This document shows positions 1 through 64,000 of a stretch of 64,000 nucleotides of DNA, piece by piece; within the stretch, counting starts at the first letter, position 1; each line of letters begins with the position of its first letter. The notes below the pieces were generated by a model. That model did no database searches. It saw only the letters and a list, made by a program, of their open reading frames with translations, and had not been told where the DNA came from. A program made the position numbers and the translations under genes. The DNA is taken from the NCBI RefSeq assembly GCF_030028105.1, contig NC_092401.1, forward strand, positions 7,722,984-7,786,983. Reading direction: 5' to 3'. Origin of the DNA: Mobula birostris (lineage: Eukaryota).

Positions 1-290
1 GATAATTGGTGAGTGTTGTATTCACGGAGGGGAGGATGTTAGGCTGATAATTGGTGAGTGTTGTATTCACGGAGGGGAGGACGGTAGGTTGATAATTGGT
101 GAGCGCTGTATTCACGGAGGGGAGGATGTTAGGCTGATAATCGGTGAGCGCTGTATTCACGGAGGGGAGGATGTTAGGCTGATAATTGGTGAGCGCTGTA
201 TTCACGGAGGGGAGGATGTTAGGCTGATAATCGGTGAGTGTTGTATTCACGGAGGGGAGGATGTTAGGCTGATATTTGGTGAGTGTTGTA
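1..290. repeat. 45-bp tandem repeat (~6.5 copies, runs off the window start)
   Basis: Unit gataattggtgagYgYtgtattcacggaggggaggatgttaggct repeated head-to-tail; produces the spurious (IIGERCIHGGEDVRL)n ORF. Confidence 0.95.
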
Positions 291-336
291 TTGCACAGAG
301 GGGTGGCCGGTGGGCTGATAGTTGGCGAGCGCTGTA

Positions 337-1746
337 GCATGCAAATAGACAAATGGAGTGAACTTTTTGAAAACCTTGTCAATTCACCCTGTGTTCAGAG
401 CTGCTTTTGAGAAGGTGCAGGTTTCTCCTGAGCAGAATGATGAGCAGAAACGGGGAACTGTGTGATACACCCAGTCTAAACCTATCATGTTACGTCTTGA
501 AGGAGTAGCTAGAGTGACAGGAACCCCAGAATTTGCCGGATTGTCCGAGGACTGGAAAAGAAGAGTAACTGAGAAGATGTTGGGACACGAAGATGCGTTT
601 TCTACTGACGAGACTGATGTTGGTTTCTCCAGGAGTACTTGCCACGCTATTGGAGCGAACGAAGGCACCCCTTTCTGAGAGAGGTCTCGCCGGTTAGCAC
701 CAGCGGAGCGTGACAATGTCTGGTTGCACCAGCTTAAACTGTTTGGGGGGGGAGGGTTACCTGAGCTGCCGGAAGACACATATGGTAGACAGGGAGAGGC
801 ACTCTGTAGAAGACAGGAAGGATCACAAGAGGTGATTGTAGCTGGGGGAGCTGACGATGGGACAAAGAGGTCTCAAAGGGTCAGGAAATGGCCGCAGATT
901 GACTGGCCTTTGGCACACCAGCGGAACAGTGTGTTGTGTCTATCCCCCTTATGAAATACGTCACTACCACTCACAAATGGATTGGAGGTCCTGACATCAC
1001 AAAATTCCTTTGGAACTGTGTTATTAATGGTGGGTTGATAAATTTCGAAGTCTTGAGGCCATGACTATTGTTGGTGGGGGAGAGTGTAACGCCCTGGCTA
1101 AGATTTTTACTGTTATGATGTAGGTACAGTATTTCACTTTAGCTGTTCTGCAAGAGCAGTCTGTTCTGCTTTCAGCCTGCTTGGGTCTGAGCTGAGGAAA
1201 GAGGCTTTGTTGTCCACCTTAGGAATGTGGAGTCAGCCAGTCGGGATGGTGCAGGTCGGGAGGACGCTGCGCTGCGAGTTTTTGTGAGGGACACGGGTGT
1301 GGGTCGAGGTCTTTACTGGTGGCAGCTGGGAGAAGACAGGAGGGAAGATGGCTGAGGATGCCGTCCCTGTTGGTTAAGGAGGGGAAGCACAGGCTTCAGA
1401 GGGGAAGGACCAATATTCTCATGGGAGAATATTGTTCCAGATGGACTTCGAGCAACATTGGGAAGATGGTATGTGCTCTCACGCAGACCAAGGGTCCAGC
1501 GCGTGAGTGACAGACAAGCTCAAAATGAGCTCCAACTGAAGTGCACATTTGACTGTTTAAGATTAATGGGCTTTTTTTTGGGTTTTTTTCTTTCCTTTAA
1601 GAACTGTTTGCTTAAATTAGCATTCTTAAATATAATTTTTATAATTGTATTCAGTGTACGATCTGTTACTTCTTGCCGACGGGCGATTGCCAAGGGCAGT
1701 AAATCATACAGCATTCACAGAAACCAGGGTGTGGGTGGGCGTGACA
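337..1746 (+). mobile_element. Internally deleted Gypsy remnant with 3' LTR (1085-1746)
   Basis: FSTDETDVG...ERSRRLAPA matches the pre-RT region of the element at 12.9-13.1 kb; PPT ttggtggggggagag followed by TGTAAC...GTGACA. Confidence 0.8.
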
Positions 1747-1749
1747 CCC

Positions 1750-2000
1750 CAATCTCATGGATCAAAGTCGTATACAGCCTGGACGTACGAAGCCTGATAC
1801 GGTGGTAGAGGCAAGGACATTGGATGCTTTTAAGGGACATTTGGATAGGCACATGGATGTACTGAAAGGAAAATGGAAGGATATGGACATTGTGTAGGTA
1901 GGAGAGATCAGCGTTTGGGTGTTTTTTGATTTACTTTTCAGCTGTTTTGGCACAATATTGTGGGACGAAGGGCCTGTTCCTGTGCTGTATTCTTCTGTGT
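1750..2000 (+). mobile_element. CR1-type LINE 3' fragment
   Basis: cttttaagggacatttggataggcacatggat...gaagggcctgttcctgtgctgta, the CR1 3' end that recurs through the window. Confidence 0.7.
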
Positions 2001-2369
2001 TCTCTAACACAACTGGACAGTTTTCGCTGAGTAATTATTTCTTGAAGTTCAGGTGAGCATATCTTCATAAAGGACTTTCGCTCACAGTGATGAGCTGGTT
2101 GAGGTTCAACGAGTTTCATTCTTGAGGTCTGTATTACATTACATCTTTTATTATTTCTTTTTTGTTTAAAAAATGCAGCAAAAGACTCACTTTTAGCCTC
2201 AGATGCTTTCAGCAACCATTCCCTCAATGGAGTTGGGTTTAACTGATGATCAATAGTTGAAAATAATACTCTTGGATTACCTGGACTGCCATTAATAACT
2301 TTAGTAGGCTTTGAAATATTTGTTCAAAAATCATCTACTGTTATCATACCATGGAAAACTCAAGTAGTC

Positions 2370-2599
2370 TATAAGAGAATGTTGTAAGGCTGAGCACAAA
2401 CAAAACTAACAGTGCAATACTGGATCATTTTTCTCAGTAAATAAATGAACAAGTATAATTTTTTGCATTATTTATTTATTTAATTGGTTCTCTTCTTCTA
2501 GCTTTAGGACTTGTGTGAAGACCTGATCACATTTTAGGTCATATTTATGCAGAAATGAGTTGAAATTCTACAGGGTTCACAAAATTTCTATCACCACTG
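2370..2599 (+). mobile_element. Tc1-like DNA transposon 3' end (degenerate)
   Basis: Ends gggttcacaaaatttctatcaccactg followed by TA, resembling a Tc1 terminal repeat plus TA target. Confidence 0.45.
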
Positions 2600-3184
2600 T
2601 ACTTAGTACAATTCAGCTTTTTCTATTATTATGTAGTGCATGGTACAGCTGCCACAAAGACAACACATTTTACCACATTTAACGGTGATATTAAACCTGG
2701 TGCTGATTCTTTTTAAGGAAAGCTGTAAGTCATGTTCGTTATTTACATACTTTCATTGTTTTATTTTTGATAAATGAATAGCAGGCATTGAAATAGAAGA
2801 AGCGTTTAAAAAAAAAACCTGCTCAGAAATTATGGATATTAACTATTTACAAAGACGATTGAAAGCAAACATGTGTATGTACTCTGATAATAAAATTTAC
2901 TTTGAACTTTGAATTTTGCTTCAAATTACATACAGGCTTAATTCAGGCAGGAAGTGAAGAGGTGGATTATTTTAATATTAAATTATCTGCTCTGAGTGTC
3001 ATGGCAAGACTAACATTCATTGCACATCCTTGCTTGCCTCTGATGGGCTGGTGATGGGCCAGCTTTTAAAGGCACTAGACCATAACAACATATAATATAG
3101 GAGTAGAATGAGGCCATTTGGCCCATCGAGTCTGCTTCATTATTAAGGCCACATCTGAAGTGTTACATACAGTTCTGGTTGCCT

Positions 3185-3565
3185 CACTAGAAGAAGGATG
3201 TTGAGGCTTTGGAAAGGGTGCAGAAAAGGTTTCTGTTTCTCAGGTTTGAAATGTCTAATACTAGGGCATGCAATGAAGGTGAAAGGGGGTGTGTTCAAAG
3301 TGGATGTGAGGGGTAAGTTTTTCACTCAGATGTGTGGGTGCTGGAATGCACAGTTTGATACAGTGGTAGAGGCAAGTACATTAGAAGCTTTTACGAGATG
3401 TTTAGATAAGCTCGTGATTATGAGGAAGATGGTAGGAAATGGACATTGTGTAGGTAGGAGGAATTCGTTTTGGGGTTTTTTAATTTACTTTTTTAGCTGG
3501 TTTGCCACAACACTGTGGGCCAAAGGGCCTGTTCCTGCGCAGTACTATTCGATGTTCTATGTTCA
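3185..3565 (+). mobile_element. CR1-type LINE 3' fragment
   Basis: Degenerate ORF2 end (aaggatgttgaggctttggaaagggtgcag) and atgttctatgttc tail. Confidence 0.75.
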
Positions 3566-3569
3566 AGAT

Positions 3570-4487
3570 TGTCACGAACCCCGTGATGGGTTAAAAAGGA
3601 CCAGCAGAAATGGAACACAGCTGGTCTAAATTAAGACTATAGTTATTACTAGTAGGAATTAATATCATTAAACCGAATAGTACAATACAGGTTATAAACT
3701 ATTACATATATATCTATCCGTAAATGTGTGTGTGGATACAAAATATAATATTCCAGGAGGTAGATATCAGTCTTACGGTATCAGGTAAGTTTAAGCAGTT
3801 CAGTTCACTTTGTGTTGCGTCGAGTTGAATTGATGGAGAGAGAGAGAGTTAATTGAGTTGATGTTCAAGTTGGCAGCTTTAGTTGTTCTTGCTTCCGAAG
3901 TCTTCAGAGTCACTTCATGTGACCCCCACACAGACACAGATGGACAGAGCCCCTTCTAGGGAACAGTCTACTAACCCACGGCACGGGTTCACCACCAGAA
4001 GACCCCCACAGGCAAGCTCTTACCCGCACTGGTAATCACGGGTCAAAGTTAATCGGTCTGTCGCCTCCACCCTCGTGGTGGTCTTAAACTCCACCAGTGG
4101 TTTCTCGGGTAGCTTCCCCAGTTCTCTCATGTCGTGTCTCCTCTTCCGTTATCAGACCGAAGGATCAACATTTTATAATCCATCCAAAATTCCAGCGTCC
4201 GTTAGCTCAACCGCTCTGAGCTGTTACCATGGTGACTCCCCAGCTCGTGTCTCAGCTTGCGCCATACTCTCTCTCTCTTTTAATTGCCTCCTTGTTCATT
4301 AGACTGCTGAGCTTTCTAGCAGTTTCTCACCCTCCCCCTTTTGAGAAGATCTTGATCTTCGAGCAAAATTTTGCTCACTCACAGATTCTACACACCAAGC
4401 ACTATATTCTACTTCACAGAGTGTACATTCAGCATTTACACAGTTCGTCGGCGTTTCTAACAGCGGGATAGGCAATCTGCAATGACA
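3570..4487. mobile_element. LTR-like element (probable solo LTR)
   Basis: TGTCACG...ATGACA termini; no TSD found, so the right boundary may be 4462. Confidence 0.5.
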
Positions 4488-4499
4488 TTGTCCGTACCC

Positions 4500-4720
4500 C
4501 TTAAGTGTCCCTCTCGAGTCTTATATTTTTAATTGTTTTTTCAAACCATCTTTAATTGACTCATCTTTTAAGGAATGGGATAGATTGGGTATTAAATGAT
4601 TTCAGGATTTGGTTGAGGGAGGGAATCTCTTCTTTTGTGCAACTTTCAACGAAATTTAACCTTCCCAACACTCATTTTTTTTGATACTTACACAGTGGAG
4701 GTTTTTTAAGACCTCAATTC
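4500..4720 (+). mobile_element. L1-clade ORF2 fragment
   Basis: Degenerate GNLFFCATF/STKFNLPNTHFF segment typical of the C-terminal part of fish L1 ORF2. Confidence 0.55.
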
Positions 4721-4850
4721 CTTACATTTCCTACAAGTCCAGATAAGCACGATCCATGTGGTACACCACAGGTCACAAGCTTCCAACCACAATGCCAAAC
4801 ACTTCATCATCCACACGTGCCCATTCAGCATCTAATCTGCCATTGTTCCC

Positions 4851-5445
4851 TGTGAAACACCCTGGTTTCCTTGGCTGTGTAAGTCGAGGGAAGACAATCT
4901 CAAGTCCCAGAAACTCGTGAGATTGAGACGGCTCATCCCACCCCAAACTGTGGTTTGTGTGAATGCTGGGTATTTTGTGACCCTGTTACAAATTAGTGCC
5001 ATGAAATAACAGACAGGACGCTCCATATGATTAATGGAATTATCTTTAGGAATCTTAACTAAAGGGTTAGTAAAGAATAACAGAACGAAAAGGCCCTATT
5101 CTAATTAAACATTCAAATATGCACAAGTTGGAGCTCATCTTGAACTTCTCTGTCACTTATGCGCTGGTCCCTCGGTCAATGTGAATACCCACACCACCTT
5201 CTGTATGTCGTGCGCAATCTATCTCGAACAAACAGGTCTCCCACCAGATTGTATGCTACGACCTAGCGTCTTGTCTCTTCATCTCCCGCTGAAACAGAAT
5301 GCAAGACTAACCTTATTGTCCCTCAGCAAGAAAACCTCCCGCTGATTGGATGGCACACATTGCACATCATCCCTTATCTTCAGCAATAACCCAAACTGGC
5401 TGACAGCAGAGCAGAGCTGCTCAATGAAATCCCTACAGCATCACA
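4851..5445. mobile_element. Probable solo LTR
   Basis: TGTGA...TCACA termini; layout resembles the LTR at 60328-60903; no TSD. Confidence 0.5.
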
Positions 5446-6407
5446 GTAAAGATGTGAAGCAGGGCTTTACACCTGGATGTCATGGGCAAGCCCCGCTCCC
5501 ATTCCATCTTTCTCCATGCACGTCTGCATTATCTTTCTATAATGCAGTTCGTTGAATCTTAAATGTGCCCGTCCACTTCTCCACAACTTCCTTCAACTTG
5601 CATTCTGAATCCTTCAAGTCTGGCTTTTGTTGAACATGGATAGATTGAGGTTTGGATTGGTCCGACCTCTCTGCCCTAAAATTTGGAGATTCTGTGAAGG
5701 TGATCGGTGGTAAGTAGGTGGCTTCTCCCACAATGATTCTCTTTCTAAGTTTATTTGGAATTTCTACATCAGGGGAAATGAGGTAAGGCTCAAACAGCAC
5801 AGCTCACAACTCATTCACGTAGTTGATTAAAACTGGATGAAATGCCAGATTCATACTGTCCCTTCTATGTTTAAATGCACTTGTTGGCCTCTCTCTCCCT
5901 GCATGGCCTGATTTTCCCCCTCTTTTTTCCCACCTTCGTCTAATTCACCTGCCACTGTCTCCTAACTCCACTCCAAGCCATTTCCTCTTTGACCTGGCGC
6001 ATCTGTCCATCATCTTCCACCTTGTCAGCTCACTAATCACTTTGGTCTGTCTCACCACTCCTGGGGGACCATCTCACTTCTCCCACTCTGTCATGATGAA
6101 GGACTTCAACTCAAAATCAACATTTCCTTTTCTCCCACTGTTGCTGCTTGAACACCCTGCAGCTTTCTGCCAGTTGAATGTTTGATGCGGGCTGTTAGTA
6201 TTTTAGTTTCTTCTTTCTCTTTTTATTCTTGTTCTAAATACTCCCTCTTTATCTTATCTCAGTCAATATCCCTGCTTCCGAAGCTGCTTCCAGTTCTCAG
6301 GGTTTTAGATTTCTTGAGACATCTTTGTTTTTTCATAAGCTTCTCTGAGGAACTTGCAAAAGTTGAAAATACTTAATGCAGAAGTTGGTTACTCTGTAGT
6401 ATGTATT

Positions 6408-7607
6408 TGTCATGGTCCGGTCCGTGAAGTCTGTATTCCGGTTCACGGTCCAGTCCATCGACCCTTGCTCCAGGTTTTCCTGTCTATCCTGTTTCTGTTC
6501 TTGTTGAGCTAATTGAGGCAGCTGATGCTAGTTGGGGCTGGCTGCATAAATACCTTCAGAGACCAGGGTGTGGCTGCTGGATTGTTCTTGTCCTTACTCC
6601 TTGTATCCCTTCCTTGGCCTTCTGTTTCCTCGCCTGAAGCCCTGCCTTGTCTTGCCAGTAACTCTCGCCTCACCTGAAGTTCTCATCTCACCTTGCATTG
6701 CCTGAAGCCTTGCCTGGTCTTGCTGGTAACTCTCGCCTCATCTCGCCTTCAGTCTGGTCCTAGAGCCACCCTGTACCTAGCTCCTTTCCTGTCCCTTGCC
6801 TCTGCCGGGTAAGTCAGGCTGTCTTGCCGTTACCTGCAGTTGGTTCTGTCCCTTCCTGTCCCTTGCCTCCATCAGGTAAGTCAGGCTGTCTTCACATTAC
6901 CTGTGGTTGATTCTGTCCATTCCTGTCCCTTCCTGTCCCTTGCCTCCATCTTGCCGTTACCTGCGGTTGGTTCTGTCCCTTCCTGTCCCTTGCCTCTGTC
7001 GGGTGGTGATCCGTGCCCTGCCCAGGAGTACCATGCCCTACCCAGGTGAACCATGCCATGCCCAGGAGGAGCCTGCCAAGCCTCAAGCCTGAAGACTCTA
7101 GCCTCCTGCCAAGCCTCTAGCCTCTATCCTCAAGCCTGAATACCCCAGCCTCCTGCCTCCTGCCAAGCCTCATCTCCAGCCTCTAGCCTCACGCCTGAAG
7201 ACTCCTGCCTCCTGCCAAGCCTCGTCGCTAGCCTCTAGCCTCAAGCCTGAAGACTCCAGCCTCCTGCCTCCTGCCAAGCTTCGCCTCTAGCCCCAAGCCT
7301 GAAGACCCCAGCCTCCTGCCTCCTGCCAAGCCTCGTCTCCAGCCTCTAGCCTCTAGCCTGAAGACTCCAGCCTCGTCCTTGCCTAGTTCTGGAGTCCAAG
7401 CCAGAGGCAAGACCCAGGTACTGGGTCCTTGTCCAGTCTCTGGCTTGCAGGTCAAGCCCGGGCTCCTAGCTCTCTTGTCCAGTCCTGTTCCGGGTTCCCG
7501 TTTTCGTGTCCATATCCTTGCCCTCAGCCTGTATCCTAGTCCTGTCCCTAGTACTTCAGTGTCTGTGTCTTGCACTTGGGTCCGTTCCCAGCCACCACCC
7601 TATGACA
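6408..7607 (+). mobile_element. Solo LTR with internal tandem repeats
   Basis: TGTCATGG...TATGACA; 5-bp TSD gtatt/gtact; empty site in copy B (~58385); same family as 50241-51189. Confidence 0.9.
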
Positions 7608-7849
7608 GTACTGTCTTTACTGTGACAGTAAAAATGCTGACATATAAAAATAATGCGCATCTTTTCCTGTTCTCATGAAGTACTGTGTATTTTATTAAGG
7701 TCCTGTCCAGAGATGAGTGTGTTTTATAGGCCAATTGATTAGAGTTCAGGATGTGCTTGTCTCTGTACGGGTGAAATGTAAAACATTGGAAGCATTGGTG
7801 AGTTTGAGTGACAAGAGTTATTGAATGTATAGTAAAAAATAAGAGTTCA

Positions 7850-8880
7850 CTCTTACAAGCCAAACTGGATTTTTTGAGCAAGCGATGCAGGGAATTTGTT
7901 TTGGTTGGGCAGTGGATGTCATCTACATGAACATCACTATAGTGTTTGACAAGGTACGTCATGGTCTGATGGTCCAGAACACAAGGGGATCTGTGGATGT
8001 TGGAAATCTTGAGCAACATGCTTTAGATAGACCAACTCAGCAAACCAGGCAGCATCTATGGCGGAGAATACACAGTCAACATTTCAGGCCAAGAAACTCA
8101 TCACTTGCAGGGTCTCTGCACTAAATATTGGCTGATCCAAAGGATTTAGTCAAAATTGGATCACCGGTGAATTGATAAATTGGATGCAAATTTGGCTTTG
8201 TCAGAGAAGACAGGGTAGTGGTTGCAGGTTGTTCATGATGGGTGGACACTAACCACTGATATTCTGTAACTATCAGTGCTGGGGCTTCTGTTTTGTAATA
8301 TATGTTCAAGAGTCTTATTAAAATTTTATGTGCTCTGATCGGGAAGTGTACAGATGAGATGAAAATTAGTGGAGTTGTTGGAGCAGTATACAGATTAGTT
8401 GTAAATTTAAGCAGAGAAATAGCAGCTGGAGTTTCATCTGGACATGAGTAAGGGTCAAATACTGGGGGAAAGTCTACAGCCAATGGCAGGACCCTTGGGG
8501 ACATGAATCTACAGAAGCAACTTGAGGTACAAGTGCACAGCTTGCTGAAGGCGGCAGAATATATGGTCAGGATGGTAAAGAAACCCTCTGGACCAGACTA
8601 TATTTTAGAGGAGACCTTATAACGGATCAGGGTCTTGGCCCAAAATGTCAATGGTGTATTCTCTGCCATAGATGCTGCCTGACCTGCTGAGTTGCTCAAG
8701 ATTCCCAGCATCTGCAGACCCCTTGTGTTCTGGACCACTCTACCATGAGTTACCTTGTCAAACACTTTACTGATGTTCATGTAGACAACATCCACTGTCC
8801 AATCATCACAAATTATCTGTGTCACTCCCTCAGAAATTCCAGTCCTTGTAAGAGTGAACACCCCCATGAGAAAGCCAGGC
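7850..8880. repeat. Inverted repeat (CR1 fragment + Penelope terminal repeat arms) upstream of copy A
   Basis: ~7850-8110 is the reverse complement of ~8620-8880; homologous to the palindrome at 57010-58010. Confidence 0.8.
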
Positions 8881-9099
8881 TGACCATCGCTAATAAGTCT
8901 ATCCTTTACCAAATCAACATACTCCCCCTTAATCTTACCATCACCTATGATCTTCTCTCTGGTGAACACCAATGAAAAGTTCTCATTAAGTATCTCAACC
9001 ATTTTTCCTGCCTTGTGACCAAATTCATTCCATTGTCCATGATTACACAATTTTTTGACTCCTACCATCTTGCTCCCAATACACCTGTAAAATGCCTTG

Positions 9100-9730
9100 A
9101 GATTCTCCTATTGCTGCTATTGTTTAGGGCATTGAGTATAAAGATTGGGAAATTATGTTGCAGCTGTATTAAACTTTGCTTTGGCCACAACTGGGATATC
9201 TCTGGTGTGCAGTTCTGCTTTCCACATTATAGGAAGGATTTGAAGGATTTGGAAAGGGCACGGAACAGGTTTACCAGGATGATGTCTAGATTGGAGTGTA
9301 TTTCCAATCCCAAGAGGCCTGTTTCTCTGTTCTACTGGTCTGTCTGAAGAATGCTCATTGAAATCTATCGAATGTTGACAGGTATTGGAGGGGGAATGTG
9401 CAGGGGATATTTCCAGTGCCGGGGGAGTCTAAAACCAGAGGATACATCCTTATACTAGAAGGACGTTCATTTAGAACGGAGATGAGGAAGAATTACTTTA
9501 GCCGGAGCTTGGACAATCTGAGAAATTTGCTGCCATGGGCGACGATAGAGGACTCATTGGGCAGGATTAAGGCAGAGATTGAGAGGGTCTGGATCAGTCA
9601 AGGCGTGAAAAGTCACGGGGAGAAGGCAAGAGAATGGGGGTGAGAGGGAAATTTATTAGCCATGATGGAATGGCGGAGCACAATCGACGGGCCGAATGGT
9701 TTCATTCTGTTCCTATGTGTTATGGTCCTA
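9100..9730 (+). mobile_element. CR1-type LINE 3' fragment, shared with copy C (63660-64000)
   Basis: Degenerate ORF2 end and ttcctatgt tail; reverse complement present at the window end. Confidence 0.75.
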
Positions 9731-9869
9731 TGGATCCGGCACGAACACCCGCTCATTGTGAGGAGGGTTAGGAACTGAGGTGGATCAGACCACGCATTAT
9801 GTCAGCTCAATAGCTTCTGCCTTTGGGCTGGACTCGGTTCAGCGACGGGGATGAAGAAGCAAAGCGGGA

Positions 9870-10151
9870 GGAAAACTCCCCGACAAACTGAAGCAGCGCC
9901 GATGATTTGGGAGAGTCTGAGAGCTGAGGTTTCGGAAGAAAGCTGAAGACCTTGTGGGAATTGTCCCAGTTCACAGAACTTTAGCAACCACAGTGTGAGG
10001 TGGAGAACTGCAGGTGCTTGTAAGACCAGGCATTTCCGTATATTATCGCTTGACCGAACTTCCTCGGAGCGATGGAGCTTTGTGTGCCCACCGTGACTAT
10101 AGAGACGCTCTTAGTCAGTCGTGAGAAACAGATTTCTCTTCGGGAGCTTTC
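9870..10151 (+). promoter_or_regulatory. Putative promoter/5'UTR of copy A with kB-like and STAT-like motifs
   Basis: GGAAAACTCCCC (9870-9881), GGGAATTGTCCC (9956-9967), TTCGGAAGAA; GGGAGCTTTCTGA is invariant in A, B and both C modules. All deviate from the strict kB consensus. Confidence 0.35.
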
Positions 10152-10214
10152 TGACATTTATCACAGACTGAGATTTTGGCAAAACAACGTATCCCAGCGG
10201 CGATTTCGTAAGCT

Positions 10215-10281
10215 ATGAATTTCAGGCCGATTTCACTGAACGAATCAATTTTCGTTTTCACTTTACTCTTTATAGTAACAG
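10215..10281 (+). CDS. Copy A exon 1: intact signal-peptide exon MNFRPISLNESIFVFTLLFIVT(G), orphaned
   Basis: ATG at 10215, 67 nt, phase-1 donor AG|GTAGGT; 60/67 nt identical to exon 1 of copy B. Confidence 0.75.
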
Positions 10282-10383
10282 GTAGGTAAAGTGATTTAAA
10301 AACATTCAATATACACGTATTTACGCGGACTCACAGAGAATCCGATAACTCTACTTAGTATCTGTGCCACACACACAAAGCAC

Positions 10384-10421
10384 TGGTCCTAATGAAGGGT
10401 CTCGGCCCGAAACGTCGACTG
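10384..10421 (+). ncRNA. Minimal type I hammerhead motif (G5A-mutated) in a Penelope-like terminal repeat
   Basis: UGGUC-CUAAUGA-A-GGG(UCUCGG)CCC-GAAAC-GUC-GACUG: stem I, stem II and palindromic ACGU helix III present; core CUGAUGA mutated. Confidence 0.6.
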
Positions 10422-10924
10422 TTGGCTCTTTTCTATAGATGCTGGCTCACCTGCTGAGCTCCTCCAGCATGTTGTGTGTGTTGCTTGGATTTCCAGAATC
10501 TGCAGATATTCTCGTGTAAGCAACCGTGTATTTTTGCGCTGTATACTTTATTCTGCAGACTGTTACTCGTTTCTCGTTTTTATTCGTCGTCTCCGGCTTG
10601 CAGAACAAAAGAGAAATTTCACATTGATTTGTACTTCAACCGCAGAATGGCTGGAGAGATGAAAAATGGGAAAAAATGGGCACCGAGTAAATATTTGCAC
10701 AATTCACAGACGGGCTTTCAAACAGTTTCATGTTTAGTGAATTTTACACGTCATTTTGCCCATGATGTCGGAAGCGTGGCATTGTTCAGTATTGAGGACC
10801 GTTACAGACCACGTGCCTCTCGGTGATCCATTCCGACTCCCCGTCTGAGCGTAAAACTGTGGATCAGCCGCCAAGACTCAAATGATCCCAGATACAATTC
10901 GGTTTGTTTATTCATTCATTCATT

Positions 10925-13900
10925 CGTATTCCCGATGAATTGTTAATCCGCCTGTTAAATACTGTTAAAGTTGCGATTGTAGGTGGAGGTTTAATAAAAT
11001 GGCTCGCGCAACTCTGGTTTGAACGCAGACGAGCGTTGACATAGCGGTAGCTGAGGGCGGAGATTTCAAAGACTGGGTTCTATCATTTCTGAGGAGTGGT
11101 CAGATTTGCAATGTCTAGTTAGTCCCCATTCCCCAGGGGAGAATGAGAATTCTGAGGTAGTATCCGCCCTTAGCTCTCTGGCGAAAATTGGGAAAATGCC
11201 CAGGTTCAAAGTCCCAGCTGTGTTTGGCTCTGCCTATTCTCTGGAATACGCCCACCCCGAAAGGGGAAGAGGAGGATGAAACTTGAACGGAGCAGACCTC
11301 CCAGTTGTTAGGCGAATAGCAGTGCTCTGATGACGTCAGGCGACAGGGATTGGTTGAAAGTTTGAATGGGTGGGCCGCTGACGTTGTAAGAGCCGTCAGG
11401 TTACGGTATCCCGTAGCGACGGCTATCATGCAAGCATTAGACGATGCTTTTAGTCCGACTGGAAGCCAATGGAGCTCAAGGTCAGGAACTTGCGTCAAGA
11501 GGAGCGGGGAAAAGCTTTCTGCTTTTATTTTTCGGCTAGAGAGGCAGTTAAGTTGCTCGCAGCGCAGAGGGGTCATTCAGGCGGCTGAGGTGGATCAGTT
11601 ACGAATGGACCAGATATAGCCAGGAGCGCCCAGTCCCATGACCTGATTGCTTGGGGTCTCTGACAGTCTCGCAAGACGCCCCTCTCCATCTTTTGAGCTG
11701 ATCAGAGAGGTAAGGGAAGAGAAGAATGCGGCGGAGGCGCTGGAGGGCTTAGTCGGCGGGGTACAGTCCTCGGTAGTAGTCCCCTGCGGTGAAGTGACCA
11801 CAGATAGCCTACCCCGGGGAGCGGTAGAGGAAATTGTGGCAGGGTTGAGAACGAAGATGTTTCGACTGTTATCAGCAGATGTGACACCCCCCCCACCCCA
11901 TATTATGGAGCTGATTGGGGTTGCGCTATCCCCTAAGGGGACGTACAATGCGGAGGGCTGCTGGCAGCAGGAGTCACGCCAGAAGGAGAGTGAGTCCCCG
12001 GGTACCTCAGCAGGGAGAGTCGTTGGGAAAACTTAGAGGAGACCCAGTGAGGGAACGGCCTGGTGTCTCTGGGGGAACACGTTCCCAGCAATGTACCAAG
12101 GAACCCCCGAAAGGGAAAGGCCCAATTCCTGAAGGTTTATTGGGACCACGCTCCAGTGTGTCGCTATGGATAGAGGGTATTTATGCTAAAGCCAAACTCG
12201 ACACCGGGTCGCAGGTCACGTTGTTGTACTGTTTGTTTTACAGCCGGTAATGAAGCATTTACCCTTGACACCATTCCGGGCACTGGAGATCTGCGGGCTT
12301 AATGTTAGTGATTATCCGTATGACGGTGATTTGTCAGAGAAGTTGGAGTTCTCGGAGGCCGATGTGGGAGTGTCGGAGGTCGTTGATACATCGGTGCCGG
12401 ATTGTCCAGACCCTGCTGAGAAGGGTGGCGTTTCAATTCTGGTGGAGACCAACACCCCTCTGGTGAGGAGACTCATGGGGGCCTGCAAGGAGAAGGCTGG
12501 CGAGAGATTTTTTGGAACATCGTCCGTGCACCCGGTGTTTCGAGCTGCTGTTGAGGAAGTTCGTGGCTGCATTAGGCCGAATTCCGAATTTAGACGAGGG
12601 ACTGTGCGGTTCTCCCAGTCAAAGCCAATGGTGGTACGGCCCGGGAAGTAGCAAGAGTGATGGGAAGCCCCACATTTCCAGGAGGGCCTGAGGGCGGGGG
12701 CCTCTTACTGGACGCTTCGGAACACCACGAGGGAGAGTCGGGATTTCCTGCTGGGGTACTGCTGAGACCCGAATTGCAGGCAAGCAGGATGGCAGTGATT
12801 GTCAGGAACTTCACGAAGAGGGAGGCCACCTTCCAGCGGGGGATGCCCCTGGTCCATTTGTTCCCGGTGACGGCAATGTCTAGTGTCCCTATGAGGCATG
12901 CCAGGACAAACCATTGGACAAAGCGGGGAAAGTCATTCAACTTTGGGCACTCCCCGATGCCGCCGGGTTGGAAGAAGAGGTTGGTAGAGATGATGTTGAA
13001 GCTGGAAGGTGTCTTTTCCACTGATGAGTTTGATGTGAGTTGTTCCAAGAACACGCGTCACACTCTCCAGGTGACTGAGGATACTCTGTTCAGAGAAAGG
13101 TCGCGGCGACTGGCCCCCGCACTGTTGGAGGACGTTCGGCAGCATTTGTGTAAGGTGAAGCAGGCCGGGATCATCACCGAGTCCCAAAGCCCGTGTGCGT
13201 CCCCAGTAGTAGTGGCCCGAAAGAAGAATGGGAAGGTACGGATGTGTGTGGACTTTTGGATTCCGAACGAGCGTACCGTCCCTGACCAGTATACTGTCCC
13301 GAGGATTGAAGACGCACTGGCCTGCTTGAGTGGTGCAAAGTGGTTTAGTGTGCTGGATTTGAGGAGTGGATATTACCAGATCCCCATGAATGAGGTCGAC
13401 AAGGAGAAAACGGCATTTATATGTCCCCTAGGATTTTTCCAGTTCGAAAGGATGCCCCCAGGGCATCCCGGGAGCTCCTGCAGCCTTCCAGCGGGTCATG
13501 GAGAAGAGGGTGAGGAATATGAACTTGCTTGAGGTATTGGTGTATCTGGATGGCCTCGTAGTGTTTGGATCCACCTTGGAAGAACATGAACCGAGGCTGC
13601 TGAAGGTGCTGGGCCGCCTGAAAGCTGAAGGGTTAAAACTTTCCCTGGACAAGTGCCAGTCCTGCCGAACGTCTGTTAGCTTTGTTGGGCACATAGTCTC
13701 ATGGGATGAAGATCTAGCTAAGATAGAGCCGGTTACCACTTGGCCAAGATCCCAGACCGTGAGCGCTCTGCGCTCGTTCCTCGAGTTCTGTGGGTACTAT
13801 CGGAGGTTCGTTAAAGGCTACGCGAATGTGAGTCACCCGTTGAATCAGCTTCTGTGCGGTTACTCTCCCTTGGGGAAGAAAGGGAGGGGGAGAAAAGGAC

Positions 13901-16890
13901 TGGACGGTGGAGAGTATCTCAGCCCGTCGGAGCCCTTTGGACCGATGTGGGACGCAAAATGTGAGGGGGCCTTTCAGTCGCTGAAGGAGCTGCAAACACA
14001 GGCGCCGGTGCTGGCTTTTGCAGACCCGCGCTTCCCGTAATTACTGAACACGGATGCCAGCCGAGAGGGTTTGGGGGCGTCCTCTATCCGGATCAAGGCA
14101 CCAGGTTGAGACCTGTAGCGTTTTTCAGCTAGAGTCTGTCTCCCTCCAAGAAAAACTATCCCACGCACAAGATGGAATTTCTGGCGTTGGAATGGGCGGT
14201 GGTGGATAAGCTGAGTGAGTACCTCTACCGGGTCAAGTTTGAGGTGAGGACGGATAACAACCTCCTAGTTTATATCCTAATCTCGGCGAAATTGGATGCC
14301 ACAGGCCATCGGTGGTCGGTAGCGTTGTCTGCCTATGATTTCAGCCTGAAGTGCCGGCCGGGAACCAGGAACATTGATGCTGATGCTTTGTCCCAATGGG
14401 CGCATGAGAGACTGGCTAAGGACGAGGAGTGGGAGAGCGTTCCTGCCCCGGGGGTGAAGGCCATGTGTCAGTTTGCCATCAGCGTGAAGGCAGAGGGAAA
14501 GGAGGGGCAGGGTAGAGCGGTGGATCAATAGTGAGGTTCTGATGACGCCATTCTACAAGTTTACTGTAACCCGACTGCTCTGAAAACAAGCGGCCGGAAT
14601 TGAGCCCTGGGGAAGTGGCAGCTGCTCAGCGAGATGACCCGGGCATTGGTACCATTTAGGCGGCAGTCAAAAACGGAGACGTAACTCAGGCGGAGAAGAA
14701 GAAACACGCGGCGCTGCCTCTATTACAGCGAGAATGGCCTCGCTTGGAGATGAAGAACCACATCTTATACCGGGTCACGTCACCCCCGGACCGACCTCGG
14801 CGTTGCCAGCTGGTTCTGCCCGAGATGTAATGGAGAATTACGTTGAAGTCACTTCACGATGATTCTGGACATTTGGGGGTGGCAAGGACCTATAGATGGC
14901 TCAAAGCAGTTTTACTGGCCCCGGATGAAATCGGAGGTCGAAGAATACTCCAAGTCGTGGATTCAATACATGCAGAGGAAGACACTGCCTACGCGGGCAG
15001 CTCCCTTGTCCCACTTGCAGAGTGCGGGGCCTCTGGACCTTGTGTGTATGGATTTCCTGTCAATAGAACCCAATGCCAGCAACACGGCGAATGTCTTAGT
15101 CATCACGGCACACTACACCAGATATGCGCAAGCTTTTCCTACCAAGGAGCAGAGGCGTCCACGGTGACAATAGTGTTATGGGAGAAGTATTCCATTTATT
15201 ATGGCCTTCCCAGGTAGATACATAGTGATCAAAGACGGGATTTCGAGAGCAGACTCATCCATGAGTTTCATGCAATGCTTGGAGTCGAGAAGTCGAGGAC
15301 CACGCCCTATCAACCGCAGGGTGATCCCCAGCAAGAGAAGTTTAATCGGACCTTGCTAGACATGCTCGGGACCCTGGAGATCAGCAAGAAGAGCAAGTAG
15401 AGTCAACATATTGGGCATCCTGTCCACTGCTACAACTGTAGATGAAATGAAACTGCTGGGTAATCGCCATATTATCTGATGTTTGGGAGTGAGGCAAGGT
15501 TGCCCATTGCCCTTTGTTTTGGGACTGACAAGGGTGACATACCCCCAAAGACTTATCTGAAGTATGTGTCTGATATGGGAAGGGAGCTGAAAAAGGCTTA
15601 TGAATTAGTTGGGGTCGTGGCTGCCAAGCAGAAGTAAGGAAATAAGAGGTACGATCCAAAGGTTAGGTCCTCCCAACTCCTGCCGGGAGACTGGGTCCTC
15701 ATGAGGAATTTGGAGATACCTGGAAAGCATAAGTTGGCTGACCGCTGGGCAGCTATGCCCCATGTGGTGCAGAGTCAGATGCTAAATCTACCAGTTTTCT
15801 GGGTGAAACCAGAGAATGGGAATGGGCCTGGCAAGATTCTCCATCGGAACCGCCTGCTGTCTCTGGGACAAGAGGTGCAGGTAGACCCAGAGCCAGACTT
15901 GGAGCCTACACCATGTAGGAGGACTCTGTGGAAACGCGGGGCGACTTCAGGGCCCAAAGCAGGTGAGGTTAGGCCAGCCCCCATCCCTGAGAGGGATACT
16001 GATTCGGAGGATGAGGACCTGGATGTGTGGTTAATGTTGCCTTTTGCTAACTCCCCACTGATTGAGGAAGAGACTCCCAGCCCTCCTTCCGCTGTGAGGT
16101 AAAGTGGGGGGAGGGTCTATCTGTGGGCAGCCTGGGTTGCAGTGGGACTCTGCGGGGAGGAAGCGGGGCTTGACCACGGGGCAGGGAGGGCTCAGAGTTG
16201 CAGGTGGGCACGAGTGATAGGTTGGGAGAGGCCTCGCCAGGTAGACCAGAAGTATCCCCAGTAGTGTCTGAACTTGAAGAGTTAGGTGAGGGTGTGTGGA
16301 GGTCTCAGAGAATTAGGGGATCACCGGATAGGCTGGCCTACGTAACACCAGGGGAACAGAGTGTGACCCCAACTGTGTTGGCGAGCTATGTCACTGCCTT
16401 TTACACTTGGATTGGGCTTTGTGTTTTGCAGGAAGGGTTAGCGAATTATCTCAACATCATGAGGACATGACTAAATTTGGTGGGAGGAGAGTGTAACGCG
16501 CTGTAAGGTTTCACTACTATGTAATGGCCTCTCTGTAATGTTTCACTGCTAAGGCTAAGGTAATGGTTTCTCTGCAGCAGCAATGTTTGGGTTATGACTA
16601 GAGATAACAGGGCATGTTAGTCCTGACCCTTCGTCAGGACTGAAGAGGGAAGTGGCAGATATGACGAAGGGTTCCGGCCCGAAACGTTGACTGATCGTTT
16701 CCACGGATGCTGCCCGACCTGCTGAGTTCCTCCAGTGTGTTGAGTGTTGTTTTGACCCCAGCATCTGCAGAGTATTTTGTGTTAACAGGGGACACATCGC
16801 ACAGCATCCACCAAACAATATTTCTTAAGTTTGGCTGGGCCGGGGGCTATCATCCCCTAGATTAAACCGCTAGCCGAACCGAGGGTTACA
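10925..16890 (+). mobile_element. Gypsy LTR retrotransposon, near full length, disabled; 5' LTR missing, 3' LTR 16492-16890
   Basis: PNMA-like gag (GEEEDET*TEQ), protease [10 protein letters not shown] (YYQIPM...TAFICPLG, YLDG), RNase H (EFLALEWAV), integrase (DFLSIE), PPT; many stops and frameshifts. Confidence 0.95.
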
Positions 16891-17881
16891 TATGTATTTA
16901 TATTTATTGTGTTTTAATTATTATTGTATTTTTATCTTTTTTAGCTGCATTAGATCCTGACTAACAATGATCTTGTTTCCCTTTACAGTTGTTTACAGGA
17001 CATGATATTAAACAATCTTCAACCTTGAGTGTTGAACGACAGGAGTCCCATGTTCTCTAAATAACTCCATGTGTCACTGATGTCTCAATTTCTACCTCGC
17101 CCTTCCTAAATATATTCAATGACGTGACCTTTCTGTACATTTTGGAAAATTTTTCTCCACAGCTCAATCCCTCCATCCTGAAACAGCAATTTGGCATGTC
17201 TCTGCCAATCAGGTCTTAGGGAGGAGTCAAATCAGATCCACCCATGTTAGAACAGAGTGACTTTTAATGTCTTTATTCAAAGATTCAATTTACATTTATT
17301 ATCAAAGGATGTACACATTATACAGCCTTGAGATTCATCTCCTAACAGTCAGTCACAAAACAAAGATACCCAAAGTAATCTGTATAAAACGACTGTCTAA
17401 CACCCAAAATGCAGAGATAAAAAATCACATTCCCATAAAATAAGAAAATGACTGAAAAATTCCTTCTGTTTGAATACACAAGGGCTAAAATTATGCTGAC
17501 ATGCGTTTATATTATGTGGAAATAGACAGGAAGCTAACTGCATAGAATACGAGCCCTTCACTACGATTTTTCTCCACACATCCTCGTGCATCCCGAATCT
17601 GCAAACCCTTAGCCAGGGAAAGTATATCTCCTGCATCCAACCTCTCGAGATCTGTCAAAACGCCATACATTTGATTAGATCTTCACTAATTCTTCCAAAC
17701 CTTCGTGTTAATGGGCCACAGTGACTCAATCTCTCTTCATACGCCAGTCCTGCCATCCCCGGAATCAGTCTGGTGAACCGTCCCCTCACTGTCTGAACGG
17801 TAAGTATATCCATTCTCAGCTGAGATTGAACTGCACACAACACTTCACTGAACAGATTCCATTTCCCTGTGTGTGTGTGTG

Positions 17882-18800
17882 TGTCAGTACCTCCAGTTGA
17901 ACTCTGTCTTTTTGTGTGTTTTCCCCTAGCTGTCAGTCTGTGGTTTTGTATTGCCATGTGCCCCTGTCCCCGCTCCTGCTCTACTCCGGCCGCTGTATTA
18001 CTGAGTACTCCATCTCTCATCTGCCTCTCATTATTACCTGTTTTGCTGCCACCTGTGTCTCATTGTGCTCCACCTATCATCTGCCTCTCTGTTTATTCTC
18101 AGTGTATTTCAGTCCTGTGTTTTCACCTGTTTGTGGCCAGATTGTGCCAGTGAATTTTCCTCAGCCTTTCCAGCATTCATATCTGTACTGTCTGTCTGAA
18201 TATCGACTCTGCCTGTTTCCTGATTCTAGTTTTTGGATTTCTCTGGATGTTTTGATCTCAGCCTGAACTTTGACGCTGAGTTTGTTTGCTTCTCGGGATT
18301 TGTTACTCAATTAATATCACAGTGTGCACAATACTGGGTCTGCGATTGAATCCCTGTTCCAGCGTCCTGACAGTACAATCTGGCCAGAATGGATCCAGCA
18401 GTCCCCGGTCAACTGAGAATGGCTCTGGAACAACAGGGAGTGATGCTGAGGAAACCCAGCTGGACTCTGTGTTCGGGACAATGGAGTCGCTTTTTATCAA
18501 TGTAGCTGATCTTGTGGCCCTGACTCAGCCACTCCAGCTGTCCCAGAGCGCCCATCAACATCCTGTGACTGCATCTTCCGCCCCACCCTCCACCTTCTCA
18601 GTTACTCCTCCTATCCAAGAGCCCGCCTGCCTCCTCCAGAAAAGTACTCAGGTGAGCCCGGTACCTGCCACTCTTTTCTTTCCCAGTGCACCCCCAGTCT
18701 TCAATTACAACCAACAAACTTTCCGACTGATCGAGCCAAGGTCACCAATGTCATGCAACTGTCCGGTCTATCCTCCTTCCCCTCACCCTACTGTTTAATT
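17882..18800 (+). mobile_element. Gypsy 5' LTR (17882-18372) plus PBS-like segment and degenerate gag start
   Basis: TGTCAGTACC...CCTGACA followed by gtacaatctggccagaATGGATCCAGCA (MDPA); LTR ~90% identical by eye to the reverse complement of 35265-35767. Confidence 0.85.
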
Positions 18801-19028
18801 CTTTTGTCTTCCCCATTCCTTTCCAGGATAGCTGCTGTTTCTAAAAATGGAAAACTGTGGAACTGGAGGCAAAGTTTCGGGGTGAGTGGGTGGTCATTTG
18901 GGACTGAATTAGGGAGGAGTTTCTTCTCTCCAGTTGTGAATTGATGGAATTCTTCATGCACAGGTTGTGGTTGCGCCATCACTAAACATATTAAATGGAA
19001 TTTGGTCCGGGTAGGATTAGAATACAAA

Positions 19029-19034
19029 TTTATT
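19029..19034 (-). terminator. Candidate poly(A) signal of the ICAM-like gene
   Basis: First AATAAA I found on the minus strand after the stop, ~720 nt downstream. Confidence 0.3.
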
Positions 19035-19751
19035 TTGGAAGGTGCTCGGACAGAATACTGCCAACTTCTATTTATAACGCTCCGAGAACCGGACACCGAT
19101 CGACACCAGGGGATGATTAAAAAGCGAGAGAGACACCTTGTGGTCTGGGAAGGGAACTGCAGAGTTTAACTCTGAAGGCAGCTGCAAGCACAGCTCCCCC
19201 TAGTGCAGGGATGAATCAGCAATGGGCAGTCAGAAAGTCCTCGGGGAGTTGTGTAACTGGATAACAGGGATAGAAAGCGATCGGATATCAACTGTTTAAA
19301 CCAGAGAATGAGAATGTTGCGAAAGGTGTTGCCTGACATCTTATCCACTTGTAACATAATATAAGGACAATATTTGTGTCATTTAAGCAAATAGTTACCA
19401 CAGAAGAAGATGATTGCAACATTTGAACAAGTCTGTGATCCAACGGTAATTTCCATGAGTGGGACGGAAAGTTGTCAGGCTCAGATGGCCTTACTGCTGA
19501 AATAGTCTTGATACCCATGTTCAGGTGGTGACTCCGTGTTCGTAGAAATCAACTTTTGAATGAATTGATTTAAAACAGCCCGGAAATCAACACTCTTGGG
19601 AATGTCCCTGCATTTAGCACAGTATATGTTGCCGGTAGACTGTAGTTATTAGAATCAGCAGTCTCCCTCAACAACAATATTCATAAAATTATTGTTTTAT
19701 CTGTGCAGGATTGAATAATACCATATATATGAGTTCGTTAGTGGTTATCGT

Positions 19752-19951
19752 TTAGAACTTTGAATTTACTTCTGTTAAAAATTCCTGATCATTCCCAGAA
19801 GGGATGTCCTGATTTTTGTGGGGTGCTGCATTCATGACGTTGTGATGTCCTGTTTTCTGAGCTCTGTTTCTTAGGATGCAGGTGATGACCAGCACGAGTA
19901 ATAGTATTAGGATGGGTAGCAAGATCATCAACACCATCTTTCAAACATCAT
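19752..19951 (-). CDS. Last exon: TM + cytoplasmic tail, with in-frame TGA at 19941-19943
   Basis: Acceptor ttccccag|AT GAT GTT TGA AAG ATG; MVLMILLPILILLLVLVITCILRNR is a hydrophobic helix with basic stop-transfer residues; TAA at 19752. Confidence 0.85.
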
Positions 19952-20229
19952 CTGGGGAACATACACAAAAGCCATTACACAGTCATTAACCATCTCAGGC
20001 AAACACATCAATTGTCAAGCCACTAATCCTTCTGAAAATCCCAGAATTTTGTAGATTTCATGGACCTTACTGTTTACTCTCCCATGCTTTCTCATTTTCT
20101 ATATAAACGCATACTACACATGAAACATTTTGACATGGTACTTCACAACCAGTGAAAATAATTTCTGAGGAGTAATGACTGTGAAGGCCAAATTTCACCC
20201 AGCAAGACCAGAAACAAACACGTGGCAAT

Positions 20230-20420
20230 GCCATCATCCGCTTTAATAATGCTGATTGAGGGGCAAGTAGTGACCAGGATTCCATTAGAAATCATCTGCT
20301 CTTTGAGTTTGTGTCATTTTGTTTTAGCTACAAGCCTGAGAAAGCAGGCTGTTTAATGCCTCAGCTGGAAGGCAGCACCTCAGAGAGTGCTCCCTCAGGT
20401 TGGAAGCCCGTGATGAGCTG
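20230..20420 (+). mobile_element. Ancient Deu-domain SINE remnant (SacSINE/AmnSINE-like)
   Basis: ttgaggggcaagtagtgaccagga...gtttaatgcctcagctggaaggcagcacctcagagagtgctccctcag resembles the Deu domain as recalled; not searched against a database. Confidence 0.5.
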
Positions 20421-20621
20421 TGTGCCCAGGGTTCAGAGCTGGGCCCATTGCTGTTTGGTCGAGAACATACAGGGACATGGGTAGACAGTTTGCAGATAAC
20501 AAGATGCACAGGTGGCATTATGGACAGTGAAGATGGTTATTGGGAATTACAGAGAAATCTTGATCGGCTATGTAAGTAGACAGAGGAATAGCAAATGGAG
20601 TTTAATTCAGATACGGTGGCA

Positions 20622-20850
20622 TGGTAACATTGTGGTTAGCACAGCGCTTTACAGGACCAGCAACCCAGGTTCAGTTCCTGCCGCTGTCTGTAAGGAGTTT
20701 GCATGATCCCACTGTGACTGTGTGTGTGTGTTTCCTCTGAGTTCCTCCCACAGTCCAAAGACCTACCAGCTGGTAGGTTAACTGGTCATTGTAAATTGTC
20801 CCGTGATTAGGCTAGGGTTCAATCAGGGGTTGCTAGGTGGCAATAGAACA
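20622..20850 (+). mobile_element. tRNA-derived SINE (V-SINE/HE1-like); another copy at ~26763-27010
   Basis: Box A/B-like tggttagcacagcgc...ggttcagttcct, plus central gtaggttaactggtcattgtaaattgtcc domain. Confidence 0.65.
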
Positions 20851-21164
20851 GAAAGAGCCGGAAAGGACTGTCCCATGCTGGAACTCAATCAATATATAAA
20901 TGCGAGGTGTTGCATTTTGGGAAGTGAAGTTAGTGTAGGACTTTGCACAGTGAACGGCAGAGCCCTGGGGTGTGTGCAAGACAGAGAGATCGAGTGATCT
21001 CAGTTCCCTTAAAGTGCTATCACAAGCAGACAGTATGGTGACAATGGCTTTTGGCACACTGACCTTCATCAGTCAGAGTATGGAGGGTAGCGTCTGTACA
21101 GGATGTCAGTGGAGCCACATGTGGAATAGTTTTCCGTTCCACTTGTCCTTTCACTGGAAAGATG

Positions 21165-21970
21165 TTGTCACCCTCACCCACATCTCTTGCATTTCCCGAA
21201 CATCCGTGCTCACTCCATCATCTCACCACCTTAACAGTGATCGAGATCCTCTTGTCCTTACCTACAACCCCATGAGCCTCTGCATCCAACACATCATTCT
21301 CCTCAACATCTACCATCTCCAAAATGATCCTACCACTAAACATATCGTTACCTCCTCACTCTCTGCCGAGATCACTCCCTCAGTGATTCCCTTCTCCATT
21401 TGTCCCTCCCCATTAAACTTCCTCCTGGCACATATCCCAGCAAGTGGCCAAAGTGCTCACCTGCCCATTTACATCCCCGCTCACCTCCATTCAGGGCCAC
21501 AAACAGTCCTTCCAGGTGAGGCAACACGTCCCCTGTGAATCTGCTGGGTTGTCTATTCTGGCCGGGGCTCCCAATGTGACCTCTCCTACACTGATGAGCT
21601 CCATCGTTCATTGGGGGACAGCTTTGTCGAGCACCTCCGCTCCATCTGCCAAGACCTTTTAATTCTGATTCCCATTCCCATTCATGTCCATCCATGGTCT
21701 CCATTGTTCTAAGATGAGGCCACCCTCAGAGTGAAGGAGCATCACCGTATATTCCTCCTGGGTAGCCTCCAACCTGATGGCATAAATACCAATTTCTTCA
21801 GTTAAAAAAAATCCCTTCCCCTTTCCTCCTCTTCTATTCCCTCCTGAGCACTGTTACCTCTTCTCACTTGCCTATCAGCTCCCCCTGGGTCCCCTCCTCC
21901 TTCGCTTCCTCCTCTGGTCCACCGTCTTCTATCACATTCCTCCCTCTCCAGTCCTTTATCTCTCCCATCT
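21165..21970 (+). mobile_element. Penelope-like element 3' fragment (GIY-YIG region)
   Basis: Degenerate TCESAG..Y..ET..R..HL region and pyrimidine-rich terminal repeat. Confidence 0.7.
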
Positions 21971-22304
21971 ACCAAGGAACTGAAAGAGTGTGTTAGAGGG
22001 ACAGATTGGGTATGCTTGGACTTTATTCAAGGGGCCATAGGAGAATGTGGGGGTGATCTCATACAGGAGTTCAAAATCAGGAAGGGCAGAGATAGGTGAA
22101 TGTGCTCAGTCTTCATCTCAGGTTGGGGATCAGGAACTTCAAGTCACACATAAGATGAGAGGGGAGAGATTTTATTGGAATGTCAGGGGTAACTTTTTCA
22201 CCAGAGGCTAATCTGTAAATGAATGAACCACCAGATGAAGTGGTTGAGGAAGGCAGATTAAGAACATTTAAAAGCACTTGGACAGGTACATGGAGAGGAA
22301 AGGT

Positions 22305-24455
22305 TTAAAGGTAGGGTGAGATGCATCCTTGATAATATTTTTCACTCTGCCCAGGCAGCATTTATGGTAGATGTTCTCAATGGTGGGCAACTGGGTGCCA
22401 ATAATCTGCTGGGCTGTTATCACCACCCGCTGGAGTCCTTTGCAGTCTGATACAGGACAATTGCCATACCACACTGAGATGCAGTTGGTGAGTATACTCT
22501 CAATGGTACAACAGTAAAAGTCTGTCAGTATCCCGGGACAGAGGTGAGCTTTCTTGATGCTCCGCAGGAAATACGTTGCGCCTTTTTGATCAGGATGGAG
22601 GAGTTCAGGGACCAGGTGAGATCATCGGAAATGTGGACACCAAGGAATTTGAAGCTTGATACACACTCCACTACAGCTCCGTTGATGTAAATGGGGATGT
22701 GAGTGTGGCCCTAACATGCCTGAAGTGCACAATGATCTCCTTGGTCTTCTGGGTGTTAAAGGCCAGGTTTTTGTTGGCACACCACGCGGCCAGGTGCTGG
22801 ACCTCATCCCTGTAGGCCATCTCGTCATCCCCTCTGATCAGACAAGCCGCCGTGGTGTTATCTGCGAATATTGATTATGGAATTAGAACCATGTACAGGA
22901 GCGCAGTCATAGGTGAAAAGGAAGTACAGAAGAGGGCTCAGCATGCAGCCTTGAGGCACGCTGGTGTTCAGGTTGAGAGTGGAGGAGGAGAGGTTGTCTA
23001 ACTTAACAGATTAGTGTCTGTTAGTCAGGAAGCTCAAGGTCCAATTGCAGAGGGATGAGCTGATACCAAGCTGGTGAAGTTTAGCGATCAGCTAGGAGGG
23101 GATCACAGTACTGAATGCTGAACTAAAGTCAATGAACAGCATTCTGACGTAAGAGTTGGGGCTGTCCAGGTGGGTCAGGACAAAGTGAAGTGCGGTGGAG
23201 ATGGTGACCTCTGTTGACCTGTTGGTGCAATAGGCAAATTGATGGGGGTCCAGGGTAGTGGGCAGACAGGATTTCAGATGTGATAGAACCAGTTTCTCAA
23301 AGCTCTTTGCAATGATGGGGGTGAGTGCAACTGGGTAGAAGTCATTCAGGCCCGTGGCAGTGGAATGCTTTGGTACTGGCACGATTGTGGCGATCTTGAA
23401 GCTTGTGGGGACAACTGCCTGGGCCAGGGACAGGTTAAAAATGTCCATGAAGACCCTAGCCAATTGCCTTACTCAGACTCTAAGCACACAGCCAGGTATT
23501 CCATCTGGACCAGCTGCCTTCCATGCATTCACCCTGCTCAAGGTGGCACAAACATCGCAGGTGGAAAGTGAGAGAGGCAGTTCACCAGGTGGGAGATCCA
23601 CTTTGAGGGTGACCTCCTTGTTCTCTCGGTCAAAGCGAGTGTAGAAGTAATTGAGCTCATCAGGGAGGGAAGCAGAGCTGGAAGGGGGCACAGTACTAGG
23701 TGGTTTGAAGTCTGTAATAATCTGTATGCCATGCCACATGCACCGGGGGTCCGAGGAGTTGAAATGCTCCTCGATTCTCTGTTTGTATATGTGCTTAGCC
23801 TGAGAGATTCCCCTCCTCAGGTTGGCCCTGGCTGAGCTGTAACCCTCCTGCTCTCCAGACCTGAAGGCTGAATCTCTCTGTTCATCCAGGGTTTCTGATT
23901 GGGGAAAAGTTTTATTTGTTTTTGTGATGTCACTCTATCTACACACTTGTTGATGTGCTCAAGGACAGAGCTGGAATTGGTGCTGAAGAGCAGAGTCAGC
24001 ACCCTCCAGCCAGATCTTAATAGTCTTCATTGTGGGTTTCACACGTTTAATGACCGGGCTATACTTGGGAAGCAGAAACAGTGAAAGATGGTCGGACTGT
24101 CCCAGGTGGGGCAGGGTAGTGGCGTCAGCCACATTTGTGTAGATATGATCTAAGGTTTTATTTCCCCTTGTGGTGCATGATACATTTTGGTAAAATCTTG
24201 GAAGCACGGTACGTAGGTTGCAATGATTAAAGTCCCCAGCAACAATAAAGGCTCCGTCTGGATGCAATGTCTGCAGCTTGCTAATAGCGACACTGAGGTC
24301 TTTCATGGCTACTTTAGCATTAGCATCCGGTGGTACATAAACTGCGACAGCAATGATGCATGTAAACTCTCGTGGTTCATAAAAAGGTCTGCACTTAATA
24401 ATCAGGTATTCCAGGTCAGCAGAGCAGTAAGTGTCAGCAATGGTAGACATTCCAG
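22305..24455 (-). mobile_element. Rex1/Babar-type LINE, degenerate EN+RT
   Basis: KCRPFYEPREF...AGDFNH endonuclease; [12 protein letters not shown]...[11 protein letters not shown] segments. Confidence 0.85.
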
Positions 24456-24545
24456 ATCAGAATCGGAATCAGATTTAATATCACCGGTATAGTTCAGTAG
24501 TACAATGAAACAGATTACCAATAAACATATTTAAAAAAAGCTGAA

Positions 24546-24678
24546 NNNNNNNNNNNNNNNNNNNNNNNNNNNNNNNNNNNNNNNNNNNNNNNNNNNNNNN
24601 NNNNNNNNNNNNNNNNNNNNNNNNNNNNNNNNNNNNNNNNNNNNNNNNNNNNNNNNNNNNNNNNNNNNNNNNNNNNNN
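24546..24678. other. Assembly gap (133 N) hiding the 3' end and donor of the D4 exon
   Basis: N run. Confidence 1.
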
Positions 24679-24923
24679 GGTGTTGGAGTGATGGTGAAGT
24701 GTCAGCTCGGCCTCACAAGTGAACTGCTGTCCATTCAGCTCTGCTGGTGGATTCACAGTGTGGTAGATAGTCAGCCCAGTACTGGCCAACCTGTTCACTA
24801 ATATCTCACTTCCCTTCTTCAGTCTGAGTTGAAGTTCCCCTGAGATGTTAAACACACTGCAGGTAATATCCACTGGAATTCCCTCAGTGGTGATTGGGAT
24901 TTGGATTTCAGGGTTGGAGAAAA
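24679..24923 (-). CDS. Ig domain 4 exon (3' end in the gap)
   Basis: Acceptor gttgttacag|TT; FSNPEIQIP...ITCSVFN...FTCEAEL with both Ig cysteines. Confidence 0.85.
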
Positions 24924-26181
24924 CTGTAACAACAGAGAACATTGTTAGAAACTTTCTCAAAGTGAGTTCTGCAGCCCTTCTGTGCCACTAGACCGGGTAG
25001 TCAACCTTAAGCGCAAATGATTTTCTACCATGTGTTATTCATTAATTTGTGGAAAAACATAACTAGGTGTATTTAAATGGATAATTCCCATGTTGCAAGT
25101 TTTTTATGGCATTTATCTGTCCCACCGTCTGCTCATTAATATGCGATCCTACCCACAGAGGCAAAAACCCCTGACCCCTGCACTAGACTGAGGTAGCAAA
25201 TGGAACTCTTTTGAAGTCTGTCTGTGGTGCAGCACCCATCTACCTCACTGTGTGTCTAGTGGCTAAAGAATGTGCTGTGGGAATTATGAAAAACCCTTCC
25301 CACAGTTTGATCCATTTGCTGGCAGACTTTAATCCCACTTTCACTTTCTATCTCTGGCAAATTCAATTGCCATTATTTGATTTTTTTTGTTCTCTTTTTG
25401 CAATACTATATACATATATATATCTTACTGGAACTTATAATTTGTTCTTGTTATCGTGCATTGCATTGTACTGCTGCTGCAAAACAACAAATTTCATGAC
25501 ATGTGCCAATGGTGTTGAACCAGATTCTGATTAATGTCCAGGCTTATTCTCATGCTCCATTGAACCTGCTCCATTGATAAACCCATGGTTAAATAACTGC
25601 AGCTGCTTCAAAGGTTCAACGGTTCATTTTATTGTCAAAGTTTGTATGCAGAATACAACTCTGATATTCGTCTTCTCCAGATAGCCATGGCATTCAGAAA
25701 AACTATGGGCATTGTTGAAAGAAAAGTCATTGACCACACCCCCCTCCCCGCATGAAAAAGTTAAAGAAACAAAACTGGCAAACCACGCTCCCCCCCCCCC
25801 ACCCCGCCACACCACCCTTGCACAAAAAAAAACTAACAGATTGTCCACATGGAAAACAGCAGCTGGAACATCAAACGCCAAACCTCCCAACCTCTCCCTC
25901 ACAGAAAAACTATCAGATCGCCAACATGGAAAATGGCAGCTTGAACAAATACCAAACCACCAAACCTGTAAACAAAACAGCAACAATAATATCAAACACT
26001 GACCACCCAACTCCCTGCCTTAAGATCTATTTTTCTTTTCCCCTAGATTTCTATTGATTTCTGTTTCAAATACCGATTGAGAATCTGCTCTGTGTTGCTG
26101 CCTGTTGACAGTCTAGGAGCAGGTGGGAAACTCTGAAAGATTACCGTCCAGTCAAAGTGCTCAATTATCCAGCATACTTAC

Positions 26182-26475
26182 CGTACACGTCAATGGTAAT
26201 GCTATCATTCTTCGATGAAACTGATGGATAGTCCCCAAAATCTGCCATGCCGTTGAGTTCAGTCAGACCGGTCTCTTGTGGTTTCCATGTAGCTGTTGCC
26301 TGGACTGTGGTGAGATTTGATCTACTGGCAACTGAACTCCATTCCTCACCATTCTGAAACCACCTTATTCTCACCTTCTCAGCAGGGTAGACGTTTGAGA
26401 CCTCACACTTCAATGTGGTCTCCTGATTTACTTCTACAGGGTCTCTGTTGAGGATCCTTGGAGGCTCTGGAAAAG
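26182..26475 (-). CDS. Ig domain 3 exon (VCAM D2/D5-like; second Cys replaced by Gly)
   Basis: 294 nt, phase 1-1, tattgcag|CT...TAC G|gtaagt; FPEPP...KCEVSNVYP.EKVRIRW. Confidence 0.9.
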
Positions 26476-27079
26476 CTGCAATACACACAAGAAATTCACT
26501 GCACATTGGTTTGCCTTGGCCTGTTTCAGACACTGATGGAATGATGCAAAACTGACCAAACCTCCGTAAGCCTCTATACACAACCAGGAGTTCATCAAAC
26601 CCAAGTCAGTATCAATAGGTTCCATACTTTGCCCTTTCTCTGAACTCTTCCTACTCTTCAGGCATCCCAAAAATCTAATTCTTTGCTCCTCCCATGGGCA
26701 GTGATACAGGAGTAAATGCTCACTGACTTATCAGGAGTGTGATCTCAATGAGCAGCTAGTTTGGGGTGGCATGGTAGTGTAGGGGTTAGCACAATGCTTT
26801 ACAGTGCAGGTGATCATTATTCAATTCCCAGTGCTGCCTGTATGGAGTTTTTATGTTTTCCTATGATCATGAGGGTTTCCTCCCACAGTCCAAAGACGTA
26901 CTGGTTGGTGGGTGAACTGGTCATTGTAAATTGTCATGTGATTAGAATCGGGTTAAAATGGTAGATTGGTGGGCAGCATAACTCGAAGGGCCAGGAGGGC
27001 CTATTCTGCATTGTAGTCTTTCAATTTATTTTGTTCTGCCCATACTGGCCCAAGAGAAGGGCTGATCCGTGAGAGATTG

Positions 27080-27500
27080 TGATTTTGCCCTGGAGTGCAG
27101 GACCTGAGTTATGAGGAAAGATTGAATAGGTTTGGAGTTAATTCCTTGGAATGTAGAAGATTGAGAGGAGATTTCATAGAGTTATACATAACTGTGAGGG
27201 GTAAAGATAGGGTAAATGCAAGCAGGCTTTTCCCACTGAGGTTGGGTGGGAATACAACTAGAGGTCATGGGTTAAGGGTGAAAGGTGAAAACTTTAAGGG
27301 GAACATGAGGGGAAACTTCACTCAGGTGGTTGTGAGGTTGTGGAACGAGCTGCCAGTGCAAGTGGTGCATGTGAGCTCGATTTGAACATTTAAGAGAAGT
27401 TAGGGTAGGTACCTGGATGGTAGGGGTATGGAAGGCTGTGGTGCTGATGCAGATTGATGGGAGCAGGTAGATTAAATGGTTCAGCACAAACTAGGTGGGC
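27080..27500 (+). mobile_element. CR1-type LINE 3' fragment
   Basis: LSYEERLNRFG...RRLRGD ORF2 C-terminus. Confidence 0.8.
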
Positions 27501-27817
27501 TGTACTTTTCTAAGACCCTGTCTATTACCCACCACCTGCACTGACCACCAAGAGGAACACGGGAGTATCAGGTAAGACTGCAGAATTTGCAGGAGTTTGG
27601 AATTGTTTCAGTGATCTTCAGCCAAATAATCTCTTCTACTTCCATGGTTCTCTGAAGTTGTAAACTTTCAGTCTTGGTTGAAGATAAGCAAGTTTTGCTG
27701 AAGGGATAAAACAGGAACTAAATGCGAAAACTTTCAAAACAGGACCACTCTTTGCTTATTTTTGCCTATTCCTAACCAAAGAGCAAGAGGGCAATTCGAT
27801 TTCAAAATGGAACTCAC

Positions 27818-28129
27818 AGTAAGTTTGCAGAATCACAAATGCGTTTGCGATCCGTTTGGTTGTGTTAGAGTCCAAGTTCAACTCTGCCAAGCAGGTGTAC
27901 ACCATCCCATCGTCTGAAATACTTGCTTTGAAATGAAGGACATTCTTCAATGGACCATCTTCTGGGAAACCTGGTTTCTCTGTGGAAATATTTGCTATAG
28001 TCTCACTCCCTCTGAGCCAGGTGAGTACGAGTTTGTTCTTTGGATAGACCTTCGGGCCAGTACACTCCAGCTGATATGGTTTGTTAACTTCCAGCACGTC
28101 AGGAGGTGGAACAACGCTTAAGTTTCGAT
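27818..28129 (-). CDS. Ig domain 2 exon (ICAM D2-like)
   Basis: 312 nt, phase 1-1, tttaacag|AT...TAC T|gtgagt; LECTG...WLRG...YTCLAELNL...LQTY. Confidence 0.9.
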
Positions 28130-28435
28130 CTGTTAAAGGAGAATCATGTTAACAAAATTCATTCAAATTACAACTCTATACTTGTGTCAAACACAGGAAA
28201 ATCTGCAGATACTGGAAATCCGCAGCAACACACAAAATGCCGGAGGAACTCAGCAGGCCAGGCAGCATCTATGGAAAAGAGTGAACAGTCGATGTTTAGA
28301 GTCGAGACCCTTCATCAGGTTTGGTAAAAGAAGGGGAGAAGTCAGAACCAGAAGGTGGGAGGAGGGGTGGAAGACGTACAAGGTGTTAAGTGATAGGGGA
28401 AACTGGGAGGGGGAAGGGGTGAAGTTAAGAGCAGG

Positions 28436-29560
28436 TCAAGTCAAATTTATTTATAAAGCACAGTTAAAAACAACCCATGTTGAACAAAGTGCTGTACAAA
28501 CCATAACAGGTAGCTAAAATCACAAATGCAAGAAACACAGATACAAACGACAAGGCACACAGCTTATAGGCACAAAATAAACAACACATGAGCCTAGGCA
28601 CAAGCCAAAAATCAGCCATATCAGGAAGATTCAAACACTAGTGAATAAAGGTAAGTTTTGAGGCTGGACTTAAAAGTCAATGGAGGGGGCAGATCTGATA
28701 CTGAGGGGTATGCTGTTCCACAGTCTAGAGGCTACAACAGCAAAGGCACGGTCACCCCGAACTTAAATTTAGATCGTGGGACAGCCAGGAGCCCCAAGTC
28801 AGCCAATCTGAGGGACCTGGAAGTAGAATAAGGGGTTGGGTCTGCGATATAGGAGGGGGCCAGCCCATTTAGGGCTTTATAAACAAACAGGAGAACCTAA
28901 AAATCAATTCTAAACCGTACTGGTAGCAAGTGGAGAGAGACCAGGATAGAAGTAATATGGTCACTCTTCCGGGCACCTGTCAGGAGCCTGGCTGTGGTAT
29001 TTTGGACCAGTTGCAGGCGGGACAGTGATGACTGACTAATCCCAGTATACAGGGAGTTGGAGTAGTCCAAGCGGGAGGATATAAGGGCATGGATGACTTT
29101 CTCGAGATCTTTGAAAGAGAGAAACGACTTGATTTTGGCAATAGTACGAAGCTAGAAAAAAACTGGCTTTTACTACTGCATTAACTTGCTTGTTAAACTT
29201 AAAGGCAGAATCAAATATCACACCAAGGTTTTTGACATGGGGTTTGACAAGGGTGGACAGGATATCAACACTGTTGGTAATCACTTGGATGGAGTCAGGG
29301 GGGCCAAATAGGACAACTTCAGACTTGCCTTCCTTCAGCTGTAGGAAGTTTTGTGCCATCCAACACTTTATGCCCTCAAGGCAGTTCAGGAGGCTGACTA
29401 GATTTGACTGGTCGTTTGGTTTCAAGGGGAGATGAAGCTGTGTGTTGTCAGCATAACGATGGAAGGAAATGTTGTGTTTTTGAATGATTTGACGGAGGGG
29501 AAGCATATATTTAGAGAAAAGAATAGGACCTCGGATGGAACCAAGGAAGTTGACTGGAGA
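28436..29560 (-). mobile_element. L2-clade LINE 3' fragment
   Basis: GPILFSKYMLPL...RYADNTQL RT motif; (caagt)n tail. Confidence 0.8.
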
Positions 29561-30229
29561 AAGGGTTACAGTAAAGGACTGGGGAAGGTGGAATCTGATA
29601 GGGGAGGACCAAAGACCATGGAAGAAAGGGAAGGGGGAGGAGCACCACAGGAGGTGACGGGTGGGTAGGGAGACAAGGTGAGAGAGGGAAACTGGAATGG
29701 GGAATGGTGAAGGAGAGGGGGGTGCCAATTCAATGTTCATGCCATCAGGTTGGAAGTTATCGAGACAGAGTATTTGTTTCCCTCTCTCACCTGATCTCCT
29801 TGTTCTGACTTCTTCCCTTCCTTCTCAGTCCTGAAGAAGGGCCTCGGCCCAAGATGTTGACTGTTTACTCTTTTCCACAGCTGCTGCCTGGCCTGCTGAG
29901 CTCCTCCAGCATTTTGTACTTGTCCCACCTTTCATTCCATTCACTGTCATTTCAGGTGACTTAAGAACTTTGAAATACTCTTTAATACTAAGTCTACCTT
30001 CATTAAAAAATTCTTCAAACTTTAATGAATGTCACTAACAAGTGGTGCTCAAGGATATAGTTATTTTTCCATACACATGTACACCACCAAATGAACCAAC
30101 ATCCTTCTGGAGCGAGGTGCACAACACAGTACACATACAGTAAACTCACACACTACACATAAAGTAATATTACCACAAGTAACAAGGTGCATTACAACAC
30201 AAGTTAAAACATAAACAGTACAATGCTAC

Positions 30230-30790
30230 TGGTGCTTCAAACCTGATGAGGCCTGGGTGGTGGCAGGGAGTTCAGTAATCTTACGGCCTGGGGAGAAGAA
30301 GCTCTCTCCCATCCTAACAATACCTGTTTTGATACTACAGTAACCCGTGTCTGATAGTAGGAGTCAAAGAGACTGTTGGACGGATGGCAGGGATCATTGA
30401 CAATGCTCAGGGCCCTGCATACCCAGCACTCCTGATAAATATCTCTAATGGGTGGAAGAGAGACCCCAATAATCCTTTCAGCAGTCCTTACAATCCTCTG
30501 TAGAGACTTGCGGTCAGATGCCTTGAAATTCCTGTACCAGAGAGATATGCAGCTGGTCAAGACACTCTTAACAGTGTTCCTGTAAAAATTGTTAGCATGG
30601 GGCGGTGGGACAGGGTGGGGTGGTGGGAAGTGGAAAGCCTTGCTTGCCCCAATCTCCTCAGGAAATGGAGATACTGCTGTACTTTCTTGTCCAAAGAAGT
30701 GGTGTTGAGGGACCAGGTGAACGGTCTGCTTTGTGCACTCCCAGAAACTCAGTGCTGCTAACTCTATCCATGAAGGATCCATTAATGTGC
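30230..30790 (-). mobile_element. Rex1/Babar-type LINE 3' fragment
   Basis: FYRNTVKSVLTSCISLWY...RIVRTAERIIG. Confidence 0.75.
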
Positions 30791-30849
30791 GGTGATATCA
30801 GCTTCTCAACATCAGGCAGAATGTCACTCAGAAGGAGTCTCAGATCTCT

Positions 30850-33228
30850 ACATTCAGTCATTTGCAATCTGCTTCATTGCTTTGAAAGAAAGTTGGCAAC
30901 TCCACTGAAACAATGCTCCACTAAATATGATGTTAGAAAGGCAATAGAGAACAACGTGATCATTTTCCACAGTGCAGGATATCATTCAGATTTCCTTCTG
31001 CAATCAAATCGTTATGATGCTTTGGAACTTTGGCTTCACTGCAAAGTCATTTTGTAGTGAGATCAGTTCTTCCTCCACCCTTCCTGTTAATTCCTCATTG
31101 CAAGTGTTGAGCAATGGATTAATTACTCAATCTGGAATTTGGATTGACAGAAGATCCAGAAATCTCTGACAATTCTTTTTGCAGCTCACCCAGGTGGGTA
31201 CTGTATGCTTGAAGAACTTCATCTGGTATTCTTCCTTTCTCTTCCAACTCAGAGAGGCTCAGAAATTGGAATGGTCGACTCTTGGACAGAAATGTGGAGA
31301 CGACTATTTGACTTTGATAAGATTCATATCATTTCCTTGTCATTGAAGACTGATTTCATCAAAGTTTACATATACTGTCATTCTGACAAATAAACAATGG
31401 GATGCTGAATATTCTTGAGTTGACTACTGAATGAAGCATCAAGGCTTCAAAGCATTTTATCATGGTTTCAGTGAATGCATAAAAGCATCTCAGGAAGGCT
31501 CCTTTTGAGAGCCAGGAAAGTTCTGTGTGTAACAGCAAGCATTCAAACTGTTCATCATTCTCAATACAAAGCTTTTAAACTAGTCGAGAATTGAGAGTAT
31601 GAGGCTTGATTTTATTTACTACTGTGATACCTGTAACAGCATTCAATGATTTGTGCAGCCGATCACTTCGGTATTTTGTGACAATATGCTGTCTGTGAAT
31701 TATACAGTGAATGGAAAATATGTTAGGAACAGGATTTTTTTGTAAAAGTAATAACTCCACAGAAGTGCCCTGTCATTGATGGTATCTCATCTGCTGCACA
31801 GGCAAGAATGTTGGTGAGCGGAGTATCCTTCTCTTTGGAAAATTGCTCAGCAATAACAAGTACTGGTTGACTACCCATTATCCAAAATGCTTGGGGTCCG
31901 AAGTGTTTCAAATTTTTGGATTTTGGAATATATAATGAGAAAGCTTGGGATCAGCAACATATACATCTCTGAATTTATGTGCTACCGGTGAGCAGTGTTT
32001 GTTACAAAAATGTTCATTACATGTATGTACTGAACACTAAAAATGATTGCATACTATTAATATAATGACAATATAATGTGTGCAGGGTAACTGGAGCAAC
32101 ACAGCAGTATTGGGAGACTACCTGAATCAACAACGAAGCTTTCAGTCTCCACCCACGGTGCCATGGATTGATGAAAAGGACAGTACACTGTATTTGTATT
32201 GTACTTGGGATTTATGTAAGATAATTTTTTTTTAAAATCACCATTGCAAACTTGTTCTGTTGTTGGATTTTCAGCAGTGACCATGTTCGCACTCCTACAA
32301 TTTTCTCTGCTGCTGTGTGACCTGCAGATGCTTTATCTTTAAAATTTTAATGTGATGCCTTTCAGAAATCTCTGTAATCACCCTACTGAATATTCAAAAA
32401 TCCCTTCAATTGTCAATTTGTCATGATAGATTTTTGCTTGTTTCATGATCAGCATACCATCAAGTGGCATGTGTTCATTGCCACTGATGAATTCACCCTT
32501 TTGAGATGATTGAGAGCTTCGTTTTCCACTTAATAGTGTTTTTCCATTCTTTGTTAACTCTGTTCATTATATATGAAGTCACTTCTCAGAACTCCCTGTG
32601 AAACACAGACCTGTGTATTTCTTGGGAACCTTCACAGCAAGTTGTGGAGTTTTCCATTTGTGATGCCATGTCAGTAATCAAAATTTTTTTTAAAATTTAG
32701 AAACCAGATTTCGGATGTTTTCAGATTTGGGTATTTTGAATAAGGGGCAATCAACCTGCATTGACTCATCCTTTGTATCTGTTTTAGTTCCCTTTCAAAT
32801 AACAACTTTATACCATTGCCTGAGAGTACCGACTCATCCAAATGCAGAGCAAATTCTTTCATTCTACTTAATGTGTCTCCAACATTCTCAGACAGTTCAT
32901 CTCTTCATCTTTGAAAAGAGTTGTCACTCAGAGGAATCACTTTAATTACTTGGTCTGGAGACTTATGCAAAATCGTATTCAGAACCTCCCTTTTGCTGGC
33001 AGAATCAGTTCTTCTCCAATTGTATGGGGCTTTCCAGAGTGAACAATGAACATTGAAATGTTGGATGAAGCTCATAAAACATCACTATTTTCTTAAGTGC
33101 TAACAAACATGTTTTGAAGTGTTTTCCTTTTCTGGAAGTTTTCACACAATGACTGAAAATAAGCCAAATTTCTGTTTGCTTTACAAAGTGTATTCTCTTC
33201 AAATGTTCAAGGAGCCTGGTCAGTTTCA
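30850..33228 (-). mobile_element. hAT (Buster/Charlie-like) transposase remnant, interrupted by a Tigger
   Basis: MK..RLLEHLKRIH, EFALHLDES and IHCIIHRQH motifs; many stops; no TIRs seen. Confidence 0.8.
31863..32758 (-). mobile_element. Tigger/pogo (Tigger4/MER46-like) internally deleted element
   Basis: TIRs ctggttgactacccattatccaaaat / attttgaataaggggcaatcaacctg; TA at left, CA at right; transposase remnants inside. Confidence 0.8.
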
Positions 33229-33231
33229 TTT

Positions 33232-34860
33232 AGAACTTAGAACTATGCTGGAAAATCTATAGCACAATACAGGCCCTTCGGCCCACAATGCTGTGCGAAA
33301 CATGTACTTACTTAGAAATTATCTAACGTTACCAATAAAGGTTACCAATAGTCCTCTATTTTCCTAAACTCCATGTCCCTATCCAGGAGACTCTTAAAAG
33401 ACCCTATCGTATCCACCTCCACCACCATTGCTGTCAGCCCATTCCACACACTCAGCACTCCTGGGGGGGAGGGGGGGGGACTTACCCCTGACATCCCCTC
33501 TGTACCTACTTCCAAGCACCTTAAAACTGTGTACTCTCATGTTAGCCATTTCATCCCTGGGGAAAAAGCCTCTGACTAATCCACATGATGAATACCACTC
33601 ATGATCTTATACACCTCTTTCAGGTCACCTCTCATCCTCTGCTGCTGCATGGAGAAAAGGCAGAGTTCACTCAACCTATTCTCATAAGGCATGCTCCCCA
33701 ATCCAGGCAACGTCCTTGTAAATCTCCTCTACACCCTTTCTATGGTTTCCACATCCTTCCTGTAGTGATGTGACCAGAACTGAGCACAGTACTCCAAGTG
33801 GGGTCTGACCAGGGTCCTAGATAGCTGTAACATTACCTCTCGCCTCCTAAACTCAATCCCACGATTGGTGAAGGCCAAGCAACACATGCCTTCTTAACCA
33901 CAGAGTCAACCTGTGCAGCAGTTTTGGGTGTCCTATGGACTTAGAACCCAAGATCCCTCTGATCCTCTACACTGCCAAGAGTCTTACTATTAATACTATA
34001 TTCTGCCATCATACTTGACCTACCAAAATGAGCCACCTCACACTTACCTGGGTTGAATTCCATCTGACACTTCCCTGCCTGGTTTGCATCGTATCAATGT
34101 CCCACTGTAACCTCTGACAGCCCTCCACACTATCCACAACACACCCAACCTTTGTGTCATCAGTAAATTTACTAACCCATCCCTCCACTTCCTCATCCAG
34201 GTCATTTCTAAAAATCACCAAGAGTAGGGGTCCTAGAACAGATCCCTGAGGTACACCACTGGTCACTGACCTCCATGTAAAATATGACCCATCGACATCC
34301 ACTCTTTGCCTTCTGTGGGAAAGCCAATTTTGGATCCACAAAGAAAGGTTCCCTTGGATCCCATGTCTCCCTACTTTCTCAATAAGCCTTGCATTGGGTA
34401 CCTTATCAAATGCCTTGCTGAAATCCATATACACTACATCTACTGCTCTACCTTCATCAATGTGTTTAGTCACATCCTCAAGAAATTCAATCAGGCTCGT
34501 AATTGCATGACCTGCCTTTGACAAAGCTATGCTGACTATTCCTAATCATATTATACCTCTCCAAATGTTCATAAATTCTGCCTCTCAGGGTCTTTTCCAT
34601 CAACTTACCAACCACTGAAGTAAGACTCACTCGTCTATAATTTCCTGAGCTTTCACTGATCCCTTTCTTGGATAAGGGAACAACATCTGCAACCCTCCGG
34701 AACTTCTCCCATCCCCATTGATGATGCAAAGATCATTGCCAGAGGCTCAGCAATCTCTCCCCTCGCCTGGGGTACATCTCATCTGGTCCTGGAGACTTAG
34801 CCAATTTGATGCTTTCCAAAAGCTCTAACACATCCTCTTTTTTAATATCCATATGCTCAA
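33232..34860 (-). mobile_element. CR1-type LINE, 5'-truncated
   Basis: VDVVYMDFSKAFDKV...GVPQGSVLGP...KFTDDTK RT; (gttcta)n tail. Confidence 0.9.
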
Positions 34861-35264
34861 TCATTTTCTCATTTCTTCATTTGAAAACAAAAGCTTGCAT
34901 TCTTTTGTCCTTACTAACGTGTCTTTGACATTCTCAGTCATAAATTGATGAATTAAAATGACTGAATTTCATTTTTTACCAACAGAACAATACCACCCCT
35001 CTGCATTCCTGACTGTCCTTTCAATACAATGTATCATTAGACTTTAAGCTCCCAGCTATAATCTTCCTTTGGCCATGATTCAGTGATGCCTACAACATCA
35101 TTCTTGCCAATCTGTAACTACTTTAGAAATTAATCTACCTTATTTTAGATACTGCAGTCCTATATTCACCCTTTTCAATTTTATCCAACTTTTACTTTGC
35201 AACTCATCCTTTTGACAGCACTTTCACTCTATCATCAGCCTCTCCTCACTACATGGTGCCTCTG

Positions 35265-36970
35265 TGTCAGGCCACTGAAGTAGGGACCCGATCACAGACC
35301 CAGTACTGTGCACACAATGGTATTAACTGAGTAACAAACCATAATGTGCAAACAAAGTCAGTGACAAAGTTCAGGCAGAGATCAAAGCAGCCAGAGAAAT
35401 CCAAAAACCAGAATCAGGAAACAGGCAGAGTCGATATTCAGACAGACAGACAGACAGAGTACAGATACAAATACTGGGAAGACTCAGGAAAATTCACTGG
35501 CACAATCTGGCTACAAACAGGTGAAAACACAGGACTGAAATACACTGAGAATAAACAGAGAGGCAGATGATAGGTGGAGCACAATGAGACACAGGTGGCA
35601 GCAATACAGGTAATAATGAGAAGCCGATGAAAGACGGAGTACTCAGTAATACAGGGGCCGGAGTAGAGCAGGAGCAGGGACAGGAGCACATGGCAATACA
35701 AAACCACAGACTAATGGCTTGGGGGGAAAACACACAAAAGGACAAAGTTCAACTGGAGGTACTGACAGTACCCTGACCCCCACGGATGCCTCCTGGCATC
35801 ACGGCAGGGAGATGAAAGTGCTGGTGATGAAAGTCCCTGATGAGAGAGGGGTCCCAGGTGTTATTGGTGGGGACCGTAGCCATACCAGTCCACAAGGTAC
35901 TGGAGGCCCCAGCTCCGACGATGAATGTCCAATAGTCGATGCACTGTGAAGGCCTCTGACCCATCGATGAGCTGTGGGGTGGGGTGGGGTTTGGGGACGG
36001 GGCATGGGGTGGCTCATGAAAGGCTTGATGCGGGACACATGGAAGGTGGGATGAATGCGGCGGAGAGTGGAGGGGAGCTTGAGACAGACGGCAGCAGGGC
36101 TGATGACTTTAGCAGTGAGAAACGGGATGATGAAGTGTGGGGGGAGGTGAGGTTGCGGGAATCCTTGAGGGGCACGCTGTCCCTGGCCGTTCCTTGGAGC
36201 GATGGCGGTCAGTTTGATGCTTAATCCTAGCTGAGGCACGGAGAAGGGCAGAGCAAATGTGCCTCTGCGTCCACTGACAACGGCGGATGGAACATCAACC
36301 TCCTCCTCCTGGGCAGGAAACAGGGGAGGTTGGTGGCCAAGGCAGCACTGAAAAGGGGACAGACCAGTGGATGAGGACGGATGAGAGTTTATGGTGTACT
36401 CAGCCCAGGGTATCTGCTGACTCCACGCAGAGGGTTTCTGGGAGACAAGACACCATAATACTGTCTCTAGCTGTTAGTTGGCCTGCTCAGTCTGGCCATT
36501 GGTCTGTGGGTGGAATCCTGAAGACAGACTCACAGAGGCGCCCAGAAGATTACAGAATGCCCTCCAGAAGTTGGATGTGAATTGAGAGCCCCTGTCTGAC
36601 ACAACATCTACAGGTAAACTATGTAATTTAAAAACGTGCAGTACTAGTAAACTGGCTGTTTCTTTGGCAGAGGGGAGTTTAGGTAAAGGAATGAAGCATA
36701 CAGACTTGGAGAAACAATCACCTACTGTGAGAATGGTGCTGTTACCATCAGGTGGGGGAAGACCGGTGACAAAATCCAGGGCAATGTGGGACCAGGGTCT
36801 CTTGGGGATAGAGGGGTTGTAACAGACCAGTGGGTGACCGGTTAGAGTTCTTGCCTTGAGCACAAACAGAGCAGACTGAGACAAAGTTGCGGATGTCATC
36901 TCCCATGGAGGACCATCAGAACTGCTGACTGAGAAGGCCTGAGTACGCTTGGTTCCAGGGTGTTATGATG
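35265..36970 (-). mobile_element. Gypsy (chromovirus-like) 3' part: integrase/chromodomain, PPT and 3' LTR (35265-35767)
   Basis: [14 protein letters not shown]...[20 protein letters not shown]; PPT gggggtcagggtac; same LTR family as 17882-18372. Confidence 0.9.
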
Positions 36971-39548
36971 GCTTCAATCCAGAAAGTTGACAAATTTGAT
37001 AGAGCTAATGAAGACTGGGATTTGTAGATCGAAAGGGTTAAACTCTGTTGTAACACAGACAACATGGAGGAGCAAAGGAAAGCATCTACACTTCTTAGCT
37101 TAATGGGAGCAAGAATGGACAGTCTCTTATGCAATTTAGTAACCCCTGCAAAGCCAGAAAGCAAGGTGTTCGACGAAATTGTTACAATTTTACAAGGTCA
37201 CTTGAGGCCTAAACTGCTGGCAATAGCTGAGAGATGTAGATTTTACAAAAGGAACTTGTAAAAAGATGAAAGCATTTCCGAATACATTGCAGAACTTTGC
37301 AAACCTTCCCAGTACTGTGACTTTAGAGATGGACTTTCTGATGCATTAAGGGACAGGATTATATGTGGATTGCATAGTCAAAGCACTCAGAAGAGTCTAC
37401 TGTTTGAAAGGCACCTAACCTTAGCACAGGCATTGACCATTGCAATATCGTTAGAGACTGCAGCAAAGGAAGCAGCAGAACTACAGAAAAGGAAATTAGA
37501 ATGTGAAATGCACAAAATGTCCCTGAATAGTGTAAAAAGCCAAAGATGTTATCGATGTGGCAAATCCTCCCATGATGCAAATGACTGTTGCTTCAAAGAA
37601 AAAGTTTGCAAAGGGTGTCACAGACAAGGTCATACAGAGAGAATGTGCAAAGCAGACAAAAAGCATAACCGAGTGAAAAGTCTCAGACACAAAACTAAGC
37701 AAATGCATAAAGTTACCAAATGCAAAACAGAATCAGACAACATAGAGTATGACAAAGGTGAACTGGCATGCCTAGAACTGCATAGTATAAATGAAGCAGA
37801 TCACAAAATCATTTGGACCACAATAGATGTGTCCAGTGTAAAACTGAAAATGGAGCTGGATACAGGGTTAGTTTTGTCCAGAATTCCATAGGCTGACTAC
37901 AACAGACTGTTTCTAAGATACCATTAGAGAAGACCTCAGTGATACTAAAGACTTACACAGGTAAAAAAAAAGTGACTCCCAATGGCAAACTGTAAGTAAA
38001 TGTGGTGTATGGAGCTAAACAACAGAGCTTTATGTATTGAAAAGTGGAGGGCCAGCACTTTTCGGATGTGTATGGTTAAGAAAAATCCAACTAGACTGGC
38101 ACTCAATCAAAGCTCTCAGTGTGACATCAATGACAACAGCCCATATAGTAACACTAACCAGAGACTGTCACAGTTGCTTAATGCTAATCAGACGGTGTTT
38201 AAGAAGGGAATGGATAAACAGATTAAACACCTGACCAAACACTGTTTGGGATGCCAAAAAGTTCAAATTGCTCCGCCACAGGCACTGTTACACCCTTGGG
38301 AGTGGCCACCATCACCATGGCAAAGAGTGCATATTGACTTTGCTGGGCCATTCATGGATTCCATGTGTCTAATTGCTGTGGATGCTCATCCAAAGTGGCT
38401 GAAGGTTATACCAATGAAGTCAACACCTCAGCAAACACTGTTTCCACTCTGAGGACTATCTTCACCAGAAATGACTGACCAAAGCAAATTAGGAATGATA
38501 ATGGATAACAATACACATTTGAAGAATTCCAACTGTTAAGAAGAAAAATGGCATCAGACATTTCAAGTCAGCTCCTCACCAACCAGCAACGAATGGGTTA
38601 GCTGATAGGTTAATCCAAACATTCAAGAAGTCTATTAAAACAGTAGACAAGGAGGACATTTCTCTACAACACAAAGTGGACAACTTCCTTTTTGTTTATT
38701 GGAAATCTGTTCATGTGATGACAAATCAAACACCAGCAATGCTGTTCATGAGCAGGAATCTGAGATTTTGCATTGATCTCCTGAAACCAGTCCTGTGGTG
38801 GGAAGTGCAGAATGAAGAGTTCAACCAGTTGCCAAGTGAAGCAGCAAGGAGCTTGGAGATTGGACAGGAAGTCTTAGTGCATGAATACCAAGAAAACAAG
38901 TGGACGCCTGGTAGGATAGCTAAAGGAACTGGACCACTGATGTACACAGTGGATCTTGGGATCAGACACGGAGACGTTATGTGGACCAGATACTGGATGC
39001 TCAATTGGAGAATACACCTGAGTTGATTTTATCCAAGACATTTTACTGTCACTGGACTTACCTCTCAGTGATGATCATGTTACCGACAGCAACGTGACAC
39101 CGGAAACCGAGAACGTTGCCGTTACCAAGACAGCTACCAAACCCGATACCACTCCACCTGTCCAGGGGCACTATCCTGAAACAAAGCACAGCATCGCCCA
39201 AAAGACTGAACCTTCAGAACTGTGAAGTTAGTTATGGACAGTTATTGTGAAAGCATGTTTATTTGGAATATGGGTTTATGAAAGGGAAATGGAATGTTTT
39301 GTACCTATAGATTTATGTTGCATTAATCCAAAAGGGGAGGAAGTGTAATGTATGGATCTATTTCTTTTACAGCAATGACCCCCCCCCCACCCCTTAGCAC
39401 GATATATCGATCTGTTGTCTGTGCATTCACCGTTGTCTACACATGCGCATTGTTCTCTCTCTCACTGCAATGTGAATACACCAGTTAAAGCCATCTCCGA
39501 TGTTCATACTTCTATTTAATCGATATGTAGTTGTGATCTGACACAACA
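36965..39548 (+). mobile_element. Gypsy (Mag/K02A2.6-like) degenerate element lacking its 5' LTR; 3' LTR 39344-39548
   Basis: gag with CYRCGKSSHDANDC knuckle, protease ELDTG, integrase PWQRVHIDFAGPF, PPT aaaaggggaggaag then TGTAAT...CAACA. Confidence 0.9.
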
Positions 39549-40617
39549 CTATCTCAAGTTCTACACTTATTGTTGAGGGAATTGCCACAGGTGTATTCTG
39601 TACTGGCTGTGCATTCCCCTCCTTCTCCTGACAGTCACCCAGTTATCTGTCTCCTGCAACTTAGGGGTGACTACCTCTCTGTAGCACTTGTCTATCACCT
39701 CCTCATTCTCCTGTATGAGTCAAAGGTTATCGAGCTGCACCTCTAATTCCTTAAAACGTTCTCTATGTGCTTGTTACATTGAATGTGCAGGAACCAGTCC
39801 TCAAGCCGTGGTGTGGAGTGGTGACCAGGCTGGAGTGGGTGCTGCCTTCCCCCTCCCCCCGACCAGTGTTCAATCAGCAGAAGACAAACTATATTGTGGT
39901 CATCTGCAGATTTTGACAGCATTGGATGGCTTGAATTTGGACTCATATTAAGCGGCTGTATCTGTCTACCTTATACATGCAATGTGTGCTTTGCATTGTG
40001 TGTGACTGTTGGTACTGTTTTTAGAACCTTGACCCCAGTGTTAACACTATCTCATTTGGCTGTGATCATGTATGGTTGGTACTGTGCTTAGCACCTTTAT
40101 ATATCCATTCAGAATTCAGATGGCAGAAGGGAAGAAGCTGTTCCTGGATCACTGAGTGTGTGCCTTCAAGCTGCTGTACCTTCATCCTGATGGTAGCAAT
40201 GAGAACAAGGCATATCCCGGGTGATGGGGGTCTTTACTGATGGATGCCACCTTCTTCAGTCATCGCTCCTTGAAGACATCCTAGATACTATGGAACTGGT
40301 ACCCATGATGGAGCTGACTATGTTTACAACACTCTGCAGCCTACTTGGATCCTGTGCAGTTCCCACCCCTCTCCCCTAATACCAGACAGCAATGCAGGCA
40401 GTTAGAATGCTCTCCACGGTACATATTGTTTTTGAAGTCATACCAAATCTCCTCAAGCTCCTAATGAAATACAGCCACTGGTACGCCTTCTTTGTAGCTG
40501 CAGGAAAATGTTGGATCCAAGTTAGATCACCAGAGATATTGACACCCAAGAACTTCTGCTTGGTCTTATCCCTGATTTATTCTCCACCATTATCACAGTA
40601 TTAAGCTCAGTTGCATA

Positions 40618-40948
40618 CAGTCGGCTCCTTATCCACGGGGGATTGGTTCCGGGACCCCCCACGGATACCAAAAAACATGGATGCTCAAGTCCATTATATA
40701 AAATGGCGTAGTATTTACATNNNNNNNNNNNNNNNNNNNNNNNNNNNNNNNNNNNNNNNNNNNNNNNNNNNNNNNNNNNNNNNNNNNNNNNNNNNNNNNN
40801 NNNNNNNNNNNNNNNNNNNNNNNNNNNNNNNNNNNNNNNNNNNNNNNNNCTCAAACAATGTGTGCTGGAGAGAGAACCTCCAGATTTTCCTGATCCGCAG
40901 TTGCCTGAATCCGCACATGCGGAACCCACGGATAAGGAGGGCTGACTG
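40618..40948. mobile_element. MER2-like Tigger MITE containing a 129-N gap (40721-40849)
   Basis: TA|CAGTCGGCTCCTTATCC...GGATAAGGAGGGCTGACTG|TA. Confidence 0.85.
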
Positions 40949-41569
40949 TACTTTATGTTCAGGCAGCATCTATGGAAAGAAATAAAGTCAATGTTTTGTG
41001 CTGTGGCCCTTTATCAGGACTGGATATTAAATTCCATTAATTTATTAATTATGAATTTTCTGACCTGCTGAGTTCCCCCAGCACGTTGTATCTGTGGAAC
41101 AGAAAACTGTGATGAATTCTTGTTGATAGTCCTTCCTTCGGTTTGATCTTCAGTTCAGTTGGTGGATGGGAAAGTTGGGAGCTCGATGATTTTCAATTCT
41201 GAATCCTACAATCCGGTGGCTACACAATGTTTGTGAGAATCGCAAGACCAGTTCCTTCATTGGCCCAACACTATGTGGTGTGACACAGCAACATATCTTT
41301 CCTGACCTGAGACTCTCTGAACATTATTTCTCCATTTCTGCAGAATTGTTTCTGTACGATGTCAATATCTAAACCCCTCTCAGACTGTGAACTCATTGTG
41401 GGGGAGTGAAGTGTAAATCCATTTCCCAGCAGGCTGTTCTCTACCTCACCTGGTTCACAACAGCATCTTTCTGTGTAACATTTTCAAGTGAAACTTAATT
41501 TCATTTTGCTTCCTTTCATCCTGTTATACTCTGCTATGGGATGTGTTCAGAACAAGATATTTCACTTAC

Positions 41570-41834
41570 TGTACACTGGGACCACACGTTTGTCCTCCTG
41601 CAGATAGACAGATTACAGCACAGGGCACTGGGAAATCCCATTTCTGGACACTCGGAAATAGGTCTGTAATCCACTTATCACTGTGATTTCTGATGGGATT
41701 TATCCCTGGTTTATATTCCAGAACCATCATCGATGGGTTGTCATACATTGTACTGCAGTTCACCTCCAGGGAGTGTCCAAATTCCACCATTCGGGGGTTT
41801 GTTTTGACTGATACCTCAAATCCCTTCAGTTTAT
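41570..41834 (-). CDS. Ig domain 1 exon (ICAM D1-like), 265 nt with a +1 frameshift
   Basis: ctggcag|AT...TAC A|gtaagt; VNCSTMYDNPSMMVLEY...PCAVIC; the terminal EDKRVVPVY strand is in a shifted frame. Confidence 0.85.
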
Positions 41835-43261
41835 CTGCCAGAGACACACATGGAAATGGAATTTGTTCAGTGAAGTGTTGTGTGCAGTTCAATCTCAGCT
41901 GAGAATGGATAGACTTACCGTTCAGGCAGTGAGGGGACGGTTCACCAGACTGATTCCGGGTATGGCAGGACGGGCGTATGAAGAGAGATTGAGTCAATTC
42001 TGCCCACTTACATGAAGGTTTGGAATACTTAGTGAAGATTGAATCAAATATATGACATTTTGACAGATCTCAAGAGATTGAATGCAGGAGATATACTTTC
42101 CCTGGCTGAGGAGAGTAAACAAAGGATTGCATTTTTGGGATGCAGGGTGATGTGTGGAGAAAAATCTTCAGACAAACGTAGTGAAGGGCACCTAGTCTAT
42201 GCAGTTAGTTTCCTGTCTATTTCCACATAATATAAATGTTTGTCACCGTAATTTTGGTCCTGTTGTGTTCAAACAGAAGGAATATTTTCAAGTCAGGAAG
42301 ATATTAAATGTCACTCTGTTCTAACATGGGTGGATTTGATTTGACTCCTCCCTAAGACATGATTTGCAGAGACATGCCAAATTGCAGTTTCAGGACAGAG
42401 GGATCGAGTTGTGGAGAAAAATTTTCAGACATGTAGAGAAAGGTCAAGTCACTGAATGTATTCAAGAAGGGAGAGGTAGAATTTGAGACCTCAATGACAC
42501 ATGGAGTTATTTAGAGGACACAGGACACTTGTCGTTCAACACTCAGGACTGAAGATTATTTAATATCATTTCCTGTACACAAGTGTAAAGGGGAACAAAA
42601 TAATTGTTAGTCCGGATCCAATGCAGGTGAAAGAGAAAACACGAAAGATAAAACCACACAATAATAATTTTAAAAATAATAAATATAACTACATAAGATG
42701 GCTTATTTACACAGATTGATTGTATGTCCATAAAGCAACGTTAGGCTATACAAAGGTGACTTACAAGAAAAAATAAAGTACTGATGGAGTTTGTGGTGAA
42801 GGTGTTGATCAGCCTTACTGTTTGGGGAACGTGTCTGTTTTTGAAATTCAAAAGTTCAAAGGTAAATATTTTTATCAAACTTTGTATGCAGAATACAACT
42901 CTGAGATTTGTCTTCTCCAGATAGCCATAAAATTCTGAAAAGTATGTTGAAAGAAAGATATTAATCCTCCCTCAGTTTTACTCCACCACCCTGCCCCCAC
43001 ACACAAGAAAAAGAAACATATACTCGCAAACCTGAAACCCCCCACCTCACCCCTCCCTCATTCAAAAAGTAACAGATCACCCACATGGAGAAACAACAGC
43101 AAAGAAACAAACCCCAAACTCCCATCCACCAATCGGCAACAAGAGAGAATGGGCAAAATCACACAAAAAAAATCATAGAACGGAAAGAGGCCAAAGTGAA
43201 CTAAAGCCCAATCCAAAATTATCAGAATATCGATTGCATCTCTGAGAGCACTGGGACCTAG

Positions 43262-43400
43262 AAGCCCCTCCCAGGGCAGTGACATGAACCAGCAGCCCCT
43301 CCCAGGGCAGTGACATGAACCCACAGCCCCTCTCCCAGGGCAGTGACATGAACCAGCAGTCCCTCCCAGGACAGTGACATGAACCCACAACCCCCTCTGA
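43262..43400. repeat. 30-32 bp tandem repeat (~4.5 copies)
   Basis: gcagcccctcccagggcagtgacatgaacc units. Confidence 0.9.
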
Positions 43401-43689
43401 GGACAGCGACTCGAAGCAGCGGCCCCTAAGAGAACCGCTCACTGTCCTCCAGATTTTCCTTGATGTTTCAATCTTCCTTGACGCTTCAATCAGCCAGATA
43501 TGGAGACAATCACAGCCCCTTGTCTCGTCTTCGAGCTTCTCCTCGTGGTAGCTCGTGTTTACGCTTCACTCCTGGAGTTCTCTCAGGGACAGCAGGGCGC
43601 GAACCCACTCAATTGAACTACAGACTGGAAGTCACAGGCTCCAACAGTTTCAAAAACAAAATTAGAATAAAAAGAAGAAGTTGAAGATG

Positions 43690-44510
43690 GAGAAAAACTG
43701 AAATGGTTGCTGGTCCTTGCTTGGGTGCTACGTATCCTCCTCCCTGATGGGGGTGGGACAAACAGTTCATGAGCAGGGTGGGTGGGATCCTTCAAGATGC
43801 TACTGGCCCTTTTCCGGCACCCCGGCTGGTGCAATGGACAGCCCTGACTATCTGTTGTAGGGCCTTCCCGTCCATCACGGTACAGTTTCTGTACTATACG
43901 GTGATACAGTTTGACAGGATGCTCTCTACTGCGCGTCTGTAGAATGCCATTTGTATGGATGTACAAAGTTCAGCTCTCTTCCACCTCCTCAGAAAGTAGA
44001 GGTGTTGATAAGCTTTCGTGACTCTGTAGGATGTGTTGTGGGACCACGAGAGGTTATCAGTGATGAACACTCCCAGGAGTTTGAAACCAATCGCAGTTTC
44101 CACCTCTCTGCCGCCGATGCAGTAAGGGGTGGAGTGGTGTGAGTTCTCCTGAAGTCCATAACCATCTCCTTTGTCTTGTTGATATTAAAGATGAGTTTAT
44201 TTTCCTGACACCAGTCCTTGAGCTCTTCGACCCCCTTTCTGTAGGTCATCTCATCGTTGTTGGTGATGAGTCCCACCACTGTTGTGTCGTTGGTGAACTT
44301 GACATTGTGATTGCTCAGGTGTTTGGCCATGAAGTCCTGTGTGAGCAGAGTGTACAGCAATGGGCTCACCCCGGGGGTGGAGGGCTGGGGGGAGAGCAGC
44401 TGTGTTGAGGATGATAGTGAAGGAGGAACGGTTGTGCACGCTGGCTCTCTGATATCTGTTTGTTAGGAAGTCCAACACCCCATTACATAGTGGTGTATCT
44501 GAGAAGTAGG
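43690..44510 (-). mobile_element. Rex1/Babar-type LINE fragment; orthologous copy at 61030-61810
   Basis: SPLLYTLLT...KFT(N/D)DTT.VGLITNNDE in both copies, with shared flanks. Confidence 0.85.
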
Positions 44511-46889
44511 AATTTGTTCACCAATGTCTATGCAGTTAGTTGCCTGCACCCCATTTCAATCTCCACACAATATAAATGTTTGTTAGTATAACAATGCCCT
44601 TTTCACATTAAAACAAAAAATATTGTCAGTCATCAGATCGTAAAGATACCACCGACTTCTAACACAAGTGGGTCTGTAGTGAAGATCTGTTTTCTAGGGA
44701 TGTCCAAACTAAAGGAAAGAACAATATCACGGAATAGTGCCAGAGAGCGGAGACATTTTGTGTGCAGCTCCCATTTCAATTATCGAGTATTCTTGTTTAA
44801 AACTGAACAGCTGAAATCTGCAGCCACAGACACTGCAGTTAGCAACATTGTTGAAAGTCCATCTCCTTGGCATTACGCGGGAGGGTGGGGGGTGGGTGGG
44901 GAACAGTGGGGGCTGGCTGGCTGCACAGAAGAGATTCATCAGGACCGGCGAGGCTCCAGATGGCTATGGATCAAGAGGTGAGACCCGTGGACCAGTGCTG
45001 CTGGGACACAAACCAGAGGCTATCGAACAAATGACGTAGTTCAAAGTGCTTTACACTGTGACAGAAGTACGAATATGAAGATAAAATAAAAGTAAACATG
45101 TCAGTAAAAGACAAAAAGATGTTGGTTAAGAGCAAGCTACATTAAATAGGTTTTGAGTTGTTATTTAAAAGTGTCAACTGTATCTGTACCCCTTATACTT
45201 TTAGGGACTGAATTCCACAGTTTATGAGCCTATTTTTTAAGCTGACCTGCCAATTATCTTTTGAGGGAGATTGTTTAAATTTCGGCAGAAGAAGACCTGA
45301 GAGCTTGGCAGAATTAAAAACGAAAGAGATTCTGTGATGTTCTCTAGTCCTAGACCATTTAAGAACAAGTAAGAGACTTTAAAAATAAATTGTAAATTGT
45401 ACAGGAAACCAATGCAGAATAGCTAGTATAGGAGTGATATGTTCCCTCATCCTGGTTTTTGGTAACAGTGGTGCTCTGACTGAGCTGAAGTTTGTCAGTA
45501 GATTGCTTTGGAAGGCCAGTGAAAAGTACATAGCAGTAATTTAGTCTTTTTGATGTAAGTGTTGCTGTGCCAGAGGAGATTGTTCACACATTGTGGTCAG
45601 TGGTCTGATACTCTCAGTGGCCACTTTATTCAGCACACCTGGACACCTGTTCATTAATGCAAATATCTAATCAGTGCAGAAACACAATGCATAAAAGCAT
45701 GTAGACATTGTCAAGAGGGCATGTCTGTCCCCCATCAGGAGGGTCTTAAAGCTCTCTGCTTCTTTCTGAACATCAGACCTGATCAGCTCCTCTCCATCAC
45801 CAATCTCCTCCATTCTCCTGAACTGGTCGTCACCTTCAATAATTTCTCATTTAGGTCCTCCCACTTCCTTCAAACCCAAGGTATAGCCATCTGCAGTCAC
45901 ATGGGTCCCAGCTATGCCTGCCATAACCGCCACCATCTCTAATGGGATCTCACCACCAATCACATCTTTCCATCCCCCTGACTTACCACAGGGACTGCTT
46001 CCTATGTGACTCCCTTGTCTACTCCTCCCACCCTATCAATCTCCCTCCTGCTAAATATCCTTGCACGTGGAATTAGTGCCTCACCTGCCCCTACACCTCC
46101 TCCCTCACTACCATCCGGGGCTCTGAACAATCCTTCAACACTTCACCTGTGAGTCTGTTGGAAGTCATCTACTGTATCTGGTGCTCCCAGTGTGGCCTCC
46201 CGTATATCAGCGAGACCTGACATAGGTTGGGAATCCACTTCATCGAGCACTTCACTCTGTGCACCACAGAAAGTGGAATTTCCCAGTGGCCACCCTTTTC
46301 AATTCTACTTTCCATTCCCATTCTGACATGTCAGTCCTTGGTCTATTCTACTGTCATGATGAGACCATACTCAAGTTGGAGGAGCAGCACCTAATATTCT
46401 GTCTGGGGTTCCTCCAACCTGTTGGCATGAACATCAATTTCTTGAACTTATGGTAATTGCACCCATCCTCTCCTTCAACGTTCCCCATTCTTGCTTCCTT
46501 CCAACACATTCTCTTCTTACTTGCCCATCATCTCCCTCTGGTTTCCCTTCCCCTTCCATTTCTTCCAAGGCCTTCGATTCTCTCCTATCAGATCCGATTC
46601 GGAGAAGTGCACAGACGCAGTCGCTCATCATCACACAAGGCCACTGAGAAGGTTCCGGGATAAAAAAGGAGTTACTGTCTAGTGGAGCATTTTCGGAGCA
46701 GCCTGAGTCAAGAGTAGTAGGGCTTTGATTCATCAGGGTTTCTGCAAGGATGGATCTAGGTGAGGTAAGGAGGTAAGTTACTTTCATATCTCTTTTTACC
46801 TCTAACTTAAGAATAGTGGATATGACTGCAAGGCCAGTTTTCTGCTCTGGGTGTCAGATGTGGGATATCCAGGAGACTTCCAGCCTCCC

Positions 46890-47860
46890 TACAATATATA
46901 TTAATGATTTAGATGAGGGAATTAAAAGTAACCTTAGCAAATTTGGTGATGACACAAAGCTGGGTGGCAGTGTGAAATGTGAGGGGGATGTTATGAGAAT
47001 GCAGGGTGACTTGGACAGGCTGGGTGAGTGGGCAGATTCATGGCAGATGCAGTTTAATGTGGATAAATGTGAGGTTATCCACTTTGGTGGTAAGAACGGG
47101 AAGGCAGATTATTATCTAAATGGAGTCAAGTTAGGAAAAGGGGAAGGACAACAAGATCTAGGTGTTCTTGTACATCAGTCACTGAAAACAAGCATGCAAG
47201 TACAGCAGGCAGTGAAGAAAGCTAATGGCATGCTGGCCTTCATAACAAGGGGAATTGAGTATAAGAGCAAAGAGGTCCTTCTGCAGCTGTACAGGGCCCT
47301 GGTGAATCCACACCTGGAGTACTGTGTGCAGTTTTGGTCTCCAAACTTGAGGAAGGACATTCTTGCTATTGAGGGAGTGCAGCGTAGGTTCACAAGGTTA
47401 ATTCCCGGGATGGCCGGACCGTCATATGTCGAAAGATTGGAGCGACTGGGCTTGTATACTCTGGAATTTAGAAGGCTGAGAGGAGATCTGATTGAAACAT
47501 ATAAGGTTATTAAGGGATTGGACACGCTGGAGGCAGGAAGCATGTTCCCGCTGATGGGTAAGTCCAGAACTCAGAGGCCACAGTTTAAGAATTAGGGGTA
47601 AGCCATTTAGAACGGAGTTGAGGAAAAGCTTTTTCACCCAGAGAGTGGTGGATATATGGAATGCTCTGCCCCAGAAGGCTGTGGAGGCCAAGTCTCTGGA
47701 TGGTTCAAAAAAGAGATGGATAGAGCTCTTAAAGGTAGCAGAAACAAAGGTTATGGGGATTAGGCAGGAACTGGATACTGATAGTGGATGATCAGCCATG
47801 ATCACCGTGAATGGTGGTGCTGGCTCAAAGGGCTGAATGGCCTACTCCTGCACCTATTGT
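46890..47860 (+). mobile_element. CR1 3' fragment inserted in ORF1 of the host CR1
   Basis: IYINDLDEG...KFGDDTK...LEYCVQFWSP open for ~235 codons; splits the ORF1 sequence. Confidence 0.85.
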
Positions 47861-48380
47861 CTGTTGTCCCTGATGGCCTCAGCTGCACCACGTGTATCGA
47901 GCTGCAGCTCCTTAGAGACCAAGTTAGGGAACTGGAGCTGCAACTTGATGATCTTCGGCCTGTTAGGGAAAGTGAGGAGGTGATCGAGCTACACGCAATA
48001 GTCACGCTGGGGACTATTAGGAGAGGGATGAGAGAGCATCAGGTAGTGGACAGAACCCTTGTGACTGTCCCCTTAACAATAAGTAAGCCATTTTGACTAC
48101 TGTTGGGGGGGGGGGGATGACCTACCTGGGGGAACCAACAGTGGCTGTGCCTCTGGCAGTGAGTCTGGCCCTGTGGCACAGAAGGGTAGGGAATGGAAAA
48201 GGATGGCAGCAGTAATAAGGGACTCCATAGTTAGGGTGATTCTGTGAGGGTAGAAAAGAAACACAGATGGTAGTTTGCCTCCCAGGTGCCAGGGTTTGTG
48301 ATGTATCTGAACGCGTCAACAATATGCTGAAAGGGGAGGGTGAGCAGCCAGGAGTCGTGGTAGACACTGGTACCAACGAC

Positions 48381-48854
48381 CTCTCTCTCTCTCTGACTAT
48401 CCATCCCATAGGATGATGATGGTTCCTTTCAGTCAGTTGGTGGGGTGGTATCCCACTCCTCAGAAAGGAACAGCGTGTGTGTGAGTGGATTTTAGGTGAG
48501 TAGGGGGTTGCACAGGTCCAGACCCACACTTTTGACATCCCCTCACGGATCCAGCGGCGTGGTGGGGTTCAAGATGGCTGGGGGAAGTTCTGTTGCAGTG
48601 AATAGCCAGACAAAGCTTCGATGCAAGGGATGCCCTTTCTGCGCTTCACAGCTCGTGTTTGCTAGATGGTCGTTGACCCTACGAGAAGGTTCATCCGCCC
48701 TTTGACAGGTCTTGTTTTTCATCCTGCAGGGTGTCTAGCCACCCTCCTCATCAGGCAAGCCTGGTGGGCGAGCCGGTTTAGTCGTCGACCACCCGACCAT
48801 GTGACAGGTAGTACTGGGTTACATGGTACCAGTAGCACTCAGATGAGTGACCTG
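48381..48854 (-). mobile_element. Short non-autonomous non-LTR element with (AG)n tail
   Basis: 9-bp TSD accaacgac (48372-80) / accaatgac (48855-63). Confidence 0.75.
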
Positions 48855-50240
48855 ACCAATGACATAGGGAGAAAAAGGGAGGAGGTCCTGAAAACAGAAT
48901 ACAGGGAGCTAGGAAGGAAGCTGATAGAGGAGGTATTTAATGAATACTTTGCTTCAGTATTCACCTGCATAAAAGACCTATGCAATTATGGGGATGACTT
49001 ACAGCGGACTAAAATATTTGAGCATATAGACATTAAAAGAGAGGATGTACAGGAGCTTTTGAAAAAGCATTGTTAGATAAGTCACCGGGACCGGATGAGA
49101 TATATCTCAGGCTACTGTGGGAAGCAAGGGAGGAGATTGCTGAGCCTCTGGCGATGATCTTTGCATCATCAATAGAGATGGGAGAATTACCAGAGGACTG
49201 GTGGGTTGCAAATGTTGTTCCCTTTTTCAAGAAAGGGAGCAGAAATAAGCCAGGAAATTATAGACCAGTGAATGTTACTTCAGAGGTGGGCAAGTTGTTG
49301 GAGAATATCCCGAGAGGCAGGAATTATGAGCATTTAGAGAGATATAATCTGATTAGGGATAGTCAGCATAGCTTTGTCAAGGACAGCTCATGCCTTATGA
49401 GGCTGATTAAATTCTTTGAGGATGTAACAAAAGACATTGATGCAGGAAGAGCAGTGAATGTGGTGTATATGGATTTCAGTAAGGCATTTAATAAGGTTCC
49501 CCAGGTGAGGCTCATTCACAAAGTGTGGAGGCATGGGATCCAAGGGGACCTTGCTTTGTGGATCCAGAATTGGCTTGCCCACAGAAGGCAAAGGGTGGTT
49601 GTAGATAGTTTGTATTCTGCATGGTGGTCGGGGAGCAGTATTGTTCCGCAGGGATCTGTTCTGGGACCCCTGCTCTTTGTGATTTTTATAAATAACCTGG
49701 ATGAAGAAGTAGAAGGGTGGGTTAGCAAGTTTGCTGATGACACAAAAGTTGGGGGTGTTGTGGATAGTCTAGTGGGTTGTCAGAGGTTACAGCGGGACAT
49801 CGAAAGGATGCAGAACTGGGCTGAGAAATGGCAGATGGAGGTCAACCCAGGTAAATGTGAAGTGGTTCATTTTTGTAAGTCAACTATGATAGCAGAATAT
49901 AGTATTAATGGTGCCTCTTGGTAGTGTAGAGGATCAGAGAGATCTCGGGGTCGTGCCCATAGGATACCCAAAGCTGATGTGCAGGTTGACAGTGTTGTTA
50001 AGAAGACGTATGGTGTGTTGGCATTCATCAGCCATGAGACTGAGTTCAAGAGCCGTGAGGTAATGTTACAGCTGTATAAGACCATGGGCAGACCCCATTT
50101 GGAGTTCTGTGTTCAGTTCAGGTCACCTCACTACAGGAAGGATTTGGATACTATAGAGAGAGTGCTGGGGAGATTTACAAGGATGTAATTTGGATTGGAG
50201 AGCATGCCTTATGAGAATAGATTGAGTGGAACTTGGTTTT

Positions 50241-51189
50241 AGTTATACGGTGGGTCGTTGATTGCGGATCCAAATGCAGCACACAGACAATGAAGTACTA
50301 GGTACAGGACAAGGTTTATCAAGGAGGCAAGGGGAGTCAGGAAGAAACGATGCTGGACATGGACACAGGCCCTAGAAAAGACAAGGACACTGGGCCTGAG
50401 CTAGGACTAAGACTAGGAAAGCGGGACCAGGACAAGTAACTCGGAACTAGGAGCCTGGGCTGGGACTCCGAGCCAGAGAATGGACAGGGACCTGGAACCT
50501 GGGTCTTCACTCGGGCTCGGACCTCGGATCTAGGCGAGGACAAGATGTGGCTATAGGACTGGACGTGGCTAGGTTACAGAACTGGACATGGAAATCTTGC
50601 ACAGGACGAGGCACATGAACAGGATGAGGTTCTTGGACGTGGCTTGGTCTAGGGACTCCTGGACTGGACGAGGGATCTCCAGCACAGGGTGAGGGATCTC
50701 CAGCACAGAGTGAGGGATCACTAGGGCTGGGTGAGGGTTCTCCAGGGCTGGTCGAGGTACTCCTGGGCTGAGCGTGGAACTCCAGGGCAGGACTTGGCTC
50801 TTGGATTAGGCTAGGCTCGGCTCTTGGACTCGGCTCGGTTAACCTCTTGGGTACAGAGCCAGGGCTCCTTCTTGGAGCGCAGAGCTGGGAGCCTCTTGAG
50901 ACACAGGGCCGGGACCCTTTCTAGGACGCAGGGCCGGGATGACTGCCGAGGATACTTGCCTTGGTAAACTGCCAAGGTAACTGTCGGGGATTTGGATGGG
51001 GAGGGGAAGGGATCTGTCCAGCGAAAGAGGCTGAATCCCGAAGCTATTTATGTAGCCAGCCTGAAACTAGAATCAGGTGCCTCAAGTAAGGAGCCCAGTG
51101 GAACCGGGGAAAACAGGGAAAACCCAGAATACAGATCGATGGACTGGACCGTGAATGGGAATGCACACTTCACTGACCGGACCATGACA
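50241..51189 (-). mobile_element. Solo LTR, same family as 6408-7607
   Basis: Both ends match the 6408 LTR in reverse complement; flanked by ggtttt on both sides; splits the CR1. Confidence 0.85.
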
Positions 51190-51580
51190 GGTTTTTTTTC
51201 TTCTTGGTGCGATGGACGATGGGAGATAACCTGGAAGAGGTGTACAGAATGATGAGAGGCATTGATCATGTCGATAGCCAGCGGCTTTTTCCCAGGTTTG
51301 AAATGTCTGACACAAGGGGGTATAGTTTTAAAGTGTTTGGAAGTAGGTACAGAGAGGACATCAGAGTTAAGTTATTCACACAGAGAGTGGTGGGTGTGTG
51401 GAACGCACTGCCAGCAATGGTGGCGGAAGTGGATACATTAGCTTTTATAAGTGACTGTCAGATAGAGCTGAGAAAAATAGAGGGCCATGCTGTAGGGTAA
51501 TTCCAGGCAGTTTGTAGAGGAGGTTAGATGGTTGGCACAATATTGTGGGCTGAAGGGCCTGTAATGTGCCGTAGATTTCT

Positions 51581-54507
51581 TTTCAAATCTTTTTATTATT
51601 ATATTATTCAAAAATAACACGAGTACATCGAAGTAAGCAACACTTACAATGTCTCAAGAAAAAAAACATTATTTTAAAGATTGAAAAATTTTGGTGATAA
51701 TAAAGAAACCCTACTAAGCAGAAAAAGTTTGGGGGGAGGAACCCCATTAGGTGCACAACCCCAGAGCTATGCATCATACAAAAAGCTTCTAAAGATAAAC
51801 ATCAAACTGCCAGCAAGAAAAAAAATATACCAAAAATTTACAATTAGATCATGGAGGAAATCTATCAATGAACTCAAATGATAATGAGCAAATGAGCCTC
51901 ATCTTTTCTCAAAAAATAGAGGTTCAAAGGTTCGACTTCTAATATTCTCCAAACTAAGACATAGCATGACTTGAAAGAACCATTGTGATAAAGTGGGAGC
52001 TGATGTATCCTTCCACTTCAACAAAATGGCCCCCCTAGCTATCAATGTAACAAATACAATAACATGTTGGTCAGACACAGAGTTACCATGGATATTTTGA
52101 GGAATTATTCCAAAAAGCAGAGTTAATTTGTTAGGCTGTACATTAATTTTTAATGCTTTAGAAATTGTCGAAAGAACTGACTTCCAGAACTGTTCCAATA
52201 TAGAACAAGACCAAAACGTGTGTCAGTGTAGCTGTCACAGTTTTACATCTATCACAATAACTATCAACATTAGGAAATATTTTAGACAGTCTCTCATTCG
52301 TCAAATAGTAATGATGTACAATTTTAAATTGAATCAGCGAATGACTAGGGCAGATCAAAGAAGAGTTAACCAGCTTCAGAATCCACGTCCAGTCCTCCGT
52401 CATAAAAGTCAAATTGAGTTCCTTTTCCCAATCTTATTTAATCTTAAATAAAGGACAGTTATCGCATTGTAATAATAAATTAGAAATTCTTCCAATAGAA
52501 CCCTTCGTCGAAGGGTTCATACTCATAACAGATCAGCCTCCAATATGTAAGGAAAATTACTTAAACATTTTTGTAAGAAATGTCTAACTTGAAGGTATCG
52601 TAAAAAGTGTGAATATGAAAGAGAATATTTATCAACTAATTATTCGAAAGGCATTGATCTAGCTCCTTTAAATAAATCCAAAAAAGAATTAATACATTTA
52701 TTTTTCCGAAGTAAAAAAATTGGATCACGCAAAGGAGGTTTAAAAAAAGTAATTTCGATAAATTAAACTACAAAGTTTAAATTTTTTTAAGATTAAAAAA
52801 ATTGTGGATCTGGAGCCAAATTTGTAAAGAATGCTTAATCTCAGGGTATAGGTTTAAATTAGCAACTTCAGCTAATTGTATAGGTAAAGCAACTCCCAAT
52901 AACGAGGTTAAATAAAACTGTTTCACAGCTTTCAATTCCAGGTCTACCCAAATTGGCCGATCGTTCTTATCAACCCAATATAACCAAAAGGACATGTATC
53001 GTCTACCAAGGGAATGAAATTGGCTTTATAAAGATCCTTATTTTTTTTGTGATTATAACACCCAAATATCTAAAAGAATCCGTGAATTTGAAAGGAGTAT
53101 TATCATATATAGAAATCGATTCATTTGAAGGAAACAATTCACTTTTACTAAAATTTATTTTATATCCTGAAAAATGTCCAAATTCATTGAATAATTTTAG
53201 CAAGGCAGGAATAGAATTTTTTCTTTTTAATGATATAGGGGTGGGTCCAAATTAATTATATGGGATACATTTAAAGCATTTTTACGTGGTCAGATCATTT
53301 CTTATTCAGCTAAGCTTAATAAACAGACTAAAGTAGAATTAGATAAGATTTCAAAATAAATTAAAGACAGATAGTATTTATGCAATTTCCCCTGATATGG
53401 ATTTATTCCAGCAAAGGGTGGAACTTCAATGAGAATGTAACCTATTACTAACTCATCCCATTGAAGGCTATTTGCTTAAGTTAAAGAGCCAGTTTTATAT
53501 GTTTGGAGATAAAGATAACAAACTGCTCTCATCTCAATTAAAAACGGCTGGAGCCAAAAGGCAAATTTTGAAAATTCGGAGGAAAGGTGGTACCCTGGCT
53601 TGGGAATATGAAGAAATTAATAAGATTTTTCAAGATTTTTATACTGAACTTTATAAATCTCAATGTCCAGTAGATTCTTCTGAAATGAATGCTTTCTTAC
53701 GAAAGATTGCTATTCCTAAAATTTCTGTTAAGGATTAAAAAACTCTTGATGCCCAAATTACTGAAGCCGAAATTCATAAAGCTTATTTTTCAATGCAAAC
53801 AGTTAAGGCCCCTGGACTTGATGGCTATCCTGTAGAATTTTATTAAAAATTTGGAAAATTGCTTTCTCTGTATATGTTGGAAATGTTTAAGGATTCTTTT
53901 GTGAAAGGTGATTTACCTTTTACTTTCTATGAGGATTCTATTTCTGTAATTCTTAATAAAGATCCTACTGACTGTGCATCATATAGACCTATTTCATTAT
54001 TGAATGTCGATGCAAAGGTTCTGTCAAAGATAATGGCCAATTGGTTGGAGAATAGTTTGAGTAAAATTATTTTTAAAGATCAAACAGGCTTTATAAAGGG
54101 TCGCTATTCTTTTTCAAATGCTCGGAGACTATTGAAAATTATATATTCGTCCTCTTCTAAAACTCCACAGTGCGGCGTCCCTTTGGATGCTGTAAAAGCT
54201 TTCGATCGAGTCGAATGGAAATATTTATTTAATGTTTTAGGGAAATATGTTTTGGTGTTAATTTTAATAACTGGATTGGAATGATACAGTATATAAAGCT
54301 CCTATGGCTACTGTTGTCACTAACAACTGTAGGTCTCCTTTTTTTCAGCTTTCACGGGGGACAAGACAAGGTTGTCCATTAAGTCCTTTGTTACTTAATT
54401 TAATATTAGAACCCCTTGCTATTGCTCTTCGTGAAGCTAAAAATATTCATGGGATTTTTTTGTGAATGAGACCATTCATAAGATTTCTCTTTACGCTGAC
54501 GATTTAT
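51581..54507 (-). mobile_element. L1-clade insertion with 5' inversion (3' part 51581-53240 on minus, inverted part 53246-54507 on plus)
   Basis: 16-bp TSD tgtgcYgtagatttct (51565-80, 54508-23); plus part ends at YADDLL, minus part starts just after it; AATAAA and A-rich tail. Confidence 0.9.
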
Positions 54508-55618
54508 TGTGCTGTAGATTTCTATGTTCTATTCCCCCTTCTCTAGCCCCTTATCTCTTCCCCAAATCAACTTCCCAACTCCTTACTTCACCCTTCCCCC
54601 TCTCCCGGTTTCACCTGTCAGCTGCCACCTTGTGCTTCTTCTGACGTCTCCCCTTCCTTCCCAGACCTGATGAAGGGTCTCAGCCTGAAAGGTTGACTGT
54701 TTAATCATTTATGTCGATGCATCCTGTCCTGTTGAGTTCCCCCAGCATTTTGTGCGTGTTGCCAGAGGCTCAGTGGTTGTTTAAACCAACCAACAGAATG
54801 CGAAAAAGGCGTGGTCGAAGTGACTTGGACCATAGAATGAGATGGTTTGAGTATCTCAGAAACTGCTGATCTCCTGAGAATGTTGCAAAAAGAATCAACA
54901 ACTAGGTGCGCAGCTGTTCTGTGGGTGAAAAAGATTTGTTCATGAGGTAAGAGGAGAATAACCAGTCTGGTTCATGCTGACTGAAGGCGACAGTAATTCG
55001 AATAACCACACATTACAACAGTGGTGTGCAGAAAAGACAACATGTCGAACCTTGAGATGGATAGGCTGCAACGCAGAGGAACGCGAGCATACACTCAGTT
55101 GCCAGGGAGGTAAGTGATAAAGTGGACAACAAACAAAAACTGGTCAAATTGTATCTGAGATCATTTGAATCTTGGCGACTGATCCACAGTTTTACGCTCG
55201 GACGGGGAGTCGGAATGAATCACCAAGAGACATGTGGTCTGTAACATAGCAGCCCGTGCCCAGTCTTCAATACTGAACATGGGAGTAGAGAGCAGTAACC
55301 GTGAAACAAAATGTGACGTTTCCCACATCATGGGCGTGTAAGATTCATTAAATGTGAAGCTGTTTTAAAGCGAATTGTGCCCATTATTCCCTATTTTTGT
55401 CTCCCTACCCATTCTGCAGTTGAAGTACAAATCAATCTGAAATTTCTCTTTTGTTCTGCCAAGCCAAAGACGACGAATAAAAACAGGAAATGAGTTACGG
55501 TCCGCAGAATAAAGCACACAACGCAAAAGTACACAGTTACTAAGTACAGTTACCATTTAATACTTGACCCCGCGTAAATACGTGTATATTGAATATCTTT
55601 AAAAGACACTGAACCTAC

Positions 55619-55685
55619 CTATTACGATAAAGAGTAAAGTGAAAACGAAAAATGATTCGCTCAGTGAAATCAGCCAGAAATCCAT
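55619..55685 (-). CDS. Exon 1 of copy B: signal peptide MDFWLISLSESFFVFTLLFIVI(D)
   Basis: ATG at 55685, 67 nt, donor AG|GTAGGT, phase 1 matches the D1 acceptor. Confidence 0.85.
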
Positions 55686-57009
55686 AGCTTTCGTAATCTC
55701 CGGCGGGTGTGTTTTACAAAACGTCAGAAAGCTCCCAAAGAGAAATCTGTTCCTCACGGCTAAGAGCGTCTCTGTGGTCTCAGTGAGTGCACGAAGCTCC
55801 AACGCTCCGGGGAAGTTCCAATGCTTCGAAGAATTTCGTTCAAGCGATAATAGACGGAAATGCCTGGAGCTGACTGTCTCACAGTCATCTGCAGATCTCC
55901 AGTTTACACTCGCGTTAACGCTCTAATCCAGGCAGGGAGCCAAAAGCTGGATTCTTTGTTAACTTTATTGAATTTTCTGATTGAGAAGACCAGCAAGTTT
56001 TGTCCATCCTTAACTTGCCTTGAGACCGTGGTGGTCAGGCAGCGCTTTGAGCTGTTGCAATCCTCTGTTGAAGATTGTCTGGCAGTCCTCTGCAGCAGGT
56101 TCTCACAGTGATGATGTACAATGGCAGTGGGCTCCCGTGTCAAGATGGTCTCTGACACGGGGGTGGGGAGAATCCAAAGGAGGTGATATTCCAACGTACC
56201 TACTTATAGAATTATACCACACCATTTGGCATGAAATACAGTTGTGTGACATCATTACTTCTGACCCTTGATTAACCCGACAAATATTGGTCAAACTGCA
56301 ATCCTCATTAATTCATATGCACCCAAAAAGTTGCATTCCTGAAAGATAGACCGGTAGATCACAGAAACAAGCTGCCTGGCCCATATTGTCTGCACCAGTC
56401 TTATCACCCGGGGTGAAGTCTCTGACTACCCACCCATCTCCTGTCTGATATACCAGAGAAAACAGTTCAACTTTATTTATTGACTTTTAATTCTTTTAGA
56501 GATACAGCATGAAACAGGCCCATCCAGATCAGTGAGCCACACCGCCCAGCAACCCACTTTAACACGACCCTGATCACGGGATAATTTTAAATGACCAATT
56601 AACCTACTAACTGGTACGTCATTGGAGCGTGTTAGAAATCTGGAGCATCTGGTGGAAACCAAGGCAGTCACAGCGAGACCAGATGGTGCTGGAATTGAAC
56701 TCCGAAGTCTGACACCTCAGGCTGTGATAGCATTGTGCTAACTGCTACACTTGTTGGTCCATTCTCTTCTTATACGTAATACACTCCAACCCGGGCATCA
56801 GCCTGGTGAAACTGGTCCTGCCCACTCCAAAGCCTCCACATCCTTCCTATAGGGTGGAAACCAGTTCTCCACACATTACTCCAAATGCGGCCAAACCAAA
56901 GTTGCACCAGCTGCCACGTGATTTCCCAATCTTTATACTCAATGCCCTAAACAATGGCAGCAACAGGAGAATCTCGGGGCGTTTTGCAGGTGTAATGGAA
57001 GCAAGATGG

Positions 57010-58010
57010 TAGGAGTCAAAACGTTATGTGCAATCATGGACAATGGAGGGCATTTCGTCACAAAGGCAGGAGAAAAGGGTGAGGTGCTCAATGAGAACTT
57101 TTCATTGGTGTTCACCAGAGAGAAGATCATAGATGATGGTAAGATTAAGGGGCAGTATGTTGATTTGGTAAAGAATGGACTCATTAGCGATAGTCAGCCA
57201 GGCTTTCTTGTAGGAAGGTTCACTCTCACAAGTTTGACTGGATTTATTGAGGGAGTAATGCAGATAATTTGTGATGGTTGGGCAATGGATATCATCTACA
57301 TGAACAGCAGTACAATATTTGACAAAGTATCCCATGGACTAGTGGTCCAGAACACAAGAGAATCTGCAGATGCTGGAAATACTGAGCAACACACTTTAGG
57401 TAGATGAACTCGGTAAGTCAGGTAGCATCTATGGTGGAGAAACAACAGTCAACATTTCAGGCCAAGACACTGACCTGTTGTATGGTCTCTATACTAAATA
57501 TAGTCTGTTTCAGAGGATTTAACTAGATGTACTCATTAAGTCTGCCAGCATCTATGGCGGATTTAGTGCAGAGACCCTACAACAGATGAGTTTCTTGGCC
57601 CGAGATGTTGACTATAATTTCCGCCATAGCTGCTACCTGATTTGCTGAGTTGGTCTAGCTAAAGCATGTTGCTCAAGATTTCTAGCATCCTCAGAGCCCT
57701 TTGTGTTCTGGACCATCCTACCATTAGGTAGCTTGTCAAGTTCTGTACTGATGTTCATGTAGAGAAATTATCTGTGTCAGTCCCTCCAAAATTCCAGTCA
57801 AGCTTGTGAAAGCGAACCTCCCCATAAGAAAGCCAGGCTGACTGTTGCAAATAAGTCCCCTTTACCAAATCAACATACTCCCCGCTAAATTTTACCATTC
57901 TCTATATCTACCAATAAAAAGTTCTCATTAAGAACCTCACCCACTTCCTCTGCCTTTGTGATCAAACGACCTCCATTGTCCATGATTGGACCTAGCCTTT
58001 TGATTCCTAT
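57010..58010. repeat. ~1-kb imperfect palindrome upstream of copy B
   Basis: 57010-57470 pairs with 57590-58010; spacer ~120 bp. Confidence 0.85.
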
Positions 58011-59914
58011 TTTCTTGCTCACAATGTACCTATAAAATGCCTTATAATTCTCTTTAATCCCACTTGGCAGGGACATTTCTTAGCCCTTTGTAATCCATCA
58101 AAATATCTAATTGAATTTCCTTCCTGCTTCCCTTGGGCATGGTGTCATTTCAGCTTCCTAAGCTGTACATAGGCTGCCTGTCAATTTTTCACTAAGCATA
58201 CAATAACTCTTGTCCTCACCAAGATTTCCCATGTTTTATTTGCACCTACACAAAGGCAATCAATTAGCCTTAAAACAAACTCATCTGTGGACAAGACCTT
58301 AATAAAATCCACAGTACTTCATGAGAACAGGAAAGATTCACATTAATTTTATATGGCAGCTATTTTTAATGCCAAAGTTAAGACAATACGCAATAGAGTA
58401 ACCAGCTTCTGCATTAAATATTTTCAACTTTTGTAAGTTCTTCAGAGACACTTTTCAAAGAGCACAGATGTCCCAAGAAATCTATAAGCTTGAGGACTGG
58501 AAGCAGCTTAGGAAGCAGGGATATTGACCAAGAAAAGATAAAAGAGGGAGTATTTAGAACAAGAATAAAAAAGAGAAAAAAACCCAGTCTGCATCAAATA
58601 ATCAACTAGTGGAAATCTGCAGGTCAGTCCAGCATAGGCTGTGGGAGAGAAGAAAATGTTGTTTCGAGTTTCCGCGGACCGAGAGTGGGAGAAGTGAGAT
58701 GGTCTCTCAGGAAGAACGATGAGGCAGGAGTCCAAGGTGCTTAGTGGGCTGAGGATGTGTACAATGATAGGCAGCTGTGCCAGGTCAAGGAGGAAAGTGA
58801 TAAGTGGAGCTAAGAAACAATGGCAGGTGTATTACACGGGGCAGAAAAAGAGAGGGGGAAATGAGAGGCAGATGGAGCAAGGTGGGAGGAGGGGAGTATG
58901 AGGTCTGGAGACAGCTACAACAGGTAGATAAGCAGGAACACAAAGGGACACCAGTGCTGGTACCTGGTTAGCATGAGTTTGAGAATGGTATCCATTAGTT
59001 GGGACGTGAATAGCAGATGGAGGACCAGATGGGGAGAGAGGGCGAGCGTATGGGCCAACTGTGTGTGGATGGAAAAAGGATAGTGAAGAGAATATAGATA
59101 GATCATGGGGGTTGATGGACTGGAGGTGGTGGCGAAGGTTGTTGCATTTGAGGGATAGGGGACAAACATGGGGAGAACAGAGGAGGATTGGAAGAAGGGG
59201 GCAGTATAGATCTAAAAGCTTGAACAAGACACGTTGGTTCATTTCAGTAATATTTTGCGAGCTGTTTTTAGAAGAATCAAGTTTGTGCTATTCCTGGCTT
59301 TCACCTCAGGAAGAGAGATGGAAAAGGAATATGTGGACTTTAAAGTAATTAACGTCACTAAGGAATGAATCCTGGAGAGAGTGAGGAGCCTAAAAACTGA
59401 CCAGTCCCTCTGCCCTGACAATCTTTATACAGAGAATTTCAAGATTTGGCTGCAGAGACAATTTTTACGATGTCCCAAAATCCCTGCAAATCTGGAACAG
59501 CCTCAGTAAACTGAAAGGTAGAACATGTAACATTGCAATTCAGTCAGAAATAGAGAGAATATATTGAACTAATCTGCAGTCAAACTGACATCAGTTTTTT
59601 GTTACTTGCTTGAATCCAGAATGTGTTGCAGTGCAAAGTAAATGAGGAATGTCTTTGATCCAAACTTCATTCCAGTCGTTCTGCAGGACAATTGTAATCT
59701 CAGTGGCGTTCATTGCAGTTTCAGTTCTCAGGTGATGCTCCAGTGTCTGTGGGAATCATTGTAACACAGGGGTTCAGACTGGACCCCCAAAGCAGAGCAT
59801 TCTCGGCACTGAGCAGGTACAGTGGGGCTACGTATTAACACTGTAGTCAGAAGCTATCCTCAATAAGAATACGATCTACAGCATCATTAGAATATCTGTC
59901 CACAATCAGCATGT

Positions 59915-62900
59915 TGTGCTATTGATAATAAACGTAATTTGAATCTTTAAATAAGGACATTAAATGTCACTCTGTTCTAACATGGGTGGCTCTGATTTGA
60001 CTCCTCCCTAAGATCTGATTTGCAGAGACATGCCAAATTGCAGTTTTGGGATGGAGGGGTCAAGCTGAGGAGAAGATTTTCACGGACATGTAGAGAAAGG
60101 TCAAGTCGCTGAATACATTTAAGAAGGGCGAGGTAGAAATTGAGACATCAGTGACACATGGAGTTATTTAGATAACACGGGACTCCTGCTGTTCAACACT
60201 CAAGGTTGAAGATTGTTTAATTGCATTTCCTGTAAACAAGTGTAAAGGGGAACAAAGTAGCTATTAGTCAGGATTTAATGCAGCTAAAAAACACAAGAGA
60301 TAAAAACACAATAAATATAAATACATACGTAACCCTTGGTTCGGCTAGCGGCTTAATCTAGGGGATGATAGCCCCTGGCCCGGCCAAATTTAAGAAATCC
60401 CGTTTGGGTGGATGCTGTGCGATATGTCCCCTGTTACAAATCAGTACCACGAAATGACAAACAGTACAGCGATTAAACGATTAAGCTTTATAATTCTTAA
60501 TTTGACTATTTGGTTATTAAAGAAACAAGAAAAAAGGGCCCATTCTCATTAAACAGTCTAATGCGCAAACGTTGGAGCTCACAGCACAGTCCATTTGTTC
60601 CCGTCGTCCTCCTCTGAGCGTAACCGACCCTCGGACCCTCGCTCGTCAGTCCACTCCGTTCGGAGGTCTACCAATTCTCTCCATTCGCATCCTCACTCTT
60701 CATTGCTCCCCGACAAAAGACCGCAAATTCCCGGCTCCCAGACACACAAGAGAGAACAACATCCCGCTCCTTAGCTAATATGCCCCGTTATCTCTAGTCA
60801 TAACCCAAATATTGCTGCGACAGAGAAACTATTACCTTAGCCTTAGCAGTGAAACATGACAGAGAGGCCACTACATAGCAGTGAAACCTTACAGCGGGTT
60901 ACACATAATATAGCTCACTGAATATACGTCCATTGACTGTATGTCCATAAAGTGATGCAGAAGGTAACTGACAAATGATAATAAAGAGGTGGTGGAATTA
61001 ATGGGGGGGGGTGTTGACCAGCCTTATCGCTTGGGGTAAGTGTCTGTTTTTGAGTCTGATGGTCCTGGCGTGGATGCTACGTAGCCTCCTCCCTGATGGG
61101 AGTGGGACAAACAGTCTTTGAGCAGGGTGGGTGAGATCCTTCAAGATGCTACTGGCTCTTTTCCAGCAGCTGGGCTGGTGCGGCCGGTGCAATGGACAGC
61201 CCTGACTATCTGTTGTAGGGCCTTCCCGTCCATCACGGTACAGTTTCTGTACTATACGGTGATACAGCCTGATAGGATGCTTTCTCTTGCGCATCTGTAA
61301 AATGCCAGAAAGTGGAGGTGTTGATGAGCATTCGTGACTGTGTAGGATGTGTTATCAGTAGAGGTTATCAGTGCTGAACACTCCCAGGAGTTTGAAACCA
61401 GTCGCAGTTTCCACCGCTGTGCCGCCGATGTAGTAAGGGGTGTGAGTTCTTCTGAAGTCCATAACCATCTCCTTTGTCTTGCTGACATTAATGGCGAGTT
61501 TATTTTCCTGACACCCGTCATTGAGCTCTTCGACCCCCTTTCTGTAGGTCATCTCATCGTTGTTGGTGATGAGTCCCACCGCTGTTGTGTCGTCGGTGAA
61601 CTTGACATTGTGATTGCTCGGGTGTTTGTCCGTCAAGTCATGTGTGAGCAGAGTGTACAGCAATGGGCTCACCCTGGGGGTGGGGGGCTGGGGGGAGAGT
61701 GGCTGTGTTGAGGATGATAGTGAAGGAGGAACGGTTGTGCACTCGGACCCTCTGATATCTGTTCGTTAGAAAATCCAACACCCCGTTGCACAGTGGTGTA
61801 CTTAGACCGAGGTTTGTTCACCACGGTCTGGGAGACACTGTGCAGTTAGAGGTCTGCCCCGCCCCCCCCCCATTTCTAATTCCACACAATATAAATGTTT
61901 GTCAGTATAACAATGCCCCCTAGCACGTTAAAACTGAAGAAACAAACAAACAAATAAATAGGCCGAATTGTACCTGGGATCATTTGAATCTTGGTGGCTG
62001 ATCCACAGTTTTACGCTCAGACGGGGAGTCGGAATGGATCACCGAGAGGCACGTGGTCTGCAACATATCAGCCCGTGTCCAGTCCTCAATACTGAACATG
62101 GGAGTAGACAGCAGTAACCGTGAAACAAAATGTCACACTACCCACATCATGGGCAAAATGACATATAAAATTCACAGTGTGAAACTGTTTGAAAGCCCGT
62201 CCGTGAATTGTGTAAATAATTTACCAGGCGCCCATTTTTTATCTCTCTAGCCATCCTGCATTTGAAGTACGAATCAATGTGAAATTTAGCTTTTTGTTCT
62301 GCCAAGCCAAAGACAACGAGGAAAACCGAGAAATAAGAAACGGTCCGCAGAATAAAGCACACAACGCAAAAATGCACAGTTACTTACACGAGAATATCTG
62401 CAGACGCTGGAAATCCAAGCAACACGTACAACATGCTGGAGGAGCTCAGCAGGTGAGCCAGCATCTACAGAAAAGAGTCAACAGTTGACGTTTCGGGCCG
62501 AGACCCTTCATCGGGACTTGTGCTTTGTGTGTGTGGCACAGATACTAAGTACAGTTATCGGATTCTGTGTAGTCCGCGTAAATACATGTATATTGAATGT
62601 TTTTAAATCACTTTACCTACCTGTTACTATAAAGAGTAAAGTGAAAAAGAAAATTGATTCGCTCAGTGAAATCGGTTGAAATTCAAAACGTCGGCAGGAT
62701 ATGTTGTTTTGCCAAAACCCTGTCTTTGATAAACTTCAGAAAGCTCCCGAAGAGAAATCTGTTTCTCACGACTAACAGCGTCTCTGTGGTCTCAGTGACT
62801 ACAACAAGCTCCAATGCTCAAGGAAGTTCATTCAAGCGATAACAGACGGAAATGCCGGGAGCTGACTGTCTCACAGTCATCTGCAGATCTCCAGCTCACA

Positions 62901-64000
62901 CTCGCGTTAACGCTCTAATCCAGGCAGGGAGTCAAAAGCCGGATTCTTTGTTAGATTTATTGAATTTTCTGATTGAGAAGACCAGCAATTTTTGTCCATC
63001 CTTAATTTGCCTTGAGAGCGTGGTGGTCAGGCAGCTCTTTGAGCTGCTGCAATCCTCTGTTGAAGATCCCCTCACAGTTCTTTGCAGCAGCTTCTCACAG
63101 TGATGACGGACAATGGCAGTGGGTTCCCGTATCAAGATGGTCTCTGACATGGGGGTGGGGAGAATCTGAAGGACGTGATATTCCAATGTACCTACTTGTA
63201 GAACTCAGTCTTTGATAAACGTCAGAAAGCTCCCGAAGGGAAATCTGTTTCTCACGACTGACATAGCATCTCTATGTTCGCAGTGAGCGCCCGAAGCTCC
63301 AACGCTTCAAGGAAGTTTGGTCAATTGATAACATACAGAAATGCCTGGAGCTGACTGTCTTACAAGCACCTGCAGTTCTCCAGCTCACACTCACACTGTC
63401 GTTGTTAAAGTTCTGTGAACTCGGACAATTCCCACAAGGTCTTCAGCTTTCTTCCGAAACCTCAGCTCTCGGACTCTCCCAAATCATCGGCGCTGCTTCA
63501 GTTTGTCGGGGAGCTTTCCTCCCGCTTTGCTTCTTCATCCCCGTCGCTGAACCGAGTCCAGCCCAAAGGCAGAAGCTATTGAGCTCACGTAATGCGTGGT
63601 CTGATCCACCTCAGTTCCTAACCCTCCTCACAATGAGCGGGTGTTCGTGCCGGATCCATAGGACCATAACACATAGGAACAGAATGAAACCATTTGGCCC
63701 GTCGAATGTGCTCCGCCATTCCATCATGGCTAATAAATTTCCCTCTCACCCTCATTCTCTTGCCTTCCTCCCGGGACTTTTCACGCCTTGACTCAACAAG
63801 ACCCTATCAATCTCTGCCTTAACTCTCCCCAGTGACTTCACTTCTATCGTCACCTATGGCAGCGAATATATACATATTGTCCACGCTCTGGCTAAAGAAA
63901 TACTTCCTCATCTCCGTTCTAAATGGACGTCCCTCTATTATGAGGTTGTATCCTCTGATCTTAGGCTCCCCCACCATAGGAAACATTCTCTGCACATTCC
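59915..64000 (-). pseudogene. Copy C: tandem duplicate of promoter/exon 1/intron 1 with degenerate exon 1 (62621-62686)
   Basis: ATG changed to TTG plus a 1-bp deletion, donor intact; intron colinear with A and B; ends near an LTR-like terminus (TGTAACAC at 59760). Confidence 0.88.
60328..60903 (-). mobile_element. Solo LTR of the Gypsy family found at 10925-16890
   Basis: 4-bp TSD CATA (60324-27, 60904-07); matches the 16492-16890 LTR and its right flank. Confidence 0.92.

What the first reader, a model, noticed from the sequence alone, without database searches (positions are those of the whole stretch)
5900..64000. Three copies of an ICAM-like promoter/signal-exon module share one set of downstream exons
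Copies A (+), B (-) and C (-) each carry the upstream region, a 66-67 nt exon 1 and colinear intron 1. Only B continues into Ig exons; A and C both stop at an LTR or LTR-like sequence. A and C share two insertions that B lacks (a Penelope repeat in intron 1 and a Gypsy at a TATG site), so they are sister copies. Inference: this is birth-and-death evolution of an adhesion-gene cluster, with the regulatory front end retained.
Basis: partly seen in the sequence, partly recalled or inferred. Interest (0 to 1): 0.7.

Follow-up and report, generated by a model that had tools for sequence, protein, structure and literature searches.

The report
Dead ICAM-like gene, two orphan starts
In a manta-ray cluster of ICAM-like adhesion genes, one gene that is itself broken is flanked by two leftover copies of only its promoter, signal-peptide exon and first intron; this is ordinary decay after partial duplications, not three starts sharing one gene body.

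Summary
Three 80-88% alike copies of upstream region, 67-nt signal exon and intron 1 lie at A 9992-10912 (+), B 55910-55128 (-) and C 62902-61945 (-).

- **A and C are sisters.** They share three insertions that B lacks: a Penelope-type repeat, an LTR at a TATG target site (solo LTR in C, Gypsy body plus 3' LTR in A, empty site in B), and a third repeat.
- **Only B has Ig exons.**

The title's reading fails.
- A faces B on the opposite strand and loses homology 3-4 nt before the D1 splice acceptor, where an LTR begins.
- C has no ATG and ends inside a repeat.
- Upstream region plus exon 1 are no better conserved than intron 1.

B is itself broken. Its D1 exon is 265 nt, which shifts the frame. 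Two family-conserved cysteines are lost. A TGG-to-TGA stop precedes the transmembrane segment. An RNA-like contig still shows D1 spliced at its donor.

Neither assembly gap touches the three modules. Gap 1 hides the end of B's fourth Ig exon. The scan holds similar birth-and-death notes for this cluster. Verdict: ordinary partial duplicates in a decaying gene cluster; low interest.

The parts
5913..9316 (+). Far-upstream block of A, colinear with the block upstream of B (58861-56764). It is mostly old transposon sequence and is interrupted in A by a private 1.2-kb insertion (6408-7606).
   Evidence: Self-BLAST; K2P distance 0.17-0.26.
9393..10214 (+). Proximal upstream region and 5' flank of copy A. 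9393-9991 is shared with C only (64000-63393).
   Evidence: A-C K2P distance 0.085.
10215..10281 (+). Copy A exon 1. It is 67 nt, with ATG and GT donor intact, and encodes MNFRPISLNESIFVFTLLFIVT.
10282..10912 (+). Copy A intron 1, 5' part. It contains the hammerhead-core (Penelope-type) repeat 10360-10521, which is shared with C.
10913..16894 (+). Ty3/Gypsy-type element in A. It has the gag-RT-RNase H-integrase order and a 3' LTR at 16492-16890, itself interrupted by a repeat at 16621-16785, followed by the target-site copy TATG at 16891-16894. The 5' LTR and about 1 kb of intron are missing.
   Evidence: Pfam PNMA, RVT_1, RT_RNaseH, Integrase_H2C2.
16891..17879 (+). Copy A intron 1, 3' part, matching B 42695-41839. 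It carries the third A/C-shared insertion at 17275-17448. Homology stops 3-4 nt before the position of the D1 acceptor.
17882..18941 (+). LTR (17882-18372) that replaces the D1 acceptor in A, followed by a weak gag-like ORF (18510-18941). It is 87% alike to the LTR at 35767-35265 (-).
19755..19951 (-). B transmembrane/cytoplasmic exon with an in-frame TGA at 19943-19941, where four relatives have Trp (PDDVW KMVL...).
24679..24923 (-). B fourth Ig exon. Its 3' end is hidden in assembly gap 24546-24678.
26182..26475 (-). B third Ig exon, 294 nt, matching Pfam ICAM1_3_5_D2. The second conserved Cys is replaced by Gly (GGC 26251-26249).
27818..28129 (-). B second Ig exon, 312 nt.
41570..41834 (-). 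B D1 exon (Pfam ICAM_N). It is 265 nt, not a multiple of 3. Deletions near 41590-41580 shift the frame ahead of the conserved ...PVY|N end. The second Cys of the CSTxC motif is Tyr (TAT 41745-41743). An RNA-like contig covers it and departs at the donor.
41835..55618 (-). B intron 1. It holds an empty TATG site at 42695-42692, a LINE 3' fragment at 43708-44614 shared with C, and a B-private 10.5-kb block of transposons at 44615-55127.
55619..55685 (-). B exon 1, 67 nt, encoding MDFWLISLSESFFVFTLLFIVI.
55686..56211 (-). B proximal upstream region, including a 300-bp element (55911-56211) shared with C (62903-63203) and absent from A.
56764..58861 (-). Block upstream of B that is colinear with A 5913-9316. 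It contains a palindromic transposon remnant at 56967-58052.
59900..60327 (-). Copy C intron 1, 3' part (60323-59953), matching A 16895-17274 and B 42691-42298. The first ~45 nt of the third shared insertion follow, and there homology to A and B ends.
60328..60907 (-). Solo LTR in C (60903-60328), with TATG target-site copies at 60907-60904 and 60327-60324.
61057..61934 (-). LINE 3' fragment in C intron 1, shared with B (44614-43708; K2P distance 0.11) and deleted in A.
61945..62902 (-). Copy C module. The exon-1 relic is at 62687-62621 (no ATG, donor kept) and the shared Penelope-type repeat at 62543-62382.
62903..64000 (-). C upstream region. The B-like 300-bp element (62903-63203) lies between two copies of the 190-bp promoter-proximal piece (62716-62902, B-like; 63204-63392, A-like). 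A-like upstream sequence then runs to the window end.

Best explanation
The window holds one decaying member (B) of a large ICAM-like gene cluster of a manta ray, plus two orphan 5' fragments (A, C) left by DNA-level partial duplications.

**Inferred history**
1. The B lineage and the A/C lineage separated first.
2. The A/C ancestor then acquired a Penelope-type repeat, a Gypsy element at a TATG site and a third repeat.
3. That copy was duplicated again. One copy (C) lies in tandem upstream of B. The other (A) is inverted and lies tail-to-tail just beyond B's last exon.
4. In C the Gypsy collapsed to a solo LTR and the copy now ends inside the third repeat. C also lost its ATG and received a B-like ~450-bp patch in its promoter, by gene conversion or unequal exchange.
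5. In A the 5' LTR and ~1 kb of intron were deleted, and an LTR now sits where the D1 acceptor and every later exon would be.

**Consequences**
- Neither A nor C can make an ICAM-like protein.
- The three modules do not share B's exons as alternative starts.
- B still has signal, D1, three further Ig exons and a TM/cytoplasmic exon, and it appears to be transcribed and spliced. But it carries a frameshift, two lost structural cysteines and a stop before the TM segment. It is most likely a transcribed pseudogene.

**Basis of each step**
- Shown: the copies, the insertions, the lesions, and the lack of extra conservation.
- Inferred: the order of events, the mechanism of each truncation, and that contig X1 is RNA.
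For: **Copies and colinearity**
-.

**Shared insertions and B's empty sites**
-.

**Distances**
- Module: A-C 0.14, A-B 0.19, B-C 0.18.
- Intron 3' part: A-C 0.13, A-B 0.175, B-C 0.21.
- A-C LTR and proximal upstream region: 0.083-0.091.

**A's truncation**
- It falls 3-4 nt before the D1 acceptor.
- No second set of Ig exons exists in the window.
- C has no ATG.

**No constraint on the front end**
- Upstream region plus exon 1 diverge 0.16-0.18; intron 1 diverges 0.11-0.16.

**ICAM identity**
- Pfam ICAM_N 26.2 bits (cut-off 21) and ICAM1_3_5_D2 36.1 bits (cut-off 27.5).
- A D1 profile hits human ICAM-2, -3, -1 and -5 structures. VCAM-1 is far weaker.
- The nearest proteins are 'ICAM1-like' or 'VCAM1-like' of Mobula birostris and M. 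hypostoma.

**B's lesions**
- The D1 exon is 265 nt; D2 is 312 and D3 is 294. The conserved ...PVY|N end is out of frame.
- Cys to Tyr in D1, where 11 of 11 relatives have Cys.
- Cys to Gly in the third Ig exon, where all D3-type domains of relatives have Cys.
- TGA where Mobula and Pristis relatives have Trp.
- No annotated protein matches B's exons above 94%.

**Transcription**
- Run X1 covers only 41569-41777 among the unique sequence of the stretch laid. It has zero depth in the flanking intron bins.
- A 333-nt contig matches 209 nt without mismatch and leaves the genome at the D1 donor.
- The DNA contig X4 rec 16 reads on into the intron.
Against: - No transcript data could be obtained at any of the three exon-1 sites. 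Activity of A's or C's promoter is therefore untested.
- A keeps an intact ATG, signal-peptide ORF and GT donor.
- The tool labels X1 'RNA? (probably DNA)'. The first letter of the contig after the D1 exon fits neither the canonical D2 acceptor nor the alternative one.
- A second AG 14 nt inside D2 (cttaag|C) would restore the frame after the shifted D1. The stop before the TM segment could then give a secreted protein, so B might not be entirely dead.
- Local patches contradict a clean (A,C),B tree. A 300-bp element is shared by B and C only. B-C distance in the LINE fragment is 0.11. A-B distance in the last 430 bp of intron 1 is 0.12.
- Gap 2 lies between D1 and D2, so their linkage rests on the scaffold.
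- C's far-upstream region lies outside the window.
Confidence: 0.75

Rival explanations
1. The extra modules are retained because they work. C would act as an alternative promoter and non-coding first exon for B. A would act as a promoter driving a new or antisense transcript that runs into B's 3' end or into the adjacent LTR.
For: - A keeps its ATG, signal ORF and GT donor.
- C keeps the donor and lies upstream of B on the same strand.
- About 200 bp of upstream sequence is alignable in all copies.
- B appears to be transcribed.
Against: - Upstream region and exon 1 are no better conserved than intron 1.
- C has no start codon.
- A is on the opposite strand and has lost the acceptor and all Ig exons.
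- The gene they would serve is itself disabled.
- No RNA run on record was found for the species.
Confidence: 0.08
2. B is not a pseudogene. It would be a working gene for a secreted, structurally relaxed ICAM-like protein, made by using the second AG in D2 and ending at the stop before the TM segment.
For: - Joining the shifted D1 end (GTA CA) to cttaag|C GTT GTT is in frame.
- The TGA lies just before the TM helix, so the product would be soluble.
- The D1 exon appears in an RNA-like contig spliced at its donor.
- The Glu that aligns with the integrin-binding Glu of ICAM-2 and ICAM-3 is kept.
Against: - There are four independent lesions, including loss of two cysteines that are invariant in relatives.
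- The alternative acceptor lies behind a stronger AG with the polypyrimidine tract.
- The letter after the D1 exon in the contig is G. It fits neither acceptor.
- No matching annotated protein was found.
Confidence: 0.1
3. A and/or C are assembly artefacts: uncollapsed haplotypes or misjoined contigs.
For: - There are two assembly gaps in the region.
- The sequence is rich in repeats.
Against: - The copies differ by 8-20% and by private transposon insertions and deletions. That is far beyond allelic variation.
- No gap lies inside or next to A or C.
- DNA contigs of the species reproduce the B stretch that was laid.
Confidence: 0.02
4. The modules were moved by transposons (transduction or capture by the flanking LTR or LINE elements) rather than by segmental duplication.
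For: - Every copy is bounded by transposon sequence.
- A is followed directly by a Gypsy body and an LTR.
Against: - The copies include upstream DNA, the intron, older nested repeats and the same target-site duplication. That is DNA-level copying of an already transposon-laden segment.
- No poly(A) tail, no loss of the intron and no element termini bracket a module.
- The flanks of the two related LTRs differ (GTGTG against CAGAG). They are therefore not the two ends of one element.
Confidence: 0.05

Closest known systems
ICAM family (mammalian ICAM-1 to -5) and the automatically annotated 'ICAM1-like / VCAM1-like' genes of sharks and rays, e.g. XP_072104660.1 of Mobula birostris and XP_062891853.1 of M. 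hypostoma
   Same: - B has a signal exon of the same type as XP_072104660.1 (MNFWPISL...FIVTG).
- Its N-terminal domain is ICAM_N type, with the CSTxC motif and a Glu that aligns with the integrin-contact Glu of ICAM-2 and ICAM-3.
- It has one Ig domain per phase-1 exon.
- It has a single TM/cytoplasmic exon.
   Different: - B has a frameshifted D1, two missing cysteines and a stop before the TM segment.
- Its exons are only 67-94% identical to the nearest annotated proteins.
- A and C consist of the first exon and intron only.
Gene fragments left by partial segmental duplication in birth-and-death multigene families (own knowledge: Nei and Rooney's model; examples are KIR/LILR, MHC and olfactory receptor clusters)
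   Same: - Tandem and inverted paralogous pieces of differing completeness lie next to a decaying gene.
- The copies differ by private transposon insertions.
- There are patches of gene conversion.
   Different: - Here the fragments keep only the promoter, the signal exon and intron 1.
- One of them ends within a few nucleotides of the exon-2 acceptor.
Solo LTR formation by recombination between the two LTRs of a Ty3/Gypsy element
   Same: - C has a 576-bp LTR with TG...CA-type inverted ends and TATG on both sides.
- A keeps the internal genes and the 3' LTR at the same site.
- B has the empty site.
   Different: A's 5' LTR was removed by a larger deletion, not by LTR-LTR recombination.
Penelope-like elements with minimal hammerhead ribozyme motifs (PMC4209133)
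   Same: The repeat shared by A and C holds C(U/C)(A/G)AUGA-AGGGUCUCGGCCC-GAAAC-GUC. That is the order of the hammerhead core.
   Different: - Both copies carry a substitution in the CUGAUGA box.
- No Rfam hammerhead model matches, even at E 10.
- No Penelope-like reverse transcriptase lies next to it.

Membership tests
ICAM family (gene B) | N-terminal domain of ICAM_N type | tested here: met
   - Pfam PF03921 scores 26.2 bits against a cut-off of 21, over the first 45 residues of the exon.
- A D1 profile that includes B hits ICAM-2 (E 2e-9), ICAM-3, ICAM-1 and ICAM-5 structures.
- VCAM-1 reaches only E 0.4.
ICAM family (gene B) | Two conserved disulfides in D1 (CxxxC paired with C...C) | tested here: not met
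   The second Cys of CSTxC is Tyr in B (TAT 41745-41743). It is Cys in 11 of 11 relatives.
ICAM family (gene B) | Acidic integrin-contact residue in D1 (Glu34 of ICAM-1, Glu37 of ICAM-2 and ICAM-3; residue numbers from own knowledge) | tested here: inconclusive
   An invariant Glu (VLEYKPG in B) aligns with the LE-T Glu of ICAM-2 and ICAM-3 in the profile alignment. Binding itself cannot be tested here.
ICAM family (gene B) | ICAM-type membrane-proximal Ig domains followed by one TM helix and a short cytoplasmic tail | tested here: inconclusive
   - ICAM1_3_5_D2 matches at 36.1 bits, above the 27.5 cut-off, but on the third Ig exon.
- The TM/cytoplasmic exon is present and 70-75% identical to Mobula paralogs. 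A TGA precedes it.
Functional protein-coding gene (gene B) | Open reading frame across canonical splice junctions | tested here: not met
   - The D1 exon is 265 nt between two phase-1 sites.
- Joining it to the canonical D2 acceptor gives a stop after 10 codons.
- There is a nonsense codon at 19943-19941.
Alternative first exons of one gene (A, B, C as a set) | Same strand, upstream of a shared acceptor, and each able to start translation or serve as a 5' leader | tested here: not met
   - A is on the opposite strand and downstream of B's last exon.
- C lacks an ATG.
Alternative first exons of one gene (A, B, C as a set) | Transcripts that join each first exon to the common exon 2 | not testable with these tools
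   - No RNA run on record was found for the species.
Ty3/Gypsy LTR retrotransposon (insertion shared by A and C) | gag-PR-RT-RNase H-IN order, LTRs with TG...CA ends, 4-5 bp target-site duplication | tested here: met
   - PNMA-type gag, RVT_1, RT_RNaseH and Integrase_H2C2 occur in that order at 11320-15214.
- The LTR reads TGTAACCC...GGGTTAC(A/G) and is flanked by TATG/TATG in C.
Penelope-like element (repeat shared by A and C) | Hammerhead ribozyme motif in the terminal repeat; Penelope-type RT with a GIY-YIG nuclease | tested here: inconclusive
   - A hammerhead-like core is present but mutated.
- There are no Rfam matches.
- The associated reverse transcriptase was not examined.

The most novel reading that the evidence does not exclude
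The orphan front ends are still live promoters. A, which keeps its ATG and donor and points at B's 3' end, would drive an antisense or LTR-chimeric transcript. C would feed a non-coding leader into B. Dead 5' fragments would then modulate expression within the ICAM-like cluster, or B would make a secreted decoy.
Probability: 0.07. Interest if true: 0.45.

Novelty: new member of a known kind. Interest (0 to 1): 0.2.

Why it matters
Mainly as annotation hygiene.
- Gene predictors could stitch A's or C's signal exon to neighbouring Ig exons, or call B as coding. The neighbouring paralog models in both Mobula assemblies already span about 87 kb.
- The shared insertions and the empty site give a clean relative chronology for part of a large, uncharacterised ICAM-like expansion in rays.
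- The locus is a worked example of how partial duplicates arise and decay.

It opens no new biological question.

Tried and rejected
- **Rfam.** A search of the whole window at gathering thresholds, and of the shared repeat at E 10, gave nothing. The Penelope label therefore rests only on a hand-found hammerhead-like core.
- **Paralog DNA.** Fetching the DNA of the nearest paralog genes to place A, B and C in a family tree failed. Both look-ups returned gene tables only, because the sample's file is too large.
- **RNA runs.** No holder is on record as RNA. Three small runs labelled 'RNA?' exist. One of them (X1) behaves like RNA on the D1 exon.
- **Inversion between the two related LTRs.** I considered that 17882-18372 (+) and 35767-35265 (-) are the two ends of one element split by an inversion. 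That would have put D2 to TM behind A. I rejected it because the outer flanks differ (GTGTG against CAGAG), each LTR sits in a locally consistent context (5' LTR then gag; integrase then 3' LTR), and D1 would still be missing.
- **More exons.** I searched both strands for further Ig or TM exons, using ORF scans, a hydrophobicity scan and tblastn. The only new exon found was B's TM exon.
- **Far-upstream A/B block.** Whether it is part of the duplicated unit or independent copies of one transposon could not be settled from one window. Colinearity and similar divergence favour the former.
- **Ig-motif regex scan.** The first scan returned nothing. It was replaced by direct reading of the ORFs.
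Full report
**1. What is in the sequence**

The window has two N runs, 24546-24678 and 40721-40849. Self-BLAST and a three-way alignment confirm three copies of one module.

| Copy | Coordinates | Strand |
|---|---|---|
| A | 9992-10912 | + |
| B | 55910-55128 | - |
| C | 62902-61945 | - |

Each copy holds about 220 bp of upstream sequence, the signal-peptide exon and the start of intron 1.

- Exon 1 is 67 nt in A (10215-10281, MNFRPISLNESIFVFTLLFIVT) and in B (55685-55619, MDFWLISLSESFFVFTLLFIVI). Both end AG|GTAGGT.
- C keeps the donor (exon end 62621). An 11-nt deletion removed its ATG, and no in-frame start lies upstream.
- Colinearity resumes further into intron 1. A 16891-17273 matches B 42695-42298 and C 60323-59953. 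A 17449-17879 matches B 42295-41839.

**2. The gene body**

Ig-type exons exist only once, all on the - strand.

| Exon | Coordinates | Length | Note |
|---|---|---|---|
| D1 | 41834-41570 | 265 nt | Pfam ICAM_N |
| Second Ig | 28129-27818 | 312 nt | |
| Third Ig | 26475-26182 | 294 nt | Pfam ICAM1_3_5_D2 |
| Fourth Ig | from 24923 | unknown | runs into gap 1 at 24679 |
| TM/cytoplasmic | 19951-19755 | 197 nt | |

tblastn with these exons and with nine ray paralog proteins finds no further copy on either strand. B is therefore the only module followed by Ig exons. A lies beyond B's last exon and points towards it.

**3. What family it is**

- A search of 1.8 billion representative proteins with D1 gave only 20 hits. 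All that I looked up are shark or ray proteins named ICAM1/2/4/5-like or VCAM1-like.
- The closest are XP_072104660.1 (Mobula birostris) and XP_062891853.1 (M. hypostoma).
- A D1 profile hits human ICAM-2, -3, -1 and -5 structures, and VCAM-1 only weakly.
- An invariant Glu aligns with the LE-T Glu of ICAM-2 and ICAM-3.
The protein names agree with that.

**4. A and C are sisters**

They share three insertions at identical sites, where B is uninterrupted.

- **Repeat in intron 1.** A 162-bp repeat lies at A 10360-10521 and C 62543-62382. B is continuous at 55539/55538. Its core, C(U/C)(A/G)AUGA-AGGGUCUCGGCCC-GAAAC-GUC, has the layout of the minimal hammerhead found in Penelope-like elements (PMC4209133). 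It is mutated in both copies and is not recognised by Rfam.
- **LTR retrotransposon at a TATG site.**
  - C has a 576-bp solo LTR (60903-60328, TGTAACCC...GGGTTACG) with TATG on both sides.
  - A has the internal region in gag-RT-RNase H-integrase order, a 3' LTR at 16492-16890, and then TATG.
  - B has the empty site CTTATG|TAG at 42695-42692.
- **A third repeat.** It begins at A 17275 and C 59952.

The distances agree.

| Segment | A-C | A-B | B-C |
|---|---|---|---|
| Module | 0.14 | 0.19 | 0.18 |
| Intron 3' part | 0.13 | 0.175 | 0.21 |

The LTR and the A/C-only upstream segment differ by 0.083-0.091.

**5. How the two fragments end**

- **A.** Its homology to B's intron stops at 17879 (B 41839), 3-4 nt before the D1 acceptor AG. 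An LTR (17882-18372, TGTCAG...CTGACA) follows, and then a weak gag-like ORF. A also lacks the Gypsy 5' LTR and about 1 kb of intron that B and C keep. That lost stretch includes a LINE 3' fragment (B 44614-43708, C 61934-61057).
- **C.** It ends about 45 nt into the third shared repeat. About 1 kb that I could not classify comes next. Then comes the block that lies upstream of B (58861-56764), which is colinear with the block upstream of A (5913-9316).
- **C is a mosaic.** A B-like patch (63203 to about 62750) sits between an A-like and a B-like copy of the 190-bp promoter-proximal piece. The patch includes a 300-bp element that A lacks. This points to gene conversion or unequal exchange between the tandem neighbours.

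**6. No sign that the front end is kept by selection**

Over three-way aligned columns, upstream region plus exon 1 diverge 0.16-0.18 and intron 1 diverges 0.11-0.16. In no pair is the front end the more conserved part.

**7. B is broken too**

Four lesions emerge from comparison with relatives.

- **Frameshift in D1.** Relatives end D1 with ...KC(V)xPVY and a split Asn codon. B has cca gtg tac a|gtaagt at the same donor, but 12-nt and 2-nt deficits just upstream put it out of frame. The exon is 265 nt between two phase-1 sites. With the canonical D2 acceptor, a stop follows after 10 codons.
- **Cys to Tyr in D1.** The second Cys of CSTxC is Tyr in B. It is Cys in 11 of 11 relatives.
- **Cys to Gly in the third Ig exon.** All D3-type domains of relatives have Cys there.
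- **Stop before the TM segment.** The TM exon reads PDDV-TGA-KMVL..., where Mobula paralogs read PDDVWKMVL....

No annotated protein matches B's exons above 94%.

**8. Reads**

- No RNA run is on record for the species.
- I laid four runs on 41400-44700.
- Run X1 comes from the same sample as the assembly and is labelled 'RNA? (probably DNA)'. It has depth only inside the D1 exon among the unique sequence, and none in the flanking intron bins.
- Its contig 1 is 333 nt long. It matches 41777-41569 without a mismatch and then continues for 124 nt that are not in the stretch.
- The DNA contig X4 rec 16 reads through into the intron.
- X1's depth on the exon equals that of the DNA run, while on high-copy repeats it is about 15-fold lower. 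It is therefore not whole-genome DNA.
- I read this as a spliced transcript of B. It also confirms the letters of the frameshifted region, although in the same individual.
- A second X1 contig has 18 differences and 8-fold higher depth. It carries TGT at the Cys/Tyr codon, so it comes from a paralog.
- The letter that follows the exon fits neither candidate D2 acceptor. This is unexplained.

**9. Gaps**

- Gap 1 hides the last ~11 codons and the donor of the fourth Ig exon.
- Gap 2 lies in intron 2, between D1 and D2.
- Neither gap touches A, C or B's module.
- Continuity across them could not be tested. No letters were looked up.

**10. Verdict**

The functional reading is not supported: there are no shared downstream exons and no evidence that the regulatory front end is retained by selection. 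The locus is a transcribed pseudogene flanked by two orphan 5' fragments. It is a routine product of partial duplication, transposon insertion, deletion and conversion in a birth-and-death cluster. The scan holds similar notes for the same cluster (s1-146087, s1-145974).

Noticed in passing
window 41569-41777: A contig of run X1 matches the D1 exon exactly and leaves the genome at the donor. Its next letter is G, which fits neither the canonical D2 acceptor (A) nor the frame-restoring one 14 nt inside D2 (C). The exon that B's D1 is joined to is unknown.
   Followed up: partly
window 62716-63392: The 190-bp promoter-proximal piece occurs twice in C, on either side of a 300-bp element that B also has and A lacks. 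The distal copy is A-like (0.13). The proximal copy is B-like (0.11). This is either a conversion or unequal-exchange patch, or an ancestral duplication that collapsed in A.
   Followed up: partly
window 56967-58052, and 7845-8148 with 8581-8859: A palindromic (inverted-repeat) transposon remnant with degenerate reverse-transcriptase fragments is present upstream of both A and B.
   Followed up: no
window 6408-7606 and 50242-51189: A 1.2-kb insertion private to A's upstream block is related (69-76%) to a piece of B's intron 1. Both contain 52/111-bp or 21-bp tandem repeats (7076-7374; 50645-50757).
   Followed up: no
window 1-336: A 45-bp unit is repeated in tandem 7.4 times (91% matches) at the window start. 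Gypsy-related fragments follow at 337-1117.
   Followed up: no
window 22271-24456: A LINE with an endonuclease (Exo_endo_phos) and a reverse transcriptase lies on the - strand, directly after gap 1 in B's intron between the fourth Ig exon and the TM exon.
   Followed up: partly
window 41871-42089, 17629-17847, 9127-9728, 63661-63989: The last ~220 bp of intron 1, and part of the proximal upstream region of A and C, are themselves old fragments of the LINE family seen at 46777-47869 (58-65% alike).
   Followed up: no
neighbouring genes: The nearest intact paralog has a gene model spanning about 87 kb in both Mobula birostris and M. hypostoma, for a protein of about 660 aa. Such a model could be skipping over dead copies like the ones here.
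   Followed up: no
window 42510-42953 and 43731-43841: Contig depths of 40,000-150,000 in the DNA runs mark extremely high-copy repeats of the genome. One of them begins TTTATTATCAAAG..., the same family as the third insertion shared by A and C.
   Followed up: no

Follow-up and report, generated by a model that had tools for sequence, protein, structure and literature searches.

Twin priming, where both cut ends of the target serve as starting points for reverse transcription, is a textbook mechanism for human L1. To our knowledge, nearly all records of it concern mammalian L1. The 5'-inverted L1 copies of human and chimpanzee are attributed to it (Ostertag and Kazazian 2001, as cited and analyzed in PMC2912911 and PMC4245944). 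About 95% of these copies have microhomology at the 5' junction, which measures 2-5 bp in about 70%, and the lengths of their target-site duplications (TSDs) peak at 14-16 bp (PMC2912911). For 5'-inverted human L1, TSDs of 10-20 bp are reported (PMC4245944, PMC2912911).

In cultured cells, 5' inversion likewise goes with a long TSD of 10-20 bp, a feature that the study linked to second priming (Yamaguchi et al. 2014, PMC4245944). Inversions were found almost only for human L1 in human cells, and once with Nimb-2_DR; neither human L1 in chicken DT40 cells nor zebrafish ZfL2-1 gave any, and the authors concluded that LINE and host both govern 5' inversion (PMC4245944). Our literature search found no report of twin priming for a fish's own L1, which fits the remark in the original prediction for this locus that the arrangement is seldom reported in fishes.

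The stretch of DNA analyzed here, termed the window, is 64,000 nucleotides long. It contains a dead L1 fragment of 2,927-2,929 nt at positions 51581-54509, which is AT-rich and set off by a sharp break in composition (32% GC in the insert versus 49% in the flanks). The fragment consists of two arms on opposite strands, and a single TSD encloses both. The best explanation, which we consider very probable, is one L1 retrotransposition event resolved by twin priming. This agrees with the twin-primed, 5'-inverted L1 that had been proposed: one TSD surrounds both arms, the tail-bearing arm lies beside one TSD copy, the arms are adjacent segments of the element, and a TG microhomology is present.

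The non-inverted 3' segment of the L1 occupies 51581-53239 on the minus strand, and the inverted 5' segment occupies 53246-54509 on the plus strand. Both were delimited by tblastn, the RVT_1 profile, and human ORF2p, to which the spacing count described below adds for the former and a family contig for the latter. The plus-strand arm, although decayed, encodes L1 ORF2 from ..SKLIIWDTFKAFLRGQIISY in the post-endonuclease linker to KISLYADDLL at 54509. Its outer end reads ..GATTTATTG, and an uninverted copy would be expected to continue with the sequence from 53239. In one family contig, the match stops at 54509. The minus-strand arm opens with PISLKRKNSIPALLKLFNEFGHFSGYKINFSKSE at 53239 and reads down to 51581. 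It carries the part of ORF2 that follows YADDLL, including the RT remainder and a putative Cys/His motif, then ~275 nt of 3' UTR and a tail, and it is interrupted by many stops and frameshifts. The tail (51581-51612, minus strand) adjoins the left TSD copy and reads ..AATAATATAATAATAAAAAGATTTGAAA in sense. The last 32 nt comprise 18 A, 11 T, 3 G, and 0 C (56% A, 34% T); thus, the tail is A/T-rich rather than pure poly(A).

Between the arms lie the six bases GGTGGG. The original prediction had noted junction bases at 53238-53245; they are present, but the spacing count places them at 53240-53245. They have no convincing match to the reference proteins on either arm and represent filler or else the inverted segment's own 5'-most bases after divergence.

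Judged by its protein homology, the element belongs to the L1 clade. Its RT matches the RVT_1 profile with an E value of 6e-14, and its only sequence matches in PDB are to human L1 ORF2p (E 3e-21). Its nearest matches among proteins are L1 ORF2 sequences of fishes that have an APE-type endonuclease and RT. All named relatives come from fishes, and the closest is from the stingray Hypanus sabinus. Together with the repeat that hosts the insert, a LINE whose motifs suggest that it is CR1/L2-like, these relatives indirectly support the earlier assignment to a non-mammalian genome.

The L1 copy starts past the endonuclease domain, at residue 293 of the reference protein P0010, and is without ORF1; the full-length relatives P0010 and P0007 carry Exo_endo_phos. 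The putative C-terminal Cys/His motif is seen by translation as CDRCKTVTATLTH, a frameshift, and then TFWSC, and the zf-RVT match on the minus-strand arm (E 4e-4, 21.3 bits) lies under the Pfam cut-off of 27.5. The known proteins compared most closely were the full-length fish L1 ORF2 of Xyrichtys novacula (CAJ1062856.1, P0010), the fish L1 ORF2 of Hucho hucho (A0A4W5P8L2, P0152), and the L1-derived part of a Hypanus sabinus protein (XP_059838364.1, P0001). These proteins have the order endonuclease, linker, RT, and C-terminal Cys/His motif, which the insert follows from the linker through the RT and probably to the Cys/His motif, and they share with it the motifs WDTFKA..RG.IISY, YADDLL, and S[IV]P..L...F....SGYK.N..KSE. 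However, the insert lacks the endonuclease domain and ORF1, contains many stops, and is only 45-61% identical to these proteins, which therefore are not members of the same family.

At least four sequenced organisms carry the L1 family at very high abundance. Within the window, a self-blastn search with the insert revealed no further copy of it, and tblastn found only unrelated LINE RT fragments (22840-23661, 34213-34846, and 49079-49858). A protein homologue search with the 78-aa junction piece gave no match; with a 141-aa RT piece, no protein match exceeded 62% identity, and the best among representative proteins had 61%. When metagenomes were scanned for a 16-mer taken from the minus-strand arm near the junction, 119 loci matched, but their similarity to the insert went no further, and all are thus chance matches.

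The arms were mapped separately to natural proteins, and no joined, repaired, or consensus element was used. By tblastn, the plus-strand arm covers residues 293-715 of P0010 and the minus-strand arm covers residues 724-1242, and the eight unaligned codons at 53239-53216 fill residues 716-723. The RVT_1 profile gives the same order, with positions 4-93 and 108-145 on the plus-strand arm and 159-205 on the minus-strand arm. On human ORF2p, the 141-aa piece of the plus-strand arm maps to 491-620 and the minus-strand arm from 716 onward. The distance from DD to the S[IV]P column is exactly 10 residues in 37 of the 38 reference ORF2 proteins. In the insert, this distance is made up of LL (2) and PISLKRKN (8), so no codon has been lost or repeated, although an indel in the A-rich stretch at 53216-53232 could move the count by one codon. 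In contigs of uninverted family copies from two other organisms, three contigs in each, 54509 is connected with 53215 on the opposite strand.

On the basis of proteins that are only 45-60% identical and a read joint with ~24 nt unaligned, the arms appear to abut at adjacent element positions (P0010 715 and 716), at a resolution of one codon and not one nucleotide. The outer end of the inverted arm, beside the other TSD copy, therefore corresponds to the element position just before the start of the 3' arm. The P0010, RVT_1, and 10-residue spacing results all confirm the reading that the outer end stops at YADDLL and that the 3' part resumes at the next residues.

The two arms also resemble each other in GC content (31.2% versus 32.6%), in CpG observed/expected ratio (0.57 versus 0.54), and in mismatch to family contigs (13.8% versus 12.4%). 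In element coordinates, depth climbs steadily toward the 3' end, as for a single 5'-truncating family. These measures are coarse and are consistent with an origin of both arms from the same subfamily. A non-contiguous inversion point or arms of different subfamilies had been named as grounds for abandoning the proposal; instead, the arms abut at the codon level and are alike by these measures.

The insert resides in an older LINE on the plus strand (49070-51564), which has an RT with FADDTK (RVT_1 E 7e-25), a C-terminal ORF, and a 3' UTR. The L1 interrupts the 3' end of this element, whose (ATGTTCT)n-type tail picks up again at 54524. Paralogous host tails are present in the window at 33253-33306 (minus strand) and 1947-1977 (plus strand). 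Host-repeat paralogues run unbroken across the insertion site, such that the reconstructed empty site has a continuous tail. Host-repeat contigs skip 2944-2946 nt across the insert, and host-family contigs read past 51580 into ATGTTCTATGTTCTAT, which is the sequence after the right TSD copy. Loose contig ends past 51580 read ATGTTCTATG.

The left 16-bp TSD copy, TGTGCCGTAGATTTCT, is at 51565-51580 inside the host LINE 3' UTR, and the right copy, TGTGCTGTAGATTTCT, was located at 54508-54523 by direct-repeat comparison. The copies differ by one C/T transition. Of the direct repeats between the 60-nt neighborhoods of the two insert ends, this one is the best, and not one of 2000 shuffles gave 16 bp with a single mismatch or none. 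A separate repeat search also recovered the TSD, with a spacing of 2943. The duplication claimed earlier is therefore real, and its length is within the 10-20 bp range given above.

Because L1 homology reaches 54509 and the TSD begins at 54508, the two bases TG (54508-54509) are common to both, closing the L1 Leu codon TTG and opening the right TSD copy. This microhomology is weak by itself, as two or more matching bases occur by chance about 1 time in 16. In this arrangement, TG would mark the second-priming site. The nicked site is 5'-ATTTCT/ATG-3' (slash at the nick), and its TTCT/A only approximates TTTT/A. A T-rich target and an A-rich tail had been said to fit TPRT; the ATTTCT/A nick and the A/T-rich tail agree with this, but there is no clean poly(A).

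An identical arrangement would result if a 5'-truncated minus-strand L1 had inserted first and its 5' 1.26 kb had later been turned around in place by a chromosomal inversion that broke at the 5' junction and just past YADDLL. The bases at 53240-53245 could then be a repair scar. We regard this as highly unlikely, because a breakpoint would have to fall by chance within ~2 nt of the L1/TSD boundary, no inverted repeats able to mediate the inversion are present, and the TG microhomology with a 16-bp TSD is the published twin-priming pattern (PMC2912911, PMC4245944). Less probable still are two separate events, in which a 5'-truncated minus-strand L1 was joined by a plus-strand fragment through nested insertion or DNA-repair capture. 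DNA of this L1 family is very abundant, and neighboring fragments are not rare in general. However, the plus-strand arm has no 3' end, tail, or TSD of its own, one TSD encloses both arms, and the arms match in composition and decay. Moreover, the arms abut to the codon, and the chance of this within ~10 nt is roughly 0.3% (a rough estimate for a 6-kb element).

The family's high copy number also invites the suspicion that two L1 fragments were misjoined or flipped during assembly of a repeat-rich region, and none of the public contigs listed spans either junction. Even so, a misjoin would not give matching host-repeat flanks with a 16-bp duplication, nor would it make the flipped segment end on the codon that precedes the other arm, and we give an assembly artefact very little weight. 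The faintest prospect is fold-back or snap-back synthesis, either Penelope-like or by an RT that switches onto its own cDNA. Although such synthesis does produce inverted arrangements, these are inverted duplicates. The arms here are different, adjacent segments, and the inverted repeats that they share do not rise above chance (none above 18 nt at 83%, and none by self-blastn); in addition, the RT is L1-type and not Penelope-type.

From the anatomy, which can be read directly from the DNA, we infer how twin priming would have proceeded. The L1 endonuclease would have nicked the plus strand of the window at the site given above, in the 3' UTR of the older CR1/L2-like LINE, and the freed T-rich 3' end would have served as primer for reverse transcription at the A/T-rich tail of the L1 RNA. 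The opposite strand would have been cut 16 nt away, freeing a 3' overhang that ends in ...CAGCACA-3'. The last two bases of this overhang, CA, may have paired with UG within the same L1 RNA, in the codon for the final Leu of YADDLL. The second cDNA would have covered ~1.26 kb in the direction of the 5' end before stopping in the post-endonuclease linker, and the first would have extended ~1.66 kb and stopped at the codon beside the second priming site. Joining of the two cDNA ends at 53240-53245 and filling of the gaps would yield, between TSD copies, an inverted segment (ORF2 ~293-715) and a 3' segment (from 716 to the ORF2 end, with 3' UTR and tail). Having no ORF1, no endonuclease domain, and a split RT, the copy was already dead when it inserted, and it has decayed since.

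As in the 5'-inverted L1 copies of human and chimpanzee, a TSD of ~15 bp surrounds both segments, the tail-bearing 3' segment lies at one copy, the outer inverted end precedes the start of the 3' segment, and the 5' junction has a short microhomology with no extra nucleotides. In contrast to those copies, the host is cartilaginous-fish-like, and the L1 is of fish type with an RT ~45-60% identical to its closest named relatives. The A/T-rich tail, the six odd junction bases, and the absence of a detectable deletion or duplication between the arms also set it apart. With the de novo LINE inserts of PMC4245944, the insert shares a 5' inversion together with a long TSD. Unlike them, it is a fossil in a genome, left by a native L1 in a non-mammalian germ line.

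The insert is what a known mechanism ordinarily yields, found in an unusual host. As a TSD-bounded and codon-exact 5' inversion of a native L1, it indicates that internal second priming also occurs outside mammals. One fossil changes no principle, and as a single case it says nothing about frequency. We suggest tentatively, at a little under even confidence, that native L1 retrotransposition regularly leads to twin priming in the germ lines of elasmobranchs. If so, a sizeable share of the TSD-flanked copies in this abundant ray L1 family would be 5'-inverted. This would cut against the reading suggested by human L1 in chicken cells, and twin priming would be an ancient trait of the L1 machinery, combining long staggered cuts with internal priming, that is not tied to mammalian host factors.

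A block of AT-rich sequence with sharp edges lies at 51581-54509 (GC 32%, versus 49% in its flanks) and is made up of two oppositely oriented arms. Translation of the plus-strand arm (53246-54509), with several stops and frameshifts, leads from ..SKLIIWDTFKAFLRGQIISYSAK to KISLYADDLL. The minus-strand arm extends from 53239 down to 51581. Its translation begins PISLKRKNSIPALLKLFNEFGHFSGYKINFSKSE. The remaining RT sequence, a Cys/His motif (CDRC..H, a frameshift, then ..FWSC), ~275 nt of untranslated sequence and a final ..AATAATATAATAATAAAAAGATTTGAAA come next. At the outer junction, where no extra nucleotides occur, bases 54508-54509 serve both as the last two of a Leu codon (TTG) and as the first two of the target-site duplication (TSD), giving a microhomology of 2 nt. 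The inner junction holds six bases (GGTGGG, 53240-53245) that can be assigned to neither arm.

Pieces of both arms match the Pfam RVT_1 profile, and the only solved structures matching the insert are those of human L1 ORF2p (E 3e-21). Of 17,207 library hits, the best are to ORF2 proteins of fish L1. The Xyrichtys novacula protein CAJ1062856.1 (P0010; 1269 aa), named LINE-1 reverse transcriptase-like, carries both an APE-type endonuclease and an RT. Named relatives of the insert are fishes without exception, with the stingray Hypanus sabinus nearest; the closest match overall (61%) is an L1-derived stretch within a predicted protein of that species. A non-mammalian, ray-like source is likely. 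A 90%-clustered protein collection yielded no relative above 62%. These matches place the insert in the L1 clade, in a fish-type lineage, and its own family is missing from the protein collections. The stingray protein (P0001, XP_059838364.1), annotated in RefSeq as "E3 ubiquitin-protein ligase E3D isoform X2," is L1 ORF2 over most of its 362 residues (~22-354, from WDTFKAYIRGQIISY.. onward through the RT). This stretch is probably a piece of L1 that was either exonised or mis-predicted.

Both flanks are parts of an older plus-strand LINE that carries an RT containing FADDTK (RVT_1 E 7e-25) and a C-terminal ORF (51204-51500) followed by a 3' UTR. Its motifs suggest that this host is CR1/L2-like. 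It spans 49070-51580 and 54524-54545, has a tail of the (ATGTTCT)n type, and is extremely abundant in public runs, with contig depth peaking in the flanking bins. In many host-family contigs ~120-144 nt are skipped between ~51400 and 51545, pointing to a variable 3' UTR block. Decayed LINE RT fragments also occur at 46816-47595 (plus strand), 22840-23661 and 34213-34846 (both minus strand); at 21-24% identity to L1 ORF2, they are ruled out as L1. The first, a 259-aa ORF with FGDDTK, seems to share the host's CR1/L2-like type. Runs of N occupy 24546-24678 (133 bases) and 40721-40849 (129 bases).

The insert is bounded by TGTGCCGTAGATTTCT (51565-51580) and TGTGCTGTAGATTTCT (54508-54523). This pair is the top direct repeat between the two insert-end neighbourhoods, was also listed by a separate repeat search, and represents a match (16 bp with at most one mismatch) reached in 0 of 2000 shuffles. 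Paralogous host tails at 33253-33306 (minus strand) and 1947-1977 (plus strand) are uninterrupted, reading ..GGGCCTGT..TGTGCTGTA..TCT.TGTTCT. Public contigs of four organisms were also compared with the window. In host-family contigs the match breaks off at 51565/51566 and resumes at 54512/54511, omitting 2944-2946 nt, compared with 2943 nt for the insert plus one TSD copy. Hundreds of contigs whose match stops at 51580 continue with ATGTTCTATGTTCTAT, the sequence found from 54524. Together, the uninterrupted tails, jumps and continuations place the insertion site at TGTGCTGTAGATTTCT, preceded by ..CCTGTAA and followed by ATGTTCT.., and the predicted first nick on the plus strand between ATTTCT and A.

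Several comparisons bear on how the arms adjoin in the element. RVT_1 positions 4-93 and 108-145 fall in the plus-strand arm, and 159-205 in the minus-strand arm. A plus-arm piece covers human ORF2p 491-620, and residue 11 of the minus-strand arm aligns with residue 716, placing its first residue at ~706, next to the FADD box (700-703). By tblastn, the plus-strand arm (53246-54509) corresponds to P0010 residues 293-715 and the minus-strand arm (53215-51938) to 724-1242; eight codons left unaligned (53239-53216) fill residues 716-723. The YADD DD and the conserved S[IV]P column are separated by exactly 10 residues in 37 of 38 aligned reference ORF2 proteins, and the insert has LL in the plus arm and PISLKRKN in the minus arm (2 + 8 = 10). 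Uninverted family copies show the 54509/53215 opposite-strand joint in three contigs from each of two organisms (X1 and X5), and the match of one family contig stops precisely at 54509. These observations indicate that the arms are adjacent, non-overlapping pieces of one ORF2, with zero codons lost or repeated, at a one-codon resolution that derives from proteins 45-60% identical rather than from same-family copies. Contiguity at the inversion point, on which the original prediction depended, is therefore found at the codon level.

The arms are also alike in GC content (31.2% and 32.6%), CpG observed/expected ratio (0.57 and 0.54) and pooled mismatch against listed family contigs (13.8% and 12.4%). 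In element coordinates, contig depth climbs steadily in the 3' direction, being lowest over the inverted segment, higher over the 3' segment and highest over the 3' UTR, the pattern that a single 5'-truncating family should give. This evidence, although coarse, is consistent with one RNA as the source of both arms.

Read in the sense of the tail, the order is TSD, antisense ORF2 715 to 293, junction, sense ORF2 716 to tail, and TSD, which is the product that twin priming predicts. We infer that this observed anatomy arose as follows. The T-rich end at the first nick would prime on the L1 tail, while the 3' overhang of the second nick (..CAGCACA-3') would pair internally, CA to UG, and prime a second cDNA. 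The first cDNA would extend as far as the second priming site, and the ends of both would then be joined. Outside the TSD, the target has TAA (51562-51564) and the L1 TAT (54505-54507); near the site of second priming, 4/5 positions (TA-TG) thus agree between target and element, a match that may have aided annealing or may be chance.

A later in-place inversion of part of an L1 insert would need one breakpoint to fall exactly on the edge of the insertion, and repeats that could mediate it were not found. A pair of independent insertions conflicts with the single TSD, with the absence of a tail on the plus-strand arm and with an abutment exact to the codon. The lack of any sequence common to both arms excludes fold-back synthesis. 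Misassembly would produce neither the TSD nor the abutment, though none of the public contigs listed bridges the locus. The original prediction of a twin-primed, 5'-inverted L1 with a 16-bp TSD is confirmed as an observation, and its interpretation is supported by the TSD, arm order and contiguity.

The insert resembles 5'-inverted L1 of human and chimpanzee, and published data fit. Such copies make up ~30% of lineage-specific L1 in these species, with 5'-junction microhomology in ~95% (2-5 bp in ~70%), extra nucleotides in only 3.9%, and TSDs peaking at 14-16 bp (PMC2912911); TSDs in cell culture are 10-20 bp (PMC4245944). In the latter study, 5' inversions arose almost exclusively with human L1 in human cells; chicken DT40 cells and zebrafish ZfL2-1 gave none (PMC4245944). 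A paper on Anolis LINEs mentions the twin-priming paper only in connection with 5' truncation. Our literature search on twin priming in zebrafish, other fishes and non-mammals generally found no description of a fish L1 case, but this is weak evidence of absence since most subscription journals lie outside its coverage. The evidence supports reading the insert as an ordinary, well-formed outcome of an established mechanism in an unusual host, and its value as a case would rise if a genome-wide count shows such copies to be common.
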